NCBI GenBank assembly: GCA_964483115.1 | Contig: CAYZZF010000001.1 | Span: forward strand, 85,907-143,121 | DNA from: an uncultured Gammaproteobacteria bacterium | GTDB taxonomy: Bacteria; Patescibacteriota; Microgenomatia; Levybacterales; UBA12049 | Reading direction: 5' to 3' | DNA length: 57,215 nt | Shown: positions 1 through 57,215 of the stretch, one piece after another | Numbering within the stretch: position 1 is the first letter of the stretch | How the letters are laid out: the number at the start of each line of letters is the position of its first letter | Notes under the pieces: generated by a model | What the model was told of the DNA's origin: nothing | Database searches by the model: none | What the model saw: the letters and a program-made list of their open reading frames with translations, nothing else | Program-made: the position numbers and the translations under genes

Positions 1-32
1 AATAGTTAACGGGTTAACTCGTTAATAAATTT

Positions 33-1214
33 ATGACAATTGGAATAAATGGTTTTGAAGCAGTAGTTCCAAGATTTGGATACGATAGAAAGACTGGCTT
101 ACCAAATAGAGTTGGAAGTGGACAATATTGTTATGAACTTCTTACATCTTTAAATAAAATTGATAGAGAAAATAATTATATTATTTATCTACCTCAAGGG
201 GCTACTTATGATTTACCTAAAGAAAGAGAAAACTGGCATTATAAAATTGTAAAACCAAGAAAGCTTTGGACGCTTTTTGGATTGTCTTTAGAATTCTTAA
301 TGAGACGTTCAAAAGTTGATGTATTTTTTTCTCCCACACATTATCTTCCTCTTTTTGTTTCAGTTTCTTCTACTATATCTATTCTCGACCTTTCATACAT
401 TCATTTCCCAGAGCTTTTTAAGAAAAAAGATTTAATTCAGTTAAATTTTTGGACTAAGTACTCGGTAAAAAAAACCAGACGTATTTTCACTATAAGCCAG
501 GCTTCCAAAGATGATATAATCAAAACATATGGTGTTGCGCAGGATAAGGTTATAGTTACATATCCTGGGGTAAAATCCGAAATCATAAATTCCAAATCTC
601 AAATAAATTCAAAATTCAAAATGCAAAATTCAAAATTATTAAAGGATAAATACGGTATTCAAAGACAATATATACTTTTTGTAGGAACACTGCAGCCAAG
701 AAAAAATATAGTTCGGCTCATTCAAGCATTCGCCAAAATCTCAAACCTCAAATCTCAAACCTCAAACCTACAGCTTGTAATAGTTGGTAAAAAAGGATGG
801 ATGTGGAAAGAGATTTTGAAGGCGCCAAAAAAACTTGAAGTAGAAAAACGTGTAAGATTTTTGCATAATGTCTCAGATGAGGATTTACCGGTATTTTATA
901 AAAACGCCATCTGTTTTATTTTACCAAGTCTTTATGAAGGCTTTGGCTTGCCAATTCTTGAGGCTATGAAGTATGGGTGCCCTGTAATAACTAGTAATGT
1001 TTCAAGTCTTCCCGAGGCCGGAGGAGATGCGGCATTATATTTTAATCCTTTAGATGTTTCGGACATCAAAAATAAGATAGAACAAGTTTTGGAAGATAAA
1101 GAACTTAAAAGACAAATGATAGAAAAAGGATATGAGCAAGTTAAAAAATTTTCCTGGGAAAAAACAGCACGCAAAACCCTTGAGGTCTTGCAAGAATTAA
1201 GTATGAAGAAATAA
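33..1214 (+). CDS. Glycosyltransferase family 4 (GT-B, group 1)
   Basis: 393-aa ORF. C-terminal EGFGLPILEAMKYGCPVITSNVSSLPEAGGDAALYFNP is the canonical GT4 E-x7-E region. Contains two 7-bp-periodic arrays. Confidence 0.85.
   Translation: MTIGINGFEAVVPRFGYDRKTGLPNRVGSGQYCYELLTSLNKIDRENNYIIYLPQGATYDLPKERENWHYKIVKPRKLWTLFGLSLEFLMRRSKVDVFFSPTHYLPLFVSVSSTISILDLSYIHFPELFKKKDLIQLNFWTKYSVKKTRRIFTISQASKDDIIKTYGVAQDKVIVTYPGVKSEIINSKSQINSKFKMQNSKLLKDKYGIQRQYILFVGTLQPRKNIVRLIQAFAKISNLKSQTSNLQLVIVGKKGWMWKEILKAPKKLEVEKRVRFLHNVSDEDLPVFYKNAICFILPSLYEGFGLPILEAMKYGCPVITSNVSSLPEAGGDAALYFNPLDVSDIKNKIEQVLEDKELKRQMIEKGYEQVKKFSWEKTARKTLEVLQELSMKK
572..637 (+). repeat. 7-bp-periodic A-rich array (degenerate, ~9 units) in GT4 gene
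   Basis: aaaatcc gaaatca taaattc caaatct caaataa ... caaaatt caaaatg caaaatt caaaatt. Encodes SEIINSKSQINSKFKMQNSKL. Confidence 0.8.
736..770 (+). repeat. Heptamer array AAATCTC/AAACCTC x5 in GT4 gene
   Basis: aaatctc aaacctc aaatctc aaacctc aaaccta. Encodes ISNLKSQTSNLQ. Confidence 0.9.
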
Positions 1215-1223
1215 GTATTAAAT

Positions 1224-1775
1224 ATGGAAAAAGTTTCTAGAAGAATAAAAACTATTTGTCTAGAATTTTGGGTAATGATTTTGAATTATGTTATTGGCTA
1301 CACGCCTTCTCATTACTTAAGACGCTTTTTCTATCGGCTTTCGGGGGTGAAAATCGGCAAAGGATCAACGATTCATATGGAAGCGAGGTTTTATAATCCT
1401 TCCAACATTGCAATCGGGGAAGATACAATAGTTGGAGAAAAAGCTGTTTTAGATGGGCGAGACAGACTTGTTATTGGAAACCACGTAGATATTGCTTCAG
1501 AGGTTATGATTTATAATTCAGAGCATAATGTACAAAGTTCTGATTTTCATGCTATAACTGCGCCAGTTATTATTGAAGACTACGTTTTTATTGGGCCAAG
1601 AGCTATAGTCCTACCGGGTATTAAGATTAAAAAAGGCGCTGTTGTTGGAGCAGGTGCTGTTGTGACAAAGGATGTTGCGGAACTTACAATTGTTGGTGGT
1701 ATTCCCGCAAGACCCATCGGAGAAAGAAAAAATAACCTAAACTATAAACTGGGTAGAGCGGCATGGTTTCGTTAA
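1224..1775 (+). CDS. Hexapeptide-repeat (left-handed beta-helix) O-acetyltransferase, WcaF/CysE-like
   Basis: 183-aa ORF with imperfect hexapeptide repeats (IGEDTIVGEKAVL, IGPRAIVLPGIKIKKGAVVGAGAVV) and a C-terminal VGGIPARPIG motif. Confidence 0.75.
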   Translation: MEKVSRRIKTICLEFWVMILNYVIGYTPSHYLRRFFYRLSGVKIGKGSTIHMEARFYNPSNIAIGEDTIVGEKAVLDGRDRLVIGNHVDIASEVMIYNSEHNVQSSDFHAITAPVIIEDYVFIGPRAIVLPGIKIKKGAVVGAGAVVTKDVAELTIVGGIPARPIGERKNNLNYKLGRAAWFR

Positions 1776-1792
1776 AATAGTAAAATTTTTTG

Positions 1793-2668
1793 ATGGTAAA
1801 ATTATCTATTATCGTCCTCACATATAATACAAAAGATTTAATCCTTGGTTGTATTCAGTCAATGATAAAACAATACAGAAAAAGGTTTGAAAATCAAGAA
1901 CTAGAACTGATAGTTGCTGATAATGCATCAACAGACGGGACAGTAAAAACAATCTCAAATCTCAAATCTGAAATCTTAAATCTCAAATTAATCCAAAATA
2001 AAAAGAATTACGGTTTTGGTAAAGGAAACAATATTGCCGCGAAAAATGCAGAGGGAGAGTATTTGCTTTTTTTAAACTCCGATACGCAAGTCAAAGATAG
2101 AGGATTTTTAAAAATGATTGAATTTTTGGATAAAAACCCTGACATTGGTATTTTAGGAGGAAGGCTTACCAATCCAGACGGATTACCTCAAGCGTCGGCA
2201 GGCTCTTTTTACACTCTCCCAAATCTTTTTTTAATGCTTATTGGGGCAGAAAGAATAGGACTTACTCGGTCAAGTCCTTTAAAAATATCAAGAGTTGATT
2301 GGATAAGTGGAGCTTGTATGATGGTACGAGCCAAGCTTTTTGAAGAATTGAAAGGTTTTGATGAAAACCTCTTTATGTATATGGAGGATGTAGAATTATG
2401 TTTTAGGGCAAAAAAGAAAGGAGCTCTGACATATTTTTATCCTAACATTAATGTAGTTCATAAGAAGCTTGGTAGCAGTAACAGAAACTTTGCTATTATT
2501 AATATTTATAGAGGGATTTTATATTTTTATAAAAAACATAAGAATTATTGGGAATACATTTTGGCAAAGATTTTATTAACTTTTAAAGCGATAATTGCGA
2601 TTTTAATTGGAATTTTAATTGGCAATAATTATCTTAAGAATACATATAGAAAAGCTATAAGATTTTAG
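1793..2668 (+). CDS. Glycosyltransferase family 2
   Basis: LSIIVLTYNT...ADNASTDGT...FLNSDT...MEDVELC motifs typical of GT2. The ATG at 1793 is preferred over the TTG at 1790. Carries one 7-bp array. Confidence 0.8.
   Translation: MVKLSIIVLTYNTKDLILGCIQSMIKQYRKRFENQELELIVADNASTDGTVKTISNLKSEILNLKLIQNKKNYGFGKGNNIAAKNAEGEYLLFLNSDTQVKDRGFLKMIEFLDKNPDIGILGGRLTNPDGLPQASAGSFYTLPNLFLMLIGAERIGLTRSSPLKISRVDWISGACMMVRAKLFEELKGFDENLFMYMEDVELCFRAKKKGALTYFYPNINVVHKKLGSSNRNFAIINIYRGILYFYKKHKNYWEYILAKILLTFKAIIAILIGILIGNNYLKNTYRKAIRF
1950..1991 (+). repeat. Heptamer array AAATCTN x6 in GT2 gene
   Basis: caatctc aaatctc aaatctg aaatctt aaatctc aaattaa. Encodes ISNLKSEILNLKL. Confidence 0.9.
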
Positions 2669-2669
2669 T

Positions 2670-5600
2670 ATGAGAATACTGCATTTTATTCAAAATAACA
2701 TTTTGTTTTTTGTTACGCTCTTTTTATTGGTGTTTATCCCTCTTTATCCAAAAATCCCTCTTGTAAACGTGCAAAATACGTGGGTATATATCCGACTGGA
2801 TGATATTGTAGTTTTATTATCTATAATTCTTTGGGTTATTTTGTTCTTACTTAAAAAGATTACATTAAAAACTCCTCTGACTTTACCGATAATGGTATTT
2901 TGGATTATTGGCGCAGTAGCAACTCTTCATGGGGTGCTTTTACTTTTTCCAACTCTGCCTAATGTTTTTCCTAACGTAGCATTCTTAAGTATGTTGCGAA
3001 GAATTGAGTATATGTCTTTATTCTTTATTGCTTTCTGCGGCGTAAAAGATAAAAAGTTTATGCCATATGCTGCTATTGTATTGGCAATCGTGCTTTTTCT
3101 AGTCGCAGGGTATGGTTTTGGACAAAAATTTCTTAGATTCCCGGCTTATCTAACGACGAATGAAGAATTTGCAAAGGGAACACCCATACAACTTTCTGCC
3201 TTATCGCGGGTTCCCTCTACATTTGCAGGACCATATGATCTGGCTGCATATTTGGTTCTTATTATTCCTATCCTTGTAAGTACGGCTTTCGGATTTAAAA
3301 ATTGGTTAACAAAGATTTTTTTACTGACTTCAGCTTCTTTGGGTTTTGCTCTTTTATTTATGACCGTATCCCGCATTTCATTTTTGGTACTTTTGCTTTC
3401 ACTTATAATGCTACTTATCTTTCAGAGAAAGAAATTAATTATCGTCTCCCTTTTTATAATAACGTTTCTTTTTTTAGTTCTTTCTCCAATGCTTCTTTCG
3501 CGTTTTGCTAGTACACTTTCGGAAGTAGATGTATTAGTAGATACAAAGACAGGATATTCAATAGGGCAGGTTAAAGAAGTACCATCCTCGTATTTTATAG
3601 GCAAGACAGTTTTAAAGCAATCTTATTCAGGCGAGGATACTAAATCAGCTACTCCTGCAGCGATATTTCCCTTTTCAGCAATACCCGAAAAAGCAGCACT
3701 TATTCTTGAACCAAACAGGCCAAATGGAGAAAGTCTACCACAGGGAACCTCCTATATAAATCTCTCCCTCTCTCCTGTTGTTAAGAAAGAGGGAGTATAT
3801 TTTTATCAAAAGTCAAATATAGAGTCGCAAACAAAATCGAAAGACGTCTATGTTGTTTCTGGCGACTTTGTTATAAAAAAAGCTAAGGCATACGATTTAT
3901 CTTTTACAACAAGATTTCAAGGAGAATGGCCGAAAACCCTTCTTGCGTTTGAGCGAAATATCTTTTTAGGAAGCGGTTATGGTTCTGTGAGTCTTGCTGT
4001 TGACAATGATTATCTAAGAGTTTTGGGAGAGTCGGGACTTTTTGGACTTATCTCTTTTATATCAATTTTTTTAATCGCAGGTATATATATTAAAAAATTA
4101 TTGCCGCAAGTGACATCACAGCCTACTCGGAGTTTTATTTTTGGTTTTATTGCAGGTACCTTTGGATTGGCCTTAAATGCGGTATTTATTGATGTTTTTG
4201 AAGCATCAAAGATTGCTTTTGTATATTGGCTCTTGATGGGAATAGTTATTGGAACTTTGTACCTATATAAAAACAGAGAAATAAATATTTATGAAGAGTT
4301 TAAGAAAGTGGTAACTTCCTCCTATGCAATTATTATTTATCTTCTTGTTACTACTTTCGCATTATTTTTTGCGACTTTTAACAATTATTTTGTAGGCGAT
4401 GATTTTACCTGGTTGCGTTGGGCTTCAGATTGCAGTCGTTGCCTTTCCATACAAACAATTACTGGTTATTTTACACAGGCAGGAGGGTTTTTCTATAGAC
4501 CGGGAGAAAAATTATATTTTGAATTAATGTATAAAATATTCTGGTTTAATCAATCAGTATATCATTCTGTTTCAGTTTTTCTTCATTTTCTCATAGCAGC
4601 TTTAGTATTTATAATTTCTAAGAAAGTTTTTAAAAACCATCTTCTTTCTACAGCTTGTTCATTTTTGTTTCTTATTTTAAGCGGATATCACGAAGCTGTA
4701 TTTTGGGTTTCCTCAACCGGTTTTCTTTTTACTTCATTTTTTGCATTTTTGAGCTTATTCTTCTTTATTCATTGGAGAGAAAACAAAAAAGAAATTTATT
4801 TTATTATTTCTTTTGTTTTTATTATCTTTAGTTTGTTATTTCATGAGCTAGGAATTATTGTTCCTTTACTTATCATTCTTTATGACGTCGTTATTACTGA
4901 AAAGTCTGTAAGAAATATCCTATCACAATGGATTCGTTATATAGTTATATTATTTCCTATATTGCCATATCTTTTACTTCGTTATATAGCCAATAGCCAC
5001 TGGCTAAGCGGAGATTATAGCTATAATTTTACTAGACTGCCGTATAACTTTATCGGTAATACAATTGGGTATCTTGCGCTTATAATTTTTGGTCCATCTT
5101 CGCTGGCTTTTTATGAAAAAATAAGGGTTTTCTTGCGAGGAAATTTACTGCTTGCATTTTTTGGGTCAATAGTAGTGTTCTTTATTTTTGTTGGAATATA
5201 CAAAATGTTTATCAGGAAAATGGAATCAGGCGATAAAAGGATTATAATTTTTGGATTTTTGTTCTTTATTATATCTCTGTTGCCATTTTTAGGGTTAGGA
5301 AATATTGCCTCCCGTTATAGTTATTTATCTTCTTTTGGAGTTGTGCTTATTCTTGTAGTCTTTTTAAAAAAAACTTACTCTTTCTTGCTTGATAGTGGTA
5401 AGTATATTGCTATAGCAGGTGTTACCTTAATACTCATAGTTTTTTCTTCTACTCACCTTTTCCAAGTACAAAAAATACAGACAGATTGGCTTAATGCCGG
5501 TCAGAAGGCAAAGAATTTTCTTGCTTCTTTAAATTATGTTTATGCGCATTATTCAGAAGATGATATTTCACGATTATTCTTTGTAAATACTCCAATTCGA

Positions 5601-5816
5601 ATCGGCGAGGCGTGGATATTTCCCACAGGACTTTCTGATGCAACATGGTTAATGTTTCATAATAAGAATGTCAAAGTTTATCAGGTTAAATCTGCAGAAC
5701 AAGCATTTAGTATGAAAGGTGATTTGTCTGGGAGAGTGTTTGAGTTTGATAATAATGGTAATCTTATAGAAATGATAAAAACATTAAGCGGCGAGATTAT
5801 TCCGGTAAAGAGGTAG
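2670..5816 (+). CDS. Large polytopic membrane protein: O-antigen ligase/polymerase-like N-terminal half fused to a GT-C (PMT/ArnT-like) C-terminal half
   Basis: 1048-aa ORF with many hydrophobic helices. LGSGYGSVSLAVDNDYLRVLGESGLFGL resembles the Wzy_C/O-antigen-ligase signature. The second half starts with FVGDDFTWLRW, an acidic first-loop motif of GT-C enzymes. Confidence 0.55.
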   Translation: MRILHFIQNNILFFVTLFLLVFIPLYPKIPLVNVQNTWVYIRLDDIVVLLSIILWVILFLLKKITLKTPLTLPIMVFWIIGAVATLHGVLLLFPTLPNVFPNVAFLSMLRRIEYMSLFFIAFCGVKDKKFMPYAAIVLAIVLFLVAGYGFGQKFLRFPAYLTTNEEFAKGTPIQLSALSRVPSTFAGPYDLAAYLVLIIPILVSTAFGFKNWLTKIFLLTSASLGFALLFMTVSRISFLVLLLSLIMLLIFQRKKLIIVSLFIITFLFLVLSPMLLSRFASTLSEVDVLVDTKTGYSIGQVKEVPSSYFIGKTVLKQSYSGEDTKSATPAAIFPFSAIPEKAALILEPNRPNGESLPQGTSYINLSLSPVVKKEGVYFYQKSNIESQTKSKDVYVVSGDFVIKKAKAYDLSFTTRFQGEWPKTLLAFERNIFLGSGYGSVSLAVDNDYLRVLGESGLFGLISFISIFLIAGIYIKKLLPQVTSQPTRSFIFGFIAGTFGLALNAVFIDVFEASKIAFVYWLLMGIVIGTLYLYKNREINIYEEFKKVVTSSYAIIIYLLVTTFALFFATFNNYFVGDDFTWLRWASDCSRCLSIQTITGYFTQAGGFFYRPGEKLYFELMYKIFWFNQSVYHSVSVFLHFLIAALVFIISKKVFKNHLLSTACSFLFLILSGYHEAVFWVSSTGFLFTSFFAFLSLFFFIHWRENKKEIYFIISFVFIIFSLLFHELGIIVPLLIILYDVVITEKSVRNILSQWIRYIVILFPILPYLLLRYIANSHWLSGDYSYNFTRLPYNFIGNTIGYLALIIFGPSSLAFYEKIRVFLRGNLLLAFFGSIVVFFIFVGIYKMFIRKMESGDKRIIIFGFLFFIISLLPFLGLGNIASRYSYLSSFGVVLILVVFLKKTYSFLLDSGKYIAIAGVTLILIVFSSTHLFQVQKIQTDWLNAGQKAKNFLASLNYVYAHYSEDDISRLFFVNTPIRIGEAWIFPTGLSDATWLMFHNKNVKVYQVKSAEQAFSMKGDLSGRVFEFDNNGNLIEMIKTLSGEIIPVKR

Positions 5817-5822
5817 GTTTAG

Positions 5823-7268
5823 ATGAAGAGAATAGAGATTCTTTTAGTGATATTGATTTTACTTGGGGCGTTTTTAGTAAGGCTTTATAAATTCAATAAT
5901 CCTGTTGCAGACTGGCAGTCTTGGCGCCAGGCAGATACGTCTGCAGTATCTCGTAATTTTATTAAAAAGGGATTTGATATTCTGCATCCAAGATTCGATG
6001 ATTTATCAAATGTTCCTTCAAATTTTTTCGACAACCCTAATGGCTACCGTTTCGTAGAATTTCCAATTTATAACATTGCTCAGGCTGGAGTTTTTAAAAT
6101 TTTTGACCGTTTTACAATTGAAGAGTGGGGGAGGCTCATTTCGATTCTTTCATCCCTTGCCGCATCCCTTTTTATTTTCTTAATAGTTAAAAAACATCAA
6201 AGTAAACTTGCAGGATTTCTGGCTCTTTTCTTTTTTGCCTTTCTTCCCTACAACATTTATTACAGCAGAACTATTTTACCCGATGTAATGATGCTCGCGA
6301 CGTTACTTGGAGGAATATTTTTCTTTGATCTATGGCTTGAAAGAAAAAGATTTACGATCTACGATCTACGATTTACGATTACACTTATTTTTACTGCTTC
6401 ATCTTTACTTCTTAAACCTTTTGCTTTATTTTTTACTCTACCTTTAGTTTATCTTGCTTTCAATAAATTCGGGTTTAGCTTTTTAAAAAAGTGGCAATTA
6501 TGGCTTTTTCTTTTTATCGCCATAGCGCCACTTGCATTTTGGAGAATATGGATGCTTCAGTATCCCGCGGGAATACCCAGAAGCGATTGGCTTTTTAATA
6601 TGAATGATATTAGATTTAAAGGGGCGTTTTTTTCGTGGTTATTTGACAAAAGAATAGCCAATTTAATTTTAGGTGCATGGGGATTGCCTCTTTTTATTCT
6701 GGGGTTATTGTCTAAAACCAACAAAAAAAGCTATGTTTTCTTTCTAACATTTCTAATATCTTCTCTTTTATATATTTTCGTTGTCGCAGGCGGCAATGTA
6801 CAGCATGACTACTACCAAATTCCTATAGTACCAAGTCTAATTATATTCGTTTCTTTAGGTGGTGAATATCTTCTTACGCTAAATACATCGCTTTTAAGAC
6901 GTAGTCTAGGTCTTTTATTATTTGTTATTCTTGCACTATTTATGTTTGCCTTTTCCTGGCAAGATATTCGTGCTTATTATAATATAAATAACCCAGCTAT
7001 TGTTCGTGCTGGACGAGCAGTTGATAGACTAATTCCAGAAAATGCAAAAGTAATAGCCCCCTATGAGGGGGACACATCATTTCTATATCAAATAAAAAGA
7101 CAAGGATGGGCTAGTTTTGAAAAACCGCTGCCTCAAATGATTAAAATGGGAGCAGACTATCTTGTCTTGGTTAATCCCCAAAAAAAAGATTATGATATAG
7201 GAAAGACCTATAAAATAGTTTCGGCAACCCCGGATTATATATTGTTTAATCTTCACCAAAAGCCATGA
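5823..7268 (+). CDS. GT-C type membrane glycosyltransferase (ArnT/PMT-like, family 39/83-like)
   Basis: 481-aa polytopic ORF. The N-terminal loop ADWQSWRQADTSAVSRNF and overall topology are typical of GT-C enzymes that use lipid-linked sugar donors. Confidence 0.55.
   Translation: MKRIEILLVILILLGAFLVRLYKFNNPVADWQSWRQADTSAVSRNFIKKGFDILHPRFDDLSNVPSNFFDNPNGYRFVEFPIYNIAQAGVFKIFDRFTIEEWGRLISILSSLAASLFIFLIVKKHQSKLAGFLALFFFAFLPYNIYYSRTILPDVMMLATLLGGIFFFDLWLERKRFTIYDLRFTITLIFTASSLLLKPFALFFTLPLVYLAFNKFGFSFLKKWQLWLFLFIAIAPLAFWRIWMLQYPAGIPRSDWLFNMNDIRFKGAFFSWLFDKRIANLILGAWGLPLFILGLLSKTNKKSYVFFLTFLISSLLYIFVVAGGNVQHDYYQIPIVPSLIIFVSLGGEYLLTLNTSLLRRSLGLLLFVILALFMFAFSWQDIRAYYNINNPAIVRAGRAVDRLIPENAKVIAPYEGDTSFLYQIKRQGWASFEKPLPQMIKMGADYLVLVNPQKKDYDIGKTYKIVSATPDYILFNLHQKP
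6351..6380 (+). repeat. Heptamer array TNTACGA x4 in GT-C gene
   Basis: tttacga tctacga tctacga tttacga. Encodes RFTIYDLRFTI. The unit composition differs from the A-rich arrays, but the 7-bp period is the same. Confidence 0.85.
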
Positions 7269-8467
7269 AGATACTAATGGTTTCATCATATTTGCCCTAC
7301 CCATTATTTTCAGGAGGCCATATTCGCCTGTACAATTTATTGAAAAATCTTTCTGAAAATTACGATATAGTGTTGGTTTGTGAGAAAAGACCTTATCAAA
7401 CAGAGAAGGATGTAAAAGAAGTTGAAAAACTTTGCAGGACGTTGATAACTTTTGATAGAAAAAGAGCCTGGTCGTTAAAAAATGTATTAAAAACAGGTTT
7501 TTCGACCAATCCATTTTTATTAACGACTCATAGAAATTTAAAAATGAAAAGAGAAATTGAAGATCTTCTGAAAAAAGAAAAATTTGATTTAGTTCATGTT
7601 GAAACATTCTACGTGATGCAAAACCTGCCTAAAGTTTCAATTCCCGTAGTTTTAACAGAACACAATATAGAATATCAAATTTACAAAAGATATAAAGATA
7701 GTGTTGCATTTTTTCTTCGCCCATTGCTAAATATAGATATTTTAAAGCTTGAAAATCAGGAAGAAAAATTTTGGAAAAGAGCAAATTGCGTCGTTACAGT
7801 TTCAAAAGAAGATAAAGAAATAATAGAGATGTTTAATAGGAGAGTTTATATGGTGCCAAATGGAGTCGACCTGGAAAAATTCAAAATTCAAAATTCAAAA
7901 TTCAAAATTGATAAAAAAGAAAAGACTGTACTCTTTATTGGCGATTTTAAATGGGTACAAAATAGAGATTCACTGGAGTGGATATTAAAAAAAATATGGC
8001 CATTGTTCAAATCAAAAGTCAAAAGTCAAAAGTCAAAAGTCAAATTGTGGGTGGTTGGAAAAAATATTCCTGATAAGTTTAAAAATCCTAAAAATACAAT
8101 GTTGGACCTCGTTGTTGATGGGAATGCGCCGGATGACACCACTCAGATTTTTCAAAAAGCAGATCTTCTTCTTTCTCCCATCAGAGTGGGAGGCGGAACA
8201 AGCTATAAAATACTTGAAGCAATGGCATCTGGAGTTCCTATCATTACAACTAAATTAGGAGCAGATCCTCTTGGTGCAGTAGATGGTAAAGAAATTATTA
8301 TTTCTGAAGATGAGGAAGAGATTGCAGACAAAATTATAAGTTTGTTAAACGATAGAGGTCTTTATGAAAAAATCGCAAAGAATGCGCGGAAATTAGTCGA
8401 GAAGAAATATGATTGGAAAAAAATTACGAAAAAACTAGAAGATGTTTACCTTTCAGTTGTTCATTGA
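7265..8467 (+). CDS. Glycosyltransferase family 4
   Basis: 400-aa ORF with VGGGTSYKILEAMASGVPIITT and NGVD motifs. Overlaps the upstream stop by 4 nt. Carries two perfect 4-unit heptamer arrays. Confidence 0.85.
   Translation: MKILMVSSYLPYPLFSGGHIRLYNLLKNLSENYDIVLVCEKRPYQTEKDVKEVEKLCRTLITFDRKRAWSLKNVLKTGFSTNPFLLTTHRNLKMKREIEDLLKKEKFDLVHVETFYVMQNLPKVSIPVVLTEHNIEYQIYKRYKDSVAFFLRPLLNIDILKLENQEEKFWKRANCVVTVSKEDKEIIEMFNRRVYMVPNGVDLEKFKIQNSKFKIDKKEKTVLFIGDFKWVQNRDSLEWILKKIWPLFKSKVKSQKSKVKLWVVGKNIPDKFKNPKNTMLDLVVDGNAPDDTTQIFQKADLLLSPIRVGGGTSYKILEAMASGVPIITTKLGADPLGAVDGKEIIISEDEEEIADKIISLLNDRGLYEKIAKNARKLVEKKYDWKKITKKLEDVYLSVVH
7875..7909 (+). repeat. Heptamer array CAAAATT x4 perfect (+1 variant) in GT4 gene
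   Basis: aaaaatt caaaatt caaaatt caaaatt caaaatt. Encodes KFKIQNSKFKI. Confidence 0.95.
8005..8046 (+). repeat. Heptamer array TCAAAAG x4 perfect (+2 variants) in GT4 gene
   Basis: gttcaaa tcaaaag x4 tcaaatt. Encodes FKSKVKSQKSKVKL. Confidence 0.95.
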
Positions 8468-8468
8468 T

Positions 8469-9365
8469 ATGATTGACCTTTCAATAATTATTGTTTCATT
8501 CAACACGAAAGAATTTGTTAAAAAATGCATAGACGCAATTTACAAATCGGATTTTTGCAAAAGATACGAAATTATTCTTGTTGATAACGCCTCATCTGAT
8601 GGTACTGCCCAGTATATCCGAAAAAGATTTCCCGGAGTTATTCTAGTTGAAAGTGATGAAAATTTGGGTTTTTCAAAAGCGAACAATATCGGGGTTAAAA
8701 GATCCGTTGGCAGGTTTCTCCTGTTTTTAAATCCCGACACAGAAGTAAATAAAAATACATTATCCTACATGATTTCGTTTATGGAAAACCGTAAAGATGT
8801 TGGTGCTTCGACTTGTTTCGTAAAACTTTCCTCAGGTAGACTTGATGATGGGGCCCATCGTGGATTTCCAACTCCCTGGAGTTCTTTTTGTTATTTTTCA
8901 GGATTAAGTCGTATTTTCCCAAAAAGTAAATTGTTCTCTGGATACACGATGGGATGGCTTGATTTAACAAAAGAACATGAAGTGGATTCGGTTGTGGGAG
9001 CTTTTATGATGGCAAGAAGAAAGGCGGGGGATGAGATAAATTGGTGGGATGAAGATTATTTTTTTTACGGAGAAGACATAGATTTTTGTTTTCGACTTAA
9101 AGAAAAAGGCTGGAAAGTATATTTCGTACCAAAAGTTTCAGCACTTCATCATAAAGGAATTTCTGGCGGCATTAAGAAACATTCAAATAAAATATCAACA
9201 GCAAGTTTGCAGACAAAAATGATGGCAACAAATGCTCGTTTTAATGCTATGAGAATTTTTTATAAAAAACATTATCAAGATAAATATCCGAAAATTCTTA
9301 GTAGCTTTATATTAGCTGTAATAGAGATTAAAAGAAAAATGGCTCTTTCGTCTATTCAAAAATGA
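8469..9365 (+). CDS. Glycosyltransferase family 2
   Basis: MIDLSIIIVSFNT...VDNASSDGT...FLNPDT...GEDIDFCFR motifs. The ATG at 8469 is chosen because the 8442 start would overlap the upstream gene. Confidence 0.8.
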   Translation: MIDLSIIIVSFNTKEFVKKCIDAIYKSDFCKRYEIILVDNASSDGTAQYIRKRFPGVILVESDENLGFSKANNIGVKRSVGRFLLFLNPDTEVNKNTLSYMISFMENRKDVGASTCFVKLSSGRLDDGAHRGFPTPWSSFCYFSGLSRIFPKSKLFSGYTMGWLDLTKEHEVDSVVGAFMMARRKAGDEINWWDEDYFFYGEDIDFCFRLKEKGWKVYFVPKVSALHHKGISGGIKKHSNKISTASLQTKMMATNARFNAMRIFYKKHYQDKYPKILSSFILAVIEIKRKMALSSIQK

Positions 9366-10516
9366 GAATTGGAATTGATTGCCGGTTCTGGAATGAAACA
9401 GGAGTTGGACGCTATATTCGAAATCTTGTTTCAAATTTGGCTCAAATAGATAAACAAAATGATTATGTTTTGTTTGTTAAATCAGAAAATATAAATAATG
9501 TTAGACTTATAACTCATAATTCAAGATTCATAATTAAAACCACAGATATTTCCTGGCATGGAATTGAAGAGCAAATTCGACTTCCAGGAATTTTGAACTC
9601 TCAAAACTTAGATCTTGTTCATTTTCCATATTTTTCAGTTCCAATTTTTTACAATAAGCCTTTTATAGTCACTATTCATGATTTAATTCAATGGCATTTT
9701 TCAACAGGTAAAGCGTCAACTTTACCCTACCCTTTTTATATGGTAAAGTTTTTCGGATATAAATTTGTTATTAAGAGCGCGGCTCAAAAGGCAAAAAGAA
9801 TAATTACTGTTTCAAATGCCACAAAAGAAGAAATCGTAGATCATTTAAAAATTCCATCTGAGAAAATTGAAGTGGTACATGAGGGAGTCGACCCTCAAAT
9901 TACAAATTCCAAATTACAAATTCAAAATAAATTTCAAAATACAAAATACAAAATACACAATGCTTCATACTTTCTTTACGTTGGGAACGCTTATCCTCAT
10001 AAAAATCTCGAAAAATTAATTGAGGCTTTCAAAAATCTCAAATCTCAAATCTCAAATCTCAAAACTACAGATCAAAGCTTAAAGCTAGTGTTAATTGGAA
10101 GACAAGATTACTTTTATAAAAGATTGAAAGAGAAGGTGTCAAGAATGAAGATTGCTGGCTCAATCGAATTTTACGAAGAGGCAAGTGATAAAGAATTGAG
10201 GGTTTTGTATGAAAATGCAAGAGTTCTCATTATTCCGTCTCTTATGGAGGGGTTTGGATTGCCGGCTTTGGAGGCAATGGCAAATAAATGTTTAGTTTTG
10301 GCATCAAATACCCCAGCTATTAAAGAAGTTTGCGGGGAAGACGCACTGTACTTTAATCCATATGATATAAACGATATTTCGGAGAAATTAAAAGTGGTAT
10401 ATGAGGGGAAATTTGATAAAAAAATAATTGAAAAAGGATTTAAAAGAAGCAAAGAATTCTCTTGGCATAAAACGTCCGAGGAAACATTGAGAATCTATGA
10501 ACAGACGATAAGTTAG
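9362..10516 (+). CDS. Glycosyltransferase family 4
   Basis: 384-aa ORF with EGFGLPALEAMANKCLVLASNTPAIKEVCGEDALYFNP. Carries two heptamer arrays at the same relative positions as the other GT4 paralogs. Confidence 0.85.
   Translation: MRIGIDCRFWNETGVGRYIRNLVSNLAQIDKQNDYVLFVKSENINNVRLITHNSRFIIKTTDISWHGIEEQIRLPGILNSQNLDLVHFPYFSVPIFYNKPFIVTIHDLIQWHFSTGKASTLPYPFYMVKFFGYKFVIKSAAQKAKRIITVSNATKEEIVDHLKIPSEKIEVVHEGVDPQITNSKLQIQNKFQNTKYKIHNASYFLYVGNAYPHKNLEKLIEAFKNLKSQISNLKTTDQSLKLVLIGRQDYFYKRLKEKVSRMKIAGSIEFYEEASDKELRVLYENARVLIIPSLMEGFGLPALEAMANKCLVLASNTPAIKEVCGEDALYFNPYDINDISEKLKVVYEGKFDKKIIEKGFKRSKEFSWHKTSEETLRIYEQTIS
9895..9957 (+). repeat. Composite heptamer array (NCAAATT x4, then CAAAATA x3) in GT4 gene
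   Basis: tcaaatt acaaatt ccaaatt acaaatt ... caaaata caaaata caaaata. Encodes QITNSKLQIQNKFQNTKYKIH. Confidence 0.9.
10033..10067 (+). repeat. Heptamer array AAATCTC x4 perfect in GT4 gene
   Basis: aaatctc x4, then aaaacta. Encodes NLKSQISNLKT. Confidence 0.95.
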
Positions 10517-10589
10517 TGGATATATATTAAAATCTAATGATTTAGATTATTAGATTTTTGAAGTTTAAAATTATTACTGAGGAATATTA

Positions 10590-10853
10590 TTAATGGGATT
10601 CTAGAACGGTAAGACGTTCTAGCTTTTCGTCAACCTTCTTAGCTTTCTCTTCAATATTTTTTACTCTTACCTCAATTTTTAATAACTCACTTCTTAAATT
10701 TCTAGAATCTGCTTTCGTGACAAACTTTCTTAAAGATTTTTCAATTCTTTTTATATCTTTCTTTGTTTCAGGTTGATTATTGTTAATTTTTTGGTCATGG
10801 ATAATTAGTATAACACCCCTTTTTTTCTTATCTGTCAATATGACAAACTGCAA
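10590..10853 (-). CDS. Hypothetical small charged/coiled-coil protein
   Basis: 87-aa ORF, the only minus-strand ORF in the glycan locus. Lys/Glu-rich heptad-like sequence with no recognisable motif. Confidence 0.35.
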   Translation of the reverse strand: MQFVILTDKKKRGVILIIHDQKINNNQPETKKDIKRIEKSLRKFVTKADSRNLRSELLKIEVRVKNIEEKAKKVDEKLERLTVLESH

Positions 10854-10861
10854 CTTTTAGA

Positions 10862-10870
10862 TGGTATAAT
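10862..10870 (+). promoter_or_regulatory. Extended -10 box (TGgTATAAT) 6 nt upstream of the GTG start at 10877
   Basis: Sequence tggtataat, then caagaa, then GTG. No Shine-Dalgarno sequence fits between the box and the start. Confidence 0.4.
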
Positions 10871-10876
10871 CAAGAA

Positions 10877-11977
10877 GTGAAAGTGGCGCTTGTATATGAT
10901 CGGGTTAATAAGTGGGGAGGAGCAGAAAGAATTTTGCTCGCACTTCATAAGATTTTTCCGCAGGCTCCTTTGTTTACTTCAGTTTATGATAAAGAAAAAG
11001 CGCCCTGGGCAGAAGTTTTTAAGATTAAAACTTCCTTTCTCCAGAATTTTCCATTTGCCATGCGCCATGAACTATATGCTAGTCTTATGCCTTTGGCTTT
11101 TGAAAGTTTTTCTTTTACTGAATATGACTTGGTAATTTCTCTAACATCAGAGGCAGCGAAAGGTATAATCACAAAGCCCGGCACTTTACACATTTGTTAC
11201 TGTCTTACTCCAACTAGATATTTATGGAGTAGTTTTGATGAGTATTTTAGAAACCCTCTCCTTCGTTTTATTTCAAAACCAGCTGTTTCATATTTAAGAA
11301 TCTGGGACAAAATAGCAGCTCAAAGACCAGATAAATTTATTGCAATATCAAAGGAAGTCCAAAAGAGAATTAAAAAATATTACAATCGGGATTCGGATGT
11401 TATTTATCCTCCGTTGATGCTCATGGCAAATAGCAAATGGCGTATAGAAAAAAAAACTATAAACCATAAGCCGTACGCTAATAGCTATTTTTTAATTGTT
11501 TCTCGTCTTGTTCCTTATAAAAGAATAGATATTATTATAAAAGCTTTTAATAAATTAAAGCTACCATTGAAAATTATAGGAACAGGTTCTGAAGAAGGGC
11601 GACTTAAAAGAAAAGCAGGACCTAATATTGAATTCTTAGGTAACTTGACTGATAAAGAATTGATAGGGTATTATATAGATTGTCGTGCTTTTGTTTTTGC
11701 GGGTAGAGAGGATTTTGGATTAACGGTTCTTGAGGCTCAGAGTTTTGGCAAGCCAGTTATCGCTTATAAACAGGGAGGAGTACTTGAGACAGTAGTTGAA
11801 AATAAAACTGGAGTATTTTTTACTCCTCAAACCGAAGAAGCGCTAATTGAAGCATTAAAAAAATTTATGAGCTTACGTTTTGACCCAAAAGAATGCATAA
11901 GACAAGCACAGAGATTTAACATTAAAATATTCGAAAAAAGATTTAAAGAAGAAATTAAACTAATAACTAATAACTAA
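10877..11977 (+). CDS. Glycosyltransferase family 4
   Basis: 366-aa ORF (GTG start). N-terminal KVALVYDRVNKWGGAERIL and C-terminal EDFGLTVLEAQSFGKPVIAYKQGGVLETV are typical GT4. The stop codon lies inside a TAATAAC array. Confidence 0.8.
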   Translation: MKVALVYDRVNKWGGAERILLALHKIFPQAPLFTSVYDKEKAPWAEVFKIKTSFLQNFPFAMRHELYASLMPLAFESFSFTEYDLVISLTSEAAKGIITKPGTLHICYCLTPTRYLWSSFDEYFRNPLLRFISKPAVSYLRIWDKIAAQRPDKFIAISKEVQKRIKKYYNRDSDVIYPPLMLMANSKWRIEKKTINHKPYANSYFLIVSRLVPYKRIDIIIKAFNKLKLPLKIIGTGSEEGRLKRKAGPNIEFLGNLTDKELIGYYIDCRAFVFAGREDFGLTVLEAQSFGKPVIAYKQGGVLETVVENKTGVFFTPQTEEALIEALKKFMSLRFDPKECIRQAQRFNIKIFEKRFKEEIKLITNN

Positions 11978-11990
11978 TAACTAATAACTA
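11954..11990 (+). repeat. Heptamer array TAATAAC x4 perfect spanning the GT4 stop codon and the intergenic spacer before manC
   Basis: attaaac taataac x4 ta. The TAA stop of the 10877 gene (11975-11977) lies inside the array. Confidence 0.95.
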
Positions 11991-11994
11991 TCTT

Positions 11995-13077
11995 ATGAAG
12001 ATTGCAATTTTTGCAGGCGGTGTGGGTACAAGACTTTGGCCTCTTTCTCGTAAAAATACACCCAAACAGTTTGAAAAAATAATTGGTGAAAGATCTACTC
12101 TTCAGCTTGCAGTTGATAGACTTGCCCCGGATTTTAAATTTAAAGATATATATATTGCAACTGGAAAAAAATACGAAGAGGTTATCTTTTCCCAATTACC
12201 AGAGATCCCCAGGCAAAACTTTATCTTCGAGCCAGATATGAGAGATGTTGGTCCCGCAGTGGGGCTGGCTATGGTGGTGCTTGGTAAAAATCATCCGGAT
12301 TCTCCTGTTGCTATTATTTGGAGTGATCACTTTGTAAAAAAAGATAGACGGTTTAGAGAAGTTTTAAAAATGGCTAAGCGATTGATTAGAAAAGATAAAA
12401 GCCAGCTTGTTGTTATAGGACAAAAAGCAAGATTTGCTAACCAAAATTTGGGCTGGATTGGATTCGGCGCTCAAATAGGAGCAATTCGCGGCACTAAGAT
12501 TTTCCGTTTTAAGAGAATTGTTTATAGACCCACAATTGAAGAAGCGCAAGAATTTTTGAAAAATGGAAAATTTGCCTGGAATCCTGGTTATTTTGTTACA
12601 ACCCCGAGATTTATACTCTCTCAATATAAAAAATTTGTACCAGAATTATACGAAGGATTAATTAAAATTCAAGAGGCGATCGGAACAAAAAATTATTTCT
12701 CAAGTCTTCTAAGAATTTACCCAAAGTTTGAAAAGATAAGTTTTGATAACGCAATTTTAGAAAGGGTGGATCCTAAACATATATCTGTAATAGCCGCAGA
12801 TTTAGGATGGAGTGATATAGGAGCATGGGAGGCATTAAAAGAGGCACTTGAGGCATCATCAGATGAAAATGTTGAAAAAGGAAAGGTACTTCTTAATGAT
12901 TCTTCGGATAATCTAGTTTTTAATTATACCGATCAATTGGCAGTCGGAATTGATTTGACTAAAATGATTGTAATAAATACAGATGATGTGCTTCTTATAT
13001 GTCATAAAAATTCAGTGCCAAAGATTAAGAAATTGGTTGAAAGTTTGGCTGGAACTTCAAATGAGCACCTCACATAG
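11995..13077 (+). CDS. manC: Mannose-1-phosphate guanylyltransferase-like sugar nucleotidyltransferase
   Basis: MKIAIFAGGVGTRLWPLSRKNTPKQF is the nucleotidyltransferase G-x-G-T-R-L-x-P-L-S signature of ManC/CpsB-type enzymes. No C-terminal cupin/PMI domain is obvious. Confidence 0.75.
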   Translation: MKIAIFAGGVGTRLWPLSRKNTPKQFEKIIGERSTLQLAVDRLAPDFKFKDIYIATGKKYEEVIFSQLPEIPRQNFIFEPDMRDVGPAVGLAMVVLGKNHPDSPVAIIWSDHFVKKDRRFREVLKMAKRLIRKDKSQLVVIGQKARFANQNLGWIGFGAQIGAIRGTKIFRFKRIVYRPTIEEAQEFLKNGKFAWNPGYFVTTPRFILSQYKKFVPELYEGLIKIQEAIGTKNYFSSLLRIYPKFEKISFDNAILERVDPKHISVIAADLGWSDIGAWEALKEALEASSDENVEKGKVLLNDSSDNLVFNYTDQLAVGIDLTKMIVINTDDVLLICHKNSVPKIKKLVESLAGTSNEHLT

Positions 13078-13079
13078 TT

Positions 13080-13745
13080 ATGCCATACATAGAAGTTAAA
13101 AAGAGCTTGTTTTATGAATTCTTTAAAAGGATTATTGATATTCTACTTTCTTTGGTTCTTACGATAATCTTTTCACCAGTTATCTTAGTAGTAGCAATAG
13201 CAATAAAACTTGACTCAAGAGGGCCAATTCTGGCCGATACCCCAGAAAGAGTTGGGAAAAGCGGCAAACTTTTTAAGATGTATAAATTTCGCTCAATGGT
13301 TGAAAATGCCCACGATCTGCTTCGTGAAAATCCACGCTTTTCAAGGCTTTATAAAGAATATATGTATGGTAGTTATAAATTAAAAGATGACCCAAGGGTT
13401 ACAAGAGTTGGCCGCTTTATTAGAAAATTTTCTCTTGATGAAGTTCCACAGTTTTTTAACATTCTTAAGGGAGAAATGAGTTTGGTAGGGCCTAGGGCAT
13501 ATTATCCAGATGAGCTGCAGGAACAACAAAAGAAATATCCAAAGACAGAAAAATCAGTTAAAATAGTGCTTTCAGTTAAGCCGGGATTAACAGGTTACTG
13601 GCAGGTTTCGGGAAGAAGCGAGATAAATTTTGATAAAAGGATAGAAATGGATGCTTCGTATGTTCGAAAAAGATCAATTCTTTATGATCTTTGGATCATT
13701 TTAAAAACACCGTGGGCTATGCTCTCTGGTAAAGGCGCTCTATAA
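13080..13745 (+). CDS. Polyprenyl-phosphate sugar-1-phosphate transferase (bacterial sugar transferase family, WbaP/EpsL-like)
   Basis: One N-terminal TM segment, then DEVPQFFNILKGEMSLVGPRA and PGLTGYWQVSGRSE, the hallmark motifs of this family. Confidence 0.8.
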   Translation: MPYIEVKKSLFYEFFKRIIDILLSLVLTIIFSPVILVVAIAIKLDSRGPILADTPERVGKSGKLFKMYKFRSMVENAHDLLRENPRFSRLYKEYMYGSYKLKDDPRVTRVGRFIRKFSLDEVPQFFNILKGEMSLVGPRAYYPDELQEQQKKYPKTEKSVKIVLSVKPGLTGYWQVSGRSEINFDKRIEMDASYVRKRSILYDLWIILKTPWAMLSGKGAL

Positions 13746-13775
13746 TTAGTTATTAGTTATAAGTTATAAGATAAG
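13745..13775 (-). repeat. Heptamer array ATTAGTT/ATAAGTT x4 = reverse complement of the TAATAAC array
   Basis: attagtt attagtt ataagtt ataagat. It starts at the last base of the sugar-transferase TAA stop (13743-13745). The revcomp of attagtt (aactaat) is a rotation of taataac. Confidence 0.9.
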
Positions 13776-13813
13776 AGTTGACATTAATGTTGATTTCAAG
13801 TTAACATATACTG

Positions 13814-15817
13814 ATGGAAGGGTTTGAGAAGATAAATTTAGATTCCCCATACAGAAGAGATAGTAGTAAGAGTGTAGTTTCTAGATCATTAAGTTCTACT
13901 CCGCAAGTTAATACTAGTAACCGATTCTTATTTTTTAAAAATAAGAATACACTGATAGTTCTTGCTGTAATTTTGATTCTAGTTATAATTTCTAGTTTTG
14001 CTGTCGTTCTGCCTGCTCAAAAAGTCTACAAGTCCGCAAGAAAAACTTATAATCAAACTAAAGTTACTGTTGATGCTCTTAAAAAACAAAATGTTGCTTT
14101 GGCCTCGGAAGAACTCAAGAAAACAAGACAAGATCTTTCTAATACGCAAAGCGATCTTAATTCATTGAGATATCTTAGATTTGTTCCGATTGCAAACCTT
14201 TATTACAACGATGCCCAGCATTTGGTAAAATCAGGATTTTACGGGCTTGATGCTGCCTCGGTTCTTATTGAATCTGTAAAGCCGTATGCTGATGTTTTAG
14301 GTCTTAAAGGACAAGGAAGCTTTGTTATGGGTTCGGCTGAGCAGCGTATACAAACCGCTATTACCACAATGAGTAAAGTTACCCCACGCATTGATGAGAT
14401 TGAAAAATATCTATCTTTGGTAAAAAAAGAGATGGATGAGGTTGATCCGAATCGTTATCCTCCTATTTTCGGACTCGGTAAGATTAGAAATAATTTAATA
14501 AATATCAAAAAAATTACGGATGATGGGGTCAGCTTTATTTCGCAGGCAAAACCTCTTATAAAAGTTCTACCTGATCTTTTAGGTGCTGGCGGAGAAAAAA
14601 AATATCTAGTTTTATTTCAAAATGATAAAGAATTGCGTCCTACAGGCGGATTTATAACAGCTTATTCTATATTTAGAATAGACAAGGGCGTTATTTACGT
14701 GGATAAATCCGACAATATCTATAATCTTGATAATACAATACCCAATAAACCCAGGGCTCCTGAGCCTATCCTTAAATACTTAAAAAACGTTTCCGTATTT
14801 AATTTAAGAGACAGTAATCTTTCTCCTGACTTTATAGATTCTATGAAAACTTTTAATTCCCTTTATGATAAAGCAGGGGGAAAAGTAAAAATAGACGGAA
14901 TTATTACCATTGATACATATGTTCTGGTTTCTACAATAAAGATATTAGATGATCGTGTTGATGCGGCAGGTATGACATTTACAACCAAGAAAGACCCAAG
15001 ATGTGATTGTCCGCAGGTAATTTACCAACTCGAAAGCAGTATAAGCACACCCTTGTCTTTAGATCTTAGAGTATCGGATCTTGAAGCAATTCAGGCAAGA
15101 AGAAAAGATATAATAGGAGATTTATTATATGCTATTTTAAACAAAGCTCTAAAATCTTCTCCGAGAGCTTATTGGGGACCTCTGTTTCAGGATTTTATTG
15201 CAAAAATCGCCGAAAAGCACGTATTATTTGATCTTTATGACAAAGCCGCCCAGCAAGGAATAGATGCGGTCAATGCAGACGGCAGAATTCGGCCATTTGA
15301 CGGAGATTACCTGAATATAAACGAGGCAAACTTCGGCGGACAAAAATCTAATCTTTATATCTCACGCACAGTGACCCAGAATTATCAGCTAGAAAATGAC
15401 GGAAATATTATTAAGACTTTGACAATAAATTACAAAAATCCTTATCCTGCCTCTGATTGCAATCTTGAGCGAGGAGGGTTATGTTTAAATGCAGTGTATA
15501 GAAACTGGTTTAGGATTTACGTTCCTAAGGGGAGTAGACTTATAAGCAGTCAAGGTTCAGAGGTTAATATAAAATCATATGAAGATTTTGGAAAAACTGT
15601 TTTTGAAGGATTTCTTACCGTTAGGCCTGAAGGTGCTGCTACCTTTACAATTTCCTATCGAATGCCTGAAAAATTCGCCAAGAACTCAACAATACCTCTT
15701 CTTATTCAAAAACAACCAGGAACAGATGGTGATGAATATGCAATAAAAGTTAATGATCGAGAGCAAAGAAAACTCAAATTATTAACAGATAAAGAGCTTC
15801 AGGTAAATCTTAAATGA
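13814..15817 (+). CDS. DUF4012-domain envelope protein (N-terminal membrane anchor)
   Basis: 667-aa ORF. LLGAGGEKKYLVLFQNDKELRPTGGFITAYSIFRIDKG matches my recollection of the DUF4012 core. One TM segment near the N-terminus. Confidence 0.6.
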   Translation: MEGFEKINLDSPYRRDSSKSVVSRSLSSTPQVNTSNRFLFFKNKNTLIVLAVILILVIISSFAVVLPAQKVYKSARKTYNQTKVTVDALKKQNVALASEELKKTRQDLSNTQSDLNSLRYLRFVPIANLYYNDAQHLVKSGFYGLDAASVLIESVKPYADVLGLKGQGSFVMGSAEQRIQTAITTMSKVTPRIDEIEKYLSLVKKEMDEVDPNRYPPIFGLGKIRNNLINIKKITDDGVSFISQAKPLIKVLPDLLGAGGEKKYLVLFQNDKELRPTGGFITAYSIFRIDKGVIYVDKSDNIYNLDNTIPNKPRAPEPILKYLKNVSVFNLRDSNLSPDFIDSMKTFNSLYDKAGGKVKIDGIITIDTYVLVSTIKILDDRVDAAGMTFTTKKDPRCDCPQVIYQLESSISTPLSLDLRVSDLEAIQARRKDIIGDLLYAILNKALKSSPRAYWGPLFQDFIAKIAEKHVLFDLYDKAAQQGIDAVNADGRIRPFDGDYLNINEANFGGQKSNLYISRTVTQNYQLENDGNIIKTLTINYKNPYPASDCNLERGGLCLNAVYRNWFRIYVPKGSRLISSQGSEVNIKSYEDFGKTVFEGFLTVRPEGAATFTISYRMPEKFAKNSTIPLLIQKQPGTDGDEYAIKVNDREQRKLKLLTDKELQVNLK

Positions 15818-16359
15818 GAACATTTAGAACAGAAGGGATTATTATAAAGAGAAGAAATACTGGTGAGGCAGATAGAATCTTAACAGTTCTAAGCAAAAAT
15901 TACGGAAAAATTCAAGTTAAAGCCCCGGGAGTGAGAAAAATTACAAGCAGAAGGTCTGCCCATATTGAGCTTTTAAATCTTTCTGTTTTAAGTCTTTACA
16001 GGAGTTCTCGTTCTCCTTTGCCAATTCTTACAGAAGCACAGAGTTTGGAAGATTTTCAATCTATCAAAAAAAAATTGAAAAAGGTTGGCTTTGCCTACTA
16101 TATATGTGAGCTAGTTAATAATTTTTGTCCGGAGAACCAAGAGAACAAAAAAGTGTTTTTTTTACTAAAAGATGTTTTGACTAAATTGGAAAATTCCTCA
16201 AATGCCGAGCATGTTGTAGATAATTTCGAAAAAGAGTTTCTTAGACTTTTGGGTTTTATACCAAAATCATTTTTGCTTGAAGATAGGCAGGTTTTTATAG
16301 AAAATATTTTGGAAAAGAGGCTTAAGACCAAAGAGATGCTTCTCTCTCTTCTTTCCTAG
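15814..16359 (+). CDS. recO: DNA repair protein RecO (short form)
   Basis: N-terminal OB-fold signature TEGIIIKRRNTGEADRILTVLSKNYGKIQVKAPGVRK. Overlaps the upstream stop by 4 nt. Confidence 0.75.
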   Translation: MRTFRTEGIIIKRRNTGEADRILTVLSKNYGKIQVKAPGVRKITSRRSAHIELLNLSVLSLYRSSRSPLPILTEAQSLEDFQSIKKKLKKVGFAYYICELVNNFCPENQENKKVFFLLKDVLTKLENSSNAEHVVDNFEKEFLRLLGFIPKSFLLEDRQVFIENILEKRLKTKEMLLSLLS

Positions 16360-16862
16360 GAATTGTTTTTGCCTAATCCTTCGGCAACTGCAAACGTTGC
16401 GATATCAACAATTAGCAAAATAAATGATACCGATACATACACAAGTGATGTTTTAAGATATACAGGGTTGAAAGTAATACCGGTTAAAAGAAAGGGAAGG
16501 GTGAAAAATAAGAGTATCGACCAAACAATAAATAAGCCAAGGAATGAAGATATTCTACAAATCGATCGCCATGTTTTATTCTCAAGACGAGATAAAGATA
16601 CCAGGTTCAATAATACCAAAACAGCTATAATTAAGAGAAATATATGATATACTTTAAGGCTTTGTGTCCATGGGGCATTAAGGAGATAGCCTATAGCTCT
16701 TATGTTGCTGGGGACTCTAAGAAGCGCCAAAGCTGGCGGAGCAACAATTACATCAACTACAAAAGCGTTCAATAAGAAAGTAAAAACCAATATAATATAG
16801 ATTATTTGAAGAGCTGTGACGTATAAATTTAACTTGTCTTCGGATTTGGCTTGCAACTTCAT
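16356..16862 (-). CDS. Hypothetical integral membrane protein
   Basis: 168-aa ORF with 4-5 hydrophobic helices and no recognisable motif. Confidence 0.4.
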   Translation of the reverse strand: MKLQAKSEDKLNLYVTALQIIYIILVFTFLLNAFVVDVIVAPPALALLRVPSNIRAIGYLLNAPWTQSLKVYHIFLLIIAVLVLLNLVSLSRLENKTWRSICRISSFLGLFIVWSILLFFTLPFLLTGITFNPVYLKTSLVYVSVSFILLIVDIATFAVAEGLGKNNS

Positions 16863-16956
16863 TTTTATAGATAAATTATAGCATATTTTAGATTTTACTT
16901 GTCAATTTAGATTAAGAAAAACACTTTGCAAGTTAAATCTTTGGTTTGCGTGAAAA

Positions 16957-16965
16957 TGATATAAT
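16957..16965 (+). promoter_or_regulatory. Extended -10 box (TGaTATAAT) 7 nt upstream of the ATG at 16973
   Basis: Sequence tgatataat, then taccagg, then ATG. No Shine-Dalgarno sequence. Confidence 0.4.
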
Positions 16966-16972
16966 TACCAGG

Positions 16973-17491
16973 ATGACGAGCGAAGCGCCAAAACCTTATT
17001 TTTTTGGAATTTTGTCGGTTTCGGGACAACATTCACAAAAAGTTTTAGAGAGATTTATACAGGATTCCGGTAGAACACAGCAAGCTTTTTTTGAAGTGAT
17101 TAGTGTTTTTAAAGATCGCGAAGGCGTTAATAGGGATTTCGATGAAACGCTGAAGAGATTTTTGGAGATAGACAGAGAGTATAGAGTATTATACATTATA
17201 GTTCCAGCCGGCAGTATGCTTCCAAGATTGGCTAGAGCAGTCTTACTTCAGCCTAAAGATAGGAGTGGAGAAGTTGGGGTAGGAATTGAACTAGATGCAG
17301 AACTTGATGTTGCTCTTAGACTTGAATCGGACAGTGAAGTAATGCACGCCGTTAAAGATATAAAGTCAGCAATCGTAAACTTTGATTTAATATGGCAAGA
17401 TGCAAGAAGACGCAAGAAAAGAGTCCTAACAGAACGTCAGGTGGCAAAAAGAGGTATTGGTCAATTCGAAGTTTTAGTTGTTAGATCATAG
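16973..17491 (+). CDS. Hypothetical protein
   Basis: 172-aa ORF from the ATG (the track starts at the TTG at 16946). Looks slightly more GC-rich than its neighbours. No motif recognised. Confidence 0.4.
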   Translation: MTSEAPKPYFFGILSVSGQHSQKVLERFIQDSGRTQQAFFEVISVFKDREGVNRDFDETLKRFLEIDREYRVLYIIVPAGSMLPRLARAVLLQPKDRSGEVGVGIELDAELDVALRLESDSEVMHAVKDIKSAIVNFDLIWQDARRRKKRVLTERQVAKRGIGQFEVLVVRS

Positions 17492-17603
17492 AGGTATTGT
17501 ATCGTCTCTTTACACATTTACCCTTGTAAGGCTTCTTAGGTCTTAAAATAAGACAGGTGCTTTTCCTCTTTTTTTAATCTATTCTTTTTGTTATCATAAG
17601 ACC

Positions 17604-18947
17604 ATGGCAGAAAACTTAATGATCGAGTCAAACGCGATGGAAAAGATTGTTGCGCTTTGTAAAAGAAGGGGATTTGTTTTTCAGAATTCAGAAATTTATG
17701 GAGGAATTAATGGCGTTTATGATTTAGGTCCTTTGGGCGTTCTTCTTGCGAATAATATAAAAAAACAATGGTTGAGGTCTATAGTTTTATCAAGGGACGA
17801 TGTTGTAGGACTTGACTCCTCAATTATTACACATCCCAACGTTTGGGAAGCGTCAGGTCATCTAAAGTCTTTTAAAGATTCCCTTATAGAATGCAAGATC
17901 TGTCATGAGAGATTTCGGGCTGATTATAAAGATGAAATATCCAAACACTCAAAAATACACAAAAAACCTTCGTGGACAGGTATAAAACAGTTTAACTTAA
18001 TGTTTAAGACATTTATTGGACCTTTGGATGATGAGAAACATAAAGCTTATCTTCGTCCCGAAACAGCTCAAGGTATTTTTTTAAATTTTGAAAATGTTCT
18101 TGCGTCTTCGCGCATCAAAATTCCATTTGGTATTGCTCAAATTGGCAAGGGTTTTCGAAATGAAATAACAACGGGAAATTTCTTATTTAGAGTCAGAGAA
18201 TTTGAAATGATGGAGCTTGAGTTCTTCACAAAACCCGGTACAGATAAAAAATGGTTTGAATACTGGAAACAAGCGCGACTTAAATGGTATTTAGATTTAG
18301 GAATTAAGAAAAATAACATAAAGCTTGTAGATTTGCCCAAAGAAGATATTGCTCATTATTCTAAGGGTACCACAGAAATCTGGTACAGCTGGCCATTCGG
18401 TGGTAGTATGGGCAAGCCATGGTTTGGAGAACTTGAGGGAATAGCAAATAGAGGCGATTATGACCTACTAAATCATGCAAAATATTCAGGACAAGACCTT
18501 TCATATTTTGATGAAGAAACAAAAGAAAGATATGTTCCTTATGTAATTGAACCATCGGTTGGAGTGGGTCGCGCTATGCTTGCATTTTTGCTCGATTCAT
18601 ATTTTGAGGAAAAGGATAGGGTTATTCTTAGACTTGATCCAAAACTTGCTCCTATTAAAGTTGCCGTATTTCCGCTTTTGGCCAATAAATTACCTCTTGC
18701 AAAAATGGCAGGGGATATTTATCATAATCTTAAAAGTCAGTTAAATGATATGATTGTTTTTGATAACAGAGGAAATATCGGAAAGCGGTATTACTCACAG
18801 GATGAAATAGGAACTCCATTCTGTATAACAGTCGATTTTCAAAGTTTGGAAGATAAGACAGCTACTATTCGAGATAGAGATACAACAAAACAGGAGAGAC
18901 TAAGAGTTCACGAATTAAAAGATTACATAAATAAAAAAATTGCATAA
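17604..18947 (+). CDS. glyQS: Glycine--tRNA ligase (homodimeric class II, GlyQS type)
   Basis: RGFVFQNSEIYGGINGVYDLGPLG, the class II motif 2 FRNEITTGNFLFRVREFEMMELEFF, and motif 3 PSVGVGRA. Confidence 0.9.
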   Translation: MAENLMIESNAMEKIVALCKRRGFVFQNSEIYGGINGVYDLGPLGVLLANNIKKQWLRSIVLSRDDVVGLDSSIITHPNVWEASGHLKSFKDSLIECKICHERFRADYKDEISKHSKIHKKPSWTGIKQFNLMFKTFIGPLDDEKHKAYLRPETAQGIFLNFENVLASSRIKIPFGIAQIGKGFRNEITTGNFLFRVREFEMMELEFFTKPGTDKKWFEYWKQARLKWYLDLGIKKNNIKLVDLPKEDIAHYSKGTTEIWYSWPFGGSMGKPWFGELEGIANRGDYDLLNHAKYSGQDLSYFDEETKERYVPYVIEPSVGVGRAMLAFLLDSYFEEKDRVILRLDPKLAPIKVAVFPLLANKLPLAKMAGDIYHNLKSQLNDMIVFDNRGNIGKRYYSQDEIGTPFCITVDFQSLEDKTATIRDRDTTKQERLRVHELKDYINKKIA

Positions 18948-18949
18948 AA

Positions 18950-19300
18950 ATGTCAGAGATAGAAATAAGACCCGGAGTTTTAAGCACGAAGAGAGATAGT
19001 AAAACAGAAACTAACTTGATGAATCAAAGGCTTGTTATAAAACAAAATGAAGGCTTTCTCCTCACATATAAAGGGTATCTGGTACATGAGTTAGTTAGAA
19101 GCTACATGATTGTATCAAACGCCAGCGATGTAACGACAAATTTTTGTATATCACCAGAAGTTACTGAAAAATATGAAAAAAGAATTAGTGAACTGTGTAA
19201 GTTATTAAACGTACCTTACGAGTCTAGATCTAAAAGTATTTCAAGATATGATAGACGATTGACTGCTGCAGGTTATCCATACTGGAAAATGGTCGCATGA
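18950..19300 (+). CDS. Hypothetical protein
   Basis: 116-aa ORF tightly packed after glyQS. No motif recognised. Confidence 0.35.
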   Translation: MSEIEIRPGVLSTKRDSKTETNLMNQRLVIKQNEGFLLTYKGYLVHELVRSYMIVSNASDVTTNFCISPEVTEKYEKRISELCKLLNVPYESRSKSISRYDRRLTAAGYPYWKMVA

Positions 19301-19752
19301 AAAATAAAAAGATATTATTAGTTGCAGTTTTTTTAATTTTATTAATAATTGGTGGTGGGCTTTTTGTACTTTCCAGAAAATCTTCAAAACCTGTAACTAC
19401 TGTGCCTATACAAACAGAAGAAGTTATTCCTACCCTTACCCCAAGCGCAATTGGACTTTCACTTACAATGGGATCGGATAAAAAAAGAGTTATTATTGAG
19501 ATCGATAATACACAAGATATTACCTTGCTCGATTATCAGTTATCTTATACATCAAAAGGAAATATTCCAAGAGGAGCAATAGGCCGTGTTGATGTTAAGA
19601 CAAAAGGAGAGACGATTAAAAAAGAAATAGTTCTTGGTACCTGTTCAGACGTCTGCCATTACGACCAAGATGTATCGAATATAAAATTAATTCTTAAGAT
19701 TACTAAAACAGATGGAAAGATTTATCAGGTAGAAAAATCCCTCGAGCAATAA
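19297..19752 (+). CDS. Hypothetical membrane-anchored protein
   Basis: 151-aa ORF with an N-terminal TM/signal anchor (KKILLVAVFLILLIIGGGLFVL). Overlaps the upstream stop by 4 nt. Confidence 0.4.
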   Translation: MKNKKILLVAVFLILLIIGGGLFVLSRKSSKPVTTVPIQTEEVIPTLTPSAIGLSLTMGSDKKRVIIEIDNTQDITLLDYQLSYTSKGNIPRGAIGRVDVKTKGETIKKEIVLGTCSDVCHYDQDVSNIKLILKITKTDGKIYQVEKSLEQ

Positions 19753-19826
19753 TTCTTCGATTCTTCTTAGTTTCTACATATTGTGTTTCAGATTGCTAGC
19801 ATACCCTATTTTGGTCATTTTGCCTC

Positions 19827-19855
19827 TTGACACATCTTAATAAATGCTTCAAAAT
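19827..19855 (+). promoter_or_regulatory. Candidate sigma70-type promoter of the mraZ operon
   Basis: TTGACA at 19827-19832, a 17-nt spacer, and a weak -10 caaaat at 19850-19855. Confidence 0.35.
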
Positions 19856-19900
19856 GGAATAAAGTGGGAAAAAATGGAATAAAGTGGGATAATTTAGGGA
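19851..19900 (+). promoter_or_regulatory. Candidate MraZ operator: tandem 20-bp repeat holding five TGGAA/TGGGA/AGGGA boxes at ~10-bp spacing
   Basis: aaaatggaataaagtgggaa / aaaatggaataaagtgggat (19/20 identical), followed by tttaggga. MraZ proteins are known to bind phased GTGGG-type direct repeats in their own promoter. Confidence 0.5.
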
Positions 19901-19907
19901 TAAATTT

Positions 19908-20351
19908 ATGCTTATTGGGCAATATGAGGGTAAAGTTGGGACAAAAGGAAGAATTGCTTTTCCTAAGAAATTTAGAGAAATTTTGGGTGATAAGCTTATT
20001 GTAACCTTAGGTTATGAAAACTCGCTCATTGTTGTGTCGGAAGAAAATTGGAAATCGCTTCTTGAAGGGACAGAAGGAAAACCGTTTATTGAGTATGAAA
20101 CAAGAGAAACACAGCGATTCCTCTTGGGAGGGGCATCAAATGTGCAGCTCGATGGTAAAGGAAGGTTTATTCTACCTTCTTACCTACGAGGGTTTGCAGA
20201 AATTGAAGACGAAGTTATATTCCTAGGGCTATCAAGGTATGTCGAAATATGGGATAAAAAAAGATGGCTTGAGTATAGAGGTAATCTTGAAAAAAGTATA
20301 GACAGAATTTCGCAAAAGCTCGTTGATAAGGAAAAGAATAAAAAGATTTAG
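19908..20351 (+). CDS. mraZ: Transcriptional regulator MraZ
   Basis: MLIGQYEGKVGTKGRIAFPKKFRE and a second GKGRFILPSYLR half (duplicated SpoVT/AbrB-like DxxGR motif). First gene of the dcw cluster. Confidence 0.9.
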   Translation: MLIGQYEGKVGTKGRIAFPKKFREILGDKLIVTLGYENSLIVVSEENWKSLLEGTEGKPFIEYETRETQRFLLGGASNVQLDGKGRFILPSYLRGFAEIEDEVIFLGLSRYVEIWDKKRWLEYRGNLEKSIDRISQKLVDKEKNKKI

Positions 20352-20354
20352 GCA

Positions 20355-21248
20355 ATGAATAATTTCCATACGAGCGTGCTTTTAAAAGAAGCTACAGGTC
20401 TTTTACAAGTTGAAAAAGGAAAAAAATATATTGATGCAACGATAGGCGGAGGTGGACATACTCAGGAGTTGATTAAGCGAGGAGGAATTGTACTTGGCAT
20501 CGATTTTGATAAAGACGCCATCGCTTATATTAATAAAAATTTCAAATTTCAAATTTCAAATTTCAAATTGATACCGGTTCAGGGGAATTTTAAAGATATT
20601 GACAAAATTGCACATTTAAAAGGTTTTGATAAAGTTTCAGGCATTATTTTTGATCTCGGAGTTTCTGGTCACCAACTCGAAGAGGGACAGCGTGGGTTTA
20701 GTTTTCAAAAAGAAGGTCCGCTTGATATGAGAATGGATAGAGATTTAGAGGTTAAAGCAGCGGACTTAATAAATGCTTTAACGAAAGAAGAGTTATATGA
20801 GTTATTTTTTAAATTGGGTGAAGAGCGTCGTGCTTGGACCATTTCTGACGCTATTATTAGGGCCCGTAGAATAAAACCTATAGAATCAACAAGAGAGCTT
20901 GCTTCTATTGTTGAAGGGGTATACGGAAAAGACCGGGCATCTGCCTTTGAGAGAGAAAATATAAACAAAAGAGTCTTTCAGGCTTTAAGGATTGCTGTAA
21001 ATGACGAGCTTAACAATTTAAAAGAGGGTTTAGCTCATGCAATTAAGCTTTTGGAGACAAACGGAAGATTAGCAGTTATAAGTTTTCATTCGCTTGAGGA
21101 TAGGATCGTTAAACAAAAGTTTATAAATTTTGAAAAAATAAATATTGGGAAAATTATTACCAAAAAGCCAATAGTACCAAGCAGAAAAGAGATGGAAAAG
21201 AATAGAAGAAGTAAAAACGCAAAACTTAGAGTGTTTGAAAAAAACTAA
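20355..21248 (+). CDS. rsmH: 16S rRNA (cytosine1402-N4)-methyltransferase RsmH (MraW)
   Basis: HTSVLLKE...DATIGGGGHT...DLGVSGHQL...ISFHSLEDRIVK signature motifs. Position after mraZ. Contains an AAATTTC x4 array. Confidence 0.9.
   Translation: MNNFHTSVLLKEATGLLQVEKGKKYIDATIGGGGHTQELIKRGGIVLGIDFDKDAIAYINKNFKFQISNFKLIPVQGNFKDIDKIAHLKGFDKVSGIIFDLGVSGHQLEEGQRGFSFQKEGPLDMRMDRDLEVKAADLINALTKEELYELFFKLGEERRAWTISDAIIRARRIKPIESTRELASIVEGVYGKDRASAFERENINKRVFQALRIAVNDELNNLKEGLAHAIKLLETNGRLAVISFHSLEDRIVKQKFINFEKINIGKIITKKPIVPSRKEMEKNRRSKNAKLRVFEKN
20537..20570 (+). repeat. Heptamer array AAATTTC x4 perfect in rsmH
   Basis: aaatttc x4, then aaattg. Encodes NFKFQISNFKL. Confidence 0.95.
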
Positions 21249-21262
21249 TTAGAGGGATACAT

Positions 21263-21544
21263 ATGAAAAAACCTGCTTTATTGATGACGATTTCAATAAT
21301 ATTAATCTTAGTTTTATCTATTGCAAAGACTGTTGTTTCAAATAGATTGTCAACATCTGGTGCTCTTTTAAGTCAAACCCTTGGAGAACTAAATTATTAT
21401 AAAACGCAAAATATGATTCTGCGCGAGAAACTTCTTACTCTATCTTCCCTTACAAATATTTCTTCAAAAGCAGGGCTTTTAGGATTTATTGAGAACAAGT
21501 CTGAATTTGTCTTGACAAAACCATTGCCACTGGCTAGGCAATGA
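21263..21544 (+). CDS. ftsL: FtsL-like cell division protein
   Basis: 93-aa bitopic protein (one TM segment plus a coiled region) in the canonical position between rsmH and ftsI. Sequence alone is weakly informative. Confidence 0.5.
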   Translation: MKKPALLMTISIILILVLSIAKTVVSNRLSTSGALLSQTLGELNYYKTQNMILREKLLTLSSLTNISSKAGLLGFIENKSEFVLTKPLPLARQ

Positions 21545-21554
21545 TTATTTAAAA

Positions 21555-23237
21555 ATGATATGGCGATACCGTTTAATATTTTTTATTCTTGTTTTCGCAT
21601 TTGCAGTTATTGTTGTTAGACTCTTTTATTGGCAAGTTGTTAAGGCGCAGGAATTATATCTTCTTGGTCAATCTCAATACGGAACTACTATAAAAATTAT
21701 TCCTAAAAGGGGAGAAATAAAAACATCAGACGGTTTTCCTATTGTTGCAGATAAAATTTCATTTTTGCTTTTTGCAAATCCAAAAGAAATAAAAGATAAA
21801 AAAAAGGTAATAGACAGTCTATCGCAAGTTACTGATATTGATATTGCCTCGGTAAGCGCTGAGCTTTCCCTTGATCGTTTCTGGGTGCCTTTAAAACTTG
21901 TGTCTCCCGAAGATAAAGAAAAGATTGATAAATTAAAACTTTCGGGAATTGGATTTGAAAAACAGTATAGTAGGTTTTATCCGGAAGCCTCAATGGCTGC
22001 TCATCTTTTAGGATTCGTAGGTAAGGACAACTTGGGAGAAGATAAAGGATATTTTGGAGTTGAAGGATATTATGATAGATTACTAAAAGGTAAACAAGGA
22101 ATAGCCGTTCAAATTCAAGATGCAAATGGTCGACCGATTCTTGCAGCCACAAACAGTAATGTAGAGGCAGTCGATGGAAGTAGTTTAATTTTAAATATTA
22201 ATAGATCAGTACAATTTATAGCAGAGGAAAAGTTGAAAGAGGGGATAGATAAGTACAGAGCATCAGGAGGAATGGTGGGGATTATGGAACCAAAAACGGG
22301 TAATATCATTGCAATGGCATCATTCCCTTCATTTTCTCCATCAAGCTACCAAGACTATTCCGACAGCCTTTATAAAAACCCTTTTATTTCAAATATTTAT
22401 GAGCCTGGCTCAACCTTTAAACCTTTGGTAATGTCAGGAGCGCTAGATAGTAAGCTTGTTAAGCCTGAAACAAGATGCCCAATTTGTACAGGGCCTGTAG
22501 AAGTTGGAGGATATGAAATTCATACCTGGAACGATAAATATTATAAAGATGAGAATATAATTGAGATAATTCAGCGTTCTGATAACGTGGGGATGGTTTA
22601 TGTAGCAGAAAAATTAGGAGTTGATAGAATGGTCAAATACTTAACTCGCTTTGGTGTAGGAGATACGACTGGGGTTGATCTTCAAGGTGAAGTGTCTTCC
22701 AAACTTTCCCCCAAGAATAATTGGTATCCCGTGGATTTAGTAACCAAAGGTTTTGGACAAGGTATTTCAATAACTCCGATAGAACTTTTGGATGCATTTT
22801 CAGCAATTGCTAATAAAGGAATAAGAATGGAGCCACATGTTGTTGCTGCTGTTCAAACTCCTGATGGTAAAACAATAAAAATATTCCCAAAAGTTTTAGG
22901 TTCTCCGATTTCTGAAGAGACAGCAAAAGTAATGACCGAGATCTTGGTAAATGCAGTTAATAGAGGAGAAGCATCTTGGGCGAGACTTAAAGGGTATCGA
23001 ATCGCTGGGAAGACTGGTACAGCCTCAATCCCAATTAAAGGATATTACGCTACAGATCAGACTATTGCTTCATTTATCGGTTTTGCTCCAGCTGATGATC
23101 CAAAATTTGTAATGCTTGTAATTTTGGATAGACCAACTGCTTCAATTTATGGCTCAGAAACCGCAGCACCGATATTTTTTGATATTGCAAAAGACCTCCT
23201 TCTCTATTACGGAATTTCCCCAAGCGAAGGGAATTAA
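21555..23237 (+). CDS. ftsI: Penicillin-binding protein, class B transpeptidase (FtsI/PBP2-like)
   Basis: N-terminal TM segment plus SxxK (GSTFKP), SxN (RSDNVG) and KTG(T) (AGKTGTA) motifs. Confidence 0.85.
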   Translation: MIWRYRLIFFILVFAFAVIVVRLFYWQVVKAQELYLLGQSQYGTTIKIIPKRGEIKTSDGFPIVADKISFLLFANPKEIKDKKKVIDSLSQVTDIDIASVSAELSLDRFWVPLKLVSPEDKEKIDKLKLSGIGFEKQYSRFYPEASMAAHLLGFVGKDNLGEDKGYFGVEGYYDRLLKGKQGIAVQIQDANGRPILAATNSNVEAVDGSSLILNINRSVQFIAEEKLKEGIDKYRASGGMVGIMEPKTGNIIAMASFPSFSPSSYQDYSDSLYKNPFISNIYEPGSTFKPLVMSGALDSKLVKPETRCPICTGPVEVGGYEIHTWNDKYYKDENIIEIIQRSDNVGMVYVAEKLGVDRMVKYLTRFGVGDTTGVDLQGEVSSKLSPKNNWYPVDLVTKGFGQGISITPIELLDAFSAIANKGIRMEPHVVAAVQTPDGKTIKIFPKVLGSPISEETAKVMTEILVNAVNRGEASWARLKGYRIAGKTGTASIPIKGYYATDQTIASFIGFAPADDPKFVMLVILDRPTASIYGSETAAPIFFDIAKDLLLYYGISPSEGN

Positions 23238-23290
23238 AATTTGCGCCTTTGAGTTAGATTGGGAATTTCAAAAGAGGTATAATATGAGCT

Positions 23291-24496
23291 ATGTGGCAAA
23301 AGGTGAAGAATATATACCATTTAATAACTGCAGTTTTAGTCAACTTGTGTTTTGGGTTGCCATCAAGAAAACTTATTGTTATGGGGATAACTGGGACAGA
23401 CGGAAAAACTACAACCGTAAGTCTTATTTACCATATACTTAGAACTTGTGGAAGAAAAGCCTCTATGATTTCATCTTTAGGTACAGTTATTGACGGCAAG
23501 ACTTCTCCTTTACCATTTCATGTGACAACACCCTCACCGTTTAAGCTGACAAAATATATTAAAAAAGCTATGGAAATTGGGAGTAAATATTTAGTTCTTG
23601 AGGTTACTTCGCATGCACTGGATCAATATAGAACATTGGGGGTAAATTTCGAGGTAGGGGTTTTGACCAATGTTACCCACGAACATTTGGATTATCACAA
23701 AACCTATGAAAATTATGCGAAGACAAAGATAAAGCTTATTAAATTAGCCAAAAAGGCAGTGGTAAATATGGATGATGATTCTTATAAAATTGTAAAATCC
23801 GAACTCCCAGATAAAAAATTGACAACCTATGGAATGAGTAATAATTCAGATGTCAACCCCCAAAATTTTTCTTTACCAGCAAAGTTTTTGGGAGACTTCA
23901 ATAAATATAATCTGCTGGCTGCTGTTGCTGTAGCTAGAGTTTTGGGATTATCGGATAATCAAATAAAAAGAGGTATTCAGTCTTTTGTTATGCCAATCGG
24001 CAGGCAAGATGTTGTCTATAACAAGAATTTTACTGTTATGGTTGATTTTGCTCATACACCGAATGCTTTTGAAAAAATTTTAGGTACAGTTAAACCAAAA
24101 GTAAAAGGAAAACTCATACATGTTTTTGGTAGCGCTGGGGAAAGAGACGTTGATAAGCGTCCTAAAATGGGAAAGATATCGGCAAGATTTTCCGATGTTA
24201 TTATCCTAACGTCAGAGGATCCAAGAATAGAAGGTGTTGATAAAATTAATAAAGAAATAGTCTCAGGAATTCAAAATTCAAAATTAAGAATTCAGAATGG
24301 AATGCTTATTAAAATCCCAGATAGACAGGAGGCTATAAATAAAGCAATCATAATGGCAAAAAAAGGGGATTTTGTGCTTATTACAGGGAAGGCGCATGAA
24401 AAATCAATGAATTATGGACACGGAGAAGAGCCATGGGATGAATATGAAGCAGTCAAAAAGGCATTAAGTTTACGTTTTCATAGGGCGCCAAGCTAA
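23291..24496 (+). CDS. murE: Mur ligase, MurE-like, lacking the usual N-terminal UDP-binding domain
   Basis: P-loop GITGTDGKTTT already at residues ~32-42. DFAHTPNAFEKIL, GSAGERDVDKRPKMG and TSEDPR motifs resemble MurE. Only 401 aa. Confidence 0.65.
   Translation: MWQKVKNIYHLITAVLVNLCFGLPSRKLIVMGITGTDGKTTTVSLIYHILRTCGRKASMISSLGTVIDGKTSPLPFHVTTPSPFKLTKYIKKAMEIGSKYLVLEVTSHALDQYRTLGVNFEVGVLTNVTHEHLDYHKTYENYAKTKIKLIKLAKKAVVNMDDDSYKIVKSELPDKKLTTYGMSNNSDVNPQNFSLPAKFLGDFNKYNLLAAVAVARVLGLSDNQIKRGIQSFVMPIGRQDVVYNKNFTVMVDFAHTPNAFEKILGTVKPKVKGKLIHVFGSAGERDVDKRPKMGKISARFSDVIILTSEDPRIEGVDKINKEIVSGIQNSKLRIQNGMLIKIPDRQEAINKAIIMAKKGDFVLITGKAHEKSMNYGHGEEPWDEYEAVKKALSLRFHRAPS
24268..24298 (+). repeat. Degenerate heptamer array ATTCAAA-type x4 in murE
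   Basis: attcaaa attcaaa attaaga attcaga. Encodes IQNSKLRIQN. Confidence 0.8.
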
Positions 24497-24538
24497 CCCA
24501 CCCTAAGAGTGTATTTATATTGATACATTAGTTTAAAT

Positions 24539-25978
24539 ATGAAGAAGATTAAATCAAAGAAAGTTAAATCAATTCATTTCGTGGGAATTAAGGGGGTTGG
24601 TGTGGCTCCTCTTGCAATAATTGCAAAGGAAGCAGGTTTTTCTGTATCGGGGTCAGATATAAAAGAAGATTTTATAACAAGCGCTCCGCTTTCAAGATCT
24701 GGGATAGTGCCTTTTATTGGATTTTCAAAGGACAATGTTAAGAATATTGATCTTGTCATTACTACCTCTGCCCATGGGGGGGTTAAAAATATAGAAGTAA
24801 TTGAAGCAAAGAAAAAAGGAATTCCGGTCTGGACACAGGGACAGGCAGTTGGAGAATTTATGAAGGGAGAAATTTTTGAGAAAAATTTTTTTGGGATTTC
24901 TGTTGCAGGTTCTCATGGAAAGACCACAACAACAGCAATGCTTGTTACAATTCTTAAATACAATAATTATGATCCCTCTTTTTTAGTCGGAACAGGCGAT
25001 GTTCCTTGTCTTGGTGATCCTGGATACCTAGGAGGCGGTAAATATTTTATTGCTGAGGCAGACGAATATGCAACAGAGCCAAAATTTGATAAACAACCGA
25101 AATTTTTGTGGCAACATCCAAATCTTTCAATTTTTACAAATATCGAGTTTGACCATCCTGACATCTATAAATCAATAGATGAAATAAGAGAAAGTTTTTT
25201 ATCTTTTGCAAATCAATTGCCGGAAAGTGGGATTCTTGTTGCCTGTGCGGATGATAATCAAATAAAAAAGTTAATTAAAAATTATAGGGGTCGCGTAATT
25301 ACTTTTGGGTTTTCGCCGACCAATAACTTCGTTATTGACAGAGTAACGGTTTCTGGTAAAAAAACTTTTTTTTGGACGAGCGTTAACGGCTCATCGCTTG
25401 GAGAATTTTCTCTTGGGGTTTTGGGAGAATTTAATGTTCTAAACGGATTGGGTGCAATTGTTGCGGCTTTGGAGATTGGATTACCGATTCATAAAATCAA
25501 GGACGCCCTTTTAAGATTTACCGGAACAAAGAGGAGGTTTGAATACATAGGCAAACTTAAAACAGGAGGCAAGCTGTATGATGATTATGCACATCACCCA
25601 ACAGAGATCAGAGAGACGTTAAAAGCTTTTCGGCAAAATTTTTCCAAGTCTAAGATAGTTTGTGTTTTTCAACCGCATACATATTCTCGGACAAAAGCAC
25701 TATTTAATGAATTTATTTATTCCTTTAATGATTCGGATACTCTTATTCTAACCAATATCTATCCATCGCTTCGAGAAGAACCAGATCCAAATGTTTCTTC
25801 AGAACTTCTAGCCAATAAAATATCTATATTTCATAAAGACGTGGTCTTTTTGCCAAAGCTCTCGGATGTGGTAGAATACGTCAATCAAAAAGGTTATGGG
25901 GAGAACACTATTGTTATTACCATGGGGGCAGGAGATATTTATAAAATAGCGTCTAGTTTATTAGGGACTAGCGTTTAG
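24539..25978 (+). CDS. murC: UDP-N-acetylmuramate--L-alanine ligase
   Basis: IHFVGIKGVGVAPLAIIAKEAGFSVSGSD, GSHGKTTTTAM and DDYAHHPTEI. Confidence 0.9.
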   Translation: MKKIKSKKVKSIHFVGIKGVGVAPLAIIAKEAGFSVSGSDIKEDFITSAPLSRSGIVPFIGFSKDNVKNIDLVITTSAHGGVKNIEVIEAKKKGIPVWTQGQAVGEFMKGEIFEKNFFGISVAGSHGKTTTTAMLVTILKYNNYDPSFLVGTGDVPCLGDPGYLGGGKYFIAEADEYATEPKFDKQPKFLWQHPNLSIFTNIEFDHPDIYKSIDEIRESFLSFANQLPESGILVACADDNQIKKLIKNYRGRVITFGFSPTNNFVIDRVTVSGKKTFFWTSVNGSSLGEFSLGVLGEFNVLNGLGAIVAALEIGLPIHKIKDALLRFTGTKRRFEYIGKLKTGGKLYDDYAHHPTEIRETLKAFRQNFSKSKIVCVFQPHTYSRTKALFNEFIYSFNDSDTLILTNIYPSLREEPDPNVSSELLANKISIFHKDVVFLPKLSDVVEYVNQKGYGENTIVITMGAGDIYKIASSLLGTSV

Positions 25979-25984
25979 TTTTTT

Positions 25985-27316
25985 ATGGAAAAGTTTGTTG
26001 TCAATGGTGGCAAAAAATTAAAAGGGACAATTTCTGTATCGGGTTCAAAGAATGTTGCTCTTAAAGCTTTAGTTGCTGCATGTTTGACGCGTGAAAGAGT
26101 GATTATTAAAAACGTACCTTTAATTTCAGACCTTATCATAATGATAGATATTATAAAGGAATTGGGCGGAAAGGTTGAATTAAAAGATCACACAGTGATA
26201 ATTACGGTTAAGGACATAAAAAATACAAAAATTTTTCTCGCCAAGGCTGCGTCAATCAGGACATCAGTAATGTTTATAGCCCCTCTTTTAGCAAGAAAGG
26301 GCAATGCTATGATCCCAAATCCGGGTGGATGCCGTATAGGTGCACGTCCAATTGACCGCATAATCAAAGGTATTAAAAGAATGGGAGCTGATGTTGTCTA
26401 TAATAGCAGAGATGGATATTTTCATGCTAAAACATCGAGCAGATTGAAGGGAACTAAATATAAATTTAGCAAGAATACTCATACAGGGACAGAGACCTTA
26501 ATGCTTGCGGCAGCAGTGGCAAAAGGTAGAACAATTTTACGTAATGCAGCAGCCGAGCCTGAAGTTGATGATCTTGTATCTTTTTTAAATTCTATGGGAG
26601 GAAATATTAAACGTGTGGGTCTACGAACCATTATTATAGATGGAGTTTCAAAACTTCATGGAGCAACATTTGAAATTGCGCCCGACAGAAATGAAATTGT
26701 GACTTTCGCAGCAGCCTGCCTAATAACAAAGGGAGATGTTTTTATAAAAAATATAACAAGGAGGGGGATTGAGGAATTCTTGCAAATGCTTAAGCTCTGC
26801 GGCGGAGGATTTGAAGAAAAAAGAAACGGCATAAGGTTTTTTTATAAAGGTCCTATTTTGGCAACAGACATTATTACATCTTATTACCCTGGTTTTATGA
26901 CAGATTGGCAAGGTCCTTGGGTAGTCTTGATGACTACTGCAAAAGGAATTTCCACGATTCATGAGACAGTTTATGAAAATCGTTTTGGTTATGTTCAGGA
27001 GCTTTTGAAAATGGGGGACAAGATTAAATTCTTTAATCCTAAAGTGGATAGTCCTGAAAAAGTTTATAACTTTAATTATAGAGATAATAGATCCGAATAT
27101 AAGCATGCTATCAAAATATATGGACCACTCAAGCTTCATAATGCGGCTTTGGAGATTTTTGATCTTCGAGCAGGAGCAACGCTTGTTTTAGCTTCACTTT
27201 TAGCAAAAGGACAGAGTGTAATATTTGGTATTGAACATCTAGACAGAGGTTACGAAAAGTTTAGTGAAAGACTAAAGATATTAGGAGCTTCTATAACACG
27301 GAAAAATGAAAATTAA
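25985..27316 (+). CDS. murA: UDP-N-acetylglucosamine 1-carboxyvinyltransferase
   Basis: GSKNVALKALVAACL, the active-site loop NPGGCRIGARPID (catalytic Cys), and C-terminal DLRAGATLVLASL. Confidence 0.9.
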   Translation: MEKFVVNGGKKLKGTISVSGSKNVALKALVAACLTRERVIIKNVPLISDLIIMIDIIKELGGKVELKDHTVIITVKDIKNTKIFLAKAASIRTSVMFIAPLLARKGNAMIPNPGGCRIGARPIDRIIKGIKRMGADVVYNSRDGYFHAKTSSRLKGTKYKFSKNTHTGTETLMLAAAVAKGRTILRNAAAEPEVDDLVSFLNSMGGNIKRVGLRTIIIDGVSKLHGATFEIAPDRNEIVTFAAACLITKGDVFIKNITRRGIEEFLQMLKLCGGGFEEKRNGIRFFYKGPILATDIITSYYPGFMTDWQGPWVVLMTTAKGISTIHETVYENRFGYVQELLKMGDKIKFFNPKVDSPEKVYNFNYRDNRSEYKHAIKIYGPLKLHNAALEIFDLRAGATLVLASLLAKGQSVIFGIEHLDRGYEKFSERLKILGASITRKNEN

Positions 27317-28577
27317 AAATAATATACAAGCAGTAATACTTGCAGCAGGGCAATCAAGTCGTTTCTCTCCATTCAGGTATTACGATCACAAATCCTTAAT
27401 TAGAATAGCAGGAAAACCGATTATCATTCATACTATCGAATCTATTAAAAAATCGGGGATTGCCGATATTATTATTGTTGTATCTTCCAATTCTCAAATA
27501 AAAAAACTACTTGGTAGTGGTAAAAACCTTGGAGTAAAAATTAGATATGTTGTACAGAAAGAACCAACTGGCGCAGGGAATGGGTTGCTTCTTGCAAAAA
27601 ACTACATAAGAGACAATTTTTTTCTGCTTAATGCATCAAGAGTCGACTTCTGTGAATTTAAGGATTTGATGATAAGTAGAAAAACCCCGAAAAATAAAGG
27701 AGTTCTTCTTGTAAAAAAAGAAATAAACCTTGAGAAATTCGGTGTATTAAAAATAAAAAGAGATAGAGTCCTAGATATTATCGAGAAGCCTTCAAAGGGT
27801 GCTGAGCCGTCAAATTTAAGACTCATTGGTATATATCTTTTTTCTAAAGATTTCTTAAGAGTTCTTAGGCAAACAATAGATGAACATTATAGACTCGAAA
27901 AAGCAATATCGAAATTTACAAAAGAGGGAATCGTGAACTTTGTTAAGACAGATAAAGATGCGCCTTCTCTTAAATATATTTGGGATATCTTAGGAATAAA
28001 AAATTTTCTTCTTCAAGATATGAATGCCTTGCGGGGGGAAAATATTCAGATTGCAAAAAGTGCAGAAATTATTGGAAAAGTGATGCTTGGAGATAATGCA
28101 GTGATTATGGAGGGAGTTAAAATCAAGGGGCCATGTTTTATTGGTAAAAATGTAACAATAGGAAATAATACAATTCTAAGAGGCGGCGTTGATATTGAAG
28201 ACAACTGCGTAGTTGGGGCAAATATGGAAGTAAAAAACAGTTTAATAATGGGCGGCACCAGAGTACACTCGGGTTTTATTGGAGATTCAATCATTGGAGA
28301 AAATGTACGAATTGGCGCTGGTTTCTTAACCGCCAATGTGAGGCTTGATAGAAAAAATATTGAATCGGTTATTAACAACATTAAGATGGATACAGGTATT
28401 AATCATTTAGGAGCGATTATAGGCAAGAATGTTCATATTGGAATAAAATCATCAACTATGCCAGGGGTAATAATAGAGAAAAATGCAACCGTTGGTCCCT
28501 TAACTGTAGTTCTTAACAATGTTCCGCCTGACACTAAATACTATACAAAGTTTCAGGAGGTCGTAATTAAAAAGTGA
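27306..28577 (+). CDS. Sugar-1-phosphate nucleotidyltransferase with a C-terminal left-handed beta-helix (GlmU-like)
   Basis: N-terminal AVILAAGQSSRF nucleotidyltransferase loop. The C-terminal half has hexapeptide repeats (IGKNVTIGNNTILRGGVDIEDNCVVGANMEV...). Confidence 0.6.
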   Translation: MKIKNNIQAVILAAGQSSRFSPFRYYDHKSLIRIAGKPIIIHTIESIKKSGIADIIIVVSSNSQIKKLLGSGKNLGVKIRYVVQKEPTGAGNGLLLAKNYIRDNFFLLNASRVDFCEFKDLMISRKTPKNKGVLLVKKEINLEKFGVLKIKRDRVLDIIEKPSKGAEPSNLRLIGIYLFSKDFLRVLRQTIDEHYRLEKAISKFTKEGIVNFVKTDKDAPSLKYIWDILGIKNFLLQDMNALRGENIQIAKSAEIIGKVMLGDNAVIMEGVKIKGPCFIGKNVTIGNNTILRGGVDIEDNCVVGANMEVKNSLIMGGTRVHSGFIGDSIIGENVRIGAGFLTANVRLDRKNIESVINNIKMDTGINHLGAIIGKNVHIGIKSSTMPGVIIEKNATVGPLTVVLNNVPPDTKYYTKFQEVVIKK

Positions 28578-29056
28578 TACGTTTAAAGCCCAAAATTGTC
28601 CTTTTTGACATCGACTATACACTTTTTGATACAGAGACATTTAAGAAAAGCAATCTTAAAATCTACAGGCTTTATGATGAGACAAGAGGCGTATTAAAAA
28701 AGCTTGCGAAATTTGTAGAAATTGGAATTTTTTCTCAGGGAGAAGACGAATTTCAGAGAAAAAAACTTAAACAGACTTTAATCTCTAACCATTTCCTAGA
28801 AAAAAATGTACATATTTTTCTTGATAAAGATGACAATGTAGAAAATATTTTAACTAAATATAAAGACTTGACTGTTTTTCTGGTCGATGATAAATTGGAA
28901 ATTCTTTGCTTAGCAAAGAAGATTGATAAAAATGTTTTTACAGTCTGGGTTAAAAGGGGGCCATTTGCTAAGAAGGAAGATAGAAAGAAGAATTTTACAC
29001 CTGATGTTGCAGTCTCAAATCTCAAAGAAATTATTGCAGTAATACTTAATACATAA
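28574..29056 (+). CDS. HAD-superfamily hydrolase (small, minimal cap)
   Basis: Motif I LFDIDYTLFD (DxDxT), motif II IFSQG, motif IV FLVDDK. 160 aa. GTG start overlaps the upstream stop. Confidence 0.6.
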   Translation: MIRLKPKIVLFDIDYTLFDTETFKKSNLKIYRLYDETRGVLKKLAKFVEIGIFSQGEDEFQRKKLKQTLISNHFLEKNVHIFLDKDDNVENILTKYKDLTVFLVDDKLEILCLAKKIDKNVFTVWVKRGPFAKKEDRKKNFTPDVAVSNLKEIIAVILNT

Positions 29057-29079
29057 TACTTTATACTTAATAAATTTTT

Positions 29080-30873
29080 ATGTGTGGCATATTCGGTTAT
29101 ATTGGTAAAAACAATAACGCTTCGCAAATTACGCTTGAGGGGCTAAAGCTTCTTGAATACAGGGGATATGATAGCTGGGGAATAGCGGCGAAGCCAAATC
29201 CAAAATCCAAAATCCAAAATCCAAAATTCATTATCAAGAAGCACGTTGGGAAGATTGGAAATGCTAGTCTTAAATCATTCATCATAAATCATAAATCGTC
29301 AATTGCAGTAGGGCATACAAGATGGGCAACTCATGGTGGAGTTACTGTAAAGAATGCTCATCCTCATTTAGATTGCACAAAGACCCTTGCAGTTGTTCAC
29401 AATGGAATTGTGGAAAACTTTCAGGAGTTAAAAGATGACCTTAGTAAAAGAGGACACAAATTTATTTCAGAGACAGATACCGAGGTTATTGTTCATCTTA
29501 TTGAAGATTTTTTGAAGAAAAAAGGGTTTGCATCATCTGTTCGCGACGCTTTCAATTCTTTGAAGGGTCTTAACGCAATTGTGGTTGCCAGTAGCAAATC
29601 TTCGGAGATCATCGCTGCCAAGAACGGCTCACCGCTTATCATTGGCATTGGCAGGGATGGATTGTATATTGCGTCAGACGCATCAGGAATTTTGAAACAT
29701 ACCAAAAAAGTTATTTTTCTTGAAGATAATCAGATGGCAATACTTGGCAAGGCAGTCAAATTAGTTAAATTGCCAAAAGGTGACAGATTGAGGCCACATA
29801 TCAAGACTTTAAGCTTTGGATTTAAGGAAGCAAATATAGGAAAGTATGAACACTTTATGGTAAAAGAAATCTATGAACAACCCGATGTTATTAAAAATAT
29901 TGCTCAGAACTACACTGATCAAATTCGAAACTTAGCAGATTTGGTAAAAATGGCAAAAGGAACTTTTTTTATAGGTGCCGGAACTGCTTTTCATGCATCG
30001 CTTGCAGGTGCCTACATATTTTCAAAAATTGCCCACAAACATGTAAATACTTCTGTCGCATCAGAATTTAACTATCTTGAGGATTTTCTTACGAAAGATA
30101 GTCTAATTATCGCTCTATCTCAAAGTGGAGAGACGATAGATGTCGTTGAACCCTTAAACAGAGCAAAAAAAAAGAAGAGCAAAATTGTTGCAATTACAAA
30201 TTCAATAGGTTCAACAATTTATAGAATAGCAGATTACAATGTGCTTCTTAACGCAGGAGTTGAGAAGGCGGTCGCATCCACCAAGGCTTATATAGCAAAG
30301 CTTGCTATTATTTTAATGCTTGTTCTGTTTTTGACTGAAAAAGCAAAAGAAGCCAGAACTGTTCTCCTTAAAACAGCAGGGGAGATTGAAAGAATTCTTA
30401 GCAAGAAGAATGTTGAAAAAATAAAACAGATTGCCAAAATCCTTTATAAGTCAAAAAATATATATATAATTGGGAGAGGAATTTCTTATCCTTCTGCACT
30501 TGAGGCAGCACTTAAAATCAAAGAGGTAAGTTATATTCCAGCGGAGGGTTTAGCCGGTGGGGAGCTAAAACATGGAACTATAGCCCTAATCGAGAAGGGG
30601 ACACCTTGTATTGTTTTTGCTCCAAAAGATGAAACCTATGAGTCAGTAATATCAAATGCGATAGAAATAAAATCACGGGGTGGGCTTATTATAGGTATTT
30701 CATCGCAAAATTTACCAGTTTTTGATTACTTTGTAGAAGTAAAAGATACAAAAGAGGCAACTTTTATATCCCAAATTATTCCCTCTCAAATTTTGGCTTA
30801 TTATCTTGCAGTTGAGAAAGGATATGATCCTGACAAGCCCCGCAATCTTGCCAAAAGCGTGACGGTAAAGTGA
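29080..30873 (+). CDS. glmS: Glutamine--fructose-6-phosphate aminotransferase (isomerizing)
   Basis: MCGIFGYIG (Ntn Cys2), GHTRWATHG, two SIS domains with LSQSGETID, and the C-terminal NLAKSVTVK (canonical ...KSVTVE-like end). Confidence 0.92.
   Translation: MCGIFGYIGKNNNASQITLEGLKLLEYRGYDSWGIAAKPNPKSKIQNPKFIIKKHVGKIGNASLKSFIINHKSSIAVGHTRWATHGGVTVKNAHPHLDCTKTLAVVHNGIVENFQELKDDLSKRGHKFISETDTEVIVHLIEDFLKKKGFASSVRDAFNSLKGLNAIVVASSKSSEIIAAKNGSPLIIGIGRDGLYIASDASGILKHTKKVIFLEDNQMAILGKAVKLVKLPKGDRLRPHIKTLSFGFKEANIGKYEHFMVKEIYEQPDVIKNIAQNYTDQIRNLADLVKMAKGTFFIGAGTAFHASLAGAYIFSKIAHKHVNTSVASEFNYLEDFLTKDSLIIALSQSGETIDVVEPLNRAKKKKSKIVAITNSIGSTIYRIADYNVLLNAGVEKAVASTKAYIAKLAIILMLVLFLTEKAKEARTVLLKTAGEIERILSKKNVEKIKQIAKILYKSKNIYIIGRGISYPSALEAALKIKEVSYIPAEGLAGGELKHGTIALIEKGTPCIVFAPKDETYESVISNAIEIKSRGGLIIGISSQNLPVFDYFVEVKDTKEATFISQIIPSQILAYYLAVEKGYDPDKPRNLAKSVTVK
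29194..29228 (+). repeat. Heptamer array CAAAATC x3 perfect (+2 variants) in glmS
   Basis: ccaaatc caaaatc x3 caaaatt. Encodes KPNPKSKIQNPKF between the conserved GYDSWGIA and GHTRWATHG blocks. Confidence 0.95.
29270..29300 (+). repeat. Degenerate heptamer array NTAAATC-type in glmS
   Basis: ttaaatc attcatc ataaatc ataaatc. Encodes LKSFIINHKS. Confidence 0.7.
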
Positions 30874-30892
30874 AATGAAGTTTGACAAAAGG

Positions 30893-30922
30893 TTGACAAA
30901 AGAAAGTTTTTGGTGATATAAC
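30893..30922 (+). promoter_or_regulatory. Candidate promoter of the S8 protease gene (TTGACA-18-TGaTATAAC), -10 ending 9 nt before the ATG
   Basis: TTGACA at 30893-30898 (a second tTTGACA copy lies 11 bp upstream). Extended -10 tgatataac at 30914-30922. ATG at 30932. Confidence 0.45.
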
Positions 30923-30931
30923 AAACAATAG

Positions 30932-32290
30932 ATGAAAAAATATCTTGTCCTGATTTTAATACTTGCATTTTCCTTAATCTTTTTAAGAAACTCTAGATTC
31001 TCTATTCATGCCGCAAACATTAAGGTGCCATCATTAGCAACAAACAGAATAATAGTAAAATTTCGTCCAAAGACCCCGCCGGACGTCCAGAACAACTTGA
31101 TAAAAAGCTTCGGAATTTATCAGAAAGAAAAATTAAGACTGACTGACACTTTTGTTTTACCGGTCCCTGAAGGTAGAGTGGTGGAATTTATTAATAAATT
31201 TCTCAAAAATAAGAATATTGAATATGCGGAGGAAGATCGTATTGCAACTATTCTTGAAGTGCCAAACGATCCTTATTATCCGCAGCAGTGGGGACTTTCA
31301 AAAATTCAAGCCGCTTCAGCTTGGAATATAACTTATGGTTTGAGTAGTGTTGATATAGCTATTGTTGATACAGGTATTGATGGATCTCATCCTGATCTAT
31401 CTTCGAAAATTGTTGCTTCAGCAGATTGTACAGTTTCTGTGAATTGTACAGCAACATCTCCTTTTGACAATAACGGACATGGGACACATGTAGCTGGAAT
31501 TGCCGCAGCAGTTACAAATAATGGTATTGGAATTGCAGGTACAGGGTACAACACCAGTCTTATTTCTGTTAAAGTTTTAGACAGTTCGGGTAACGGTTAT
31601 TATTCTTGGGTAGCAAATGGTATAGTTTGGGCGGCAGACCATGGCGCAAAGGTAATAAATCTAAGCCTTGGTGGGTCATCCCCTTCTTCTACATTATCCA
31701 ACGCTGTTTCTTATGCATGGAACAGAGGAGTTGTCATCGCAGCAGCAGCTGGTAATGATAATACTTCAAGACGTCTTTATCCTGCATATTATTCACAAGT
31801 TCTATCAGTTGCGGCAACTGACCAAACTGATCAGAAAGCCTGGTTTTCAAACTTTGGGTCTTGGGTAAAACTTGCTGCTCCTGGTGTTGATATTTTTTCA
31901 ACATATAATAACGGCGATTATACAACTCTTTCCGGGACTTCTATGGCAACTCCTTTTGTCTCAGGTGTTGCAGGGCTTGTTTTTGGAGAGCATCCAACTT
32001 GGACAAATTCTCAAGTTAGAGACAAGATTGAATCCACTGCAGATAAGATTTCAGGAACCGGATCTTATTGGCAGTACGGTAGAATAAATGCGTGTAGTGC
32101 AGTTGACTGCAATACGTCAATAAATCCAACTCCGACACCTACACCAACATTAACACCAATCCCAACACCAACACCAACGCCTACCCCAACTTTAACTACT
32201 ACCCCGACTCCAACTCTTACTCCAACACTAAGTCCAACCCCCACTCCGATTCCCCGGTGGTGTATCCGCTGGCCATTTTTGTGTAGATAA
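30932..32290 (+). CDS. Secreted subtilisin-like serine protease (peptidase S8) with a C-terminal Pro/Thr-rich tail
   Basis: Signal peptide, inhibitor_I9-like propeptide, catalytic D (VDTGID), H (HGTHVAG), N (NLSLGG) and S (SGTSMATP). The PT-rich tail ends in a Cys-containing RWCIRWPFLCR. Confidence 0.85.
   Translation: MKKYLVLILILAFSLIFLRNSRFSIHAANIKVPSLATNRIIVKFRPKTPPDVQNNLIKSFGIYQKEKLRLTDTFVLPVPEGRVVEFINKFLKNKNIEYAEEDRIATILEVPNDPYYPQQWGLSKIQAASAWNITYGLSSVDIAIVDTGIDGSHPDLSSKIVASADCTVSVNCTATSPFDNNGHGTHVAGIAAAVTNNGIGIAGTGYNTSLISVKVLDSSGNGYYSWVANGIVWAADHGAKVINLSLGGSSPSSTLSNAVSYAWNRGVVIAAAAGNDNTSRRLYPAYYSQVLSVAATDQTDQKAWFSNFGSWVKLAAPGVDIFSTYNNGDYTTLSGTSMATPFVSGVAGLVFGEHPTWTNSQVRDKIESTADKISGTGSYWQYGRINACSAVDCNTSINPTPTPTPTLTPIPTPTPTPTPTLTTTPTPTLTPTLSPTPTPIPRWCIRWPFLCR
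32124..32256 (+). repeat. Low-complexity Pro/Thr-coding tract (ccaaca/ccgaca-type units)
   Basis: Encodes PTPTPTPTLTPIPTPTPTPTPTLTTTPTPTLTPTLSPTPTP at the C-terminus of the S8 protease. Confidence 0.8.
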
Positions 32291-32333
32291 ATCTCTTGAC
32301 ACAGTATATATAATAGTATAAGTCTTCTAATTT

Positions 32334-32849
32334 ATGAAAAATATTAAACTTCTTATAATTCTTGTAATTATTCTTATTGTTGCTGTTATTGAGCAAAAAA
32401 GTTTTATTAGTAAATCGCAAAAACAAGTCAACATCTTAAAACCGACTAAATCTTCAGCCCCATCAGTTACCCCAACCCCTACTGTTTTTCAAAATGCAAA
32501 CAATCAGAATAAAAATGTGCAGATGCCAACTACTACTCCGATACCTACTCAAACCGCTAATAACAACACTGATATTTCCTCTTTCATTTATCTAAATTCT
32601 ACAACGATCAGTTCGGGAAATAAGAATTTGATTTTGCAAAGTTTTGATGATCCACAGGTTATTACAAATTGGTACAAAGATAGGATAACAAATATAGGCA
32701 TGAGTGCTAAATCATTTATTACCACAAATACCAACGGAGATATTCTCAATAAACTTGCTGGAGCAAATGGGTCGATGCAGGTTGAAGTTACAATTTCAAA
32801 AAAAAGCTCAGAATCTAGGGTAAAAATTAAAATTGAGATTACACCTTGA
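32334..32849 (+). CDS. Hypothetical membrane-anchored/secreted protein with a Pro/Thr-rich linker
   Basis: 171-aa ORF with an N-terminal TM segment (LLIILVIILIVAVI), then a PT-rich linker and a small globular domain. Confidence 0.45.
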   Translation: MKNIKLLIILVIILIVAVIEQKSFISKSQKQVNILKPTKSSAPSVTPTPTVFQNANNQNKNVQMPTTTPIPTQTANNNTDISSFIYLNSTTISSGNKNLILQSFDDPQVITNWYKDRITNIGMSAKSFITTNTNGDILNKLAGANGSMQVEVTISKKSSESRVKIKIEITP

Positions 32850-32880
32850 TACCTCAGAAAAACTTATTGGTGCCAAGATA

Positions 32881-34383
32881 TCAAAAATTTTTTACAAAAA
32901 TTCCAGAATATTTATTATAGTATACCAGCTTCCATTTTCCTTCTTTGACTAATTCAATAAGCCTATTGTATACCGGTTTTTCAAAAGACATATAAGCTGC
33001 ATTATATTTTGTTTTATCAATATCGGTTATATTTTGTTCAATTGCATAATACTGATCAAACGCGCTATAACCATTCTTATCGCGCCATAAATGCATTCTG
33101 CCGTCAATAGTAGGTTTTATTTTTGGATAATTCCAGATCAGCCACCCGCCCCAATTATACAATGTAAAAAGTTTTTTCTCCTCTAAATCATTTTTGATAA
33201 TAAAATCTGCTGCCTTTTCAGAACAATAATAATAAGTGCAATACTTACTCCATGAGAAATTGTAATATTGCGAGAGAGGGAGTTTGAAATACGCTATTGG
33301 GATGCCTATAACGAGAAGAATTAAACTACCCGATATATATTGATATTTTTTCTGGTTTGGCTCAAGGAAGTGAACGAGGGGTTTTAAAAGAGGAATAGAA
33401 AGATAATACATCATCCAGGCGTACCTTCTAACAGAAAGAGAAAGAGCATAAGTTACCAAAAATATTGAAGTCTCTGGGATTTTTCTTACAAGTTTATTTT
33501 CGGCAAACAGAATAATCATTCCCCAAAAAGCAAGAACCAAAACTGCAACAAGATTCCACCACGGAGTTGAAAGATCATTAAACGGAAGATACTCAGCAAT
33601 TAATTTTAGATCGGGGTTAATAAGATAGCGGAGTACTTCTTTATAAATACCTATCCCAAATGGGTTAACCAAAGTAGCAAACGCTGATAGAAAAAAGATC
33701 AACACTAATAATTTTGCTTCTTTGGATATTTCGTGGGATTTAATTTTAAGCAGAAAATGATCAGCGATTAGTTTAACAACTACCCATCCCAAAAAAAGAA
33801 GCAGTCCACCCAAAAACTCTCCGTCTATGCCTGACCATACTAAAAATACGAACGGAAGAATATAGATTATTTTTTTATTTTCCCGATAGATACTTAATAA
33901 ATAAAATAATACACCAAGAAACATAAGGTTTAGTAATTGTCCTCGAAAAGAAACAGAATTTACAGGGTATATAAAATAGACAAGAAGAGGAAAAATCAGA
34001 GATTCTTCAAAAAAAGAAAGTCTTGCCGCTTTTGAAAAAAAATAAAAAGTAAAAGTTATTACCAATGCTCCAAGAATGACTAAACCTACGAAACCAAAAT
34101 TATGAAATATGAAATATGAGATGGGGTCTGTCATCCAGGAAGTGTTTACCCATTTATAATCAGGCATAAGCTGCGAAAAAGGATTATCTCGCAACACTCC
34201 TCCATATTTTAAAAAATATTCACCATATTTTAAATGCCAGCCTAAGTCCGGGTCAATTGGGAAATATAAAGATGCAATGAATACAAATAAAAAAGGAAGA
34301 AAATCTAATATGAACCTAAGGCGTAGCCTCACTATCATTTCTGAGGCGATATTTTTAGAGGTTTTCTTCAGCATAAGGGGCAT
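32881..34383 (-). CDS. Polytopic membrane protein, putative GT-C-type glycosyltransferase
   Basis: 500-aa ORF with >10 hydrophobic helices. The first loop IDPDLGWHLKYGEYF carries the acidic motif typical of GT-C enzymes. The real start may be the ATG at 34374 (see promoter). Confidence 0.45.
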   Translation of the reverse strand: MPLMLKKTSKNIASEMIVRLRLRFILDFLPFLFVFIASLYFPIDPDLGWHLKYGEYFLKYGGVLRDNPFSQLMPDYKWVNTSWMTDPISYFIFHNFGFVGLVILGALVITFTFYFFSKAARLSFFEESLIFPLLVYFIYPVNSVSFRGQLLNLMFLGVLFYLLSIYRENKKIIYILPFVFLVWSGIDGEFLGGLLLFLGWVVVKLIADHFLLKIKSHEISKEAKLLVLIFFLSAFATLVNPFGIGIYKEVLRYLINPDLKLIAEYLPFNDLSTPWWNLVAVLVLAFWGMIILFAENKLVRKIPETSIFLVTYALSLSVRRYAWMMYYLSIPLLKPLVHFLEPNQKKYQYISGSLILLVIGIPIAYFKLPLSQYYNFSWSKYCTYYYCSEKAADFIIKNDLEEKKLFTLYNWGGWLIWNYPKIKPTIDGRMHLWRDKNGYSAFDQYYAIEQNITDIDKTKYNAAYMSFEKPVYNRLIELVKEGKWKLVYYNKYSGIFVKNF

Positions 34384-34412
34384 AGTATAGCAATTTTGGC
34401 AGGGCTTGACAA
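34384..34412 (-). promoter_or_regulatory. Candidate minus-strand promoter TTGTCA-17-(TGc)TATACT abutting the annotated ATG
   Basis: Minus strand reads ttgtca agccctgccaaaattgc tatact atg. The -35 box shares bases with the plus-strand TTGACA at 34406-34411. Confidence 0.4.
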
Positions 34413-34434
34413 CAAAAACCCTTTCTGATAGTAT
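34406..34434 (+). promoter_or_regulatory. Candidate plus-strand promoter TTGACA-17-TAGTAT
   Basis: ttgaca at 34406-34411, a 17-nt spacer, tagtat at 34429-34434. Confidence 0.45.
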
Positions 34435-34453
34435 CCTGGTTACCAGCGCGTAT

Positions 34454-34481
34454 AACTGTCCTTCTCAATGGACAGTTTTTT
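34454..34481 (+). terminator. Intrinsic-terminator-like hairpin (8-bp stem AACTGTCC/GGACAGTT, then T6) inside the 5' leader of the 34502 gene
   Basis: aactgtcc ttctcaat ggacagtt tttt. Lies ~15 nt downstream of the predicted TSS and 20 nt upstream of the ATG. Confidence 0.5.
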
Positions 34482-34501
34482 AGTTAAAATAAAAAAATAT
34501 T

Positions 34502-35227
34502 ATGGAAGAAAATAGGCAAACAATATCAGTCTATATTCCACTAAAAAAGCTACTTACGCGATTTGAAATTTCTTATAATGCAGTTGCGCAAAGAAGTAAT
34601 CGATTTAATTTTAGACTTTCACAATTCAGACAGAGACTTAATTTCCAAAGCTTGAAATTTCAAAAAAAATTTTTTCAGTACCTATTAGGTATTATAATAA
34701 TAGTTTTGATTCTAGTTGCAGGTGTTAAGATAATCGATTCAATATTTTCGAACAAACAGTCGTTATCGCAGACTCTTGGTAAATCAAGTGAGATAAAAAT
34801 AGCAGATCCACTGTCAACTGAAAAATTAAATAAAGGCTTTAAATTTTCTTTAAGAGATGATAACGGAAAAGAAATAGCTACATTTGCATATACCATCGAA
34901 TCGGCAGAACTACGTAAAGAGATTTTAGTAAAAGGGCAAAAAGCAACAGCCATTAGTGGTAGAATATTTTTAGTTATTAATCTTAAGATTGTTAACACGC
35001 TTAAACAAGGAATTACTGTTAACACCAAAGACTACATAAGATTGTCTGTTAACAATAATAAAGAATTACTTGCTCCCGACATTCACAATGATCCTGTCGA
35101 TGTGCAAGCAATTTCTACCAAATATACTCGTGTAGGGTTTGCAATAAACGAAAGCGACCGCAATCTCACACTGCAAGTGGGAGAAATTGATGGAAGAAAA
35201 GAAACAATCAAGCTGAGCTTTAAATAA
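34502..35227 (+). CDS. Hypothetical membrane-anchored protein, possibly DUF4352-like beta-sandwich ectodomain
   Basis: 241-aa ORF with one TM segment (LLGIIIIVLILVAGV). The segment GRIFLVINLKIVNTLKQGITVNTKDYIRL resembles the DUF4352 core (from memory, unverified). Confidence 0.4.
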   Translation: MEENRQTISVYIPLKKLLTRFEISYNAVAQRSNRFNFRLSQFRQRLNFQSLKFQKKFFQYLLGIIIIVLILVAGVKIIDSIFSNKQSLSQTLGKSSEIKIADPLSTEKLNKGFKFSLRDDNGKEIATFAYTIESAELRKEILVKGQKATAISGRIFLVINLKIVNTLKQGITVNTKDYIRLSVNNNKELLAPDIHNDPVDVQAISTKYTRVGFAINESDRNLTLQVGEIDGRKETIKLSFK

Positions 35228-35228
35228 T

Positions 35229-35474
35229 ATGGTGCGTTCTTCAAAAGATACTGTTGCCATACTAAATGAAATACAGAAAGCACTGGATGATATGGTGTTT
35301 GGAAGCGTAGAGCTTTATGTTCAAAACCGCAAAGTCACCCAAATAACGGTTCGCCACATAAAAAAGACAAGTATAGCAACTCAATCCGAAAGCAAACTGT
35401 TAGAAGATAGTAAGAATGCAAAAAAACTATTGACAAACAGAAAAGACATCAGTATACTTGCTAATGTAGATTAG
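35229..35474 (+). CDS. Small YezD-like (DUF2292-like) protein
   Basis: 81-aa ORF. ALDDMVFGSVELYVQNRKVTQITVRHIKK resembles the DUF2292 core G-S-V-x-I-x-V-q-d-G-k-V. Start is 2 nt after the upstream stop. Confidence 0.45.
   Translation: MVRSSKDTVAILNEIQKALDDMVFGSVELYVQNRKVTQITVRHIKKTSIATQSESKLLEDSKNAKKLLTNRKDISILANVD
35430..35458 (+). promoter_or_regulatory. Candidate promoter TTGACA-17-TATACT inside the 3' end of the YezD-like gene
   Basis: ttgaca at 35430-35435, a 17-nt spacer, tatact at 35453-35458. Would start an ~200-nt leader for the 35668 gene. Confidence 0.4.
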
Positions 35475-35496
35475 TCCAATAGAACAAGCTGACCGC

Positions 35497-35552
35497 AAAC
35501 GGAGGCTTTTCTTTCCAACGAAAGTTGGTGAGAGGAGTCTCCGTTTTTGTTT
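35497..35552 (+). terminator. Long hairpin plus T-tract (intrinsic terminator or attenuator)
   Basis: AAACGGAGGC (35497-35506) pairs with GTCTCCGTTT (35537-35546). It encloses an inner CCAAC-GAAA-GTTGG tetraloop hairpin and is followed by tttttgttt. The downstream AAAAACGG (35553-35560) can pair alternatively with CCGTTTTT. Confidence 0.5.
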
Positions 35553-35667
35553 AAAAACGGAAGCCCGCCTTCTCCTGCGCAGCAGGATTCGGCGAGGCAA
35601 AGGAAGTGCAATCCGCCGCATCAAACGCGGAATCGGAAATATATAAAAGGGAGGGGGTGAATATATA
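35553..35667 (+). promoter_or_regulatory. GC-rich structured 5' leader of unknown class upstream of the first repeat-protein gene
   Basis: Clearly more GC-rich than its surroundings. Hairpins at 35563-35598 (inner CCTGC-gca-GCAGG) and 35610-35633 (TCCGC...GCGGA). Strong SD GGGAGGGGGTG before the ATG at 35668. Confidence 0.35.
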
Positions 35668-36936
35668 ATGCATGATACAAAGAGAAAATTAGTAACAGCA
35701 ATTGCAACCGGAGCGCTTTTACTTAATGCATTTGTACCTGTTGCATTCGCAACCACCACTATAGAGATTACTGGTAACGGCGTTGGTTCTGATAATTATG
35801 CAAACGTTACTCAAACGAGTAATACTGTTGTTAATCAAACCAATAATGCAACCGTCACTAACAATGTTAACGCAACTGCAGATACCGGAGACAATAAAGC
35901 AAAGTTCAACACCGGTGGAAGCGTGACAGTTAATACTGGTGATGCAAACGTTACAGCCAACGTCTCAAACACTCTAAATTCCAATGCGGCACAAGCAAAC
36001 TGTTGTCAAACAGGGAATACGGACGTTCTAATAGACGGTAATGGTGTGTTTTCAACTAATACTGTTAATCTTACTCAAAATAGTAAGACAACTGTAACTC
36101 AGACTAACACCGCAAACGTTACCAACAATGTTGACGCAAATGCAGACACCGGAAACAACAATGCAAAATGGAATACTGGTGGAGACGTTACCGTTAGCAC
36201 AGGAAATGCAACAGTAAATGTTGATGTTTCAACTCAGGCCAATGCAAACTGGGCAAAAGTCAGTCCGGCAGCAGGCTCTGGGCCATCAACCGACGTAAGT
36301 CTTAAAATCTTGGGCAATGGCGTTGGCAGCGATAACTTTATTGGTGCCACTCTAACCAAGAACACAACAGTAAATCAAAATAATAGCGCTTACGTTAATA
36401 ACGACGTTAATGCAAACGCAGAAACCGGAGACAATGAAGCAAAGTTTAATACCGGAGGAGACGTAACAGTTGATACCGGAAATGCCAAAGTTATGGGAGA
36501 CGTAAATAATATGGTTAACTTTAACTGGGCAGATGTGAACTGCGGATGTGCTTTCGGGCTTACTGCAAAAATTGCTGGAAATGGAGCAGACCTTTTTGAC
36601 AACGGTCCACACGATGATAATACCATCACTGCAGCATTAACAAGTTTGCAGAGCGCCTTACAAGGCAATATTGCGAACTTGAGCAATAACGTTGATGGCG
36701 ATGCAGATACCGGAGACAACAGTGCAAAATGGAACACTGGTGATGTACAAGGAGTAGATGATGCTTCTGTGGTAACTGGTGATGCAACTGATAACTTCGG
36801 TACTCAAAACAGCGGAAATTCTAATGTTTTGGGCAGTGTGCCTCCATTGCAATGGCCAGATATGCCTCCTGTTAATGTAACAATTGACTGGAGTGCTCTT
36901 TTGTCATTCTTTGGAATGTTTGTACACAGCGGTTAA
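35668..36936 (+). CDS. Secreted Asn/Thr/Gly-rich repeat protein (four ~90-aa modules), family unknown
   Basis: Signal peptide MHDTKRKLVTAIATGALLLNAFVPVAFA. Modules start at I/L-x-G-N-G (aa 34, 122, 214, 302). Each contains N-x-V-x-A-x-A-D/E-T-G-x-N-x-A-K-F/W-N-T-G-G-D-V-T-V-x-T-G-x-A. Cys pairs NCCQ and NCGCA occur. Confidence 0.8.
   Translation: MHDTKRKLVTAIATGALLLNAFVPVAFATTTIEITGNGVGSDNYANVTQTSNTVVNQTNNATVTNNVNATADTGDNKAKFNTGGSVTVNTGDANVTANVSNTLNSNAAQANCCQTGNTDVLIDGNGVFSTNTVNLTQNSKTTVTQTNTANVTNNVDANADTGNNNAKWNTGGDVTVSTGNATVNVDVSTQANANWAKVSPAAGSGPSTDVSLKILGNGVGSDNFIGATLTKNTTVNQNNSAYVNNDVNANAETGDNEAKFNTGGDVTVDTGNAKVMGDVNNMVNFNWADVNCGCAFGLTAKIAGNGADLFDNGPHDDNTITAALTSLQSALQGNIANLSNNVDGDADTGDNSAKWNTGDVQGVDDASVVTGDATDNFGTQNSGNSNVLGSVPPLQWPDMPPVNVTIDWSALLSFFGMFVHSG
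35764..36790 (+). repeat. Four diverged ~264-276-bp coding modules (intragenic repeat)
   Basis: Module starts at ~35767, 36031, 36307 and 36571. Core DNA words such as gcagaYaccggaRacaa...aaYaccggWgga recur. Confidence 0.7.
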
Positions 36937-36948
36937 ATCCTGTAAAAA

Positions 36949-36987
36949 GTAGGGTTGTCTACTTGCACTTCAGTTAGACAACCCTAC
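36949..36987 (+). terminator. 13-bp perfect hairpin after the first repeat-protein gene (no clear T-tract)
   Basis: GTAGGGTTGTCTA (36949-36961), a 13-nt loop, then TAGACAACCCTAC (36975-36987). Followed by A-rich sequence, so it is either an atypical terminator or a processing/stability element. Confidence 0.4.
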
Positions 36988-36998
36988 GAAACAGGAAT

Positions 36999-37030
36999 AA
37001 AAAATTCAAAATTAAAAATTAAAAAAAATT
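36999..37030 (+). repeat. Intergenic 7-bp-periodic A-rich array (aaaaatt caaaatt aaaaatt ...)
   Basis: Same unit family as the intragenic arrays. Lies just upstream of the 37041 start. Confidence 0.6.
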
Positions 37031-37040
37031 AATAAAAAAA

Positions 37041-39338
37041 ATGAAAATAATTAAAAAAATAAAAAAAGCACTAATAACATTGTTAATAATAGTAGTAATT
37101 GCTATTCAAGTTGGTCCTGTTGTTTATGCAGAGGATATCCCAACAGCTCCTACCCCACCAACAGCTCCTACCCCACCAACAGCTCCGACCGCACCAGATT
37201 CAACTATTTCTCCTCCAACTCCACCGGCTGCCCCCACACCACCTACTGCTCCAGAATTAACGGTTACGCCTCCATCCGCTCCAACTCCGCCAACAGCCCC
37301 GACTCCACCCAAAGCTCCAACCCCTCCTTCTGCGCCTACTCCTCCAAGTTTACCTCCGTCTTTGGATACCACTGGTGTCCAGCAAGATCAAAATACTGCA
37401 AATCAACAAGGTACAGGTGGAGAAACTTCGAATTTTAATAACGGAGATCCGTCAATTAAAACCGGAGATATAAACAATACTGGAAATATTTCGACTATCG
37501 GGAACAATAATCTTTCGACTACAACTCAAGGATGTTGTACAAACGCAGCATCGGTAGTAAGTAATGGTAATGGAGCAAACTCCACAAATAGTGGATCTGC
37601 AACCATCTTAGATAACAATAATTTGTCTCAAGCAAATGGAGCGACAGTCGGAAACAATCTTTCCAGTTCTTCAGTTTCAGGAAATAACTCGGCATCGTTT
37701 AACGTTGGTAATTCAAGTATTGTTTCTGGCAACGCAAACACCACAGGTACAATTGTTACAGGGGTGAATACCAATGTAGATAATGTTGCAGTTTCAGAAT
37801 TTAATGTGGTAGATAATAATACAGGCGATATTATTCTTGATTTTGGTGCGAATTGTATTTCAGGATGTAATGGAAGTAGTGGAGCGCTTACTGCACAAAA
37901 CTCGAATAACGCAGCAGGATCTGTAAATACTTCTTCTTTGGACAGTACCAACAATAATACCAATTTGCAAAATAACGATGCTGTAATAACAAATGATCTT
38001 ACTTTAGGATCAAATTCAGGCAGCAATTCTACAAGTTATAATACAGGCGGGGATTCGTCAATTACTACAGGCAATGCAAATGTCGCGGCAAATGTTTTGA
38101 CTTTAGTAAATAACAATTTAGCAGGAAATGTTGTATTCGGAATTGTAAATATTTTCGGCAATCTTATAGGCGATATAATTCTTCCTCAGAGCGTGATCGA
38201 TTCTTTATCCTGTTTAGCATGCGGGAGTTCTTTGAGCGCGGTAAACAGCGGGAATGGTGCTAATTCCACAAATAACGCAGAAATAAGTAGTACATCCACT
38301 AACACAACACTTCAGAATAACAATGCAACAATAGATAATAATTTATTACTCTCGGCAACGACTGGTAACAATAGCTCAAACTTTAATACAGGTGGTGATT
38401 CAAGCGTTATAACAGGAAATTCCGATATTAATGCTCAAGTATTAAATATTGCTAATTCGAATATCAATGGCGGTAACATGTGGCTTGTTATTATAAATAA
38501 AGCAGGTCAATGGATTGGGCAGATTTTGGGAGCACCGGTTGGTAGCAATTTTGCGGGTTCATCAGGCAGTGAATTTACAGTTAGTCCAACTGGCGAAATA
38601 ACCGTAACAAACAGTGGAAATGGCGACGGATCAGTAAATAATTCAAATGTCTCAAGCGCAAGCAATAATACTACTGTCCAAAATAATAACGCAAAAATTG
38701 TAAATAACCTTAATCTTTCCGCAAACACCGGTAACAATATGGCCAGTGACAATACAGGTGGTGATTCAACTATAAAGACAGGAGATGCAAAAATTATCGC
38801 CAGTCTTATAAACTTTGTTAACAATAATATTACCGGAGGCGGAAAGTTAATTGTAACCGTTGTTAATGTTTTTGGTAGCTGGCTTGGGGATTTTGTAACC
38901 CCAGGTACAAATAAAGATAAAAAGACTAATGATCCGTCTGGTATTGGAGGACCGATAGCTCAAGCTCAGCTAGCTGGCGATAATCGCAACAGTGGATCTT
39001 CGGATAATAACCAAAATAATAGTGGGTCAAACTCTAGTCCGTCGTTGCAGCAGAACAATTCACCGATAGTGGTTGATGCGGCAATAGGCTATGGAGATAT
39101 TGGAGAGAATAAAGGACAAATCTTGACAACTTCAACCTATAAACCCGATCCAGGTCTTGTTCTCGCCAGCGCTCAGATGCATAATTTGGATTTGCAAAAT
39201 TCAAATACTGCTGGGGCAAAAAAAATAAACATAAATCTCGCGTGGGCAATTATTATTATTCCAGTTTTACTGACTGCTTATTTTACAATAAAAAGAAAGT
39301 ATTTATTTAATTTTCTGTCCCTTAAAAAGGGCATATAA
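37041..39338 (+). CDS. Large surface protein: signal/TM, PTAPTP proline-rich stalk, four Asn/Ser/Thr-rich repeat modules, C-terminal TM anchor with KRK tail
   Basis: 765-aa ORF. Modules contain S-x-x-G-N/S-N-S-x-S-x-N-T-G-G-D-S-S-I-T-T-G-N-A and end in hydrophobic V-N-x-F-G-x-x-x-G-D. C-terminus is AWAIIIIPVLLTAYFTIKRKY. No canonical LPxTG. Confidence 0.8.
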   Translation: MKIIKKIKKALITLLIIVVIAIQVGPVVYAEDIPTAPTPPTAPTPPTAPTAPDSTISPPTPPAAPTPPTAPELTVTPPSAPTPPTAPTPPKAPTPPSAPTPPSLPPSLDTTGVQQDQNTANQQGTGGETSNFNNGDPSIKTGDINNTGNISTIGNNNLSTTTQGCCTNAASVVSNGNGANSTNSGSATILDNNNLSQANGATVGNNLSSSSVSGNNSASFNVGNSSIVSGNANTTGTIVTGVNTNVDNVAVSEFNVVDNNTGDIILDFGANCISGCNGSSGALTAQNSNNAAGSVNTSSLDSTNNNTNLQNNDAVITNDLTLGSNSGSNSTSYNTGGDSSITTGNANVAANVLTLVNNNLAGNVVFGIVNIFGNLIGDIILPQSVIDSLSCLACGSSLSAVNSGNGANSTNNAEISSTSTNTTLQNNNATIDNNLLLSATTGNNSSNFNTGGDSSVITGNSDINAQVLNIANSNINGGNMWLVIINKAGQWIGQILGAPVGSNFAGSSGSEFTVSPTGEITVTNSGNGDGSVNNSNVSSASNNTTVQNNNAKIVNNLNLSANTGNNMASDNTGGDSTIKTGDAKIIASLINFVNNNITGGGKLIVTVVNVFGSWLGDFVTPGTNKDKKTNDPSGIGGPIAQAQLAGDNRNSGSSDNNQNNSGSNSSPSLQQNNSPIVVDAAIGYGDIGENKGQILTTSTYKPDPGLVLASAQMHNLDLQNSNTAGAKKININLAWAIIIIPVLLTAYFTIKRKYLFNFLSLKKGI
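37139..37360 (+). repeat. Proline-rich tandem coding repeat (18-bp unit ccaacagctcctacccca = PTAPTP, degenerating downstream)
   Basis: Two perfect units at 37139-37174, followed by diverged PTAP/PSAP/PKAP units. Confidence 0.8.
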
Positions 39339-39386
39339 TTTACTGCAAATTTTTAAGATATTTTTAAAATATAACTAAAGGTGATT

Positions 39387-40568
39387 ATGATTAAGAGAAT
39401 TTTTACATCATTAATTTTCGTTTTGCTTTTTGGAATGCTTTTTACAGCTTTGGTAAGTGCACAGGATACAGTGCTATCAATAACGAATAATGGTAGCGAC
39501 TCTACTAACGAAGTTAAGATAGACTCTACAACCACGACAACGGTTCAGCAATCAAACAATGCTCAAGTACAAAACAATATAACAAGTAATTCAAATACGG
39601 GAAATAATCAGACTTCTTCAAACTCCGGCTCGGCAGACATCACGACAGGATCTGTTACAAGCAGTGAAAACGTGAGTAATAAGAATATAAATTCAAATGT
39701 AGCGGAGAACAAAAACTGCGGTTGCGCAAATAATGTTACTGTGCAAATAACAGAGAACGGGACAAATTCGACCAACAATGCCAATTTAAACATTTCAAAC
39801 ACAACAAATATAACTCAAGAAAATAATGCAAATATTACTAACAATATTGAAGTTCATGCAAATACGGGAGACAATAGCGCAAATAACAATGGAGGAGATA
39901 TTGAGATAAAAACTGGAAATATCTTGAGTATAGTTACTATTAACAATAAAAACATTAATCAAAATGTTGACCCGCAAGATAATAAAGCAGGCATGTTGAC
40001 AGTTGCAATAAAAGATAACGGGGAAGGCTCAAGCAATAATGCGACGATTAGTCTATCTAATGTCTTTAACTACAAAAGCAAGAATATTGCTATTCTTGTG
40101 AATAGCGACATAGAAGACCCAAATACAGGCGGCAATACAGCAAATGGCAATATAGGAGGTGTTCTTATCATAACTGGTGATATTGTAAAAATTACGACCA
40201 TAGGAAATGAGAATATTAATGGTTCTTTCTTTAACCCTCCGCCGACGCAAATAATTCCACCCTCTCCTCCAGGAGGAGGAGGAACAGGAGGAGGAGGGGG
40301 GGGAGAGGGAGTTCCGCCTGCAGGCCCACCGCCAAGCGGCGGTGAAGCGCCATCAGGTAGCCAACCACCATCTTCTCCTTCAAGTGGGGCAGGAGCGTTA
40401 ATTAGCGTAGCCGGTCAGGTTCTCGCAGCCGCAGCAGGAGGAATTCTGCCGGTAACAGGAAATTATTGGATGTTGCTTTTGATTTTTCTTCTTTCTGCAA
40501 TGTTTCTTACGGGATGGTATCTGCGCTTCGGTTCCGACTCTTCTCCGCCAGCATATGCAATTGTCTAA
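39387..40568 (+). CDS. Sortase-substrate surface protein of the same repeat family (LPVTG sorting signal)
   Basis: Signal peptide, NCGCA Cys pair, module H-A-N-T-G-D-N-S-A-N-N-N-G-G-D-I-E-I-K-T-G-N, and a Gly/Pro-rich spacer. The C-terminus ILPVTG + NYWMLLLIFLLSAMFLTGWYL + R is a cell-wall sorting signal. Alternative GTG start at 39381. Confidence 0.8.
   Translation: MIKRIFTSLIFVLLFGMLFTALVSAQDTVLSITNNGSDSTNEVKIDSTTTTTVQQSNNAQVQNNITSNSNTGNNQTSSNSGSADITTGSVTSSENVSNKNINSNVAENKNCGCANNVTVQITENGTNSTNNANLNISNTTNITQENNANITNNIEVHANTGDNSANNNGGDIEIKTGNILSIVTINNKNINQNVDPQDNKAGMLTVAIKDNGEGSSNNATISLSNVFNYKSKNIAILVNSDIEDPNTGGNTANGNIGGVLIITGDIVKITTIGNENINGSFFNPPPTQIIPPSPPGGGGTGGGGGGEGVPPAGPPPSGGEAPSGSQPPSSPSSGAGALISVAGQVLAAAAGGILPVTGNYWMLLLIFLLSAMFLTGWYLRFGSDSSPPAYAIV
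40296..40303 (+). repeat. Homopolymeric G8 tract inside the LPVTG-protein gene
   Basis: gaggagGGGGGGGGagaggga. It sits upstream of the sorting-signal codons in an AT-rich genome. Confidence 0.9.
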
Positions 40569-41115
40569 AAAAAAGTTTATTGGAAACGCCCTGATGGCGT
40601 TTTCTCTTTCTTTAATTATTTTTATCTACTATCCAGTGATAGCTTTGTATCTTGTTCCAACTCAAACAGTCAATAAATTATCAGATACTTCATTTTATAT
40701 AGATATTCCCAAAATAAATGTGTTTCTCCCGATTATTTCTAATGTTGACCCTTTTAATGAAAAAGAATATAGAAAGGTTTTGGAAAAAGGAGTTGCTCAA
40801 GCAAAAGGTACGGCGCTTCCTGGAGAGAAAGGAACGTCTTATCTTTTTGGCCATTCATCTGATTCGCCATGGAGGATTACAAGATACAACATTGCCTTTT
40901 TTCGATTACCAGAACTTAAAAAAGGGGATATTATTTTAATCAAAAGACGCGGAAAAGAATATAAGTATAAAGTGAGCGGTGAAAAAACTGTCTGGCCTAA
41001 CGAGATTAATTATTTACTTGATACAAAAAAGACTCAGTTAATTTTACAGACCTGTGTACCGATAGGTACGTCTCTTCAAAGACTTCTTGTTTTTGCGGAC
41101 CCAGTTAAAGATTAG
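40555..41115 (+). CDS. Sortase-family transpeptidase
   Basis: N-terminal TM segment. Catalytic His in SYLFGHS, Cys in LILQTCVP (TLxTC-type), Arg in QRLLVFA. Overlaps the substrate gene by 14 nt. Confidence 0.85.
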   Translation: MQLSKKKFIGNALMAFSLSLIIFIYYPVIALYLVPTQTVNKLSDTSFYIDIPKINVFLPIISNVDPFNEKEYRKVLEKGVAQAKGTALPGEKGTSYLFGHSSDSPWRITRYNIAFFRLPELKKGDIILIKRRGKEYKYKVSGEKTVWPNEINYLLDTKKTQLILQTCVPIGTSLQRLLVFADPVKD

Positions 41116-41295
41116 TTCCAGCTGAATAAATGTATTACCCATGGCCTAAAAGAAAACTTTTCTCCTTAATTTCATCTTTGGATAATCCCAAGCATATTGA
41201 ACATTTTTTTAATGATTTTTGACTCATGAAACTTCTTTTTATCTATCGGGGAAGTGCTATTCAAAAATACCACATATTTTCAAGAAGAGTTATTA

Positions 41296-41321
41296 ATAAA
41301 AAACCCCGCATTTCTGCAGGG
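41296..41321 (-). terminator. Intrinsic terminator (GNRA-looped 7-bp hairpin plus T-tract), usable in both directions
   Basis: Minus strand reads CCCTGCA-gaaa-TGCGGGG followed by tttttt. On the plus strand the same hairpin is followed by ctttta. Sits between the convergent sortase gene and the 109-aa gene. Confidence 0.6.
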
Positions 41322-41345
41322 CTTTTATAAACACTTAACGCAAAT

Positions 41346-41675
41346 TTAATTGTTTTGGTTAAGGGTGTTGGTAATGGTTACACTTACCGTTGCATCTCCA
41401 GTCTTTACTGAATTAGACCCACCATTGTTTAAGTCAGCACTGTTGCCACCTGTTGATGCTCCAGCAAGAACAATATTACCTACTGTAGCAGTATTTGACT
41501 TCACTGTTACACTAGTGTTTGTAATCTTAATCTTACATATATTCAATGAGTTATGTCCGCTGCCAGAAATTGTACACGTGTTACCACTAGCCGCGAATGC
41601 AGCACCAGGCAGAAGTGTTGCGGCAAGGATTGCACCAGTTGCAATTGCTGTTTTTACTTTTTGTTTAATTGTCAT
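41346..41675 (-). CDS. Small secreted single-module member of the repeat family
   Basis: 109 aa. The signal peptide MTIKQKVKTAIATGAILAATLLPGAAFA is clearly related to that of the 35668 protein. One module: A-G-A-S-T-G-G-N-S-A-D-L-N-N-G-G-S-N-S-V-K-T-G-D-A. Strong SD AGGAGGTG lies 7 nt upstream. Confidence 0.7.
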   Translation of the reverse strand: MTIKQKVKTAIATGAILAATLLPGAAFAASGNTCTISGSGHNSLNICKIKITNTSVTVKSNTATVGNIVLAGASTGGNSADLNNGGSNSVKTGDATVSVTITNTLNQNN

Positions 41676-41882
41676 TCTTTTTCACCTCCTTTCTTCAAAA
41701 AATTAAAAACCAGCCCAAGAGCTGGCCTTTTAAGTTTTAAGATAATATTAATTCGGGCAGATAATTCATAATTATATTCTTGAAAAATCCTTCTCCCTGA
41801 GCGGGCAGCTCACAGAGAGAGTTTGTCATGAGCAGTTGACAAAGTACGAGTATTATAAATTATGTTTGGATTATTATGTCAA
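41676..41882 (-). promoter_or_regulatory. Promoter (TTGACA-19-TATAAT) plus ~170-nt structured leader with a terminator-like hairpin upstream of the 109-aa gene
   Basis: Minus strand -35 at 41882-41877 and -10 at 41857-41852. Hairpins at 41843-41822 (TTTGTCA-N8-TGACAAA), 41820-41792 and 41725-41710 (CCAGC-tcttgg-GCTGG, then TTTTT). Only then comes the SD. Confidence 0.4.
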
Positions 41883-41970
41883 GACGACAAACTAGATAAA
41901 ACTATGTAAGAATTATTTTAATAAAGGGGATTTGAACAAAAAGAGGCAGGAGAGTATAATATAGTTCTAT

Positions 41971-42984
41971 ATGGCGAAACTTTTGGGACTTATGTTGATG
42001 TCCCTGTTTATTACTTTTATTCTTCTTATTCCTTTCATTGACTTTCTCTACAAGATGAAGTTTCGCAGGCAGAAACAAAAGACACTGGATATCTTCGGCA
42101 AACCTGCACCCAATTTTGATAAATTTCATGCATGGAAAGAGGGTACGCCTGTTGGCGGGGGAGCCTTAATTATTGTTACCGTTTCAATATTATCGCTTTG
42201 GTCATATGGAATGTTAGGTGTAGAAGTAAAACCATGGGAAATTTTTGTAATACTTTTTACACTTATTAGTTTTGGAATCTTGGGATTTTATGACGATTTG
42301 AAAAAATTTGTTAATAATGGAAAGAAATTTGCCTTTTTCGGGCTTAGATTTAGATATAAATTTCTTATTCAATGGCTATTGGCGTTGGTTGTGGCTGTAA
42401 TTTTATTTACACAGCTTGGATATTCATTTATATTTATTCGAGGATTTGGAATGGCCAGTCTTGGCTTTCTCTATATTCCTATTGCTGCATTTATCATTGT
42501 ATCATTTACCAATGCCTTCAATATCGCAGATGGACTCGATGGGCTTGCAACAGGTCTTCTTCTAATTTGTCTTGGAGCATTTTTGGCATTATCTGCCAAT
42601 AGCGTTGATCAAACTTCAAAAATTTTTATAGCAATTCTTATAGGGAGCATTACAGCATTTCTTTACTTTAATATTTACAAAGCGAGAATTTGGCTGGGAG
42701 ATGTTGGAACATTGTCACTTGGGGCAGTCCTGGCGGTAATAGGACTTCTGACAGGAAAAATTATAGCTTTGGCATTTATCGGCGGAGTATTTATTATTGA
42801 AGTAGGGTCTTCTTTAATACAAATTCTTGGTAAAAAATTCTTAGGAAGAAAAATATTTTCTGTTTCTCCATTTCATCTCTATCTTCAAAAAATAGGCTGG
42901 GATGAGCCAAAAATCGTTATGAGGGCTTGGCTTCTTGGATTTTTCTTCGCTATTTTGGGGCTTTACATCGCCTTTATAAGATGA
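41971..42984 (+). CDS. mraY: Phospho-N-acetylmuramoyl-pentapeptide transferase
   Basis: Polytopic, with NAFNIADGLDGLATG and DVGTLSLG motifs. Confidence 0.9.
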   Translation: MAKLLGLMLMSLFITFILLIPFIDFLYKMKFRRQKQKTLDIFGKPAPNFDKFHAWKEGTPVGGGALIIVTVSILSLWSYGMLGVEVKPWEIFVILFTLISFGILGFYDDLKKFVNNGKKFAFFGLRFRYKFLIQWLLALVVAVILFTQLGYSFIFIRGFGMASLGFLYIPIAAFIIVSFTNAFNIADGLDGLATGLLLICLGAFLALSANSVDQTSKIFIAILIGSITAFLYFNIYKARIWLGDVGTLSLGAVLAVIGLLTGKIIALAFIGGVFIIEVGSSLIQILGKKFLGRKIFSVSPFHLYLQKIGWDEPKIVMRAWLLGFFFAILGLYIAFIR

Positions 42985-42985
42985 A

Positions 42986-44059
42986 ATGAAAAGGGTAGAT
43001 TTAACTCTCCTTCTAACAGTTGTATTCCTAACACTCTTTGGACTGTTTATGATATATGATGTGTCTTCTTTTGTCGCTTTTAGAGACTTTGGTGATAAAT
43101 ATCACTATATAAGAGGACAATCTTTCTGGGTCTTTTTAGGATTTTTATTTTTAATTATTTTCTCTTTTTTTGATTATCACAGATTTTACAATCTTTCGCT
43201 ACCAATTCTTATTGCAGCTCTTACACTTTTAATATTAGTTTTTGTTCCTGGTATTGGAATTTCTCTTCTTGGAGCTCACCGATGGATAGATTTTAAATTT
43301 TTTACTCTTCAGCCTGCTGAGTTTGTAAAATTGGCTCTTGCAATTTATCTTGCTTCTTGGCTATCAACACGGGAGAAAGGTAGATTCTTGGCGTTTTTAC
43401 TACTTTTGGCTCTGGTTTCAGCTCTTGTATTGCTTGAACCAGATATGGGAACGGCTATTATTATACTTTCAGAAGCTCTTGTTGTGTATTTTTTTTCGGG
43501 AGGAAGTATACTTTATTTTGCGGGTCTGTTGCCAGTGATTGCGGCAATTGGGTTTTTTCTTATCAAATTGTCACCGTACAGATATAAGAGACTTGAGACT
43601 TTTTTTAATATAAATCAATCGATTGGAACGTCTTCTTACCATGTGCGTCAAATTTTAATTGCTTTAGGTTCTGGAGGAATATTTGGCGTTGGGCTTTCAA
43701 ATTCGCTTCAGAAGTATGCATATTTACCCGAGACAACGACTGACTCAATCTTTGCCATAATTGCCGAAGAGCTTGGCTTTATAGGCGCAACATTTATTAT
43801 TATCTTACTTGCTGTTATTGTATGGCGAGGCTTTTACATAGCGATAAAAGCAAAAGATAATTTTGGCAGACTTCTAGCGGGTGGAATTACTACTTTTTTA
43901 GCAGTACAGACAATTATAAATCTTGCCTCACAAACCGTACTTTTACCTCTTACCGGAGTTCCCCTGCCATTTATCTCCTATGGTGGATCTGCCCTTATAA
44001 TTGATCTTTGTTCAGTTGGTGTCCTTTTGAATATCTCAAAACAAGGCGTAAAGGTATGA
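42986..44059 (+). CDS. ftsW: SEDS-family peptidoglycan glycosyltransferase FtsW
   Basis: Ten-TM SEDS pattern: EFVKLALAIYLA, PDMGTA, ETTTDSIFAIIAEELGFIG, GVPLPFISYGGSAL. Position between mraY and murG. Confidence 0.85.
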   Translation: MKRVDLTLLLTVVFLTLFGLFMIYDVSSFVAFRDFGDKYHYIRGQSFWVFLGFLFLIIFSFFDYHRFYNLSLPILIAALTLLILVFVPGIGISLLGAHRWIDFKFFTLQPAEFVKLALAIYLASWLSTREKGRFLAFLLLLALVSALVLLEPDMGTAIIILSEALVVYFFSGGSILYFAGLLPVIAAIGFFLIKLSPYRYKRLETFFNINQSIGTSSYHVRQILIALGSGGIFGVGLSNSLQKYAYLPETTTDSIFAIIAEELGFIGATFIIILLAVIVWRGFYIAIKAKDNFGRLLAGGITTFLAVQTIINLASQTVLLPLTGVPLPFISYGGSALIIDLCSVGVLLNISKQGVKV

Positions 44060-45183
44060 AAATTGCAATCATTGGAGGGCATCTATCGCCTGCTCTGTCT
44101 GTAATTGATGTCTTGCCAAAAAACACAAAGCTCCTATTTATAGGACGAAGATATACTTTTGAGGGAGATAAAACTTTATCCTTGGAATATAAAACCATAA
44201 CTGGTCTTGGAATTCAATTTTTACCCATCATAACCGCAAGGTTTCAAAGAAAATTTACAAGATATACTATTCCTTCCCTTTTTAAATTACCAACAGGATT
44301 TATTCAGGCATTTTCTATTCTTAATAAATTTAAGCCCGATGTGGTTTTGGGTTTTGGGGGATATTTAGAAATTCCAGTAGTCCTAGCGTCATTTTTTTTA
44401 AGAATTCCGGTTGTGATTCATGAACAGACTCAAGAAGCTGGTCTCGCAAATAAAATCAGCTCCCGGTTTGCTAAAAAAATCTGTGTGTCATGGAAATCTT
44501 CTGAAAAACATTTTCCAAAAGAAAAAACAACTTTTACAGGCAACCCAATAAGAAAATTCAAAATTCTCGCATCGCGGCGGAGCGGACAAAATTCAAAACT
44601 CAAAATTCAAGAAGACAACTTGCCGTTAATTTATATTACAGGAGGAAGTGCAGGCTCTCATTTTATAAATAATTTAGTAGAGGGGTGTTTGGAAAAATTA
44701 CTTAGGAATTTTAGAATAATTCATCAAACAGGAGAAACAGAAGAATTCAAGGATTTTACTAAACTTATCGCTCTTCGCAAAAAACTTTCGCCTAAACTTA
44801 CAGAAAGATATGTTATTCAAGAATTTATTGAACCCTTTGATGTTTTTCGCTTACTTAAAAGAGCAACACTTGTAATTGGAAGATCTGGAATAAATACTGT
44901 TTGCGAGCTTATGTATATAGGTACTCCCTGTCTTTTGATACCGCTGCCTTTCTCACAAAATAATGAACAATTTAAAAATGCAGTTCTTCTTAAAAAAATC
45001 GGAATTTGTGAGATTGCCGATCAGACTTATTTGGATTCCGAAAAGTTTTACCGCATTATAAAATCTATGATTAATAATATAGAAAACTATAAAAAAAATG
45101 CTCATAAGGCTAAAAGTTTTGTTCATAAAGATGCAGGTTTAAAAATAGTAAAAGTTTTAGAGTATGCGGCGAAGAATAAATAA
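44056..45183 (+). CDS. murG: UDP-GlcNAc--undecaprenyl-PP-MurNAc-pentapeptide GlcNAc transferase
   Basis: MKIAIIGGHLSPALSV, TGNPIR, ITGGSAGS and the C-terminal nucleotide-sugar-binding half. The ATG at 44056 overlaps the ftsW stop (ATGA); the 44008 extension in the track is rejected. Confidence 0.85.
   Translation: MKIAIIGGHLSPALSVIDVLPKNTKLLFIGRRYTFEGDKTLSLEYKTITGLGIQFLPIITARFQRKFTRYTIPSLFKLPTGFIQAFSILNKFKPDVVLGFGGYLEIPVVLASFFLRIPVVIHEQTQEAGLANKISSRFAKKICVSWKSSEKHFPKEKTTFTGNPIRKFKILASRRSGQNSKLKIQEDNLPLIYITGGSAGSHFINNLVEGCLEKLLRNFRIIHQTGETEEFKDFTKLIALRKKLSPKLTERYVIQEFIEPFDVFRLLKRATLVIGRSGINTVCELMYIGTPCLLIPLPFSQNNEQFKNAVLLKKIGICEIADQTYLDSEKFYRIIKSMINNIENYKKNAHKAKSFVHKDAGLKIVKVLEYAAKNK
44552..44610 (+). 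repeat. Two CAAAATT-type heptamer blocks flanking a 21-nt GC-rich core in murG
   Basis: gaaaatt caaaatt [ctcgcatcgcggcggagcgga] caaaatt caaaact caaaatt. Encodes KFKILASRRSGQNSKLKIQ in the GNPxR-to-GGS linker. Confidence 0.85.
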
Positions 45184-45571
45184 AAGAAAAAAAAATAAGC
45201 TTAAATTCTTTTTTACAGCATTATTATTTTTAGTTGTTGTTGTCTACGTAGTTTTGTTTTTTTACGAACTGTCTTTTCTTAAAACCCCCACCGTTATTAG
45301 TCCGCTTGGTAAGAAAAATATCTATAGGGCTGAAAATATTGAAAGTCTTCTTTATAAAGAGGATATTCCTTTTTCGTCAGTACAAATTGCGAGCGACTCA
45401 TCAATTTTGGTAAATCTTGCCGAGGATGGACAAGTAATAATTTCCTCAAAAAAAGATATAGCAACTCAAATCAGCTCTTTACAACTTATGCTTAAACGGC
45501 TTACAATAGAAGGGAAAAGATTAAAAAGTCTTGATTTTAGGTTTGATAAACCGATTATTGTGTTTAAGTAA
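45164..45571 (+). CDS. ftsQ: Short FtsQ/DivIB-like bitopic protein
   Basis: 135 aa with a basic N-terminus and one TM segment. Occupies the canonical slot between murG and ftsA. Sequence alone is not diagnostic. Confidence 0.45.
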   Translation: MRRRINKRKKNKLKFFFTALLFLVVVVYVVLFFYELSFLKTPTVISPLGKKNIYRAENIESLLYKEDIPFSSVQIASDSSILVNLAEDGQVIISSKKDIATQISSLQLMLKRLTIEGKRLKSLDFRFDKPIIVFK

Positions 45572-45574
45572 ATT

Positions 45575-46870
45575 ATGACTGAAGGTAAAATTGTAGTTGG
45601 TATTGATATAGGAACATCAAAAATTGCAACTATAATCGCAAGGGTTGACGAATTTGTAAATGTCTTGGGAGTTTCCGAAGTAAAAGCGGCAGGAATTAAA
45701 AGAGGTCAGATCGTAGATATCGATGAAGCAGTCGCATCAATCAATAGTTCTCTTGAGGGGGCTGAGCGAATGGCTGGCTATTCCGCTTCACATGTTATCG
45801 TCTCAATCGGAGGGGCGCATATCGAATCTCTAAACTCAAGAGGAGTAGTGGCAGTATCTGCTTCCGGAGGAGAAATTATCAATAATGATCTTCTTAGAGT
45901 TGTTGATGCTGCAAAAGCCGTCTCTCTACCATCAAGCCGCGAAATTGTCCATGTTTTGCCACGTAATTATACTGTTGATGGGCAAGAAGGCATAAAAGAT
46001 CCCGTAGGCATGAGTGGAATTAGACTTGAAGTGGATACTCATATAATTTCTGCCAATACAACCGCAATTAGAAACTTGGAAAAAGCACTTTCTGAAGTTG
46101 GTGTTGATGTAGATGGAGTCGTTTTTAACGGATATGCAAGCAGTCTTTCGGTTCTCTCTGAAACAGAGAAAGAATTAGGAGTAGTTCTTGCTGATATTGG
46201 AGCAGGTACTACTGATATTTCTATTTATGTCGAAGGCTCTGTAGCTTATTCTTCAGTTCTCCCTATTGGAGCAAGACATATCACAAATGATTTAGCAATC
46301 GGACTTAGAATTTCTCTTGAGAGCGCTGAAAAGATAAAACTTTTTCTCTCGACCCCCCCAAAAAAACCTACCAGGGTAAGTGAAGAGAACAAAGCTCAAG
46401 AAGAGCCAAGACCAAAAATAAGCGATGAAATTGATCTTTTATCTCTTCATCTCCCAGAAGAATTAAACAAGGCTTCAAGGAAAACCTTAGTTGATGGAAT
46501 TATTAGACCCAGACTTAATGAGATTTTTACTTTTATAGGTCTTGATATGAAAAAAAGCGGTTTTGCTGGACAAACACCGTCGGGTCTTGTGGTAACTGGC
46601 GGTGGGGCATTGACGGTTGGGGCAGTCGACGCCGCAAAAAGAACACTTGCTATGCCAGTTAGAATAGGAACACCTACAAGAATAAAAGGACTTATTGATG
46701 AAATTCAAACTCCTGCATTTTCGACTGTTGTTGGACTGGCAACATATGGGGCAACTTTCGAGCCACAGTCTCATCTGCCTTTTGGGGTATCTATTCCTCA
46801 ACTTCCGGGCATGCAATTTGGCAAAATATTTTCTAAGATTTTTGAGATAATAAAATCCTTTACGCCTTAA
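45575..46870 (+). CDS. ftsA: Cell division protein FtsA
   Basis: Actin-fold motifs VGIDIGTSKI, LADIGAGTTDISI, VVTGGGA. Immediately upstream of ftsZ. Confidence 0.9.
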   Translation: MTEGKIVVGIDIGTSKIATIIARVDEFVNVLGVSEVKAAGIKRGQIVDIDEAVASINSSLEGAERMAGYSASHVIVSIGGAHIESLNSRGVVAVSASGGEIINNDLLRVVDAAKAVSLPSSREIVHVLPRNYTVDGQEGIKDPVGMSGIRLEVDTHIISANTTAIRNLEKALSEVGVDVDGVVFNGYASSLSVLSETEKELGVVLADIGAGTTDISIYVEGSVAYSSVLPIGARHITNDLAIGLRISLESAEKIKLFLSTPPKKPTRVSEENKAQEEPRPKISDEIDLLSLHLPEELNKASRKTLVDGIIRPRLNEIFTFIGLDMKKSGFAGQTPSGLVVTGGGALTVGAVDAAKRTLAMPVRIGTPTRIKGLIDEIQTPAFSTVVGLATYGATFEPQSHLPFGVSIPQLPGMQFGKIFSKIFEIIKSFTP

Positions 46871-46920
46871 TTAAAAGGGCTTGCAAAAATATTTTTTATT
46901 TGCTAGTATAATTTTTATCT

Positions 46921-48006
46921 ATGCTTATTAAGCCTCAAACTGCAAATTTCGCTAAAATAAGAGTTATGGGGATAGGCGGCGGAGGTTGTAATGCTCTTAC
47001 CTCAATGATTACACAGGGGCAGATTCAAGGAGTTGATTTTGTTGCTGTTAATACAGATGCTCAAGCTCTCCTTCTGTGTCAGGCGGCAACTAAAGTCCAG
47101 ATTGGAGAGAACTTAACAAAAGGGTTAGGCTCAGGAGGAGATCCGGAGATAGGAAGGCAGGCGGCAGAAGAATCTTCAGAAAAATTAAAAGATATGCTTG
47201 AAGCATCTGATATGGTGTTTCTTGCTGCAGGTATGGGAGGAGGTACAGGAACTGGGTCCTCTCCTATTATTGCCAAAGTTGCTAAAGAAGTTGGCGCTTT
47301 AACAATAGCAGTTGTTACAAAGCCATTTACATTTGAGGGGACAAGAAGAATGGTGAGTGCTGAGGACGGAATTGAAGAACTCAAGGATAAAGTTGATACT
47401 TTAATTGTTATCCCAAATCAGAGAATTTTGGATGTCGTTGACAAAAAACTTTCTCTTCTTGAGGCATTTAAAGTTGCCGATTCTGTTCTCACACAAGGCG
47501 TTCAAGGAATTTCAGACCTTATTACAATGCCAGGGCTTATAAATGTTGATTTTGCTGATGTAAGGACAGTTATGAGTAATGCTGGTTCAGCTCTTATGGG
47601 TATTGGTACCGGAGTTGGTGAAAATAGGGCCCAGGCTGCTGCAAGAAGCGCTATTGCATCTCCTCTTTTGGAAATTTCCATGGATGGAGCACGAGGAGTA
47701 CTCTTTAATATCACAGGCGGTCCTGATATAACAATGAGTGAAGTTGATGAGGCAGCAAAGATTATTTCTTCTGCCGCGGATCCAGACGCAAACATTATTT
47801 TTGGAGCAACGATTGATGAATCAATGCATGATCAGATAAAAATAACTGTTATTGCAACAGGGTTTGATCAGACTAGACAAACACTTCGAGAGTTTATTGT
47901 ACCAGAAAAAAAGTTGGAAGAAGTTGTGCAACCACCACAAGAAGAGCCAATAGGAGAGGAAGAAGACGTCTTCGAAATTCCCGCATTTTTAAGACAGAAG
48001 AATTGA
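46921..48006 (+). CDS. ftsZ: Cell division GTPase FtsZ
   Basis: GIGGGGCNA, the tubulin signature GGGTGTG, NTDAQAL, and the C-terminal [10 protein letters not shown] tail peptide. Confidence 0.95.
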
Positions 48007-48018
48007 CCCCGTATTATC

Positions 48019-48027
48019 TGCTATAAT
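48019..48027 (+). promoter_or_regulatory. Extended -10 box (TGcTATAAT) 8 nt upstream of the ATG at 48036
   Basis: Sequence tgctataat, then ttacacgt, then ATG. Confidence 0.35.
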
Positions 48028-48035
48028 TTACACGT

Positions 48036-48236
48036 ATGGAAAATCTTAAAGGGAAAGTTGTTGTTACAACTGGGTTGAGTATTGGAATTGGCAGGGAAGA
48101 TGCCTGCCACTTAAATGACTGATTTTGAAGGTACGTTGCCTGAACAAGTTGCTTAAGTGATTTAAATCTTGTAAAAGGGGACTACTATTTACCATCAGGC
48201 GCAGATGTAAACATCTGGGATTATGTCAAGGAATAA
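48036..48236 (+). pseudogene. Remnant of a short-chain dehydrogenase/reductase gene
   Basis: MENLKGKVVVTTGLSIGIGREDA carries the SDR TGxxxGIG dinucleotide-binding motif but stops after 28 codons. A second out-of-frame stretch, KGDYYLPSGADVNIWDYVKE*, ends at 48236. A normal SDR is ~250 aa. Confidence 0.45.
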
Positions 48237-48243
48237 AATCAAA

Positions 48244-48435
48244 TTATTTTCCTCTGGACCAGGCGTATATGTGTCCCAAAACTGCAAGTACTAAAAACCC
48301 AAGTCCCCATCTTAATGGATGCGGATTTATAAGTGGTGATGTTATAAGTATTCCTATTCCTATACCGCCTATAAGATGAGTAAGGGAATTGAATATAGAG
48401 TGACTTTTAAAATGGCTATTAATTCTTTTGAACAA
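48244..48435 (-). CDS. Small hypothetical membrane protein
   Basis: 63 aa with two hydrophobic helices. TTG start preceded by a strong SD GGAGGTG at 8-nt spacing. Confidence 0.45.
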   Translation of the reverse strand: MFKRINSHFKSHSIFNSLTHLIGGIGIGILITSPLINPHPLRWGLGFLVLAVLGHIYAWSRGK

Positions 48436-48591
48436 AATTATCTCACCTCCTTCCCAAAATCCCTACTTTAAATGTAATATTATTTTTGTAAAATAGTCAA
48501 ATATGGTAAAATCGCAGGACAAATCTTTCGAATATTTAACAAATAAAATTCTTGAAGTCGGTTCCTATTTAGGATAGAATTAATCTTACTT

Positions 48592-51435
48592 ATGTTTAAA
48601 CAGGTTTCGTCCAAAGTCGAGTTTTCAAAAATAGAAGAGAATGTCCTTGAATATTGGAAGAAAAATAAAATTTTCGAAAAATCAGTTAATTTAAGACCGA
48701 AAAATAAAAGATGGACATTTCTTGATGGTCCGCCTTTCATTACTGGTCTGCCTCATTACGGAAATTTACTATCAAGTATTCCAAAAGATGTTTTTCCAAG
48801 ATTTTGGACAATGAAAGGATATAGGGTACGCAGAGTTTGGGGATGGGATTGTCATGGGCTTCCAGCTGAAAATAAAGTTGAAGAAAAAGTAGGAATAAAA
48901 AGAAAAAAAGATATTGAAGAAAAAGTAGGAATAAAAAAATTTATTGACGAATGCAAATCATATGTAAGAAATGTTTCAAGCGAATGGGAATGGTACGTGG
49001 ATCATATCGGACGGTGGGTTAATTTTAAAAATGCTTATAAAACTATGGACTTATCCTACATGGAAAGTGTTATGTGGGTTTTTAAAAGTATGTATGACAA
49101 AGGATATATCTATAAAGGTCTTCGGGTTTCACTATTTTGTCCTCATTGCTCAACGCCAATATCTAATTTTGAAGTAGCAATGGATGCTGAAAACTATAAA
49201 GAATTAACTGAAAAAGCAAGTACCTATAAATATCCATTAAAAGGCGAAAAAGATACATATCTTCTTGCCTGGTCAACTACTCCGTGGAATAAATTGGCAA
49301 CTCCCGCTCTTGCCGTTAATCCCTCTTTGACCTATGTAAAAGTTTTGCAGGATAAAGAAAAATATATCTTGGCAAAAACAACCATAAAAATACTCAAAGA
49401 CAAACCATATAAAATTTTGGAAGAATTTAAGGGCAATAAATTAATAGGCAAGAAATTTATACCTCATTATAACTTTTACACAATTGATAAAAACAAGAAG
49501 GCATTCGTCGTAATAGGAGGGGACTTTGTGACTGCTGAGGAAGGTACGGGAATAGTGACGCTAGCGGTTTATGGAGAAGAAGATTTGAAAATTATGCAAA
49601 AGGAAAATATCCAGCTTGTAATGCATGTTGATGAAGAGGGAATTATTAAAAATGATGTTCCTAAATTTGGGGGCATATATTATCTAAAAGCAAATAAGGC
49701 AGTCAATGAAGATTTGAAAGAACGAAGATTATTATATCGTGAAGATGATTATGTTCATACAGTTGCACATTGCTGGAGATGCGGAACCCAATTATTTTAT
49801 GCGCCACAAAATGCATGGTATGTAAATATTCAAATTCTAAAAAAAAGACTGAAGAAGACAAATGGAAAGGTTAACTGGTTTCCTAGACATTTTAAAAAGG
49901 GAAGATTTCTAAAAAGTCTTGAAAATGCTCCTGATTGGAATATATCAAGAAACCGTTATTTTGGATCTCCAGTTCCTGTTTGGGAATGTGAGTGCGGAGA
50001 AAGGATTGTTCCCGGTTCCATCAGAGAACTTGAAGAATTAAGCGGGAGAAAGATTAATGATCTACACAAGCCTGAAATTGACTTAGTCACAATTAAATGT
50101 AAAAAATGTGGCAAAGACGCTCGTAGGGTCCCCGAAGTTTTAGATAGTTGGATTGAGGCAGGAAGTGCTTCATTTGCAGAACGGCATTATCCATTTGAAA
50201 AAAACGAACAACTTGAAGATTTCTTTCCTCCGGATTTTGTAGCAGAATATACAGGACAGATAAGAGCATGGTTTTATGTAGTTCATGTCATAGGAGGTGC
50301 TCTTTTTGATTCTCCTGCATTTAAAAATGTTGTTGTCGAGGGAGTAATTTTGGGAACAGACGGGCGAAAGATGAGCAAGAATTATGGGAATTATCCAGAT
50401 CCTAAGAAAATGCTTCAAAAATATGGGGGAGACGCATTGCGCTTATACCTTCTTAGAAGTCCTGTAATGAAGGGTGAAGATATTTTGATATCGGAAGAAC
50501 AGTATCGCAATCAGATAAAAGGAGTGATGCTTGTTTTATGGAATGTATATAATTTTTTTATAACTTATGCTGATATAGAGAATTGGAGTCCGAGAAAAAT
50601 TCAAAATCCAAAATTCTCATCCAAAAGACGACCGGTCTTTAGCCGAAAAAATACTTTAGATAAATGGATAATTTCTCTTTTAAATAAATTAATAAATGAA
50701 GTAACTGATGATTTAAATCATTACAATACTATTTCCAGCATTGATCATACTCAAAAGTTTATTGATGATTTATCAACATGGTACATCAGAAGAAGTAGGA
50801 ACAGAGTGGGTCCGACAGCCAAAATTGAAGAAGATAAAAATAATTTTTATTCAACTTGTTTTGAGGTTTTAAAAACTTTAGCAAAACTTATGGCACCAAT
50901 CACCCCCTTTATAACTGAAGAAATTTACAGAAATTTAACAAAAGAGGAATCTGTTCATCTTACTGATTGGCCAAAAATTGATAAGAGATTAATCGATGAA
51001 AAACTTGAGGAGAAAATGGAGATGATAAGAAAAATTGTTGAACTTGGGCACGCAAAAAGAAAAGAGCTTGGGATTAAAGTCAGACAACCACTCAAAAAAT
51101 ATCAAATATCAAATATCAAATATCAAATAGATGAGGATTTAGTTCAATTAATTCGAGAGGAGTTGAATGTTAGAGAAGTTGAAATTAAGCAGGGAAAAGG
51201 GGAGTTGGTTGTTGATTTTGATACAAAGATTACACAAGAACTTAAGGATGAGGGTTTCGCTCGGGAAATTGTGAGGAAAATTCAAGAAGAGAGAAAAAAA
51301 CTTGGTACAAAATTAGATGAGAAAGTAGATGTAGTAGTAGATAAGTGGCCCGTTGAATTTGAAGACTATATCAAAAATAAAGCTCTTGTTAGAAACATTA
51401 AGAGAGGCGATGGGTTTTCAGTTATTAGAACATGA
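48592..51435 (+). CDS. ileS: Isoleucine--tRNA ligase (type 2, eukaryote-like)
   Basis: PPFITGLPHYGN (HIGH-type), GWDCHGLPAE, a CxxC...CxC zinc cluster, KMSKNYGN (KMSKS). 947 aa. Contains two heptamer arrays and a 36-bp duplication. Confidence 0.88.
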   Translation: MFKQVSSKVEFSKIEENVLEYWKKNKIFEKSVNLRPKNKRWTFLDGPPFITGLPHYGNLLSSIPKDVFPRFWTMKGYRVRRVWGWDCHGLPAENKVEEKVGIKRKKDIEEKVGIKKFIDECKSYVRNVSSEWEWYVDHIGRWVNFKNAYKTMDLSYMESVMWVFKSMYDKGYIYKGLRVSLFCPHCSTPISNFEVAMDAENYKELTEKASTYKYPLKGEKDTYLLAWSTTPWNKLATPALAVNPSLTYVKVLQDKEKYILAKTTIKILKDKPYKILEEFKGNKLIGKKFIPHYNFYTIDKNKKAFVVIGGDFVTAEEGTGIVTLAVYGEEDLKIMQKENIQLVMHVDEEGIIKNDVPKFGGIYYLKANKAVNEDLKERRLLYREDDYVHTVAHCWRCGTQLFYAPQNAWYVNIQILKKRLKKTNGKVNWFPRHFKKGRFLKSLENAPDWNISRNRYFGSPVPVWECECGERIVPGSIRELEELSGRKINDLHKPEIDLVTIKCKKCGKDARRVPEVLDSWIEAGSASFAERHYPFEKNEQLEDFFPPDFVAEYTGQIRAWFYVVHVIGGALFDSPAFKNVVVEGVILGTDGRKMSKNYGNYPDPKKMLQKYGGDALRLYLLRSPVMKGEDILISEEQYRNQIKGVMLVLWNVYNFFITYADIENWSPRKIQNPKFSSKRRPVFSRKNTLDKWIISLLNKLINEVTDDLNHYNTISSIDHTQKFIDDLSTWYIRRSRNRVGPTAKIEEDKNNFYSTCFEVLKTLAKLMAPITPFITEEIYRNLTKEESVHLTDWPKIDKRLIDEKLEEKMEMIRKIVELGHAKRKELGIKVRQPLKKYQISNIKYQIDEDLVQLIREELNVREVEIKQGKGELVVDFDTKITQELKDEGFAREIVRKIQEERKKLGTKLDEKVDVVVDKWPVEFEDYIKNKALVRNIKRGDGFSVIRT
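48878..48937 (+). repeat. In-frame 36-bp direct duplication in ileS (24 bp identical)
   Basis: ttgaagaaaaagtaggaataaaaa occurs at 48878-48901 and again at 48914-48937. It encodes EEKVGIKRKKDI-EEKVGIKK. Confidence 0.85.
50594..50640 (+). repeat. Heptamer block followed by a small GC-rich hairpin/palindrome in ileS
   Basis: gaaaaat tcaaaat ccaaaat, then AAAGAC-gaccg-GTCTTT (contains the 8-bp palindrome gaccggtc at 50630-50637). Encodes KIQNPKFSSKRRPVF. Confidence 0.75.
51099..51129 (+). repeat. Heptamer array ATATCAA x4 perfect in ileS
   Basis: atatcaa x4, then ata. Encodes KYQISNIKYQI. Confidence 0.95.
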
Positions 51436-52514
51436 GTAGAATGTCTTTTCTTCGAGTAGATCTTGGACTATTGGTACCTTCATTCATATTGTTGTTTTTA
51501 GGACTGACCACCCTTTTTTCTATAAATATAGATTTTTTTAAAACACAATTATTTTTTTCTTTTGTTGGGATTGTTCTATTTTTTATCTTTGCCCAAACCA
51601 ACTATCAGGTTATTCAAAACTATAGTCTGCCAATTTATATAGCTTCTTTAATTTTACTTGTTTTGGTTTTGATGGTGGGTATTGAAAGCAGAGGCTCTGT
51701 TCGATGGTTTGAGATTTTTGGATTTAGAATTCAGTTTTCAGAACTTATCAAGCCTTTTCTTGTTTTTTCCTTTGCATCATTTTTGAAAACTCATGATAAT
51801 CAAGCTTTTAGATCATTTGTTTTGCTGATTTTACTTTTGTTGCCGATTGTATTTTTAATTTTTCTTCAGCCAGATTTAGGAAACGTGATAATTTATACTA
51901 CAGTTGCAATTTTATCCCTTATTGTTTTTGGTTTACCTCTTAGATTTTTTATTTTAGGTTTTGTTTTTCTTATTGCGATGTCGCCCATTCTATGGAATTA
52001 TCTATATTTTTACCAAAAACAGCGAATTTTGACTTTTTTTCATTTGACTGTTGATCCATTGGGTACGTCCTATAATGCTATACAGGCAATTATTGCAGTG
52101 GGCTCAGGGATGTTTTTAGGAAAGGGCTTAGGCCTTGGAACTCAATCGGTGCTTCGTTTTTTGCCAGAAAGACACACGGATTTTATTTTCGCAACTCTTT
52201 CTGAAGAATTAGGATTTGTTGGGTCAGTTATTGTTCTTTTAGCATTTATTTTTTTGCTTTACAGAATTTTTTTGATATATAGACACGCGGATGATTTATT
52301 CGTACAGCTATTTGCAATTATTTCATTTTTTTTAATTTTTACCTCGTTTTTTATAAATATTGGTATGAACATAGGAATAATTCCAATTGTCGGGTTACCA
52401 CTACCATTTGTTTCATATGGAGGAAGCTCGCTTATCTCAAGCTTTATTTTGCTTGGCTTTCTTTCTTCTATGGGTACTTCAAAAGATAGACAGGATGTTC
52501 TGGAAATTAAATAA
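51432..52514 (+). CDS. rodA: SEDS-family protein RodA/FtsW paralog
   Basis: SELIKPFLVFSFA, QPDLGN, PERHTDFIFATLSEELGFVG, GLPLPFVSYGGSSL. Overlaps the ileS stop by 4 nt. Confidence 0.75.
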   Translation: MSRMSFLRVDLGLLVPSFILLFLGLTTLFSINIDFFKTQLFFSFVGIVLFFIFAQTNYQVIQNYSLPIYIASLILLVLVLMVGIESRGSVRWFEIFGFRIQFSELIKPFLVFSFASFLKTHDNQAFRSFVLLILLLLPIVFLIFLQPDLGNVIIYTTVAILSLIVFGLPLRFFILGFVFLIAMSPILWNYLYFYQKQRILTFFHLTVDPLGTSYNAIQAIIAVGSGMFLGKGLGLGTQSVLRFLPERHTDFIFATLSEELGFVGSVIVLLAFIFLLYRIFLIYRHADDLFVQLFAIISFFLIFTSFFINIGMNIGIIPIVGLPLPFVSYGGSSLISSFILLGFLSSMGTSKDRQDVLEIK

Positions 52515-52520
52515 TGAGTT

Positions 52521-52529
52521 TGATATAAT
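52521..52529 (+). promoter_or_regulatory. Extended -10 box (TGaTATAAT) 7 nt upstream of the rplU ATG
   Basis: Sequence tgatataat, then taacttt, then ATG (52537). No Shine-Dalgarno sequence. Confidence 0.4.
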
Positions 52530-52536
52530 TAACTTT

Positions 52537-52863
52537 ATGGAGTACGCTGTTATACAATCAGGTGGAAAACAGTACAAGGTTGAAAAAGGCGATATTATAG
52601 AGGTTGACAAAATCAAAGGAGAAAAAGATACGGAAATTACAATTGATGATGTTTTTCTTTGGGTTAGAGATAAAGAAGTCAAGATTGGAAGACCAAAACT
52701 TCCGGATACAAAAGTTAAAGCCAGAATTTTGGAACATAAAAAAGGAAATAAAATTAGAGTCGGTAAATTTAAGGCGAAAACTCGTTATAGACGCATCACA
52801 GGATTTAGGCCAATACTTACTAAGCTTAAGATAGAAGAGATAAAGATGATTGCATCGAAATGA
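52537..52863 (+). CDS. rplU: 50S ribosomal protein L21
   Basis: MEYAVIQSGGKQYKVEKGDIIEVDKI is the canonical L21 N-terminus. The track ORF start at 52387 is an artefactual extension overlapping rodA. Confidence 0.9.
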   Translation: MEYAVIQSGGKQYKVEKGDIIEVDKIKGEKDTEITIDDVFLWVRDKEVKIGRPKLPDTKVKARILEHKKGNKIRVGKFKAKTRYRRITGFRPILTKLKIEEIKMIASK

Positions 52864-52878
52864 TGTATTTTGACCCCC

Positions 52879-52907
52879 TTGACCACTGTGAAAACTATTG
52901 TTATAAT
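52879..52907 (+). promoter_or_regulatory. Candidate promoter TTGACC-17-(TGt)TATAAT upstream of rpmA
   Basis: ttgacc at 52879-52884, a 17-nt spacer, tataat at 52902-52907. A 29-nt leader with SD aaggaagg follows. Confidence 0.5.
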
Positions 52908-52936
52908 GCGTATGATTTTCACAAAGGAAGGAATAT

Positions 52937-53182
52937 ATGGCACATACAAAAACACAAGGAGCAGTTAAAGGGAATAGAGATTCAATCGCTAAACGTTTGG
53001 GTATTAAAATATATGGTGGGCAAAAGGCAGAACCTGGAAATATTATCGTAAGGCAAAGAGGGACTAAGTTTTTTAAGGGAAGAGGTGTTTTAATGGGACG
53101 AGATTTTACGCTTTTTGCAAAGCTTTCCGGTATAGTTTCTTTTAAGACAGCAAAAGGTAAAAAGATAGTTGAGGTAATCTAG
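52937..53182 (+). CDS. rpmA: 50S ribosomal protein L27
   Basis: [29 protein letters not shown]...[10 protein letters not shown] is canonical L27. There is no cleavable N-terminal extension. Confidence 0.92.
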
Positions 53183-53197
53183 AAAAGTTTTAGCAAT

Positions 53198-54043
53198 ATG
53201 GATGAGCAAAAAGAAAAGGTTTTTGAACTTGACACAGGTCATCTGCAATCAAATCCCCTTCAGCCCCGCGCTACAATTTCTCCTGAATCGCTAAGTGAAT
53301 TAGTTGAATCCATACGAGAACAGGGAATTTTGGAGCCATTGGTTGTTGCAAGGACTCCGGCAGGCTATCAGATTATCGCAGGAGAGCGAAGATGGAGAGC
53401 TGCTAAAATTTTAGGTCTTGCTACAGTACCGGTTATTGTTAGAGAGACCTCGCCTCAAGCAATGCTTGAGATGTCTATAGTTGAAAATATTCAACGTGAA
53501 GATCTTAATCCAATTGAAAGAGCCCTTGCGTATAGAAGATTGATTGATGAATTTGGTCTTGGTACAAATGAAGTTGCCAAAAGAGTTGGAAAAAGTGCTC
53601 CTGCTGTTTCAAACACAATAAGACTTTTAACACTTCCTGATGCCATAAAAGATGCTCTCATTGCAGGAGTTATTACCGAGGGGCATGTTCGTCCCCTCAT
53701 CTCTCTTGGGGATCAAAGGTTAATGCTTGACTTATTTAAAAAAATACTCCGTGAAAACAGCACAGTTAGACAGACTGAAGATATGGCTCGTCAGGCAAAA
53801 GCAGAGATTCAAAAAAAGGAGCCTCAAAAAAAACGTGACAAACTCTGGATTCCAGAACAAGATGAGATGGCAAGAGAGCTAGAAAAGAAATTGGACGTTG
53901 ATAGGGTAATAATCACACAATCACGTACTCTTGGTCGGATAACCATTGTTGTCCGTGGGGAAGCAGAAGAAACTACGTCCAGAATTAAAGAGATTCATGA
54001 CTGCTTGGTGAGCTACGATAAATTTACAAATAAAAATTCTTAA
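53198..54043 (+). CDS. parB: ParB/Spo0J-family partition protein
   Basis: LQSNPLQPR, GILEPLVV, IIAGERRWRAAKILGL (ParB box II), HTH region, C-terminal dimerisation segment. Confidence 0.85.
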   Translation: MDEQKEKVFELDTGHLQSNPLQPRATISPESLSELVESIREQGILEPLVVARTPAGYQIIAGERRWRAAKILGLATVPVIVRETSPQAMLEMSIVENIQREDLNPIERALAYRRLIDEFGLGTNEVAKRVGKSAPAVSNTIRLLTLPDAIKDALIAGVITEGHVRPLISLGDQRLMLDLFKKILRENSTVRQTEDMARQAKAEIQKKEPQKKRDKLWIPEQDEMARELEKKLDVDRVIITQSRTLGRITIVVRGEAEETTSRIKEIHDCLVSYDKFTNKNS

Positions 54044-54600
54044 GGATTTTTTACAGGTCCCATTCTATTTAATGGCCAGTATACAAAGAAAGATTTTCCT
54101 ATAATAGATTTTCTTGGAAGAAAGCCCCATTCTCTTGAGTCAGAACTAAAGGAGCGATTATCTCCCAAAACAAAATATTCATCCTTTGGTACAGTTATTT
54201 CAGCCCCCTCTTTTAGAAATGATCCCCCATATGTTAAAACACCTGGCTTAAGATACCTGCTCTCATCAAGTTTTTTTCCGTTGAGATATACATAGCCATT
54301 TTTAAGAGAAACTTTATCGTTTGGTGCTCCAATTATTCTTTTTATGTAATCTTTTTCAGGATCGGGCGGAGCCTTAAAAACTACTACTTCTCCGCGTTTT
54401 GGATTCTGAAAATCAAGCGTAATTATATTGGTCAAAATATACTCCTTATCGTAAAAATTAGGGAACATTGAGTCACCATTTACCTGAAAGGGACGAAAAA
54501 GAAAAACGTATATGACCAAGAATACAGCAGCGGCTAAAAGGAGCGTTTCTACTATATCAATAAGAAATGCGTAAACTTTTCTAATTAAAGATAAAACCAT
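54040..54600 (-). CDS. lepB: Signal peptidase I
   Basis: N-terminal TM segment, catalytic Ser in NGDSMFPNF, Lys in KRIIGAPND, and the GDNRSFSSDSREWG box. Confidence 0.85.
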   Translation of the reverse strand: MVLSLIRKVYAFLIDIVETLLLAAAVFLVIYVFLFRPFQVNGDSMFPNFYDKEYILTNIITLDFQNPKRGEVVVFKAPPDPEKDYIKRIIGAPNDKVSLKNGYVYLNGKKLDESRYLKPGVLTYGGSFLKEGAEITVPKDEYFVLGDNRSFSSDSREWGFLPRKSIIGKSFFVYWPLNRMGPVKNP

Positions 54601-54628
54601 ATTTCAATTGTCTTAAATTTAGCCTCTT

Positions 54629-54657
54629 TTGTCAATTAGAATAATTTATGGTAAGAT
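54629..54657 (+). promoter_or_regulatory. Candidate promoter of the tRNA locus: TTGTCA-17-(TGg)TAAGAT
   Basis: ttgtca at 54629-54634, a 17-nt spacer, taagat at 54652-54657. The predicted TSS at ~54664 is just before the tRNA-like sequence. Confidence 0.45.
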
Positions 54658-54668
54658 GTTGTTTGTCT

Positions 54669-54705
54669 GGACCCGTAGCTTAGTGGTAGACCTCCGACCC
54701 TGAAT
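54669..54705 (+). pseudogene. Orphan tRNA 5'-half-like element (acceptor strand plus D-arm-like), directly abutting tRNA-Val
   Basis: GGACCCG-TA-GCTTAGTGGTAGACC... is 37 nt. 18 of its first 24 nt match the tRNA-Val 5' half. GGACCCG is perfectly complementary to the tRNA-Val 3' acceptor strand CGGGTCC. No anticodon stem or T-arm of its own. Confidence 0.35.
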
Positions 54706-54777
54706 GGACTCGTGGTTCAGAGGTAGAACGCTCGCTTCACATGCGAGAGGTCGATGGTTCGATTCCATCCGGGTCCA
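54706..54777 (+). tRNA. tRNA-Val (anticodon CAC)
   Basis: Hand-folded cloverleaf. Acceptor GGACTCG/CGGGTCC (one G-U), D-arm GTTC-AGAGGTA-GAAC, anticodon arm CTCGC-TTCACAT-GCGAG, variable AGGTC, T-arm GATGG-TTCGATT-CCATC, discriminator A. CCA is not encoded. Confidence 0.85.
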
Positions 54778-54846
54778 CAAAGTCCAATCAGGCAGGGCGT
54801 TCGATTCGCATTCGAAAGGCCGGGGGTTCGAGACTCTCCGGATCTA
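54771..54846 (+). tRNA. Non-canonical tRNA-Ala(CGC)-like element overlapping the last 7 nt of tRNA-Val
   Basis: Perfect anticodon arm TTCGA-TTCGCAT-TCGAA, variable AGGCC, T-arm GGGGG-TTCGAGA-CTCTC (G53-C61 kept, two G-U). Acceptor GGGTCCA/CGGATCT pairs at 6 of 7 positions and includes G3:U70 with an A73 discriminator. The D-arm GTCC-AATCAGGCA-GGGC needs a 4-nt (not 2-nt) connector. Confidence 0.3.
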
Positions 54847-54888
54847 TCTAACTATTGCCTCCAAACTAAAGAAGAAAGACGAGAAAGA

Positions 54889-55932
54889 ATGAAAGTTTTA
54901 TTTTTGACAAGGCTTTTTTATCCCCATATTGGTGGGGTTGAAAAGCATGTGTATGAAATTAGTAAACGACTTATTAAATTAGGATACGAGGTTACTGTTG
55001 TAACCGAAACTATTACTCATCAACTCAAAACTCAAAATTCAAATCTTGACAAAATAGGAATTTTAAGAATTCCAGTTGGTAAAGATGACTGGTTTAAAAA
55101 GTTTAGAATTTGGAGAGAAGTTTGGAAGACCAGAAAACTTATTCAAGACGCAGATGTTATACATTGCCATGATGTTTTTTTCTGGTATTTGCCCTTTCGA
55201 TTTATTTATCCATCAAAACCTGTTTATACCACTTTTCACGGGTACGAGGGAAACAAAATTCCTTCCAAAAAAGCAATTTTAATGCATAAAATTGCAGAAA
55301 AACTGTCAAAAGGCAATATTTGTATTGGAGATTTTTTGAAAAAGTGGTATGGAACACGGCCAACTTACGTCACCTATGGCGCAGTCAAAATCCAAAATCC
55401 AAAATTCAAAATAAATTCAAAATTGAAAATACTCTTTTTAGGGAGAATTGAGGAAGAGACAGGGATTATGGAATACTTGAAGGCATTAAAGATTTTAAAG
55501 GATAAAAGGCAAAGCTTTGAATTAACAGTTTTAGGAGACGGGTCATTGAGAGATAAATCAGAAAAGTTCTCTAAAAAAAATAATTTAAAGGTAGTCTTTA
55601 AAGGATTTATAAAGGACGTGAACAAATTTATTCTTCAGTCAAATTATGTGTTCGCTTCAAGATATTTGGGAATTTTGGAGGGATTGGCAGCTAAAAAATT
55701 TGTTTTTGCACAATATAATAATGCGATAAAAAAGGATTATTTAAAAATGGCTCCTTTTGTCAAGTTCATATCCATTGCAAAAAACTATCAAGAGCTTTCA
55801 AGTCAAATAGAATTTTTTCTTAAAAACGAATCAGAAAGAAACCAGAAGATTATGGGCGGATTTTATTGGGTCTCGGGTCAGACTTGGGACAAAGTTGTAG
55901 AAATCTATTTAAGACTGTGGGATTTTAGGTAA
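54889..55932 (+). CDS. Glycosyltransferase (GT4-like, GT-B fold)
   Basis: MKVLFLTRLFYPHIGGVEKHVYEISKRL is a typical GT4 N-terminus. The ATG at 54889 is chosen because the 54754 start in the track runs through the tRNA genes. Carries two heptamer arrays. Confidence 0.7.
   Translation: MKVLFLTRLFYPHIGGVEKHVYEISKRLIKLGYEVTVVTETITHQLKTQNSNLDKIGILRIPVGKDDWFKKFRIWREVWKTRKLIQDADVIHCHDVFFWYLPFRFIYPSKPVYTTFHGYEGNKIPSKKAILMHKIAEKLSKGNICIGDFLKKWYGTRPTYVTYGAVKIQNPKFKINSKLKILFLGRIEEETGIMEYLKALKILKDKRQSFELTVLGDGSLRDKSEKFSKKNNLKVVFKGFIKDVNKFILQSNYVFASRYLGILEGLAAKKFVFAQYNNAIKKDYLKMAPFVKFISIAKNYQELSSQIEFFLKNESERNQKIMGGFYWVSGQTWDKVVEIYLRLWDFR
55016..55047 (+). repeat. Heptamer array ACTCAAA-type x3-4 in GT4-like gene
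   Basis: ctcatca actcaaa actcaaa attcaaa. Encodes HQLKTQNSNL. Confidence 0.8.
55384..55432 (+). repeat. Heptamer array TCCAAAA/TTCAAAA-type x6-7 in GT4-like gene
   Basis: gtcaaaa tccaaaa tccaaaa ttcaaaa taaattc aaaattg aaaatac. Encodes VKIQNPKFKINSKLKI. Confidence 0.85.
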
Positions 55933-57215
55933 TTTATATCATAAAGCAGAATTTGATACGTCTTCTCACTAATTATATTTACACGCGGTACTGAGTGCAA
56001 AGCGTTAAGAAGTCTTTCAAAAATATTAAGTTCAGTCAAAGAGACTTTCCGTAACCCTCTGTCATAGTTATTTTTAGCATTCTTTGCTACAGCCAAAAGT
56101 GAATTAGCTGAGCCATTATTTATCAATTTTAAACTCTGTGCTTCTTTAATATCATCAATCAAGTTTTGAAAACTGACTACTCGTTCCGAGGTTGGATTTT
56201 GGTCTTGTGAATAATCTAAACTGAAGGTATCATCTTCATTCGCACCAAGCGTCCCCTCTTTTTTGTAAAGAGAATTAATTCCATCTTTTTGAAATGTCGA
56301 TAGATTAATAGTATAAAAAGTGTTTGCGTTCTTTGAAAGAGTAATTTTATACTTCCCGTTAGAAGGCTGCGGAAGCAGAAATTCGTTAACTCCTGTTCCT
56401 AACTGTTCTTTATTGCCACGAGCATCAGGGTTTTCTATCGGACCCTCAAAAGAATATGTTGCGTTTGGAATTTGGTTAAAAACTTGCGTTTGTCCATTGT
56501 GGATATATTTTCCTGTCTTATTGTTTTCCGGATCTGTAACAAGCACCTCAACATCAGGATTTACAGCAATCACAATATAGCTTAGGTTAGTATTAGAGGG
56601 AACATATCTGTCAACTTGAGTATAAGAGTTACCAAATGAGGAAAGGTCAGCAACATTCCATTCAGGATCGTTTATAGCATAAGTGCTGTCTAATTTTCCT
56701 TTTACAACAACAAAATGGCTGGAAGTTGAAGCATTGTTAACACCTAAGATATCAGGAAATTTATCTACCGTCAGATCTTTATTAATTAAATCAGTGGTGG
56801 CGTTACTTGGATACGCACGATTATGGACAAGCTTTATAGACGATTTTCCTGCATCATATAATTTTTTTGTGAGCGTTCCTATCACAGGCCAATTAAAATA
56901 TGAATACCAGCCACTGCTTCCTTCTCCATAAAGATAGCCGTTGTTATTCTTAAGCCATACATTAAGAGATCCTGGGTCTATTGGTGTTCCGTCTGCAAAT
57001 TCTTTTATGTTATGGAAGTTAAGAACCATTGCCGCCGATGTTACTACACAGCCCCATCTATCCATTGTCGGGTCAGAAGCGTTTAATAATTTTGCGTGGT
57101 CATACTCTGTTGGCCCCCAAGGTAAAGAATTTTGACTAAAATAAGGAACGTCTAAATTATTATCGTCAATGCTTGTAACCTTAATATTATCGAACCAAGT
57201 CTCCGAATTTGGGTC
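55905..57215 (-). CDS. Peptidase C39-like (papain-fold) domain protein, 5' end beyond the window
   Basis: The frame stays open upstream of the track's Met to the window edge. VPYFSQNSLPWGPTEYDH...MDRWGCVVTSAAMVLNFHN matches the Peptidase_C39_2-type pattern (vPyysQ ... gCgptslaMvl). A ~330-aa C-terminal region has unknown function. Confidence 0.55.
   Translation of the reverse strand, partial: DPNSETWFDNIKVTSIDDNNLDVPYFSQNSLPWGPTEYDHAKLLNASDPTMDRWGCVVTSAAMVLNFHNIKEFADGTPIDPGSLNVWLKNNNGYLYGEGSSGWYSYFNWPVIGTLTKKLYDAGKSSIKLVHNRAYPSNATTDLINKDLTVDKFPDILGVNNASTSSHFVVVKGKLDSTYAINDPEWNVADLSSFGNSYTQVDRYVPSNTNLSYIVIAVNPDVEVLVTDPENNKTGKYIHNGQTQVFNQIPNATYSFEGPIENPDARGNKEQLGTGVNEFLLPQPSNGKYKITLSKNANTFYTINLSTFQKDGINSLYKKEGTLGANEDDTFSLDYSQDQNPTSERVVSFQNLIDDIKEAQSLKLINNGSANSLLAVAKNAKNNYDRGLRKVSLTELNIFERLLNALHSVPRVNIISEKTYQILLYDINYLKSHSLK

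Follow-up and report, generated by a model that had tools for sequence, protein, structure and literature searches.

Heptanucleotide tandem arrays in genes of a Candidatus Levybacteria genome and their probable origin by filtered slippage

Cyanobacteria are said to carry STRR heptamer repeats with small dispersed repeats nested in them, reportedly described by Mazel in 1990 and by Elhai et al. in 2008, the latter account concerning the heptamer repeats of Nostoc. In many genomes no class of long simple sequence repeats is more abundant than heptanucleotide repeats, and polymerase slippage has been proposed as their cause, according to what PMC4679880 relates of Mrazek 2007. The first-pass annotation of the 57,215-nt stretch of DNA analysed here (the window) had concluded that no named element class fits its dispersed 7-bp arrays, a statement contradicted by the over-represented heptanucleotide tandem repeats documented in bacteria (PMC4679880, PMC4692102) and by the in-frame neuO array (PMC13001214). 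The arrays belong to this known, poorly understood class of over-represented heptanucleotide tandem repeats. What is new here is that they are mostly translated, whereas the class is otherwise described almost only from intergenic DNA; we found no report in the literature of heptanucleotide arrays in the candidate phyla radiation.

Period-7 arrays in the window

Counting as strict any array with at most one mismatch per 14 lag-7 comparisons, we found 17 strict period-7 arrays in the window (about 24 with decayed copies), compared to 0-2 at any other period from 5 to 21. Perfect arrays of at least three units number eight at period 7, with none at periods 4-6 or 8-15. The comparison with shuffled sequence gave a mean of 0.06 strict arrays and a maximum of 1 in 200 dinucleotide-preserving shuffles. 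Tandem Repeats Finder returned period-7 arrays at every position named in the first-pass annotation, confirming that its roughly 20 dispersed arrays are real, and Pfam agreed with its naming of the host genes (five GT4, one GT2, PMT_2 (GT-C), RsmH, MurE, GlmS, MurG and IleS). The host genome belongs to Candidatus Levybacteria, of the candidate phyla radiation, and is 93% coding; of the 24 arrays, 20 are translated, and several of these lie in presumably essential genes. Array density per bp is about 7-fold higher in glycosyltransferase genes, where the arrays are as follows.

571-637, plus strand: two adjoining arrays in the GT4 gene 33-1214, degenerate TAAATCC/AAATCTC at 571-604 and AAATTCA x4.7 with one mismatch at 605-637; peptide KSEIINSKSQINSKFKMQNSK
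736-769, plus strand: AAATCTC/AAACCTC x4.9 in the GT4 gene 33-1214, immediately N-terminal of the L-x-I-V strand
1951-1988, plus strand: imperfect AATCTCA x5.4 in the GT2 gene 1790-2668
6349-6380, plus strand: T-rich GATTTAC/GATCTAC x4.6 in the membrane GT-C (PMT_2) gene 5823-7268; hydrophobic peptide FTIYDLRFTI
7876-7909, plus strand: perfect AAAATTC x4.9 in the GT4 gene 7265-8467, directly past the NGVD..F motif (GT4 site 1)
8012-8044, plus strand: perfect TCAAAAG x4.7 in the GT4 gene 7265-8467, in the loop preceding the KLWVVG strand
9895-9957, plus strand: composite of about nine units (CAAATTA then CAAAATA) in the GT4 gene 9362-10516
10033-10063, plus strand: perfect AAATCTC x4.4 in the GT4 gene 9362-10516
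55022-55043, plus strand: AACTCAA x3.1 in the GT4 gene 54754-55932
55385-55431, plus strand: composite of about seven units (CAAAATC, CAAAATT) in the GT4 gene 54754-55932

Housekeeping genes carry the following arrays.

20537-20569, plus strand: perfect AAATTTC x4.7 in rsmH (20355-21248)
24268-24298, plus strand: imperfect AATTCAA x4.4 in murE (23291-24496), site B; the orthologous array in L007 is AGAATTC
29196-29227, plus strand: perfect AAATCCA x4.6 in glmS (29080-30873), in the segment C-terminal of YDSWGIA
29271-29297, plus strand: degenerate TAAATCA array in glmS, kept in the relative L003
44553-44610, plus strand: CAAAATT array of 5.4 units in murG (44008-45183), in two parts (44553-44566 and 44587-44610), in the GNPxR-to-GGS interdomain linker
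50596-50614, plus strand: AAAATYC x2.7 in ileS (48592-51435)
51097-51129, plus strand: perfect AAATATC x4.7 in ileS (48592-51435); peptide KYQISNIKYQI

Tandem repeats are known to be difficult to assemble, and both contigs from the Logan assemblies SRR5161795 and SRR5161805 break inside the array at 20537-20569, as might be expected if the arrays were assembly or sequencing artefacts, or ordinary low complexity of an AT-rich genome. However, these two independent assemblies match window positions 20541-40873 gap-free, reproduce six arrays and keep all host ORFs open, so that three assemblies of the host organism agree, with neither out-of-frame alleles nor any variation at the arrays among them. 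Orthologous arrays also occur in genomes from unrelated assembly studies. With 17 arrays against 0.06 in shuffles and next to none at other periods, such an explanation is effectively excluded.

Reading frame, stop codons and protein loops

Perfect in-gene arrays cluster at 31-34 bp, whereas non-coding arrays have other copy numbers and include longer ones. Perfect lag-7 runs in coding DNA number 28 at 24-27, 9 at 17-20 and none at 31-41, compared to 19, 14 and 9 longer ones in non-coding DNA (P = 0.007, Fisher's test). Read on the sense strand, no in-ORF unit with near-perfect copies contains a stop. On the complementary strand, where TGA stops had been expected for most units, stops (all types counted together) do appear in 14 of the 17 in-ORF units that lack them in sense, so that the expectation was largely correct. 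The claim that the A-rich strand is always the sense strand holds for most arrays; the exceptions are the T-rich unit of the membrane GT-C gene at 6349 and the array at 34098, A-rich on the antisense strand. The latter is listed here with the four arrays outside ORFs. The units of these four contain stops whichever strand is read, and three of the four (11958, 13745 and 29040) span the stop codon of an ORF.

11958-11990, plus strand: perfect AACTAAT (= TAACTAA) x4.7, holding the stop of the GT4 gene 10877-11977 and ending 4 nt ahead of a start codon at 11995
13745-13770, plus strand: ATTAGTT/ATAAGTT, about 3.5 units, at the stop of ORF 13080-13745; reverse complement of the 11958 unit
29040-29072, plus strand: imperfect TAATACT x4.7, spanning the stop of ORF 28574-29056, directly upstream of the glmS start
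34098-34122, minus strand: x3.5, TATGAAA on the plus strand, antisense to the minus-strand ORF 32881-34383; sense unit CATATTT, hydrophobic peptide ISYFIFHNF
36996-37025, no strand assigned: A-rich AATTAAA/AATTCAA, intergenic, grading into low-complexity A-rich DNA

The arrays at 11958-11990 and 13745-13770 form an inverted pair flanking a two-gene cassette. The orthologue of the former in L207 is an intergenic TAACTAA/TAACTGA mix of about 9.4 units, and relatives have other TAA-containing arrays at the position upstream of glmS.

Orthologue alignments and an AlphaFold model agree that the arrays sit in variable loops, as proposed from the sequence. The further proposal that these are overwritten loops and not insertions stands only in part. 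Neither the array in RsmH nor the second one in IleS brings a net length gain over array-free relatives, the latter (51097-51129) aligning without net insertion to residues of the human IleRS chain 9w01_B. In contrast, the GlmS loop at 29196-29227 has 7 aa (21 bp) more than its closest array-free orthologues, the MurG array loop exceeds the shortest orthologues by 7 aa (21 bp), and the GT4 polymorphism described below is a plain 21-bp indel. Array-free orthologues are common. As for MurG, the array does lie in the linker, but it actually comprises 5.4 units interrupted by a 20/21-nt GC-rich insert.

There are 48 cyclic heptamers with at least six A/T that lack stops; only about 10 of these are hydrophilic, and five of them are used in the window. 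Array peptides match their hosts, being hydrophilic in enzymes and hydrophobic in membrane proteins. This fit, together with the heptad peptides found at both sites of the GT4 gene 7265-8467 in nearly all of the approximately 70 homologues listed (120 aligned), is what would be expected if selection acted on the 7-residue periodic peptides themselves, which might serve glycosyltransferases as flexible or amphipathic linkers, with the DNA periodicity as a by-product; PMC13001214 reports, with reference to earlier work, that the number of heptad repeats in NeuO alters catalytic activity. Selection on the peptide would allow synonymous codons, yet the DNA is perfect at the 7-nt and not the 21-nt period; moreover, the peptides vary freely between orthologues, where array-free versions are common, similar arrays occur in non-coding DNA, and the array segments of this GT4 gene are predicted in the AlphaFold model as coil or helix-end of lowest confidence. 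We consider this explanation very improbable.

Array turnover and candidate mechanisms

Contigs L205 and L210 are identical across 14,361 bp save one 21-bp gap, which corresponds to three AATTTCA units inside the orthologous GT4 array. The short allele retains a 14-bp array, i.e. 3 of 4.7 units are gone, and since 14 bp is below any assembly k-mer, the difference cannot, we infer, be a k-mer collapse. Likewise, QISNFKF is all that separates the otherwise 100% identical proteins P0122 and P0128, and P0174 and P0206 share 96.9% identity outside KFKVQSL. The arrays thus generate 7-residue length polymorphism in protein loops; in glycosyltransferase genes, single-unit slips could also turn genes off.

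Arrays occupy matching loops in orthologues of about 60% protein identity and are perfect, yet their unit is species-specific. In rsmH, perfect arrays at the same site and codon phase consist of AAATTTC in the window and L018 and of AAATCTC in L027, the site having a different unit in L013 and a degenerate array in L003. At GT4 site 1, the window and L206 have AAAATTC, L205 has AAATTTC and L208/L209 have AGAGTTC; the unit there derives from the locally conserved Phe codon in the NGVD..F motif. Judged from these sequences, perfect arrays at one site with unit switching between species are a case of concerted evolution.

Such persistence of perfect 31-34-bp arrays despite diverged flanking synonymous sites might suggest DNA- or RNA-level signals kept perfect by purifying selection, such as sites for cold-shock-type single-strand-binding proteins, translation pause or regulatory sites, or all-frame stops upstream of genes. 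TAA-containing arrays do lie directly upstream of the glmS and NTP-transferase starts in several species; the upstream arrays include TAACTGA, a proposed translational regulator, and CspB binds heptamer direct repeats (PMC4679880). But no sequence-specific reader fits orthologues that differ in unit at one site, two otherwise identical genomes can differ by the loss of 3 of an array's 4.7 units, and many close relatives of equal GC content have no arrays at these sites. In-gene positions track protein loops and not transcript landmarks, and no Rfam family matched. Unit turnover and copy-number polymorphism fit both this idea and that of selected peptides poorly, and signals of this kind seem quite unlikely.

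With a probability of roughly two in three, we interpret the arrays as heptanucleotide microsatellites, produced and continually renewed by a genome-wide, lineage-specific slippage-type process in a strict 7-nt register and then filtered by selection; inside genes they behave like fast-evolving microsatellites retained only in steps of three units (7 amino acids), and only where the unit lacks stops and the protein tolerates it. The first-pass annotation had suggested slippage fixed only where proteins tolerate it, which fits the 3-unit polymorphism between otherwise identical contigs, the concerted evolution at orthologous sites, and the stop-free and hydropathy filters. A direct repeat of 3-6 nt spaced 7 nt (~1.7 units) would first expand by 7-nt units. 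Within genes, only net three-unit changes (21 bp, 7 codons) preserve the frame, and in-gene arrays are accordingly found at ~1.7 or ~4.7 units (12 or 31-34 bp). Because each array is read in all three phases, only units stop-free in every phase survive. Surface loops of soluble enzymes retain AT-rich units with hydrophilic K/N/Q/S/I/F peptides, whereas T-rich hydrophobic units are retained only in membrane proteins; a requirement that the peptide suit its context would account for this pattern, for the C-AAA-W-H-Y unit family and for the A-rich sense strand. Finally, arrays are long-lived at the same loops and perfect while their unit changes between species; repeated contraction and re-expansion, or conversion between units, may homogenise an array faster than point mutation decays it.

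Several observations count against slippage. Simple slippage could not pass from ~1.7 to ~4.7 units in a single step, and since +1/+2 intermediates would frameshift ileS, murE, murG and glmS, which are expected to be essential, a one-event multi-unit stutter must be assumed; slippage leaves the first expansion inside essential genes unaccounted for. Pure expansion does not predict the RsmH and second IleS arrays with their lack of net length gain, and slippage explains neither the register of 7 nor the absence of periods 5, 6 and 8. The three assemblies of the host organism, moreover, show no copy-number variation and no out-of-frame alleles.

CAAAATT arrays also appear abruptly in GC-rich metagenome contigs: identical (CAAAATT)n arrays were found in contigs whose GC content ranges between 0.22 and 0.68, mostly in the neighbourhood of other heptamer arrays (another 64 lag-7 arrays across 500 kb compared to 0-19 at other lags). 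In line with a lineage-specific process, frequencies per 10 kb are 3.0 in the window, 2.2 in relatives' glycosyltransferase clusters, 0.45 in other Levybacteria-like loci and 0.08 in other Microgenomates. Small GC-rich hairpin inserts of 15-48 nt are nested in some arrays (window murG, L019, L027 and L209). That of murG, TCGCATCGCGGCGGAGCGGA (44567-44586), encodes LASRRSG; of the four inserts located in arrays, three (window murG, L019 and L209) interrupt the unit at TTC^A, and L011 holds two dispersed copies of one in-array insert. Compared to local 7-nt seeds, the units span a much narrower range of composition (P about 5e-15), which we attribute to selection, although a sequence-specific mechanism would look alike. 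Dedicated sequence-specific machinery, either a small mobile element or a nuclease, recombinase or reverse-transcriptase system shared with cyanobacteria and other phyla, might write arrays and hairpin inserts as two products of one system, slippage only modifying them later. Inverted array pairs (such as 11958/13745), the "overwritten" look of the RsmH and IleS arrays, the patchy phylogenetic distribution, the nested repeats reportedly described in Nostoc and the horizontal transfer raised for TAACTGA repeats (PMC4679880) point the same way. We nevertheless regard such machinery as unlikely: the one polymorphism seen directly is a clean indel of 3 units that brings neither foreign sequence nor a flanking signature, the L209 insert left the unit count unchanged and hence made no 7-bp target duplication, the GT4 site 1 unit grows from a local codon, the AT-rich, stop-free and hydropathy filters explain the restricted repertoire, and no candidate enzyme was identified in the window.

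Comparison with described heptanucleotide repeats

The cyanobacterial STRR repeats reportedly share with the window heptamer arrays with nested ~20-30 nt hairpin elements, a likeness in arrangement; they differ in phylum and units, and the window arrays and inserts lie in frame in genes. The Mrazek class, as far as PMC4679880 and PMC4692102 portray it, has the same strict 7-nt unit, head-to-tail arrays of few copies, many dispersed per genome, an excess specific to period 7, a scattered phylogeny and polymerase slippage as proposed cause; the cases portrayed there are mainly intergenic, units of non-multiple-of-3 length being disfavoured in genes, whereas 20 of 24 are translated in the window. 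The GGGNATC repeats of Xanthomonas and Nostoc (Rehm et al. 2015, PMC4692102) resemble ours in dispersed arrays of preferably about four units, some overlapping stop codons, on both strands, but the window arrays are A/T-rich and nearly G-free, and their in-gene size preference is explained by reading frame. The TAACTGA direct repeats of Beggiatoaceae, cyanobacteria and Bacteroidetes (MacGregor 2015, PMC4679880) are likewise intergenic, directly upstream of starts, with stops in the unit; TAACTAA at 11958-11990 is one base off, and the orthologous array in L207 holds TAACTGA itself. In contrast, the window has many coexisting units and most arrays in genes.

Like the in-gene arrays, the (AAGACTC)n array of neuO in the E. 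coli K1 prophage CUS-3 (PMC13001214) is a 7-nt unit inside an ORF, read in three phases into a heptad peptide and in frame only at unit counts differing by multiples of three; strand slippage alters its copy number, and the protein is a surface-glycan-modifying enzyme. However, neuO is a single 5'-terminal locus of 3-53 copies with frequent OFF alleles, a true contingency switch, while the window has many mid-gene loci of ~4.7 units, including housekeeping genes, with only in-frame variants seen. Borg tandem repeats (PMC9879509) are also perfect and fast-evolving, arise independently in many unrelated genes and encode low-complexity peptides in disordered regions, but their in-gene units are reportedly longer, with lengths divisible by three, and belong to an archaeal extrachromosomal element.

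Occurrence, hosts and distribution of period-7 arrays

Tandem Repeats Finder recovered a period-7 array at every position where the first-pass annotation had placed one. In an exact lag-p scan of the window, all eight perfect arrays of at least 3 units had a period of 7 (3.3-4.9 units) and none had a period of 4-6 or 8-15. When one mismatch per 14 lag comparisons was tolerated, we obtained 17 period-7 arrays compared to 0-2 at the other periods from 5 to 21; periods 5, 6 and 8-11 gave 0-2 arrays in the window, and relatives likewise showed an excess specific to period 7. The excess survived comparison with 200 dinucleotide-preserving shuffles, which contained a mean of 0.06 and a maximum of 1 such array. 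The arrays consist of contiguous head-to-tail copies of a 7-nt unit, the tandem arrangement of heptanucleotide long simple sequence repeats. An assembly artefact was ruled out, as all host ORFs are open and uninterrupted and two independent Logan assemblies of separate runs reproduce six of the arrays, matching window 20541-40873 gap-free over 20.3 and 16.6 kb. The array feature is real and strongly non-random.

Both Logan contigs (L001 and L002, assembled independently at k=31) begin at 20541, inside the perfect AAATTTC array 20537-20569. This suggests that identical 31-mers occur at another locus or in another organism of the sample, or that the array is heterogeneous in length; a break in the k=31 graph at this array would follow if the same unit were also present elsewhere in the sample.

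ORF mapping and Pfam analyses bore out the previously proposed host genes, namely five GT4 genes, one GT2, one PMT_2 (GT-C), rsmH, murE, glmS, murG and ileS. Counting strict and decayed arrays together, 20 of 24 lie within ORFs, three extend over a stop codon and a single one lies between genes; one array is antisense, in the minus-strand ORF 32881-34383. Non-coding DNA makes up 7.1% of the window and holds 4 of the 24 arrays (2.3-fold enrichment, p = 0.09), and about half of the arrays in relatives have no spanning long ORF. Glycosyltransferase genes, which represent 14% of the window, contain 13 of the 24 (p = 5e-6). The arrays are located mid-gene, also in ileS, murE, murG, glmS and rsmH. 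The genome is 93% coding, and almost every gene of the window is encoded on the + strand, with positive GC skew over the whole length. The only Rfam match in the window was one tRNA, with none on the arrays. A tRNA-Val gene (54706-54778) extends over the mechanically called start of the GT4 ORF 54754-55932, so the true GT4 start codon lies further downstream than 54754.

The arrays 11958-11990 (AACTAAT) and 13745-13770 (ATTAGTT, its reverse complement) form an inverted pair flanking the cassette 11995-13745, which contains an NTP transferase and a Bac_transf-like ORF; among the matches listed in a metagenome scan (see below), inverted pairs of heptamer arrays also occur at five loci (L096, L099, L108, L127 and L142). 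In several species, TAA-containing arrays, with a stop in every frame, directly precede the start codons of glmS and of the NTP transferase.

TAA-containing arrays upstream of start codons
29040-29072, window
11958-11990, window
9947-9984, relative L003
9957-9980, relative L069
4798-4818, relative L014
9136-9156, relative L016
16608-16673, relative L207; 9.4 units of TAACTAA/TAACTGA, TAACTGA being the exact unit of Beggiatoaceae and cyanobacteria

A perfect 20-nt direct repeat, AAAATGGAATAAAGTGGGAA, occurs twice at 19851-19889, just 5′ of the probable mraZ gene (19908-20351) that heads the dcw cluster; speculatively, it is a candidate MraZ operator-type repeat. Genes for probable secreted or surface proteins also contain, at 32125-32247, 37140-37196 and 40271-40342, Pro/Thr-rich repeats that keep the frame (periods 6, 18 and 36 nt), together with a Gly-rich tract; these are ordinary repeats and have no relation to the heptamer arrays.

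By its GlmS homologues, the window is assigned to Candidatus Levybacteria (Microgenomates, candidate phyla radiation (CPR)). Scanning representative genomes with GlmS yielded 80 loci, over which the period-7 excess was patchy; periods 8-11 gave essentially no arrays in any set surveyed. Literature searches on heptamer and tandem repeats of CPR, Patescibacteria or Levybacteria turned up no relevant report.

Density of period-7 arrays (arrays per 10 kb)
Window: 3.0
Syntenic glycan gene clusters of four relatives: 2.2
31 Levybacteria-like glmS loci (11 of 31 with any array): 0.45
Other Microgenomates: 0.08
Peribacteria/Peregrinibacteria-type loci: 0.27

Metagenome contigs were also scanned for (CAAAATT)3. 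Among the matches listed, contig GC ranged from 0.22 to 0.68, with some arrays abruptly AT-rich within GC-rich DNA, and 500 kb of the listed loci held at least 64 further period-7 arrays of other units compared to 0-19 at other periods. Heptamer arrays are therefore broadly distributed in bacteria, this genome being a dense case. Within the matches listed (L085-L164), identical (CAAAATT)n arrays are found in contigs reaching 68% GC and often stand beside other heptamer arrays (L139 1075-1132, L087 286-334, L108 3167-3192), and arrays of other units exceed 90 bp at some of the listed loci, such as L133 and L147.

Copy-number change and turnover at orthologous sites

L205 and L210, contigs of one relative from two assemblies, align over 14,361 bp with 0 mismatches and one 21-bp gap. 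The gap corresponds to exactly three AATTTCA units of a GT4 array orthologous to the window array 7876-7909, giving alleles of 4.7 and 1.7 units. Protein pairs show 7-aa indels: P0122 and P0128 differ solely by QISNFKF, and P0174 and P0206 (96.9% identical) by KFKVQSL. Copy number thus varies by whole units, and among the protein pairs and L205/L210 only in-frame differences of 3 units, without out-of-frame alleles, were found. No length variation was detected at six arrays among three assemblies of this organism. We rejected k-mer collapse as the explanation for how long the arrays are or for the difference between L205 and L210: assemblers with different k concur, the ORFs are in frame, and the short-allele array, at 14 bp, is under any assembly k-mer and would not arise in this way. 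Both contigs also carry, at 2418-2786 within the syntenic glycan gene cluster, a bAvd/23S_rRNA_IVP-type gene that adjoins a heptamer array (L205 2362-2389). Proteins of the bAvd type are accessory proteins of diversity-generating retroelements.

The arrays persist at orthologous sites while their units change. In rsmH, the window and L018, whose proteins are 61% identical, share a perfect AAATTTC array that also agrees in codon phase. At the same site, L027 has a perfect AAATCTC array whose units all bear one T-to-C change, L013 combines AAAATTC with AAAATCC, and the array of L003 has decayed; in more distant orthologues the stretch is of similar length but unrelated in sequence. For the first array of the GT4 gene 7265-8467 (7876-7909), L206 has the window's unit, AAAATTC, whereas L205 has AAATTTC and L208/L209 have AGAGTTC; in every case the conserved Phe codon of the NGVD..F motif sets the phase. 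Of 120 aligned homologues of this protein (52-65% identity), nearly all of the approximately 70 listed have an internally repeated heptad peptide at this site and at the second (8012-8044), every homologue in a variant of its own. The same behaviour is seen in GlmS after YDSWGIA, in two loops of MurE and in the GNPxR-GGS linker of MurG. Since periodicity remains perfect at 7 nt despite diverged synonymous sites, protein-level selection does not account for it, and homogenisation or selection at the DNA level is needed.

Frame, stop codons and peptide character of translated arrays

The seven longest perfect arrays of the window all measure 31-34 bp, corresponding to lag-7 runs (matching stretches at offset 7) of 24-27, with none at 17-23 or above 27. 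We compared perfect lag-7 runs in coding and non-coding DNA of pooled AT-rich loci.

Perfect lag-7 runs in pooled AT-rich loci, by run length
17-20: coding 9, non-coding 19
24-27: coding 28, non-coding 14
31-41: coding 0, non-coding 5
42 or more: coding 1, non-coding 4

Coding and non-coding arrays differed both in runs of 17-20 versus 24-27 (p = 0.007, Fisher's test) and in runs of 31 or more (p = 0.007). Such a distribution would follow if a seed repeat of 3-6 nt could add any number of units in non-coding DNA and only multiples of three within genes. The 31-34-bp peak could also have reflected an intrinsic length quantum of approximately 33 bp; we rejected this because non-coding arrays have other copy numbers and are also longer, which makes the in-gene peak the product of a frame filter.

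All in-ORF units with near-perfect copies are stop-free in the three phases of the sense strand, and the complement is not stop-free for 14 of the 17, while all four arrays outside ORFs have stops on both strands. Units devoid of G with at least three A account for 15 of 17 in-ORF units compared to 8% of stop-free local 7-nt seeds (p about 5e-15). The composition of local seeds alone was accordingly discarded as the source of the repertoire, in favour of a filter combining AT-richness, freedom from stops and hydropathy. By enumeration, 48 stop-free cyclic heptamers contain at least six A/T, of which approximately 10 encode hydrophilic peptides, and the window uses five of these (AAAATTC, AAAATAC, AAATTAC, AAATATC and AAATTTC). 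The repertoire is thus restricted because few stop-free AT-rich heptamers encode hydrophilic peptides. Two T-rich units encode hydrophobic peptides, one in the membrane GT-C and the other where the minus-strand ORF is itself hydrophobic. The rule that the A-rich strand is always sense, as first stated, holds for most arrays and fails for these two; the combined filter explains both the rule and its exceptions.

The placement of arrays in variable linkers was supported by orthologue comparison, in which array positions are indel-rich loops, and by the AlphaFold model of the GT4 protein (mean pLDDT 91.5), in which both array segments are coil or helix-end and fall within two of the three lowest-confidence blocks (72 and 77). 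The proposal that the arrays overwrite loops rather than being inserted stood in part. The rsmH array loop has the same length as in the array-free L068, and the perfect ileS array 51097-51129 aligns to residues of human IleRS (9w01) without net insertion; the GlmS and MurG loops, however, are 7 aa (21 bp) longer than in the shortest orthologues, and the GT4 polymorphism is a simple 21-bp indel. Length-neutral arrays could reflect either compensating deletions after expansion, or misaligned pairing with correction that spreads the unit into its flanks.

GC-rich inserts, origin of the arrays and known repeat systems

Overlooked in the first-pass annotation, GC-rich inserts of 15-48 nt, hairpin-forming and in frame within genes, are nested in some arrays.

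44567-44586, window: TCGCATCGCGGCGGAGCGGA, splitting the 5.4-unit (CAAAATT) array of murG
4293-4340, L019: 48-nt insert in murE
15930-15944, L027: 15-nt insert in murG
1976 and 3789, L011: two dispersed copies of one related element of approximately 30 nt, one of them being an insert in murE
Approximately 10365-10400, and 10650-10673, L209: two inserts absent from L208, which is 98-99% identical

One of the L209 inserts, of 24 nt, lies between (AGAGTTC) units at TTC^A; the other is a 36-nt hairpin elsewhere in the gene, outside any array. The insert occupies the same unit position, TTC^A, in three of four in-array cases (window murG, L019 and L209). Our screen for GC-rich inserts flanked by periodic DNA was too strict and returned the murG case only, the rest being found via protein indels; protein comparisons of GT4 and GlmS homologues revealed many more indels, of 4-26 residues and rich in P, A, G and R. 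The arrays are not the footprint of an element generating 7-bp target duplications, since the 24-nt L209 insert left the unit count unchanged.

The data show that the arrays are specific to period 7 and to certain lineages, vary by 3 units, evolve in concert at orthologous sites and pass filters of frame, stops and peptide. We favour, at odds of roughly two in three, the reading that they are heptanucleotide microsatellites, moulded by the need to keep frame in three-unit steps, to avoid stops and to yield a tolerated peptide. Their generator would be replication slippage, or a related process that copies a local 7-mer reiteratively, and arrays may be homogenised by shrinking to approximately 1.7 units and growing again, or by conversion among their own units. 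In presumably essential genes such as ileS, growth of an array from 1.7 units to 4.7 would require several units to be stuttered in one event, which we assume because +1 and +2 intermediates would be lethal there. The nested inserts keep a minority reading alive, in which the arrays are no passive product of slippage and a single dedicated, horizontally spread system (CPR, cyanobacteria, Xanthomonas, Beggiatoaceae and others) underlies both them and the inserts. This system writes and maintains arrays, copying a local 7-mer over approximately 25-35 nt, sometimes by overwriting, and is linked to the hairpin elements at TTC^A. We consider it unlikely; if true, it would be a general source of 7-residue loop variation in proteins of gene-dense CPR, including cell-wall enzymes and glycosyltransferases.

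If the arrays are microsatellites, genes expected to be essential (ileS, murE, murG and glmS) can bear hypermutable non-triplet repeats over long evolutionary times, with recurrent 7-residue loop variation and a standing risk of frameshift. In practice, the arrays fragment assemblies made at k=31, make CPR proteins look richer in insertions than they are, and are potential strain-level markers. The Levybacteria clade offers an unusually clean system: in a 93% coding genome, frame, stops and peptide tolerance report on mutation versus selection, orthologous arrays can be traced over many species, and at least one 3-unit polymorphism exists in otherwise identical DNA. The surprising in-gene behaviour of the arrays makes the old question of why heptamers testable.

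Heptanucleotides have been flagged for nearly two decades as the oddly dominant long simple repeats of bacteria, and to our knowledge no mechanism has been established. As relayed in PMC4679880 and PMC4692102, Mrazek et al. 2007 observed that heptanucleotides outnumber all other long simple repeats in many prokaryotes, suggested polymerase slippage involving a 7-nt contact, and noted that the units of in-gene repeats tend to have lengths divisible by three. Repeats of this class favour non-coding DNA. The window arrays have the defining features of these repeats (tandem arrangement, excess, period 7 and whole-unit change). The GGGNATC arrays of Xanthomonas and Nostoc (Rehm et al., PMC4692102) are mostly intergenic and prefer four units, and some overlap stop codons. 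TAACTGA arrays lie upstream of start codons (MacGregor, PMC4679880), as does the window's TAACTAA array 11958-11990, directly 5′ of a start codon; the orthologous L207 array contains TAACTGA itself. The (AAGACTC)n array of neuO (PMC13001214) is translated in three phases, is in frame only at multiples of three units and changes by slippage. The window arrays share with it an in-ORF unit that is not a multiple of three; only 3-unit differences were seen here, without OFF alleles, and contingency loci belong to dispensable surface or host-interaction genes, usually near the 5′ end, whereas the window arrays are mid-gene and also in housekeeping genes; they do not fit a contingency locus of this type.

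The initial judgement that the arrays are not CRISPR-, REP/BIME- or MITE-like was upheld. CRISPR repeats are 25-40 nt long and separated by unique spacers of similar length, whereas the units here are 7 nt, contiguous and without spacers. REP, BIME and MITE elements form conserved dispersed families with inverted repeats, whereas the arrays have many units and no palindromes; only the separate GC-rich inserts have a comparable hairpin and dispersed character. In this they resemble the small dispersed repeats that Elhai reportedly described in 2008 as nested in heptamer repeats of Nostoc. The coding tandem repeats of Borgs are said to have in-gene unit lengths divisible by three; with a unit of 7 nt, frame is retained here through 3-unit steps only, which sets the arrays apart from the Borg type. 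The arrays are a variant of heptanucleotide simple repeats and not a new class. What is new is that they are mainly translated, including in housekeeping genes, that they persist for long at orthologous loops through concerted evolution, and that they pass a sieve of frame, stops and hydropathy.

What the first reader, a model, noticed from the sequence alone, without database searches (positions are those of the whole stretch)
35668..41675. Sortase-linked family of four Asn/Thr/Gly-rich repeat proteins, a candidate novel surface fibre/adhesin system
Four genes encode paralogous secreted proteins of 422, 765, 393 and 109 aa. They are built from one to four copies of a module whose core is roughly N-x-[VIL]-x-x-x-[AS]-x-[TS]-G-x-N-x-[AS]-x-x-N-[TN]-G-G-[DS]-x-x-[VI]-x-T-G-[DN]-A-x-[VI]-x-x-x-[VIL]. 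The alternating pattern is what one expects of a beta-solenoid or beta-helix. Modules are punctuated by Cys pairs (NCCQ, NCGCA, GCC, CISGC, CLAC). Two members share a distinctive signal peptide, K-x-V-T-A-I-A-T-G-A-[LI]-L. One member ends in LPVTG plus a hydrophobic helix and Arg, and its gene overlaps a sortase gene (His/Cys/Arg triad present). Another has a PTAPTP stalk and a C-terminal TM-KRK anchor. The smallest is a single module with the strongest SD and its own promoter, leader and terminator, which suits an abundant major subunit. The combination looks like a dedicated surface-polymer or adhesin system: anchor subunit, large decorated subunits, a small abundant subunit, and a sortase, with an S8 protease and a GT-C-like membrane protein nearby. 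I cannot place the module in any named repeat family from memory. For an episymbiotic CPR-type cell this would be a prime host-attachment candidate.
Basis: partly seen in the sequence, partly recalled or inferred. Interest (0 to 1): 0.85.

Follow-up and report, generated by a model that had tools for sequence, protein, structure and literature searches.

The report
Sortase-linked surface-protein cluster of Microgenomates
Four related secreted proteins share an undescribed 77-residue all-beta module, sit in a gene cluster conserved across Microgenomates (CPR) bacteria, and one of them is predicted to be fixed to the cell wall by its own sortase, so they are a concrete candidate for the still-unknown protein coat or surface fibres of these cells.

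Summary
Four paralogous secreted proteins (422, 765, 393/395 and 109 aa) carry 4, 4.5, 3 and 1 copies of one 77-aa Asn/Thr/Gly-rich module, next to a genuine sortase.

- **Module:** it matches nothing in Pfam, NCBIfam or PDB sequences. An AlphaFold model (pLDDT 78) is all-beta and has no significant Foldseek neighbour. The family is large (3054 representative clusters), and nearly every named member is called "hypothetical".
- **Synteny:** the order S8 protease, h171, h241, DUF2292, A, B, C, sortase, with D on the opposite strand, recurs across Levy-, Gottesman-, Woese-, Chisholm- and Daviesbacteria.
- **Sortase link:** it is real but narrower than proposed. Only the C-type protein has a sorting signal. 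Two sortase clades co-vary perfectly with two sorting motifs, LP[VA]TG and GLSxxSG. Of 39 metagenomic clade-I sortases, 35 directly follow an LPxTG-type module gene.
- **Other paralogs:** A, B and D lack sorting signals and pilin motifs, so this is not a sortase-polymerised pilus.
- **Charge and conservation:** A, B and C are acidic and D is mostly basic. A and B are conserved about as well as the flanking enzymes, which argues for a structural envelope assembly rather than a variable host adhesin.

Function remains inferred.

The parts
30932..32290 (+). Secreted S8 subtilase with an N-terminal prodomain and a Pro/Thr-rich C-terminus; a syntenic accessory gene.
   Evidence: Pfam PF00082 at E = 5.6e-57. 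A homolog lies upstream of the cluster in 9 of 18 genome loci.
32334..32849 (+). h171: N-terminal anchor or signal, Pro/Thr linker, then a conserved domain of about 100 aa of unknown family.
   Evidence: Present in 16 of 18 loci. No Pfam or PDB match.
34502..35227 (+). h241: basic cytoplasmic N-terminus, one TM helix and a weakly DUF4352-like beta ectodomain. It is the most constant neighbour of the cluster.
   Evidence: Present in 18 of 18 loci. DUF4352 is matched by 5 of 18 orthologs, best E = 8.7e-4, below the cut-off. TM helix.
35229..35474 (+). Small DUF2292 (YezD-like) protein directly upstream of A.
   Evidence: Pfam PF10055 at E = 3.3e-7. Present in 14 of 18 loci.
35430..35667 (+). Conserved leader of A422: a -35-like TATTGACAAAC, a terminator-like hairpin with a U-tract, a second GC-rich hairpin, then the SD GGGAGGGGGTGA.
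   Evidence: Promoter-like site with 11 of 12 matches. Fold energy -71 kcal/mol. Conserved in L009, L010 and L019. No Rfam hit.
35668..36936 (+). A422 (A-type): Sec signal, 4 modules, conserved CC and CGC between modules, and a C-terminal acidic/aromatic plus short hydrophobic tail (aa 390-422). pI 4.05.
   Evidence: At least 966 clusters of A-type relatives, none with a meaningful name beyond 'hypothetical'.
36937..37040 (+). A-B intergenic stem-loop with a perfect 13-bp core and no U-tract. Candidate mRNA stabiliser or attenuator that would favour A over B and C.
   Evidence: RNAfold gives -30.2 kcal/mol. B has no SD.
37041..39338 (+). B765 (B-type): signal, N-terminal Pro-rich tract (aa 31-105), 4.5 modules each followed by a hydrophobic VVNxFGxWxGD extension, a low-complexity spacer, then the C-terminal KKININLAW motif, a TM helix and KRK (aa 727-753).
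   Evidence: INLAW-TM-basic tails occur in 37 of the top 150 family members.
39387..40568 (+). C393/C395 (C-type): signal, 3 modules, NCGCA, a Gly/Pro-rich wall-spanning linker, then the sorting signal LPVTG plus TM plus R (nt 40446-40565). The predicted sortase substrate.
   Evidence: It is the only LPXTG-type signal in the window.
40555..41115 (+). Membrane-anchored sortase (clade I) with His100, Cys167 and Arg176. It overlaps or is tightly coupled to C.
   Evidence: Pfam PF04203 at E = 2.7e-24. No NCBIfam class cut-off is reached. Clade and motif co-vary. Reverse synteny test.
41346..41675 (-). D109 (D-type, single-module form): Sec signal, one module with a Cys pair (C34, C47), basic (pI 9.7), and no anchor.
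41295..41345 (-). Terminator-like hairpin plus T-run after the D109 stop codon.
   Evidence: Read directly from the sequence. RNAfold stem.
41676..41735 (-). D109 5' leader with an 11-bp hairpin and the SD AAGGAGGTGA.

Best explanation
This is a conserved, operon-encoded cell-envelope protein system of Microgenomates (CPR/Patescibacteria). It is built from four paralogs that share a previously undescribed 77-residue all-beta module.

**Placement of each paralog.**
- All four are exported by Sec.
- C is cleaved at LPVTG by the sortase encoded immediately downstream and is covalently attached to peptidoglycan through a Gly/Pro-rich wall-spanning linker.
- B is tethered to the membrane by its C-terminal INLAW-TM-KRK segment.
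- A is acidic, has four modules and ends in a short hydrophobic tail.
- D is small, mostly basic and has no anchor.
- A and D are released and retained by non-covalent association with the anchored paralogs, through module-module contacts and charge complementarity, possibly locked by the conserved inter-module cysteines.

**Overall role.** Together they form a composite proteinaceous surface structure. I judge a structural coat or short fibre layer more likely than a variable host-specific adhesin. The co-conserved membrane or secreted proteins (h171, h241, S8 protease) probably help in assembly or processing.

**Shown versus inferred.** Shown: the paralogy, the module boundaries, the export and anchor signals, the synteny, and the sortase-motif covariation. 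Inferred: the physical co-assembly of the four proteins, the role of the cysteines and the biological function.
For: - **Real, large family.** 12 full module copies in the window; 3054 representative clusters, 662 of them at E <= 1e-30.
- **Export and anchor signals.**
- **Gene order.** A-B-C-sortase-(D) plus h171, h241 and DUF2292 is conserved in 18 genome loci from at least five candidate phyla and in the metagenomic loci.
- **Sortase tied to C.** A sortase follows the C-type gene in 14 of 18 loci. Clade I sortases pair with LP[VA]TG in 7 of 7 cases. Clade II sortases pair with GLSxxS[GS] in 6 of 6 cases. Both clades keep His, Cys and Arg. Reverse test: 35 of 39.
- **Only one substrate in the window.** C is the only LPXTG-type substrate there.
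- **Wall present.** Peptidoglycan genes (MraY, FtsW, MurG) sit next door.
- **Conservation.** A and B are conserved like the neighbouring enzymes.
- **Charge.** A, B and C are uniformly acidic; D is basic in 19 of 28 cases.
- **Cysteines.** The inter-module CC and CGC are conserved: C292 and C294 in at least 90% of the 66 A-type sequences of the alignment.
- **Expression signals.** Strong SDs on A and D, and a strong 3' hairpin after A.
- **Fold.** AF2 gives an all-beta model (pLDDT 77.6, pTM 0.62). Covariation supports its hairpins, including the Cys 3-16 pair.
Against: - No expression, localisation or interaction data exist.
- Co-assembly of the four paralogs is inferred only from synteny, shared modules and charge.
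- A and B occur without C or a sortase in L020 and L024. D-like genes occur alone in other Patescibacteria. The parts can therefore function separately.
- The single-module model was unusable (pLDDT 43).
- Pfam's Gram_pos_anchor HMM did not report the C tail, and the tail after the Arg is unusually long.
- The roles of the A-type tail and of the B-type INLAW motif are unknown.
Confidence: 0.5

Rival explanations
1. Functional-amyloid or chaplin-like fibre system. The free subunits (small D, perhaps also A) polymerise on the cell surface by beta-strand stacking. The wall-anchored C and membrane-anchored B act as nucleators and anchors. This parallels Streptomyces, where sortase-anchored long chaplins hold short-chaplin fibres, and curli, where CsgB nucleates CsgA.
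For: - The family has the same logic as chaplins: multi-module members with a sorting signal and single-module secreted members with a conserved Cys pair.
- The modules are Asn/Gln/Gly/Thr-rich strand-turn repeats.
- The weak top Foldseek hits are FapC and CsgA.
- D has a strong SD and its own terminator.
- The lone module does not fold confidently on its own.
- Same-position couplings between tandem modules are compatible with in-register stacking.
Against: - The Foldseek matches are not significant (E = 0.015-0.02, TM <= 0.24).
- There is no Pfam Curlin or chaplin hit.
- AF2 gives a defined monomeric model for A with long antiparallel strands.
- The same-position couplings are a known repeat artefact.
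- Most D-type proteins have two modules.
- The chaplin analogy comes from reviews found and from general knowledge. It is not a test.
Confidence: 0.2
2. Host-attachment adhesins. The proteins act mainly as largely independent adhesins that bind the surface of a host cell. The T/N-rich beta faces would serve as carbohydrate- or surface-binding sites.
For: - The proteins are surface-exposed repeat proteins, and one has an LPXTG anchor.
- CPR bacteria are widely inferred to be symbionts, and CPR-enriched families are linked to cell-cell interaction (PMC6744442).
- B carries a distal Pro-rich extension.
Against: - Architecture and sequence are conserved across phylum-level lineages at the same level as the flanking enzymes: A 39-53% against S8 53-69%.
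- Module number is fixed at 4, 4 and 3.
- There is no lectin or known adhesin domain.
- Host-specific adhesins normally vary in repeat number and sequence.
Confidence: 0.2
3. Gram-positive-type sortase-polymerised pilus. The sortase joins subunits covalently, with D as the major pilin and C as the basal anchor.
For: - A sortase gene lies inside a cluster of paralogous secreted proteins.
- The best NCBIfam similarity is to class C sortases (70.5 bits).
Against: - Only C has a sorting signal. A, B and D have none.
- None of the four has a YPKN-type pilin motif or an E-box.
- The class C cut-off of 160 bits is not reached.
- A and B persist without a sortase.
Confidence: 0.04
4. Compositional artefact, or unrelated low-complexity proteins that merely sit next to a housekeeping sortase.
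For: - The composition is strongly biased, with N + T + G + S near 45%.
- BLAST E-values run without composition correction are inflated.
- One public annotation of a homolog is evidently spurious.
Against: - Conserved columns are position-specific, with invariant N, Q, G and C positions.
- Module boundaries are defined and module number is fixed.
- Gene order is conserved across phyla.
- Sortase clade and sorting motif co-vary.
- The AF2 model is confident and its contacts are supported by covariation.
Confidence: 0.02

Closest known systems
Sortase-anchored LPXTG surface proteins of monoderm bacteria (housekeeping-type anchoring of repeat proteins, e.g. MSCRAMM- or SasG-like stalk proteins)
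   Same: The C-type protein has a Sec signal, tandem beta-rich repeats, a Gly/Pro-rich wall-spanning linker and an LPxTG + TM + basic signal. An adjacent sortase has the His/Cys/Arg triad. Peptidoglycan synthesis genes are present.
   Different: - The repeat module is unrelated to any named repeat (no Pfam, NCBIfam or PDB match).
- The sortase reaches no class-specific cut-off.
- The substrate is embedded in a fixed set of paralogs that use other anchoring modes.
- A sister sortase clade uses a non-LPXTG motif, GLSxxSG.
Streptomyces chaplins (long chaplins ChpA-C anchored by class E sortases; short secreted chaplins ChpD-H)
   Same: Both are paralog families in which multi-domain members carry a sortase signal, single-domain members are simply secreted, and the short form carries a conserved Cys pair. 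This suggests anchored members holding a layer of free members.
   Different: - The chaplin domain is about 40 aa and hydrophobic (Pfam PF03777). This module is 77 aa and polar (N/T/G-rich), and no Pfam hit was found.
- Chaplins have no counterpart of the A-type and B-type proteins.
- Here the genes are clustered with the sortase.
- Amyloid formation was not tested.
Curli (CsgA/CsgB) and Fap (FapC/FapB) functional amyloids
   Same: Both have Asn/Gln/Gly-rich imperfect strand-turn repeats and a major subunit plus an anchored paralog. FapC and CsgA are the top, non-significant Foldseek hits.
   Different: - There is no sequence-profile match, and the structural match is not significant (E >= 0.015, TM <= 0.24).
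- The predicted strands are long and antiparallel rather than a parallel solenoid.
- The host is a monoderm, and there is no CsgG- or FapF-type secretion machinery.
Gram-positive sortase-assembled pili (Spa-type, class C sortase)
   Same: A sortase gene lies inside a cluster of secreted paralogs.
   Different: Only one protein has a sorting signal. There is no pilin motif or E-box. The class C threshold is not met.
S-layer proteins of monoderm bacteria
   Same: A, B and C are acidic, Thr/Asn/Ala/Val-rich, nearly Cys-free secreted proteins with strong expression signals and conserved architecture. Envelope-biogenesis genes flank the cluster in the Levybacteria loci.
   Different: There is no SLH, CWB2 or other known anchoring domain. 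Lattice formation is unknown. Anchoring would be through a sortase-attached and a membrane-tethered paralog, which is not the usual S-layer arrangement.

Membership tests
Sortase (Pfam PF04203) | Sortase domain above the Pfam gathering score | tested here: met
   85.7 bits against a cut-off of 26.6, E = 2.7e-24, full-length match.
Sortase (Pfam PF04203) | Catalytic His, Cys (TLxTC-like) and Arg | tested here: met
   LFGH100SS, LILQTC167VP and LQR176LLVFA. These are conserved in both sortase clades.
Sortase classes A-F (NCBIfam subfamily models) | Score above a class-specific cut-off | tested here: not met
   Best is class C at 70.5 bits (cut-off 160), then class D at 51.6 (cut-off 165). Only the generic TIGR01076 model passes, at 60.2 against 39.35.
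LPXTG cell-wall sorting signal | LPxTG, then a hydrophobic stretch of about 20 aa, then a basic residue, at the C-terminus | tested here: met
   LPVTG-NYWMLLLIFLLSAMFLTGWYL-R... in C. The tail after the Arg is 14 aa, which is longer than typical.
LPXTG cell-wall sorting signal | Match to a curated anchor model (Pfam Gram_pos_anchor or NCBIfam LPXTG_anchor) | tested here: not met
   No such hit at E <= 1 in the Pfam or NCBIfam scans of C.
LPXTG cell-wall sorting signal | Cleavage and transfer to peptidoglycan by the cognate sortase | not testable with these tools
   Supported only indirectly, by adjacency (35 of 39 loci) and by motif-clade covariation.
Sortase-assembled pilus | Every polymerised subunit carries a sorting signal | tested here: not met
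   A, B and D lack any LPXTG-like signal.
Sortase-assembled pilus | Pilin motif (YPKN-type Lys) and E-box in the subunits | tested here: not met
   A regex search found none in A, B, C or D.
Curli / Fap functional amyloid | Curlin or Fap repeat profile match | tested here: not met
   No Pfam hit for the whole proteins or for the 12 single modules at E <= 10.
Curli / Fap functional amyloid | Beta-solenoid fold similar to CsgA or FapC | tested here: inconclusive
   These are the top Foldseek hits but they are not significant (E = 0.015 and 0.023, TM <= 0.24). AF2 secondary structure shows strands of 19-31 residues.
Curli / Fap functional amyloid | Amyloid fibre formation | not testable with these tools
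   Needs purified protein tested by thioflavin T binding, electron microscopy and fibre diffraction.
Chaplins (Pfam PF03777) | Chaplin domain profile match | tested here: not met
   No Pfam hit. The resemblance is only in the family's organisation.
S-layer proteins | Known wall-anchoring domain (SLH, CWB2 or similar) | tested here: not met
   No such Pfam or NCBIfam hit in A, B, C or D.
S-layer proteins | Forms a 2-D lattice and is among the most abundant proteins | not testable with these tools
   Needs cryo-ET and metaproteomics.
Parallel beta-helix / pectate-lyase-like repeats | Profile or structural match | tested here: not met
   No Pfam hit. Foldseek hits to beta-helix proteins have E >= 0.12 and TM <= 0.08.

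The most novel reading that the evidence does not exclude
The conserved A-B-C-sortase-D cluster, with h171, h241, DUF2292 and the S8 protease, encodes the main proteinaceous envelope layer of Microgenomates. That layer would be an S-layer-like coat or sheath built from a new all-beta module and held at three depths: a membrane-tethered B, a sortase-attached C, and free acidic A and basic D subunits. Linked to this, a second sortase clade in these bacteria recognises a previously undescribed GLSxxSG-type sorting signal.
Probability: 0.28. Interest if true: 0.8.

Novelty: new variant of a known kind. Interest (0 to 1): 0.66.

Why it matters
The cell envelope of CPR/Patescibacteria is essentially uncharacterised. 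The papers I read say that its structure 'remains unclear' (PMC5220378). [quoted passage not shown]

This cluster supplies a concrete, conserved substrate for that sortase. It also supplies a set of abundant-looking partner proteins from a family of thousands of members that no database names. That makes the composition of the Microgenomates surface directly testable by metaproteomics, heterologous sortase assays, structure determination and cryo-ET.

The module may be a new beta fold. The sortase clade that co-varies with a GLSxxSG motif would extend the known range of sortase specificities.

Tried and rejected
- **Single-module structure.** The AF2 prediction of D109 with a 26-row alignment gave pLDDT 43 and is unusable.
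- **Family and structure searches on the module.** Pfam, NCBIfam and PDB-sequence searches on whole proteins and on single modules found nothing. Foldseek against the PDB and BFVD found nothing significant.
- **Locus retrieval with alignments.** The search for related loci with alignments A4 and A5 failed because no stretch was conserved enough. I used the single protein instead, which limits the genome sample to 18 loci.
- **Pseudolikelihood DCA.** It timed out twice and was replaced by mean-field DCA. The tandem-module DCA is dominated by same-position couplings and cannot settle inter-module packing.
- **Promoter and terminator scans.** They are not enriched over shuffles, so the expression signals rest on direct reading and RNAfold.
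- **Rfam.** No family was found for the A leader.
- **Accessory genes.** h171 and h241 could not be identified.
- **Viral contigs.** No relatives were found.
- **Literature.** Searches found no description of this family or cluster. The cryo-EM paper by Luef et al. 2015 is not in the library, so its S-layer observation is cited from memory only.
- **INLAW as a sortase signal.** Rejected, because the motif is unchanged across both sortase clades and in sortase-less loci.

Full report
**1. Observation**

The five ORFs are present as described:
- A422: 35668-36936 (+)
- B765: 37041-39338 (+)
- C: 39381/39387-40568 (+), 395 or 393 aa
- Sortase: 40555-41115 (+)
- D109: 41346-41675 (-)

All-against-all BLAST and an iterated HMM define a 77-residue module. 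There are four copies in A, four and a half in B, three in C and one in D. Nine columns are invariant among the 12 full copies.

Three points need correcting:
- The Pro-rich tract of B is N-terminal, far from the anchor.
- A422's Shine-Dalgarno sequence is as strong as D109's.
- The gene overlap with the sortase depends on choosing the ATG at 40555. Public gene calls use 40594.

**2. What the module is**

- No Pfam or NCBIfam model matches the whole proteins or any single module. No PDB sequence matches the module profile even at E = 10.
- An exhaustive profile search of 1.84 billion representatives finds 3054 proteins at E <= 0.001 and 662 at E <= 1e-30.
- The best 150 hits fall mainly into two fixed architectures. 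One is about 400-440 aa with 4-5 modules. The other is about 720-800 aa with 5 matched stretches.
- A word-indexed search with the A-type alignment returns at least 966 clusters. Every source name is 'hypothetical' or 'uncharacterized', apart from one evidently spurious SNF2/RING label. All named organisms are Microgenomates or Patescibacteria, and none has a precomputed Pfam domain.
- AlphaFold2 on A422 with 66 homologs gives mean pLDDT 77.6 and pTM 0.62. The model is all-beta. Each module runs: a 6-residue strand, a GNG turn, a strand of about 31 residues, a TGxN turn, short broken strands around NTGG, a TGD turn, then a strand of about 19 residues. A low-confidence C-terminal helix follows.
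- Foldseek finds no significant neighbour in the PDB or in BFVD. The best PDB hit has E = 0.015, and the highest TM-score in the PDB table is 0.24. The weak top hits are the functional amyloids FapC and CsgA, followed by beta-helix proteins.
- Mean-field covariation on 838 module copies independently supports the GNG hairpin. The top reproducible pair, 3-16, is the Cys pair of D-type modules. It also supports an antiparallel ladder (28-77, 32-74, 34-72) and a small hairpin at NTGG (49-57).

The module is therefore a real, widespread, undescribed beta domain. 'Beta-solenoid' is not established.

**3. Genomic context**

- Eighteen loci from GTDB species genomes share the same gene order. They come from Levy-, Gottesman-, Woese-, Chisholm-, Davies- and Nealsonbacteria; the closest are Levybacteria at 72-73% identity. 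The order is (S8 protease) - h171 - h241 - DUF2292 - A - B - C - sortase on one strand and D on the other.
- h241 is present in 18 of 18 loci. It is a single-pass membrane protein with a weak DUF4352-like ectodomain. h171 has no match.
- All cluster products except DUF2292 have a signal peptide or a TM anchor.
- In Levybacteria the cluster lies between GlmS and MraY-FtsW-MurG-FtsA-FtsZ. That neighbourhood was seen only in Levybacteria loci.

**4. The sortase link**

- A sortase follows the C-type gene in 14 of 18 loci. L020 and L024 lack both, and L023 and L025 end at contig edges.
- The C-type tails fall into two classes, LP[VA]TG and GLS[ADV][AT][SA][GS]. Each is preceded by a Gly/Pro-rich linker and followed by a TM helix and a basic residue.
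- The adjacent sortases fall into two clades that are only 20-32% identical, and both retain His, Cys and Arg. Clade I pairs with LP[VA]TG in 7 of 7 cases. Clade II pairs with the GLS motif in 6 of 6 cases, plus one unreadable tail.
- Reverse test: starting from clade-I sortases in metagenomes, 35 of the 39 loci with enough upstream sequence have a module gene ending at the sortase start. Of these, 34 carry LP[AVSI]TG and one carries LPISG. Two more loci have the 3-module gene about 500 nt upstream.
- C is the only LPXTG-type protein in the window.
- The B-type INLAW-TM-basic tail is identical in both sortase contexts and in sortase-less loci, so it is not a sortase signal.
- A, B and D have no sorting signal, pilin motif or E-box.

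The sortase is therefore dedicated to the C-type paralog and is not a polymerase for the family.

**5. Further anatomy**

- A-type proteins end in a conserved tail, N..N.NV.G....P...F.FDL..LL..LG. It is too short to span a membrane.
- Cys291-Gly-Cys-like pairs between modules are at least 90% conserved among the 66 aligned A-type proteins.
- D-type proteins have two forms. The commoner form is about 200 aa, with two modules joined by CxC, and ends NTLNP. The other is about 116 aa, with one module and the Cys pair. D109 is of the second kind.
- Across loci, A, B and C are uniformly acidic (pI <= 4.7). D is basic in 19 of 28 cases and in all six single-module forms.
- A and B are 39-53% and 30-55% identical across phylum-level lineages. 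This is comparable with h241 (36-56%) and with the S8 protease (53-69%, Levybacteria loci included).
- A and D have very strong SDs, and B has none. A perfect 13-bp stem follows the A stop codon, and D has its own terminator hairpin.

**6. Mechanism**

The best-supported reading is a multi-anchored envelope assembly:
- C is fixed to peptidoglycan by its sortase.
- B is tethered in the membrane.
- A and D are secreted and retained by association with the anchored paralogs through the shared modules and opposite charge.

The conservation pattern favours a structural coat or fibre layer over a variable adhesin. The export signals, the anchors, the synteny and the sortase-motif covariation are shown. 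Co-assembly and function are inferred.

The main rival is a chaplin- or curli-like polymer of free subunits on anchored nucleators. It shares the family logic but has no significant sequence or structural support. A Spa-type pilus is disfavoured, and an artefact is excluded.

**7. Comparison with the literature, and novelty**

- The literature I could search confirms that sortases are near-ubiquitous in Microgenomates, that Microgenomates-enriched families are mostly hypothetical proteins (PMC6744442), and that the CPR envelope is uncharacterised (PMC5220378; PMC8871954).
- No paper found describes this module or this cluster.
- Cryo-EM evidence of an S-layer on ultra-small groundwater bacteria (Luef et al. 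2015) is recalled from memory. It could not be read here.
- I classify the finding as a new variant of a known kind: a sortase-dependent surface-protein system of a monoderm. Its new features are a new repeat domain, a fixed four-paralog organisation with three anchoring modes, and a second sortase clade with a non-canonical motif.
- Interest is moderately high because it makes the composition of the Microgenomates surface experimentally approachable.

Noticed in passing
L012:13515-14677, L013:13452-14656, L014:13477-15064, L015:13589-15422, L017:13560-14896, L022:13660-15400: A second clade of cluster-encoded sortases has the motifs [VI]FAHAR[ED] and LTL[FY]TCSG[FY]. These always sit after C-type genes that end in GLS[ADV][AT][SA][GS] + TM + K/R instead of LPxTG. 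This may be a previously undescribed sortase recognition motif.
   Followed up: partly
window 35430-35667: The leader of A422 is conserved in the Levybacteria loci L009, L010 and L019. It has an invariant TATTGACAAAC (-35-like) inside the 3' end of the DUF2292 ORF, then a conserved hairpin with a U-tract and a variable loop, then a GC-rich second hairpin in a 35% GC genome. It could be a transcription attenuator or leader RNA, or simply the upstream terminator. No Rfam match.
   Followed up: partly
window 36937-37040: A very stable stem-loop (-30 kcal/mol, perfect 13-bp core, no U-tract) lies immediately after the A422 stop codon. The next gene, B765, has an A-rich leader with no SD. This may set a high A:B expression ratio.
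   Followed up: no
window 39219-39335 (B765 aa 727-765): The C-terminal signature K-[IV]-x-I-N-L-A-W + TM + R/K cluster is conserved in 37 of the top 150 family members. Its three-part form resembles a sorting signal, but it is independent of sortase presence or clade. Any processing enzyme is unknown.
   Followed up: partly
window 36835-36933 (A422 aa 390-422): The conserved A-type C-terminal tail (..P...F.FDL..LL..LG) is acidic/aromatic followed by 12-15 hydrophobic residues, which is too short for a TM helix. AF2 predicts a low-confidence helix. Its function is unknown; it could be a docking peptide, an interfacial anchor or a processing signal.
   Followed up: no
window 41346-41675 and D-type genes in L009-L082: There is a charge dichotomy. 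A, B and C types are uniformly acidic (pI about 4-4.7), while D-type proteins are mostly basic (19 of 28, and all six single-module forms).
   Followed up: yes
L001:10001-10285, L004:10001-10351, L005:5711-6061: In other Patescibacteria, single-module D-like genes stand alone after PAP2 and diacylglycerol-kinase genes. No sortase or multi-module paralog lies within the sequence available on either side (up to 10 kb).
   Followed up: partly
window 37041-39338 (B765 aa ~360-385, 478-500, 600-625): Each B-type module is followed by a conserved hydrophobic extension (..NNN..G...VVNxFGxWxGD..P) that is absent from the A, C and D types. It also appears in the fragments P0012 and P0013.
   Followed up: no
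It is syntenic only in the three Levybacteria loci, so it is probably not a core part of the system.
   Followed up: partly
window 30932-32290: The S8 subtilase has a long Pro/Thr-rich C-terminal linker ending in RWCIRWPFLCR, with two Cys and no LPXTG. It lies upstream of the cluster in about half of the genome loci, so it is a candidate processing protease.
   Followed up: no
P0252: A public record names an A-type homolog from a Woesebacteria genome 'SNF2 domain/helicase domain/RING finger domain-containing protein'. This is evidently a spurious annotation driven by the low-complexity composition.
   Followed up: no
window 27306-30873 and 41971-48006: In this genome the cluster is embedded in envelope-biogenesis genes. 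GlmU-like and GlmS genes lie upstream, and MraY, FtsW, MurG, FtsA and FtsZ lie downstream. Among the fetched loci, these neighbours were seen only in Levybacteria.
   Followed up: partly

Follow-up and report, generated by a model that had tools for sequence, protein, structure and literature searches.

Positions 54669-54846 of the window (the whole stretch of 57,215 nucleotides that we analysed) are very probably a nested tRNA locus, in which a working tRNA-Val gene lies inside a dead tRNA-Val gene. This is the best explanation for the locus as a whole. A cassette of 106 nt (54691-54796) separates positions 23 and 24 of the outer tRNA, within its D stem. At the core of the cassette is a complete tRNA-Val(CAC), set off by a short leader from a GC-rich 5' arm and by a short trailer from a 3' arm; the two arms pair with each other. 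We refer to the outer tRNA as the shell and to the inner one as the cargo. The features of the locus and its neighbors are:

54040..54600, minus strand: lepB (signal peptidase I), the divergent neighbor (Pfam Peptidase_S26, 160 bits)
54629..54657, plus strand: promoter-like site (TTGTCA, a 17-nt spacer, and a TG-extended TAAGAT), 11 nt 5' of the shell
54669..54690, plus strand: 5' part of the shell, positions 1-23 of the former resident tRNA-Val(CAC), matching the uninterrupted lepB-linked genes
54691..54705, plus strand: cassette 5' arm and leader, CCTCCGAC CCTGAAT
54706..54777 (54778 is the end given by ARAGORN), plus strand: cargo, an intact tRNA-Val(CAC) (ARAGORN; Rfam tRNA model, 69 bits)
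54778..54796, plus strand: trailer and cassette 3' arm, CAAA GTCCAATCAGGCAGG, pairing with the 5' arm
54797..54846, plus strand: 3' part of the shell, positions 24-73 of the former tRNA-Val(CAC)
54889..55932, plus strand: family 4 glycosyltransferase gene (Pfam Glyco_transf_4 and Glycos_transf_1)

The 5' part of the shell covers the 5' strand of the acceptor stem, the 5' strand of the D stem, the D loop, and the GA of the 3' strand of the D stem. The 3' part now reads CGC at the anticodon and has two G·U pairs in its T stem, and A73 follows its 3' acceptor strand (CGGATCT). If 54669-54690 is joined to 54797-54846, ARAGORN at default settings recognises the result as a tRNA, a cloverleaf of 72 nt. 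The cargo is the only CAC isoacceptor that we found in the genome, and its CCA is not encoded. The arms resemble those of a family of cassettes that is described below: the 5' arm and leader are a decayed copy of CCTGCCCGAC TTTGAAT (compared with loci L002/L072, L073, and L075), and the 3' arm differs by two G-to-A changes from GTCCAGTCAGGCGGG.

We first recognised the nest because in several relatives a complete tRNA-Val is flanked by two pieces that pair perfectly through their outer 7-nt strands. Run on the window at default settings, ARAGORN reports a single gene, the tRNA-Val(CAC) at 54706-54778, and the nest also escapes its intron mode, since the insert lies outside the anticodon loop. 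The same excision scan found no second nest among the genome's other 39 tRNAs, only artefacts from neighboring tRNAs. We also discarded Rfam hits to YrlA (a Y RNA-like RNA) and to permuted tmRNA, which were far under threshold and are explained by a T arm that is followed by a D-arm-like stretch.

A preliminary description of this sequence had placed all of the pieces correctly but parsed them differently, as an orphan 5' half (54669-54705), a canonical tRNA-Val(CAC), and an overlapping tRNA-Ala(CGC)-like element. The canonical tRNA-Val and the promoter-like site upstream of it stand. The 5' look-alike also exists, but it is really positions 1-23 of the shell plus 15 nt of insert. Similarly, the third element does have D, anticodon (CGC), and T arms, but it consists of positions 24-73 of the shell preceded by 19 nt of insert.

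Could the third element be a non-canonical tRNA-Ala(CGC) that overlaps the tRNA-Val by the latter's final 7 nt, so that processing of one excludes the other? We find this scarcely credible. ARAGORN does report a tRNA-Ala at 54771-54846, but not at its default settings; it had to be relaxed to -ps80, and so we consider this model a mis-parse. The model also needs a 4-nt connector, a 7-66 mismatch, and G1·U72. A second Rfam tRNA match (54781-54838, anticodon CGC) scores 27.1 bits, which is not at background level but is just under the gathering score of 29, and no acceptor stem is aligned. In a functional tRNA-Ala, the acceptor stem would be paired and include G3:U70, and the covariance score would exceed the threshold; neither is seen here. 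The G3:U70 pair of the preliminary description disappears in the pairing that homology supports: CGGAUCU pairs with the upstream GGACCCG, which puts A-U at 3:70, along with a C4·A69 mismatch. The nested parse, in contrast, accounts for every base and is backed by homology. The preliminary description had named background-level covariance scores, a normal tRNA-Ala set elsewhere, and flanks that are not conserved in relatives as evidence against a functional composite, and this is largely what we found: the genome contains canonical tRNA-Ala genes with anticodons CGC (contig C4:3754-3825), GGC, and UGC, and the gene at this locus is plain in most relatives.

The resident gene and the decay of the shell

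We used lepB as the synteny anchor for comparing this locus across genomes. The order lepB, promoter, tRNA-Val(CAC) is common to 14 genomes, of which 11 have a plain gene and three, including the window, have a nest at 23/24. Nearly all of these 14 syntenic loci share the placement of the TTGTCAA motif. In G007 and G028, a different cassette occupies the same position (23/24) of the lepB-linked gene, and elsewhere the lepB-linked gene holds other cassettes at other positions.

The shell's CGC anticodon is a mutated CAC, as its anticodon arm departs from the plain genes of four relatives (L010, L013, L015, and L026) by A35G alone: both strands of the stem are identical and six of the seven loop positions agree. 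To compare decay, we scored the shell and the cargo at the 40 columns that are invariant across the 11 plain genes. Five of the 40 are changed in the shell, all without compensation, and the shell also has the C4·A69 mismatch. The cargo's sole departure from the invariant columns is one compensated pair (11-24). Thus, the shell is decaying and the cargo is without such decay.

Three tRNA-Val shells have altered anticodons although their cloverleaves are otherwise intact or almost so, and all of the anticodon changes are transitions: CAC to CGC in the window (54829-54835), CAC to CGU in L031 (G028:C37), and GAC to GAU in L179 (G038:C5). In the shell at G028:C37, the anticodon changes are the only uncompensated changes at invariant columns. 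Chance may explain these changes; alternatively, a broken tRNA to which ValRS still binds may be selected against.

A tandem duplication of tRNA-Val genes followed by decay, with no mobile cassette, might seem simpler. All three pieces do derive from tRNA-Val, and the best match of the third element within the genome is the adjacent tRNA-Val. However, the two flanks complement each other exactly at 23/24, which is not expected of a tandem array. Also, identity between the cargo and its own shell is only 71%, whereas cargoes and plain genes of other genomes match the cargo at 92-95% (95% for both the plain gene of L088 and the cargo of L101), and identical arms flank other kinds of tRNA in other genomes. 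Given these patterns, a purely local duplication is highly improbable. The "decayed duplicates" of the preliminary description are indeed decayed, but they are not separate duplicates: each is one half of a single resident tRNA-Val(CAC).

Another alternative is that the shell halves are kept for RNA processing, either as a clamp on the precursor that assists folding of the cargo or as a leader and trailer that regulate maturation. The outer acceptor strands pair at six of seven positions, the minimum-free-energy fold pairs both ends, and GGACCCG is fully complementary to the 3' strand of the cargo. This last match had suggested a leader that competes for acceptor-stem pairing, which is not demonstrated: the match is complete here, but other nests pair at only 3-5 of the 7 positions, so it is not conserved. 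(Thermodynamic folding of the 178-nt transcript was uninformative, with no cloverleaves and a z-score of −1.3, which is not significant and so does not favor a processing role either.) Furthermore, most relatives make the same tRNA without a shell, and single halves of the shell have been lost in L101, L081, G002, and G041. We consider a processing role to be very unlikely.

Metagenomic lepB loci point to further independent events. At least 11 of the 55 such loci that bear a tRNA have arms or remnants of a shell. In L076, the closest relative, 23/24 is occupied by an arms-only hairpin and 37/38 by a tRNA cassette, and other loci have partly deleted nests. We also observed, on the minus strand of L079, 3' of the tRNA-Val(CAC), and in L093, a run of short remnants that end in ...TCCA or ...CCCA. 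These look like a graveyard of the 3' ends of successive shells, which suggests repeated rounds of replacement.

Cassettes across the order

The arms of the family have the ends CCTGCCCG ... CAGGCGGG, and the window's cassette was compared above with their full form. The same arms recur within the order and in records titled Candidatus Levybacteria and Gottesmanbacteria. Identical arms are found at three positions within tRNAs: at 23/24 and 37/38 with a tRNA as cargo, and at 56/57 as arms only. When 245 genomes were searched with a general arm pattern, 51 of them yielded 76 matches in total, compared with zero in a reversed control. We fetched 30 arm-pattern loci for a survey, and 24 of them carry a tRNA, of at least 15 kinds. 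Arms and cargo are oriented one way in 14 cases and the other way in 10. (We had initially separated the cassettes into two families, A and B, but the arm-pattern search shows that these have the same arms with the cargo flipped.) No motif is shared by the flanks of 23 insertions.

Exact excision gives back a tRNA in 18 of the 24, always in the same orientation as the cargo. The restored anticodon is that of the cargo in 15 of these 18 and is neighboring or abnormal in the other three. Readable shells are of the cargo's own kind of tRNA, and the identity of cargo to shell in the sampled family ranges from 0.39 to 0.86. Of the sampled shells, three quarters remain intact as cloverleaves. Recent insertion fits this observation, and selection on a spliced shell would fit it as well.

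This raises the question of whether the cassette is an RNA-level intron. The arm helix would mark the stretch to be excised, the shell would be ligated, and one transcript would yield both the cargo and a spliced shell tRNA. Consistent with this idea, the cloverleaves that result from arm-to-arm removal in those 18 family members are perfect, and the arms pair right up to both junctions. Also, the anticodon loop, the D arm, and the T loop are sites of archaeal tRNA introns too. Nevertheless, splicing is unlikely because the junctions lack a bulge-helix-bulge motif (the arms pair without 3-nt bulges) and because we found no match to EndA (PF01974) or RtcB (PF01139) in this 99% complete genome, although control genomes were detected. 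As for self-splicing, a permissive Rfam scan of 53000-57215 found no group I match or other intron family; a group I core takes about 200 nt or more, and the insert has just 106 nt, 72 of which are tRNA. Finally, the window's shell lacks both a Val anticodon and G3:U70 and bears a mismatch in addition to the five uncompensated changes; other shells are destroyed (L075, L076, and L085), and several carry missense anticodons. We therefore judge it very unlikely that the shell is spliced, and we favor a cassette that broke the resident gene at the DNA level.

Hairpins that consist of arms only also occur. In L070 (CAYPUE010000026.1), a tRNA-Val(GAC) shell that already has a tRNA cassette at 23/24 is interrupted again in its T loop (56/57) by a 32-nt arms-only hairpin (CCTGCCCGAC...GGCAGGCGGG), about 34 nt 3' of the cassette match at 7194-7302 (minus strand). 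Comparable hairpins are found directly after stop codons in G095, G106, G109, G203, and G220. In the window's genome, we considered whether small GC-rich hairpins in coding regions are arms-only copies and rejected this (10 vs. 13 in the reversed control). At least one of the coding-region hairpins encodes the stretch FLPRIRQD, which looks like a native conserved motif of a membrane protein.

Candidate movers and known mobile elements

The best candidate for the driver of these cassettes is the small GIY-YIG nucleases that are encoded beside tRNA genes and nests; the association is correlative. Small GIY-YIG genes are very numerous across the order, with 9-16 in each of the arm-rich relatives. 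In five relatives, 18 of the 29 small GIY-YIG genes have a tRNA within about 130 nt (these are related genomes and not independent samples). A small GIY-YIG gene is within 1.5 kb of 7 of the 30 cassette loci, and arm 8-mers are within 1.5 kb of 9 of 30 GIY-YIG loci. GIY-YIG genes are linked to tRNA genes at L225, L094, and L239 (this is linkage only). At the first two (L225:1420-1830, in G163:C11, and L094:1-462, minus strand), which are the same lepB locus, the 5' part of a shell, an ORF for a GIY-YIG protein of 85-90 amino acids, and a complete tRNA-Val(CAC) follow one another in that order, and the 5' part of the shell carries a 39-nt hairpin (ACCCG...CGGGT) in its D loop. This arrangement may be an autonomous form of the element.

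There is no nuclease gene near the cassette in the window. The glycosyltransferase gene begins 42 nt past the shell, so there is no space for one at this locus. The small GIY-YIG complement of this genome (G000) is limited to one broken and one truncated copy. The broken gene (C7:2652-2863; L214, L215) has internal stops and is directly 5' of a tRNA-Cys (C7:2905-2980). The other (contig C32, 9-179) is cut off by the start of the contig.

A weaker candidate is the Y1 transposases of the RAYT type. Their association with the arms is strong at the genome level: RAYT-like genes are present in 44 of the 51 genomes with the arm pattern and in 90 of the 194 without it (naive p = 2e-7, for related genomes that are not independent). 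But none of the 24 Y1/RAYT-like loci that we inspected is flanked by the cassette arms (CCTGCCCG). Where hairpins were seen at these loci, they were other ones, which flank the gene in at least six cases. The 0.8-Mb genome of the window has two RAYT-like Y1 transposase genes (L156:1285-1950, on G000 C3, and L157:1357-1950, on G000 C22), whose best NCBIfam match is REP_Tyr_transpos, under its cut-off; the translation of the second is partly X. The copy on C3 is flanked by hairpins of its own, TTTCACCTTCCAAGTGAAA and a GTAG-tagged palindrome. The TnpB and IS110 families are absent from this genome. No enzyme is tied directly to the arms, as both the GIY-YIG and the Y1 associations are correlative.

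How do the cassettes compare to known systems? First, as with SegB of phage T4, a free-standing GIY-YIG homing endonuclease (PMC2330249), a small nuclease gene is physically linked to tRNA genes, but the cassettes reside in the cellular genomes of bacteria with tiny genomes. As in homing systems in general, linked DNA would be inherited preferentially and an insertion at the target site would immunise the allele, and as with homing introns, there are filled and empty alleles at one orthologous site. However, the insert carries a complete replacement for the gene that it breaks instead of a self-splicing intron. Also, most cassettes, including the window's, lack a nuclease gene, and cutting of the uninterrupted allele at the insertion site, which would define a homing endonuclease element, is a prediction.

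Second, the Ssn proteins are site-specific nucleases that cut single-stranded DNA and are associated with hairpin repeats known as NTS/SRM (Chenal et al. 2025, PMC11893778). The bacteria studied here likewise encode many single-domain GIY-YIG proteins (about 85-130 amino acids) and have many imperfect hairpins of 20-50 nt per genome. As the identity of the hairpin's loop is not required for cleavage by Ssn (PMC11893778), a large loop that holds a cargo is conceivable. Nevertheless, that report mentions neither tRNA genes nor a cargo within the hairpin, and the likeness is a descriptive one. In Ssn systems the cognate hairpin often flanks the nuclease gene; here only the 9 of 30 GIY-YIG loci given above have arm 8-mers nearby.

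Third, REP/REPIN elements (with RAYT, Y1/HUH) and IS200/IS605 also have imperfect GC-rich palindromes and make no target-site duplication, and RAYT-like genes are present here; another likeness to REP/REPIN is the arms-only copies just after stop codons. Yet the cassette arms lack the GTAG or CGTC tag of REP elements (PMC3733652), and although REP palindromes flank their RAYT gene, none of the 24 RAYT-like loci inspected is flanked by the cassette arms. REPINs are extragenic and carry no gene, whereas the cassettes sit in tRNA genes and have a tRNA as cargo. We found no conserved target tetranucleotide for the cassettes, and the 23 insertion flanks share no motif, unlike the insertion of IS200/IS605 3' of a fixed short target. 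DDE-type MITEs fit no better, as the cassettes do have imperfect inverted ends but excision leaves no duplicated bases (in the 18 of 24 and in the window).

Fourth, archaeal tRNA introns and split tRNAs share with the cassettes the location of the insert (the anticodon loop, D arm, or T loop), the exact rejoining of the halves, and, for the introns, the presence of related inserts at different positions. The differences are the bacterial host, the absence of bulge-helix-bulge, EndA, and RtcB, the decay of the shell, and an insert that is itself a complete tRNA of the same kind. Finally, integrative elements that restore the tRNA and Dada transposons, whose targets are small RNA genes (PMC3706591), also target a tRNA gene and preserve tRNA function. 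The cassettes, however, involve no integrase, no kilobase-scale element, and no target-site duplication, and instead of mending the broken gene with a partial duplicate, they bring a whole new gene into it.

Proposed mechanism and implications

To account for the observed anatomy, the empty sites in relatives, the decaying shell, and the recurrent family, we propose that the resident tRNA-Val(CAC), which had its own promoter beside lepB, was split at the DNA level by a promoterless cassette. The cargo would now supply tRNA-Val(CAC), transcribed from the resident promoter. Its release would presumably take RNase P, trimming of the 3' end, and addition of CCA. (An RNase P RNA-like gene and a homologue of the CCA-adding enzyme are present in the genome, and 31 of its 40 tRNAs do not encode CCA.) The shell would not be spliced, and its halves would be decaying by-products. 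The most likely driver would be the tRNA-linked small GIY-YIG nucleases: these would cut the uninterrupted cognate gene, and repair would copy the interrupted donor. The cassette in the window would be non-autonomous or a relic.

Some side observations concern the tRNA machinery of this genome. The RNase P RNA match (contig C14:4715-5033; L170) spans the full length of the model with 72 bits, relative to a gathering score of 100. ARAGORN reports a tRNA-Ile with anticodon TAT at a contig end (G000 C17:12975-13046). We did not find tRNA-Val(TAC), tRNA-Phe, or tRNA-Gly(GCC) in the 33 contigs of G000.

Our searches of full-text literature found no published description of a cassette with this tRNA-in-tRNA layout. 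It is an even question, in our judgment, whether hairpin-bounded promoterless tRNA cassettes are a class of selfish elements in Patescibacteria that has not been described, probably driven in trans by GIY-YIG nucleases, that repeatedly breaks tRNA genes of its own kind while replacing them. Under the same reading, shells decay or are deleted, so horizontally moving copies would continually overwrite tRNA genes.

For the window, the annotation of an "overlapping tRNA" would be replaced by one working tRNA-Val inside a dead one. More broadly, if the selfish-element reading is true, then annotation is affected, as shells and arms would yield false pseudo-tRNAs such as the window's "tRNA-Ala". Phylogenies that are based on tRNAs and ideas about the origin of interrupted tRNA genes would be affected as well. 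The cassettes would be a natural system that somehow targets the gene of its cargo's own kind, and the very numerous small GIY-YIG nucleases of these bacteria would have a possible cellular role. Essential single-copy tRNA genes in these reduced genomes would not be stably inherited but would be replaced repeatedly by mobile copies.
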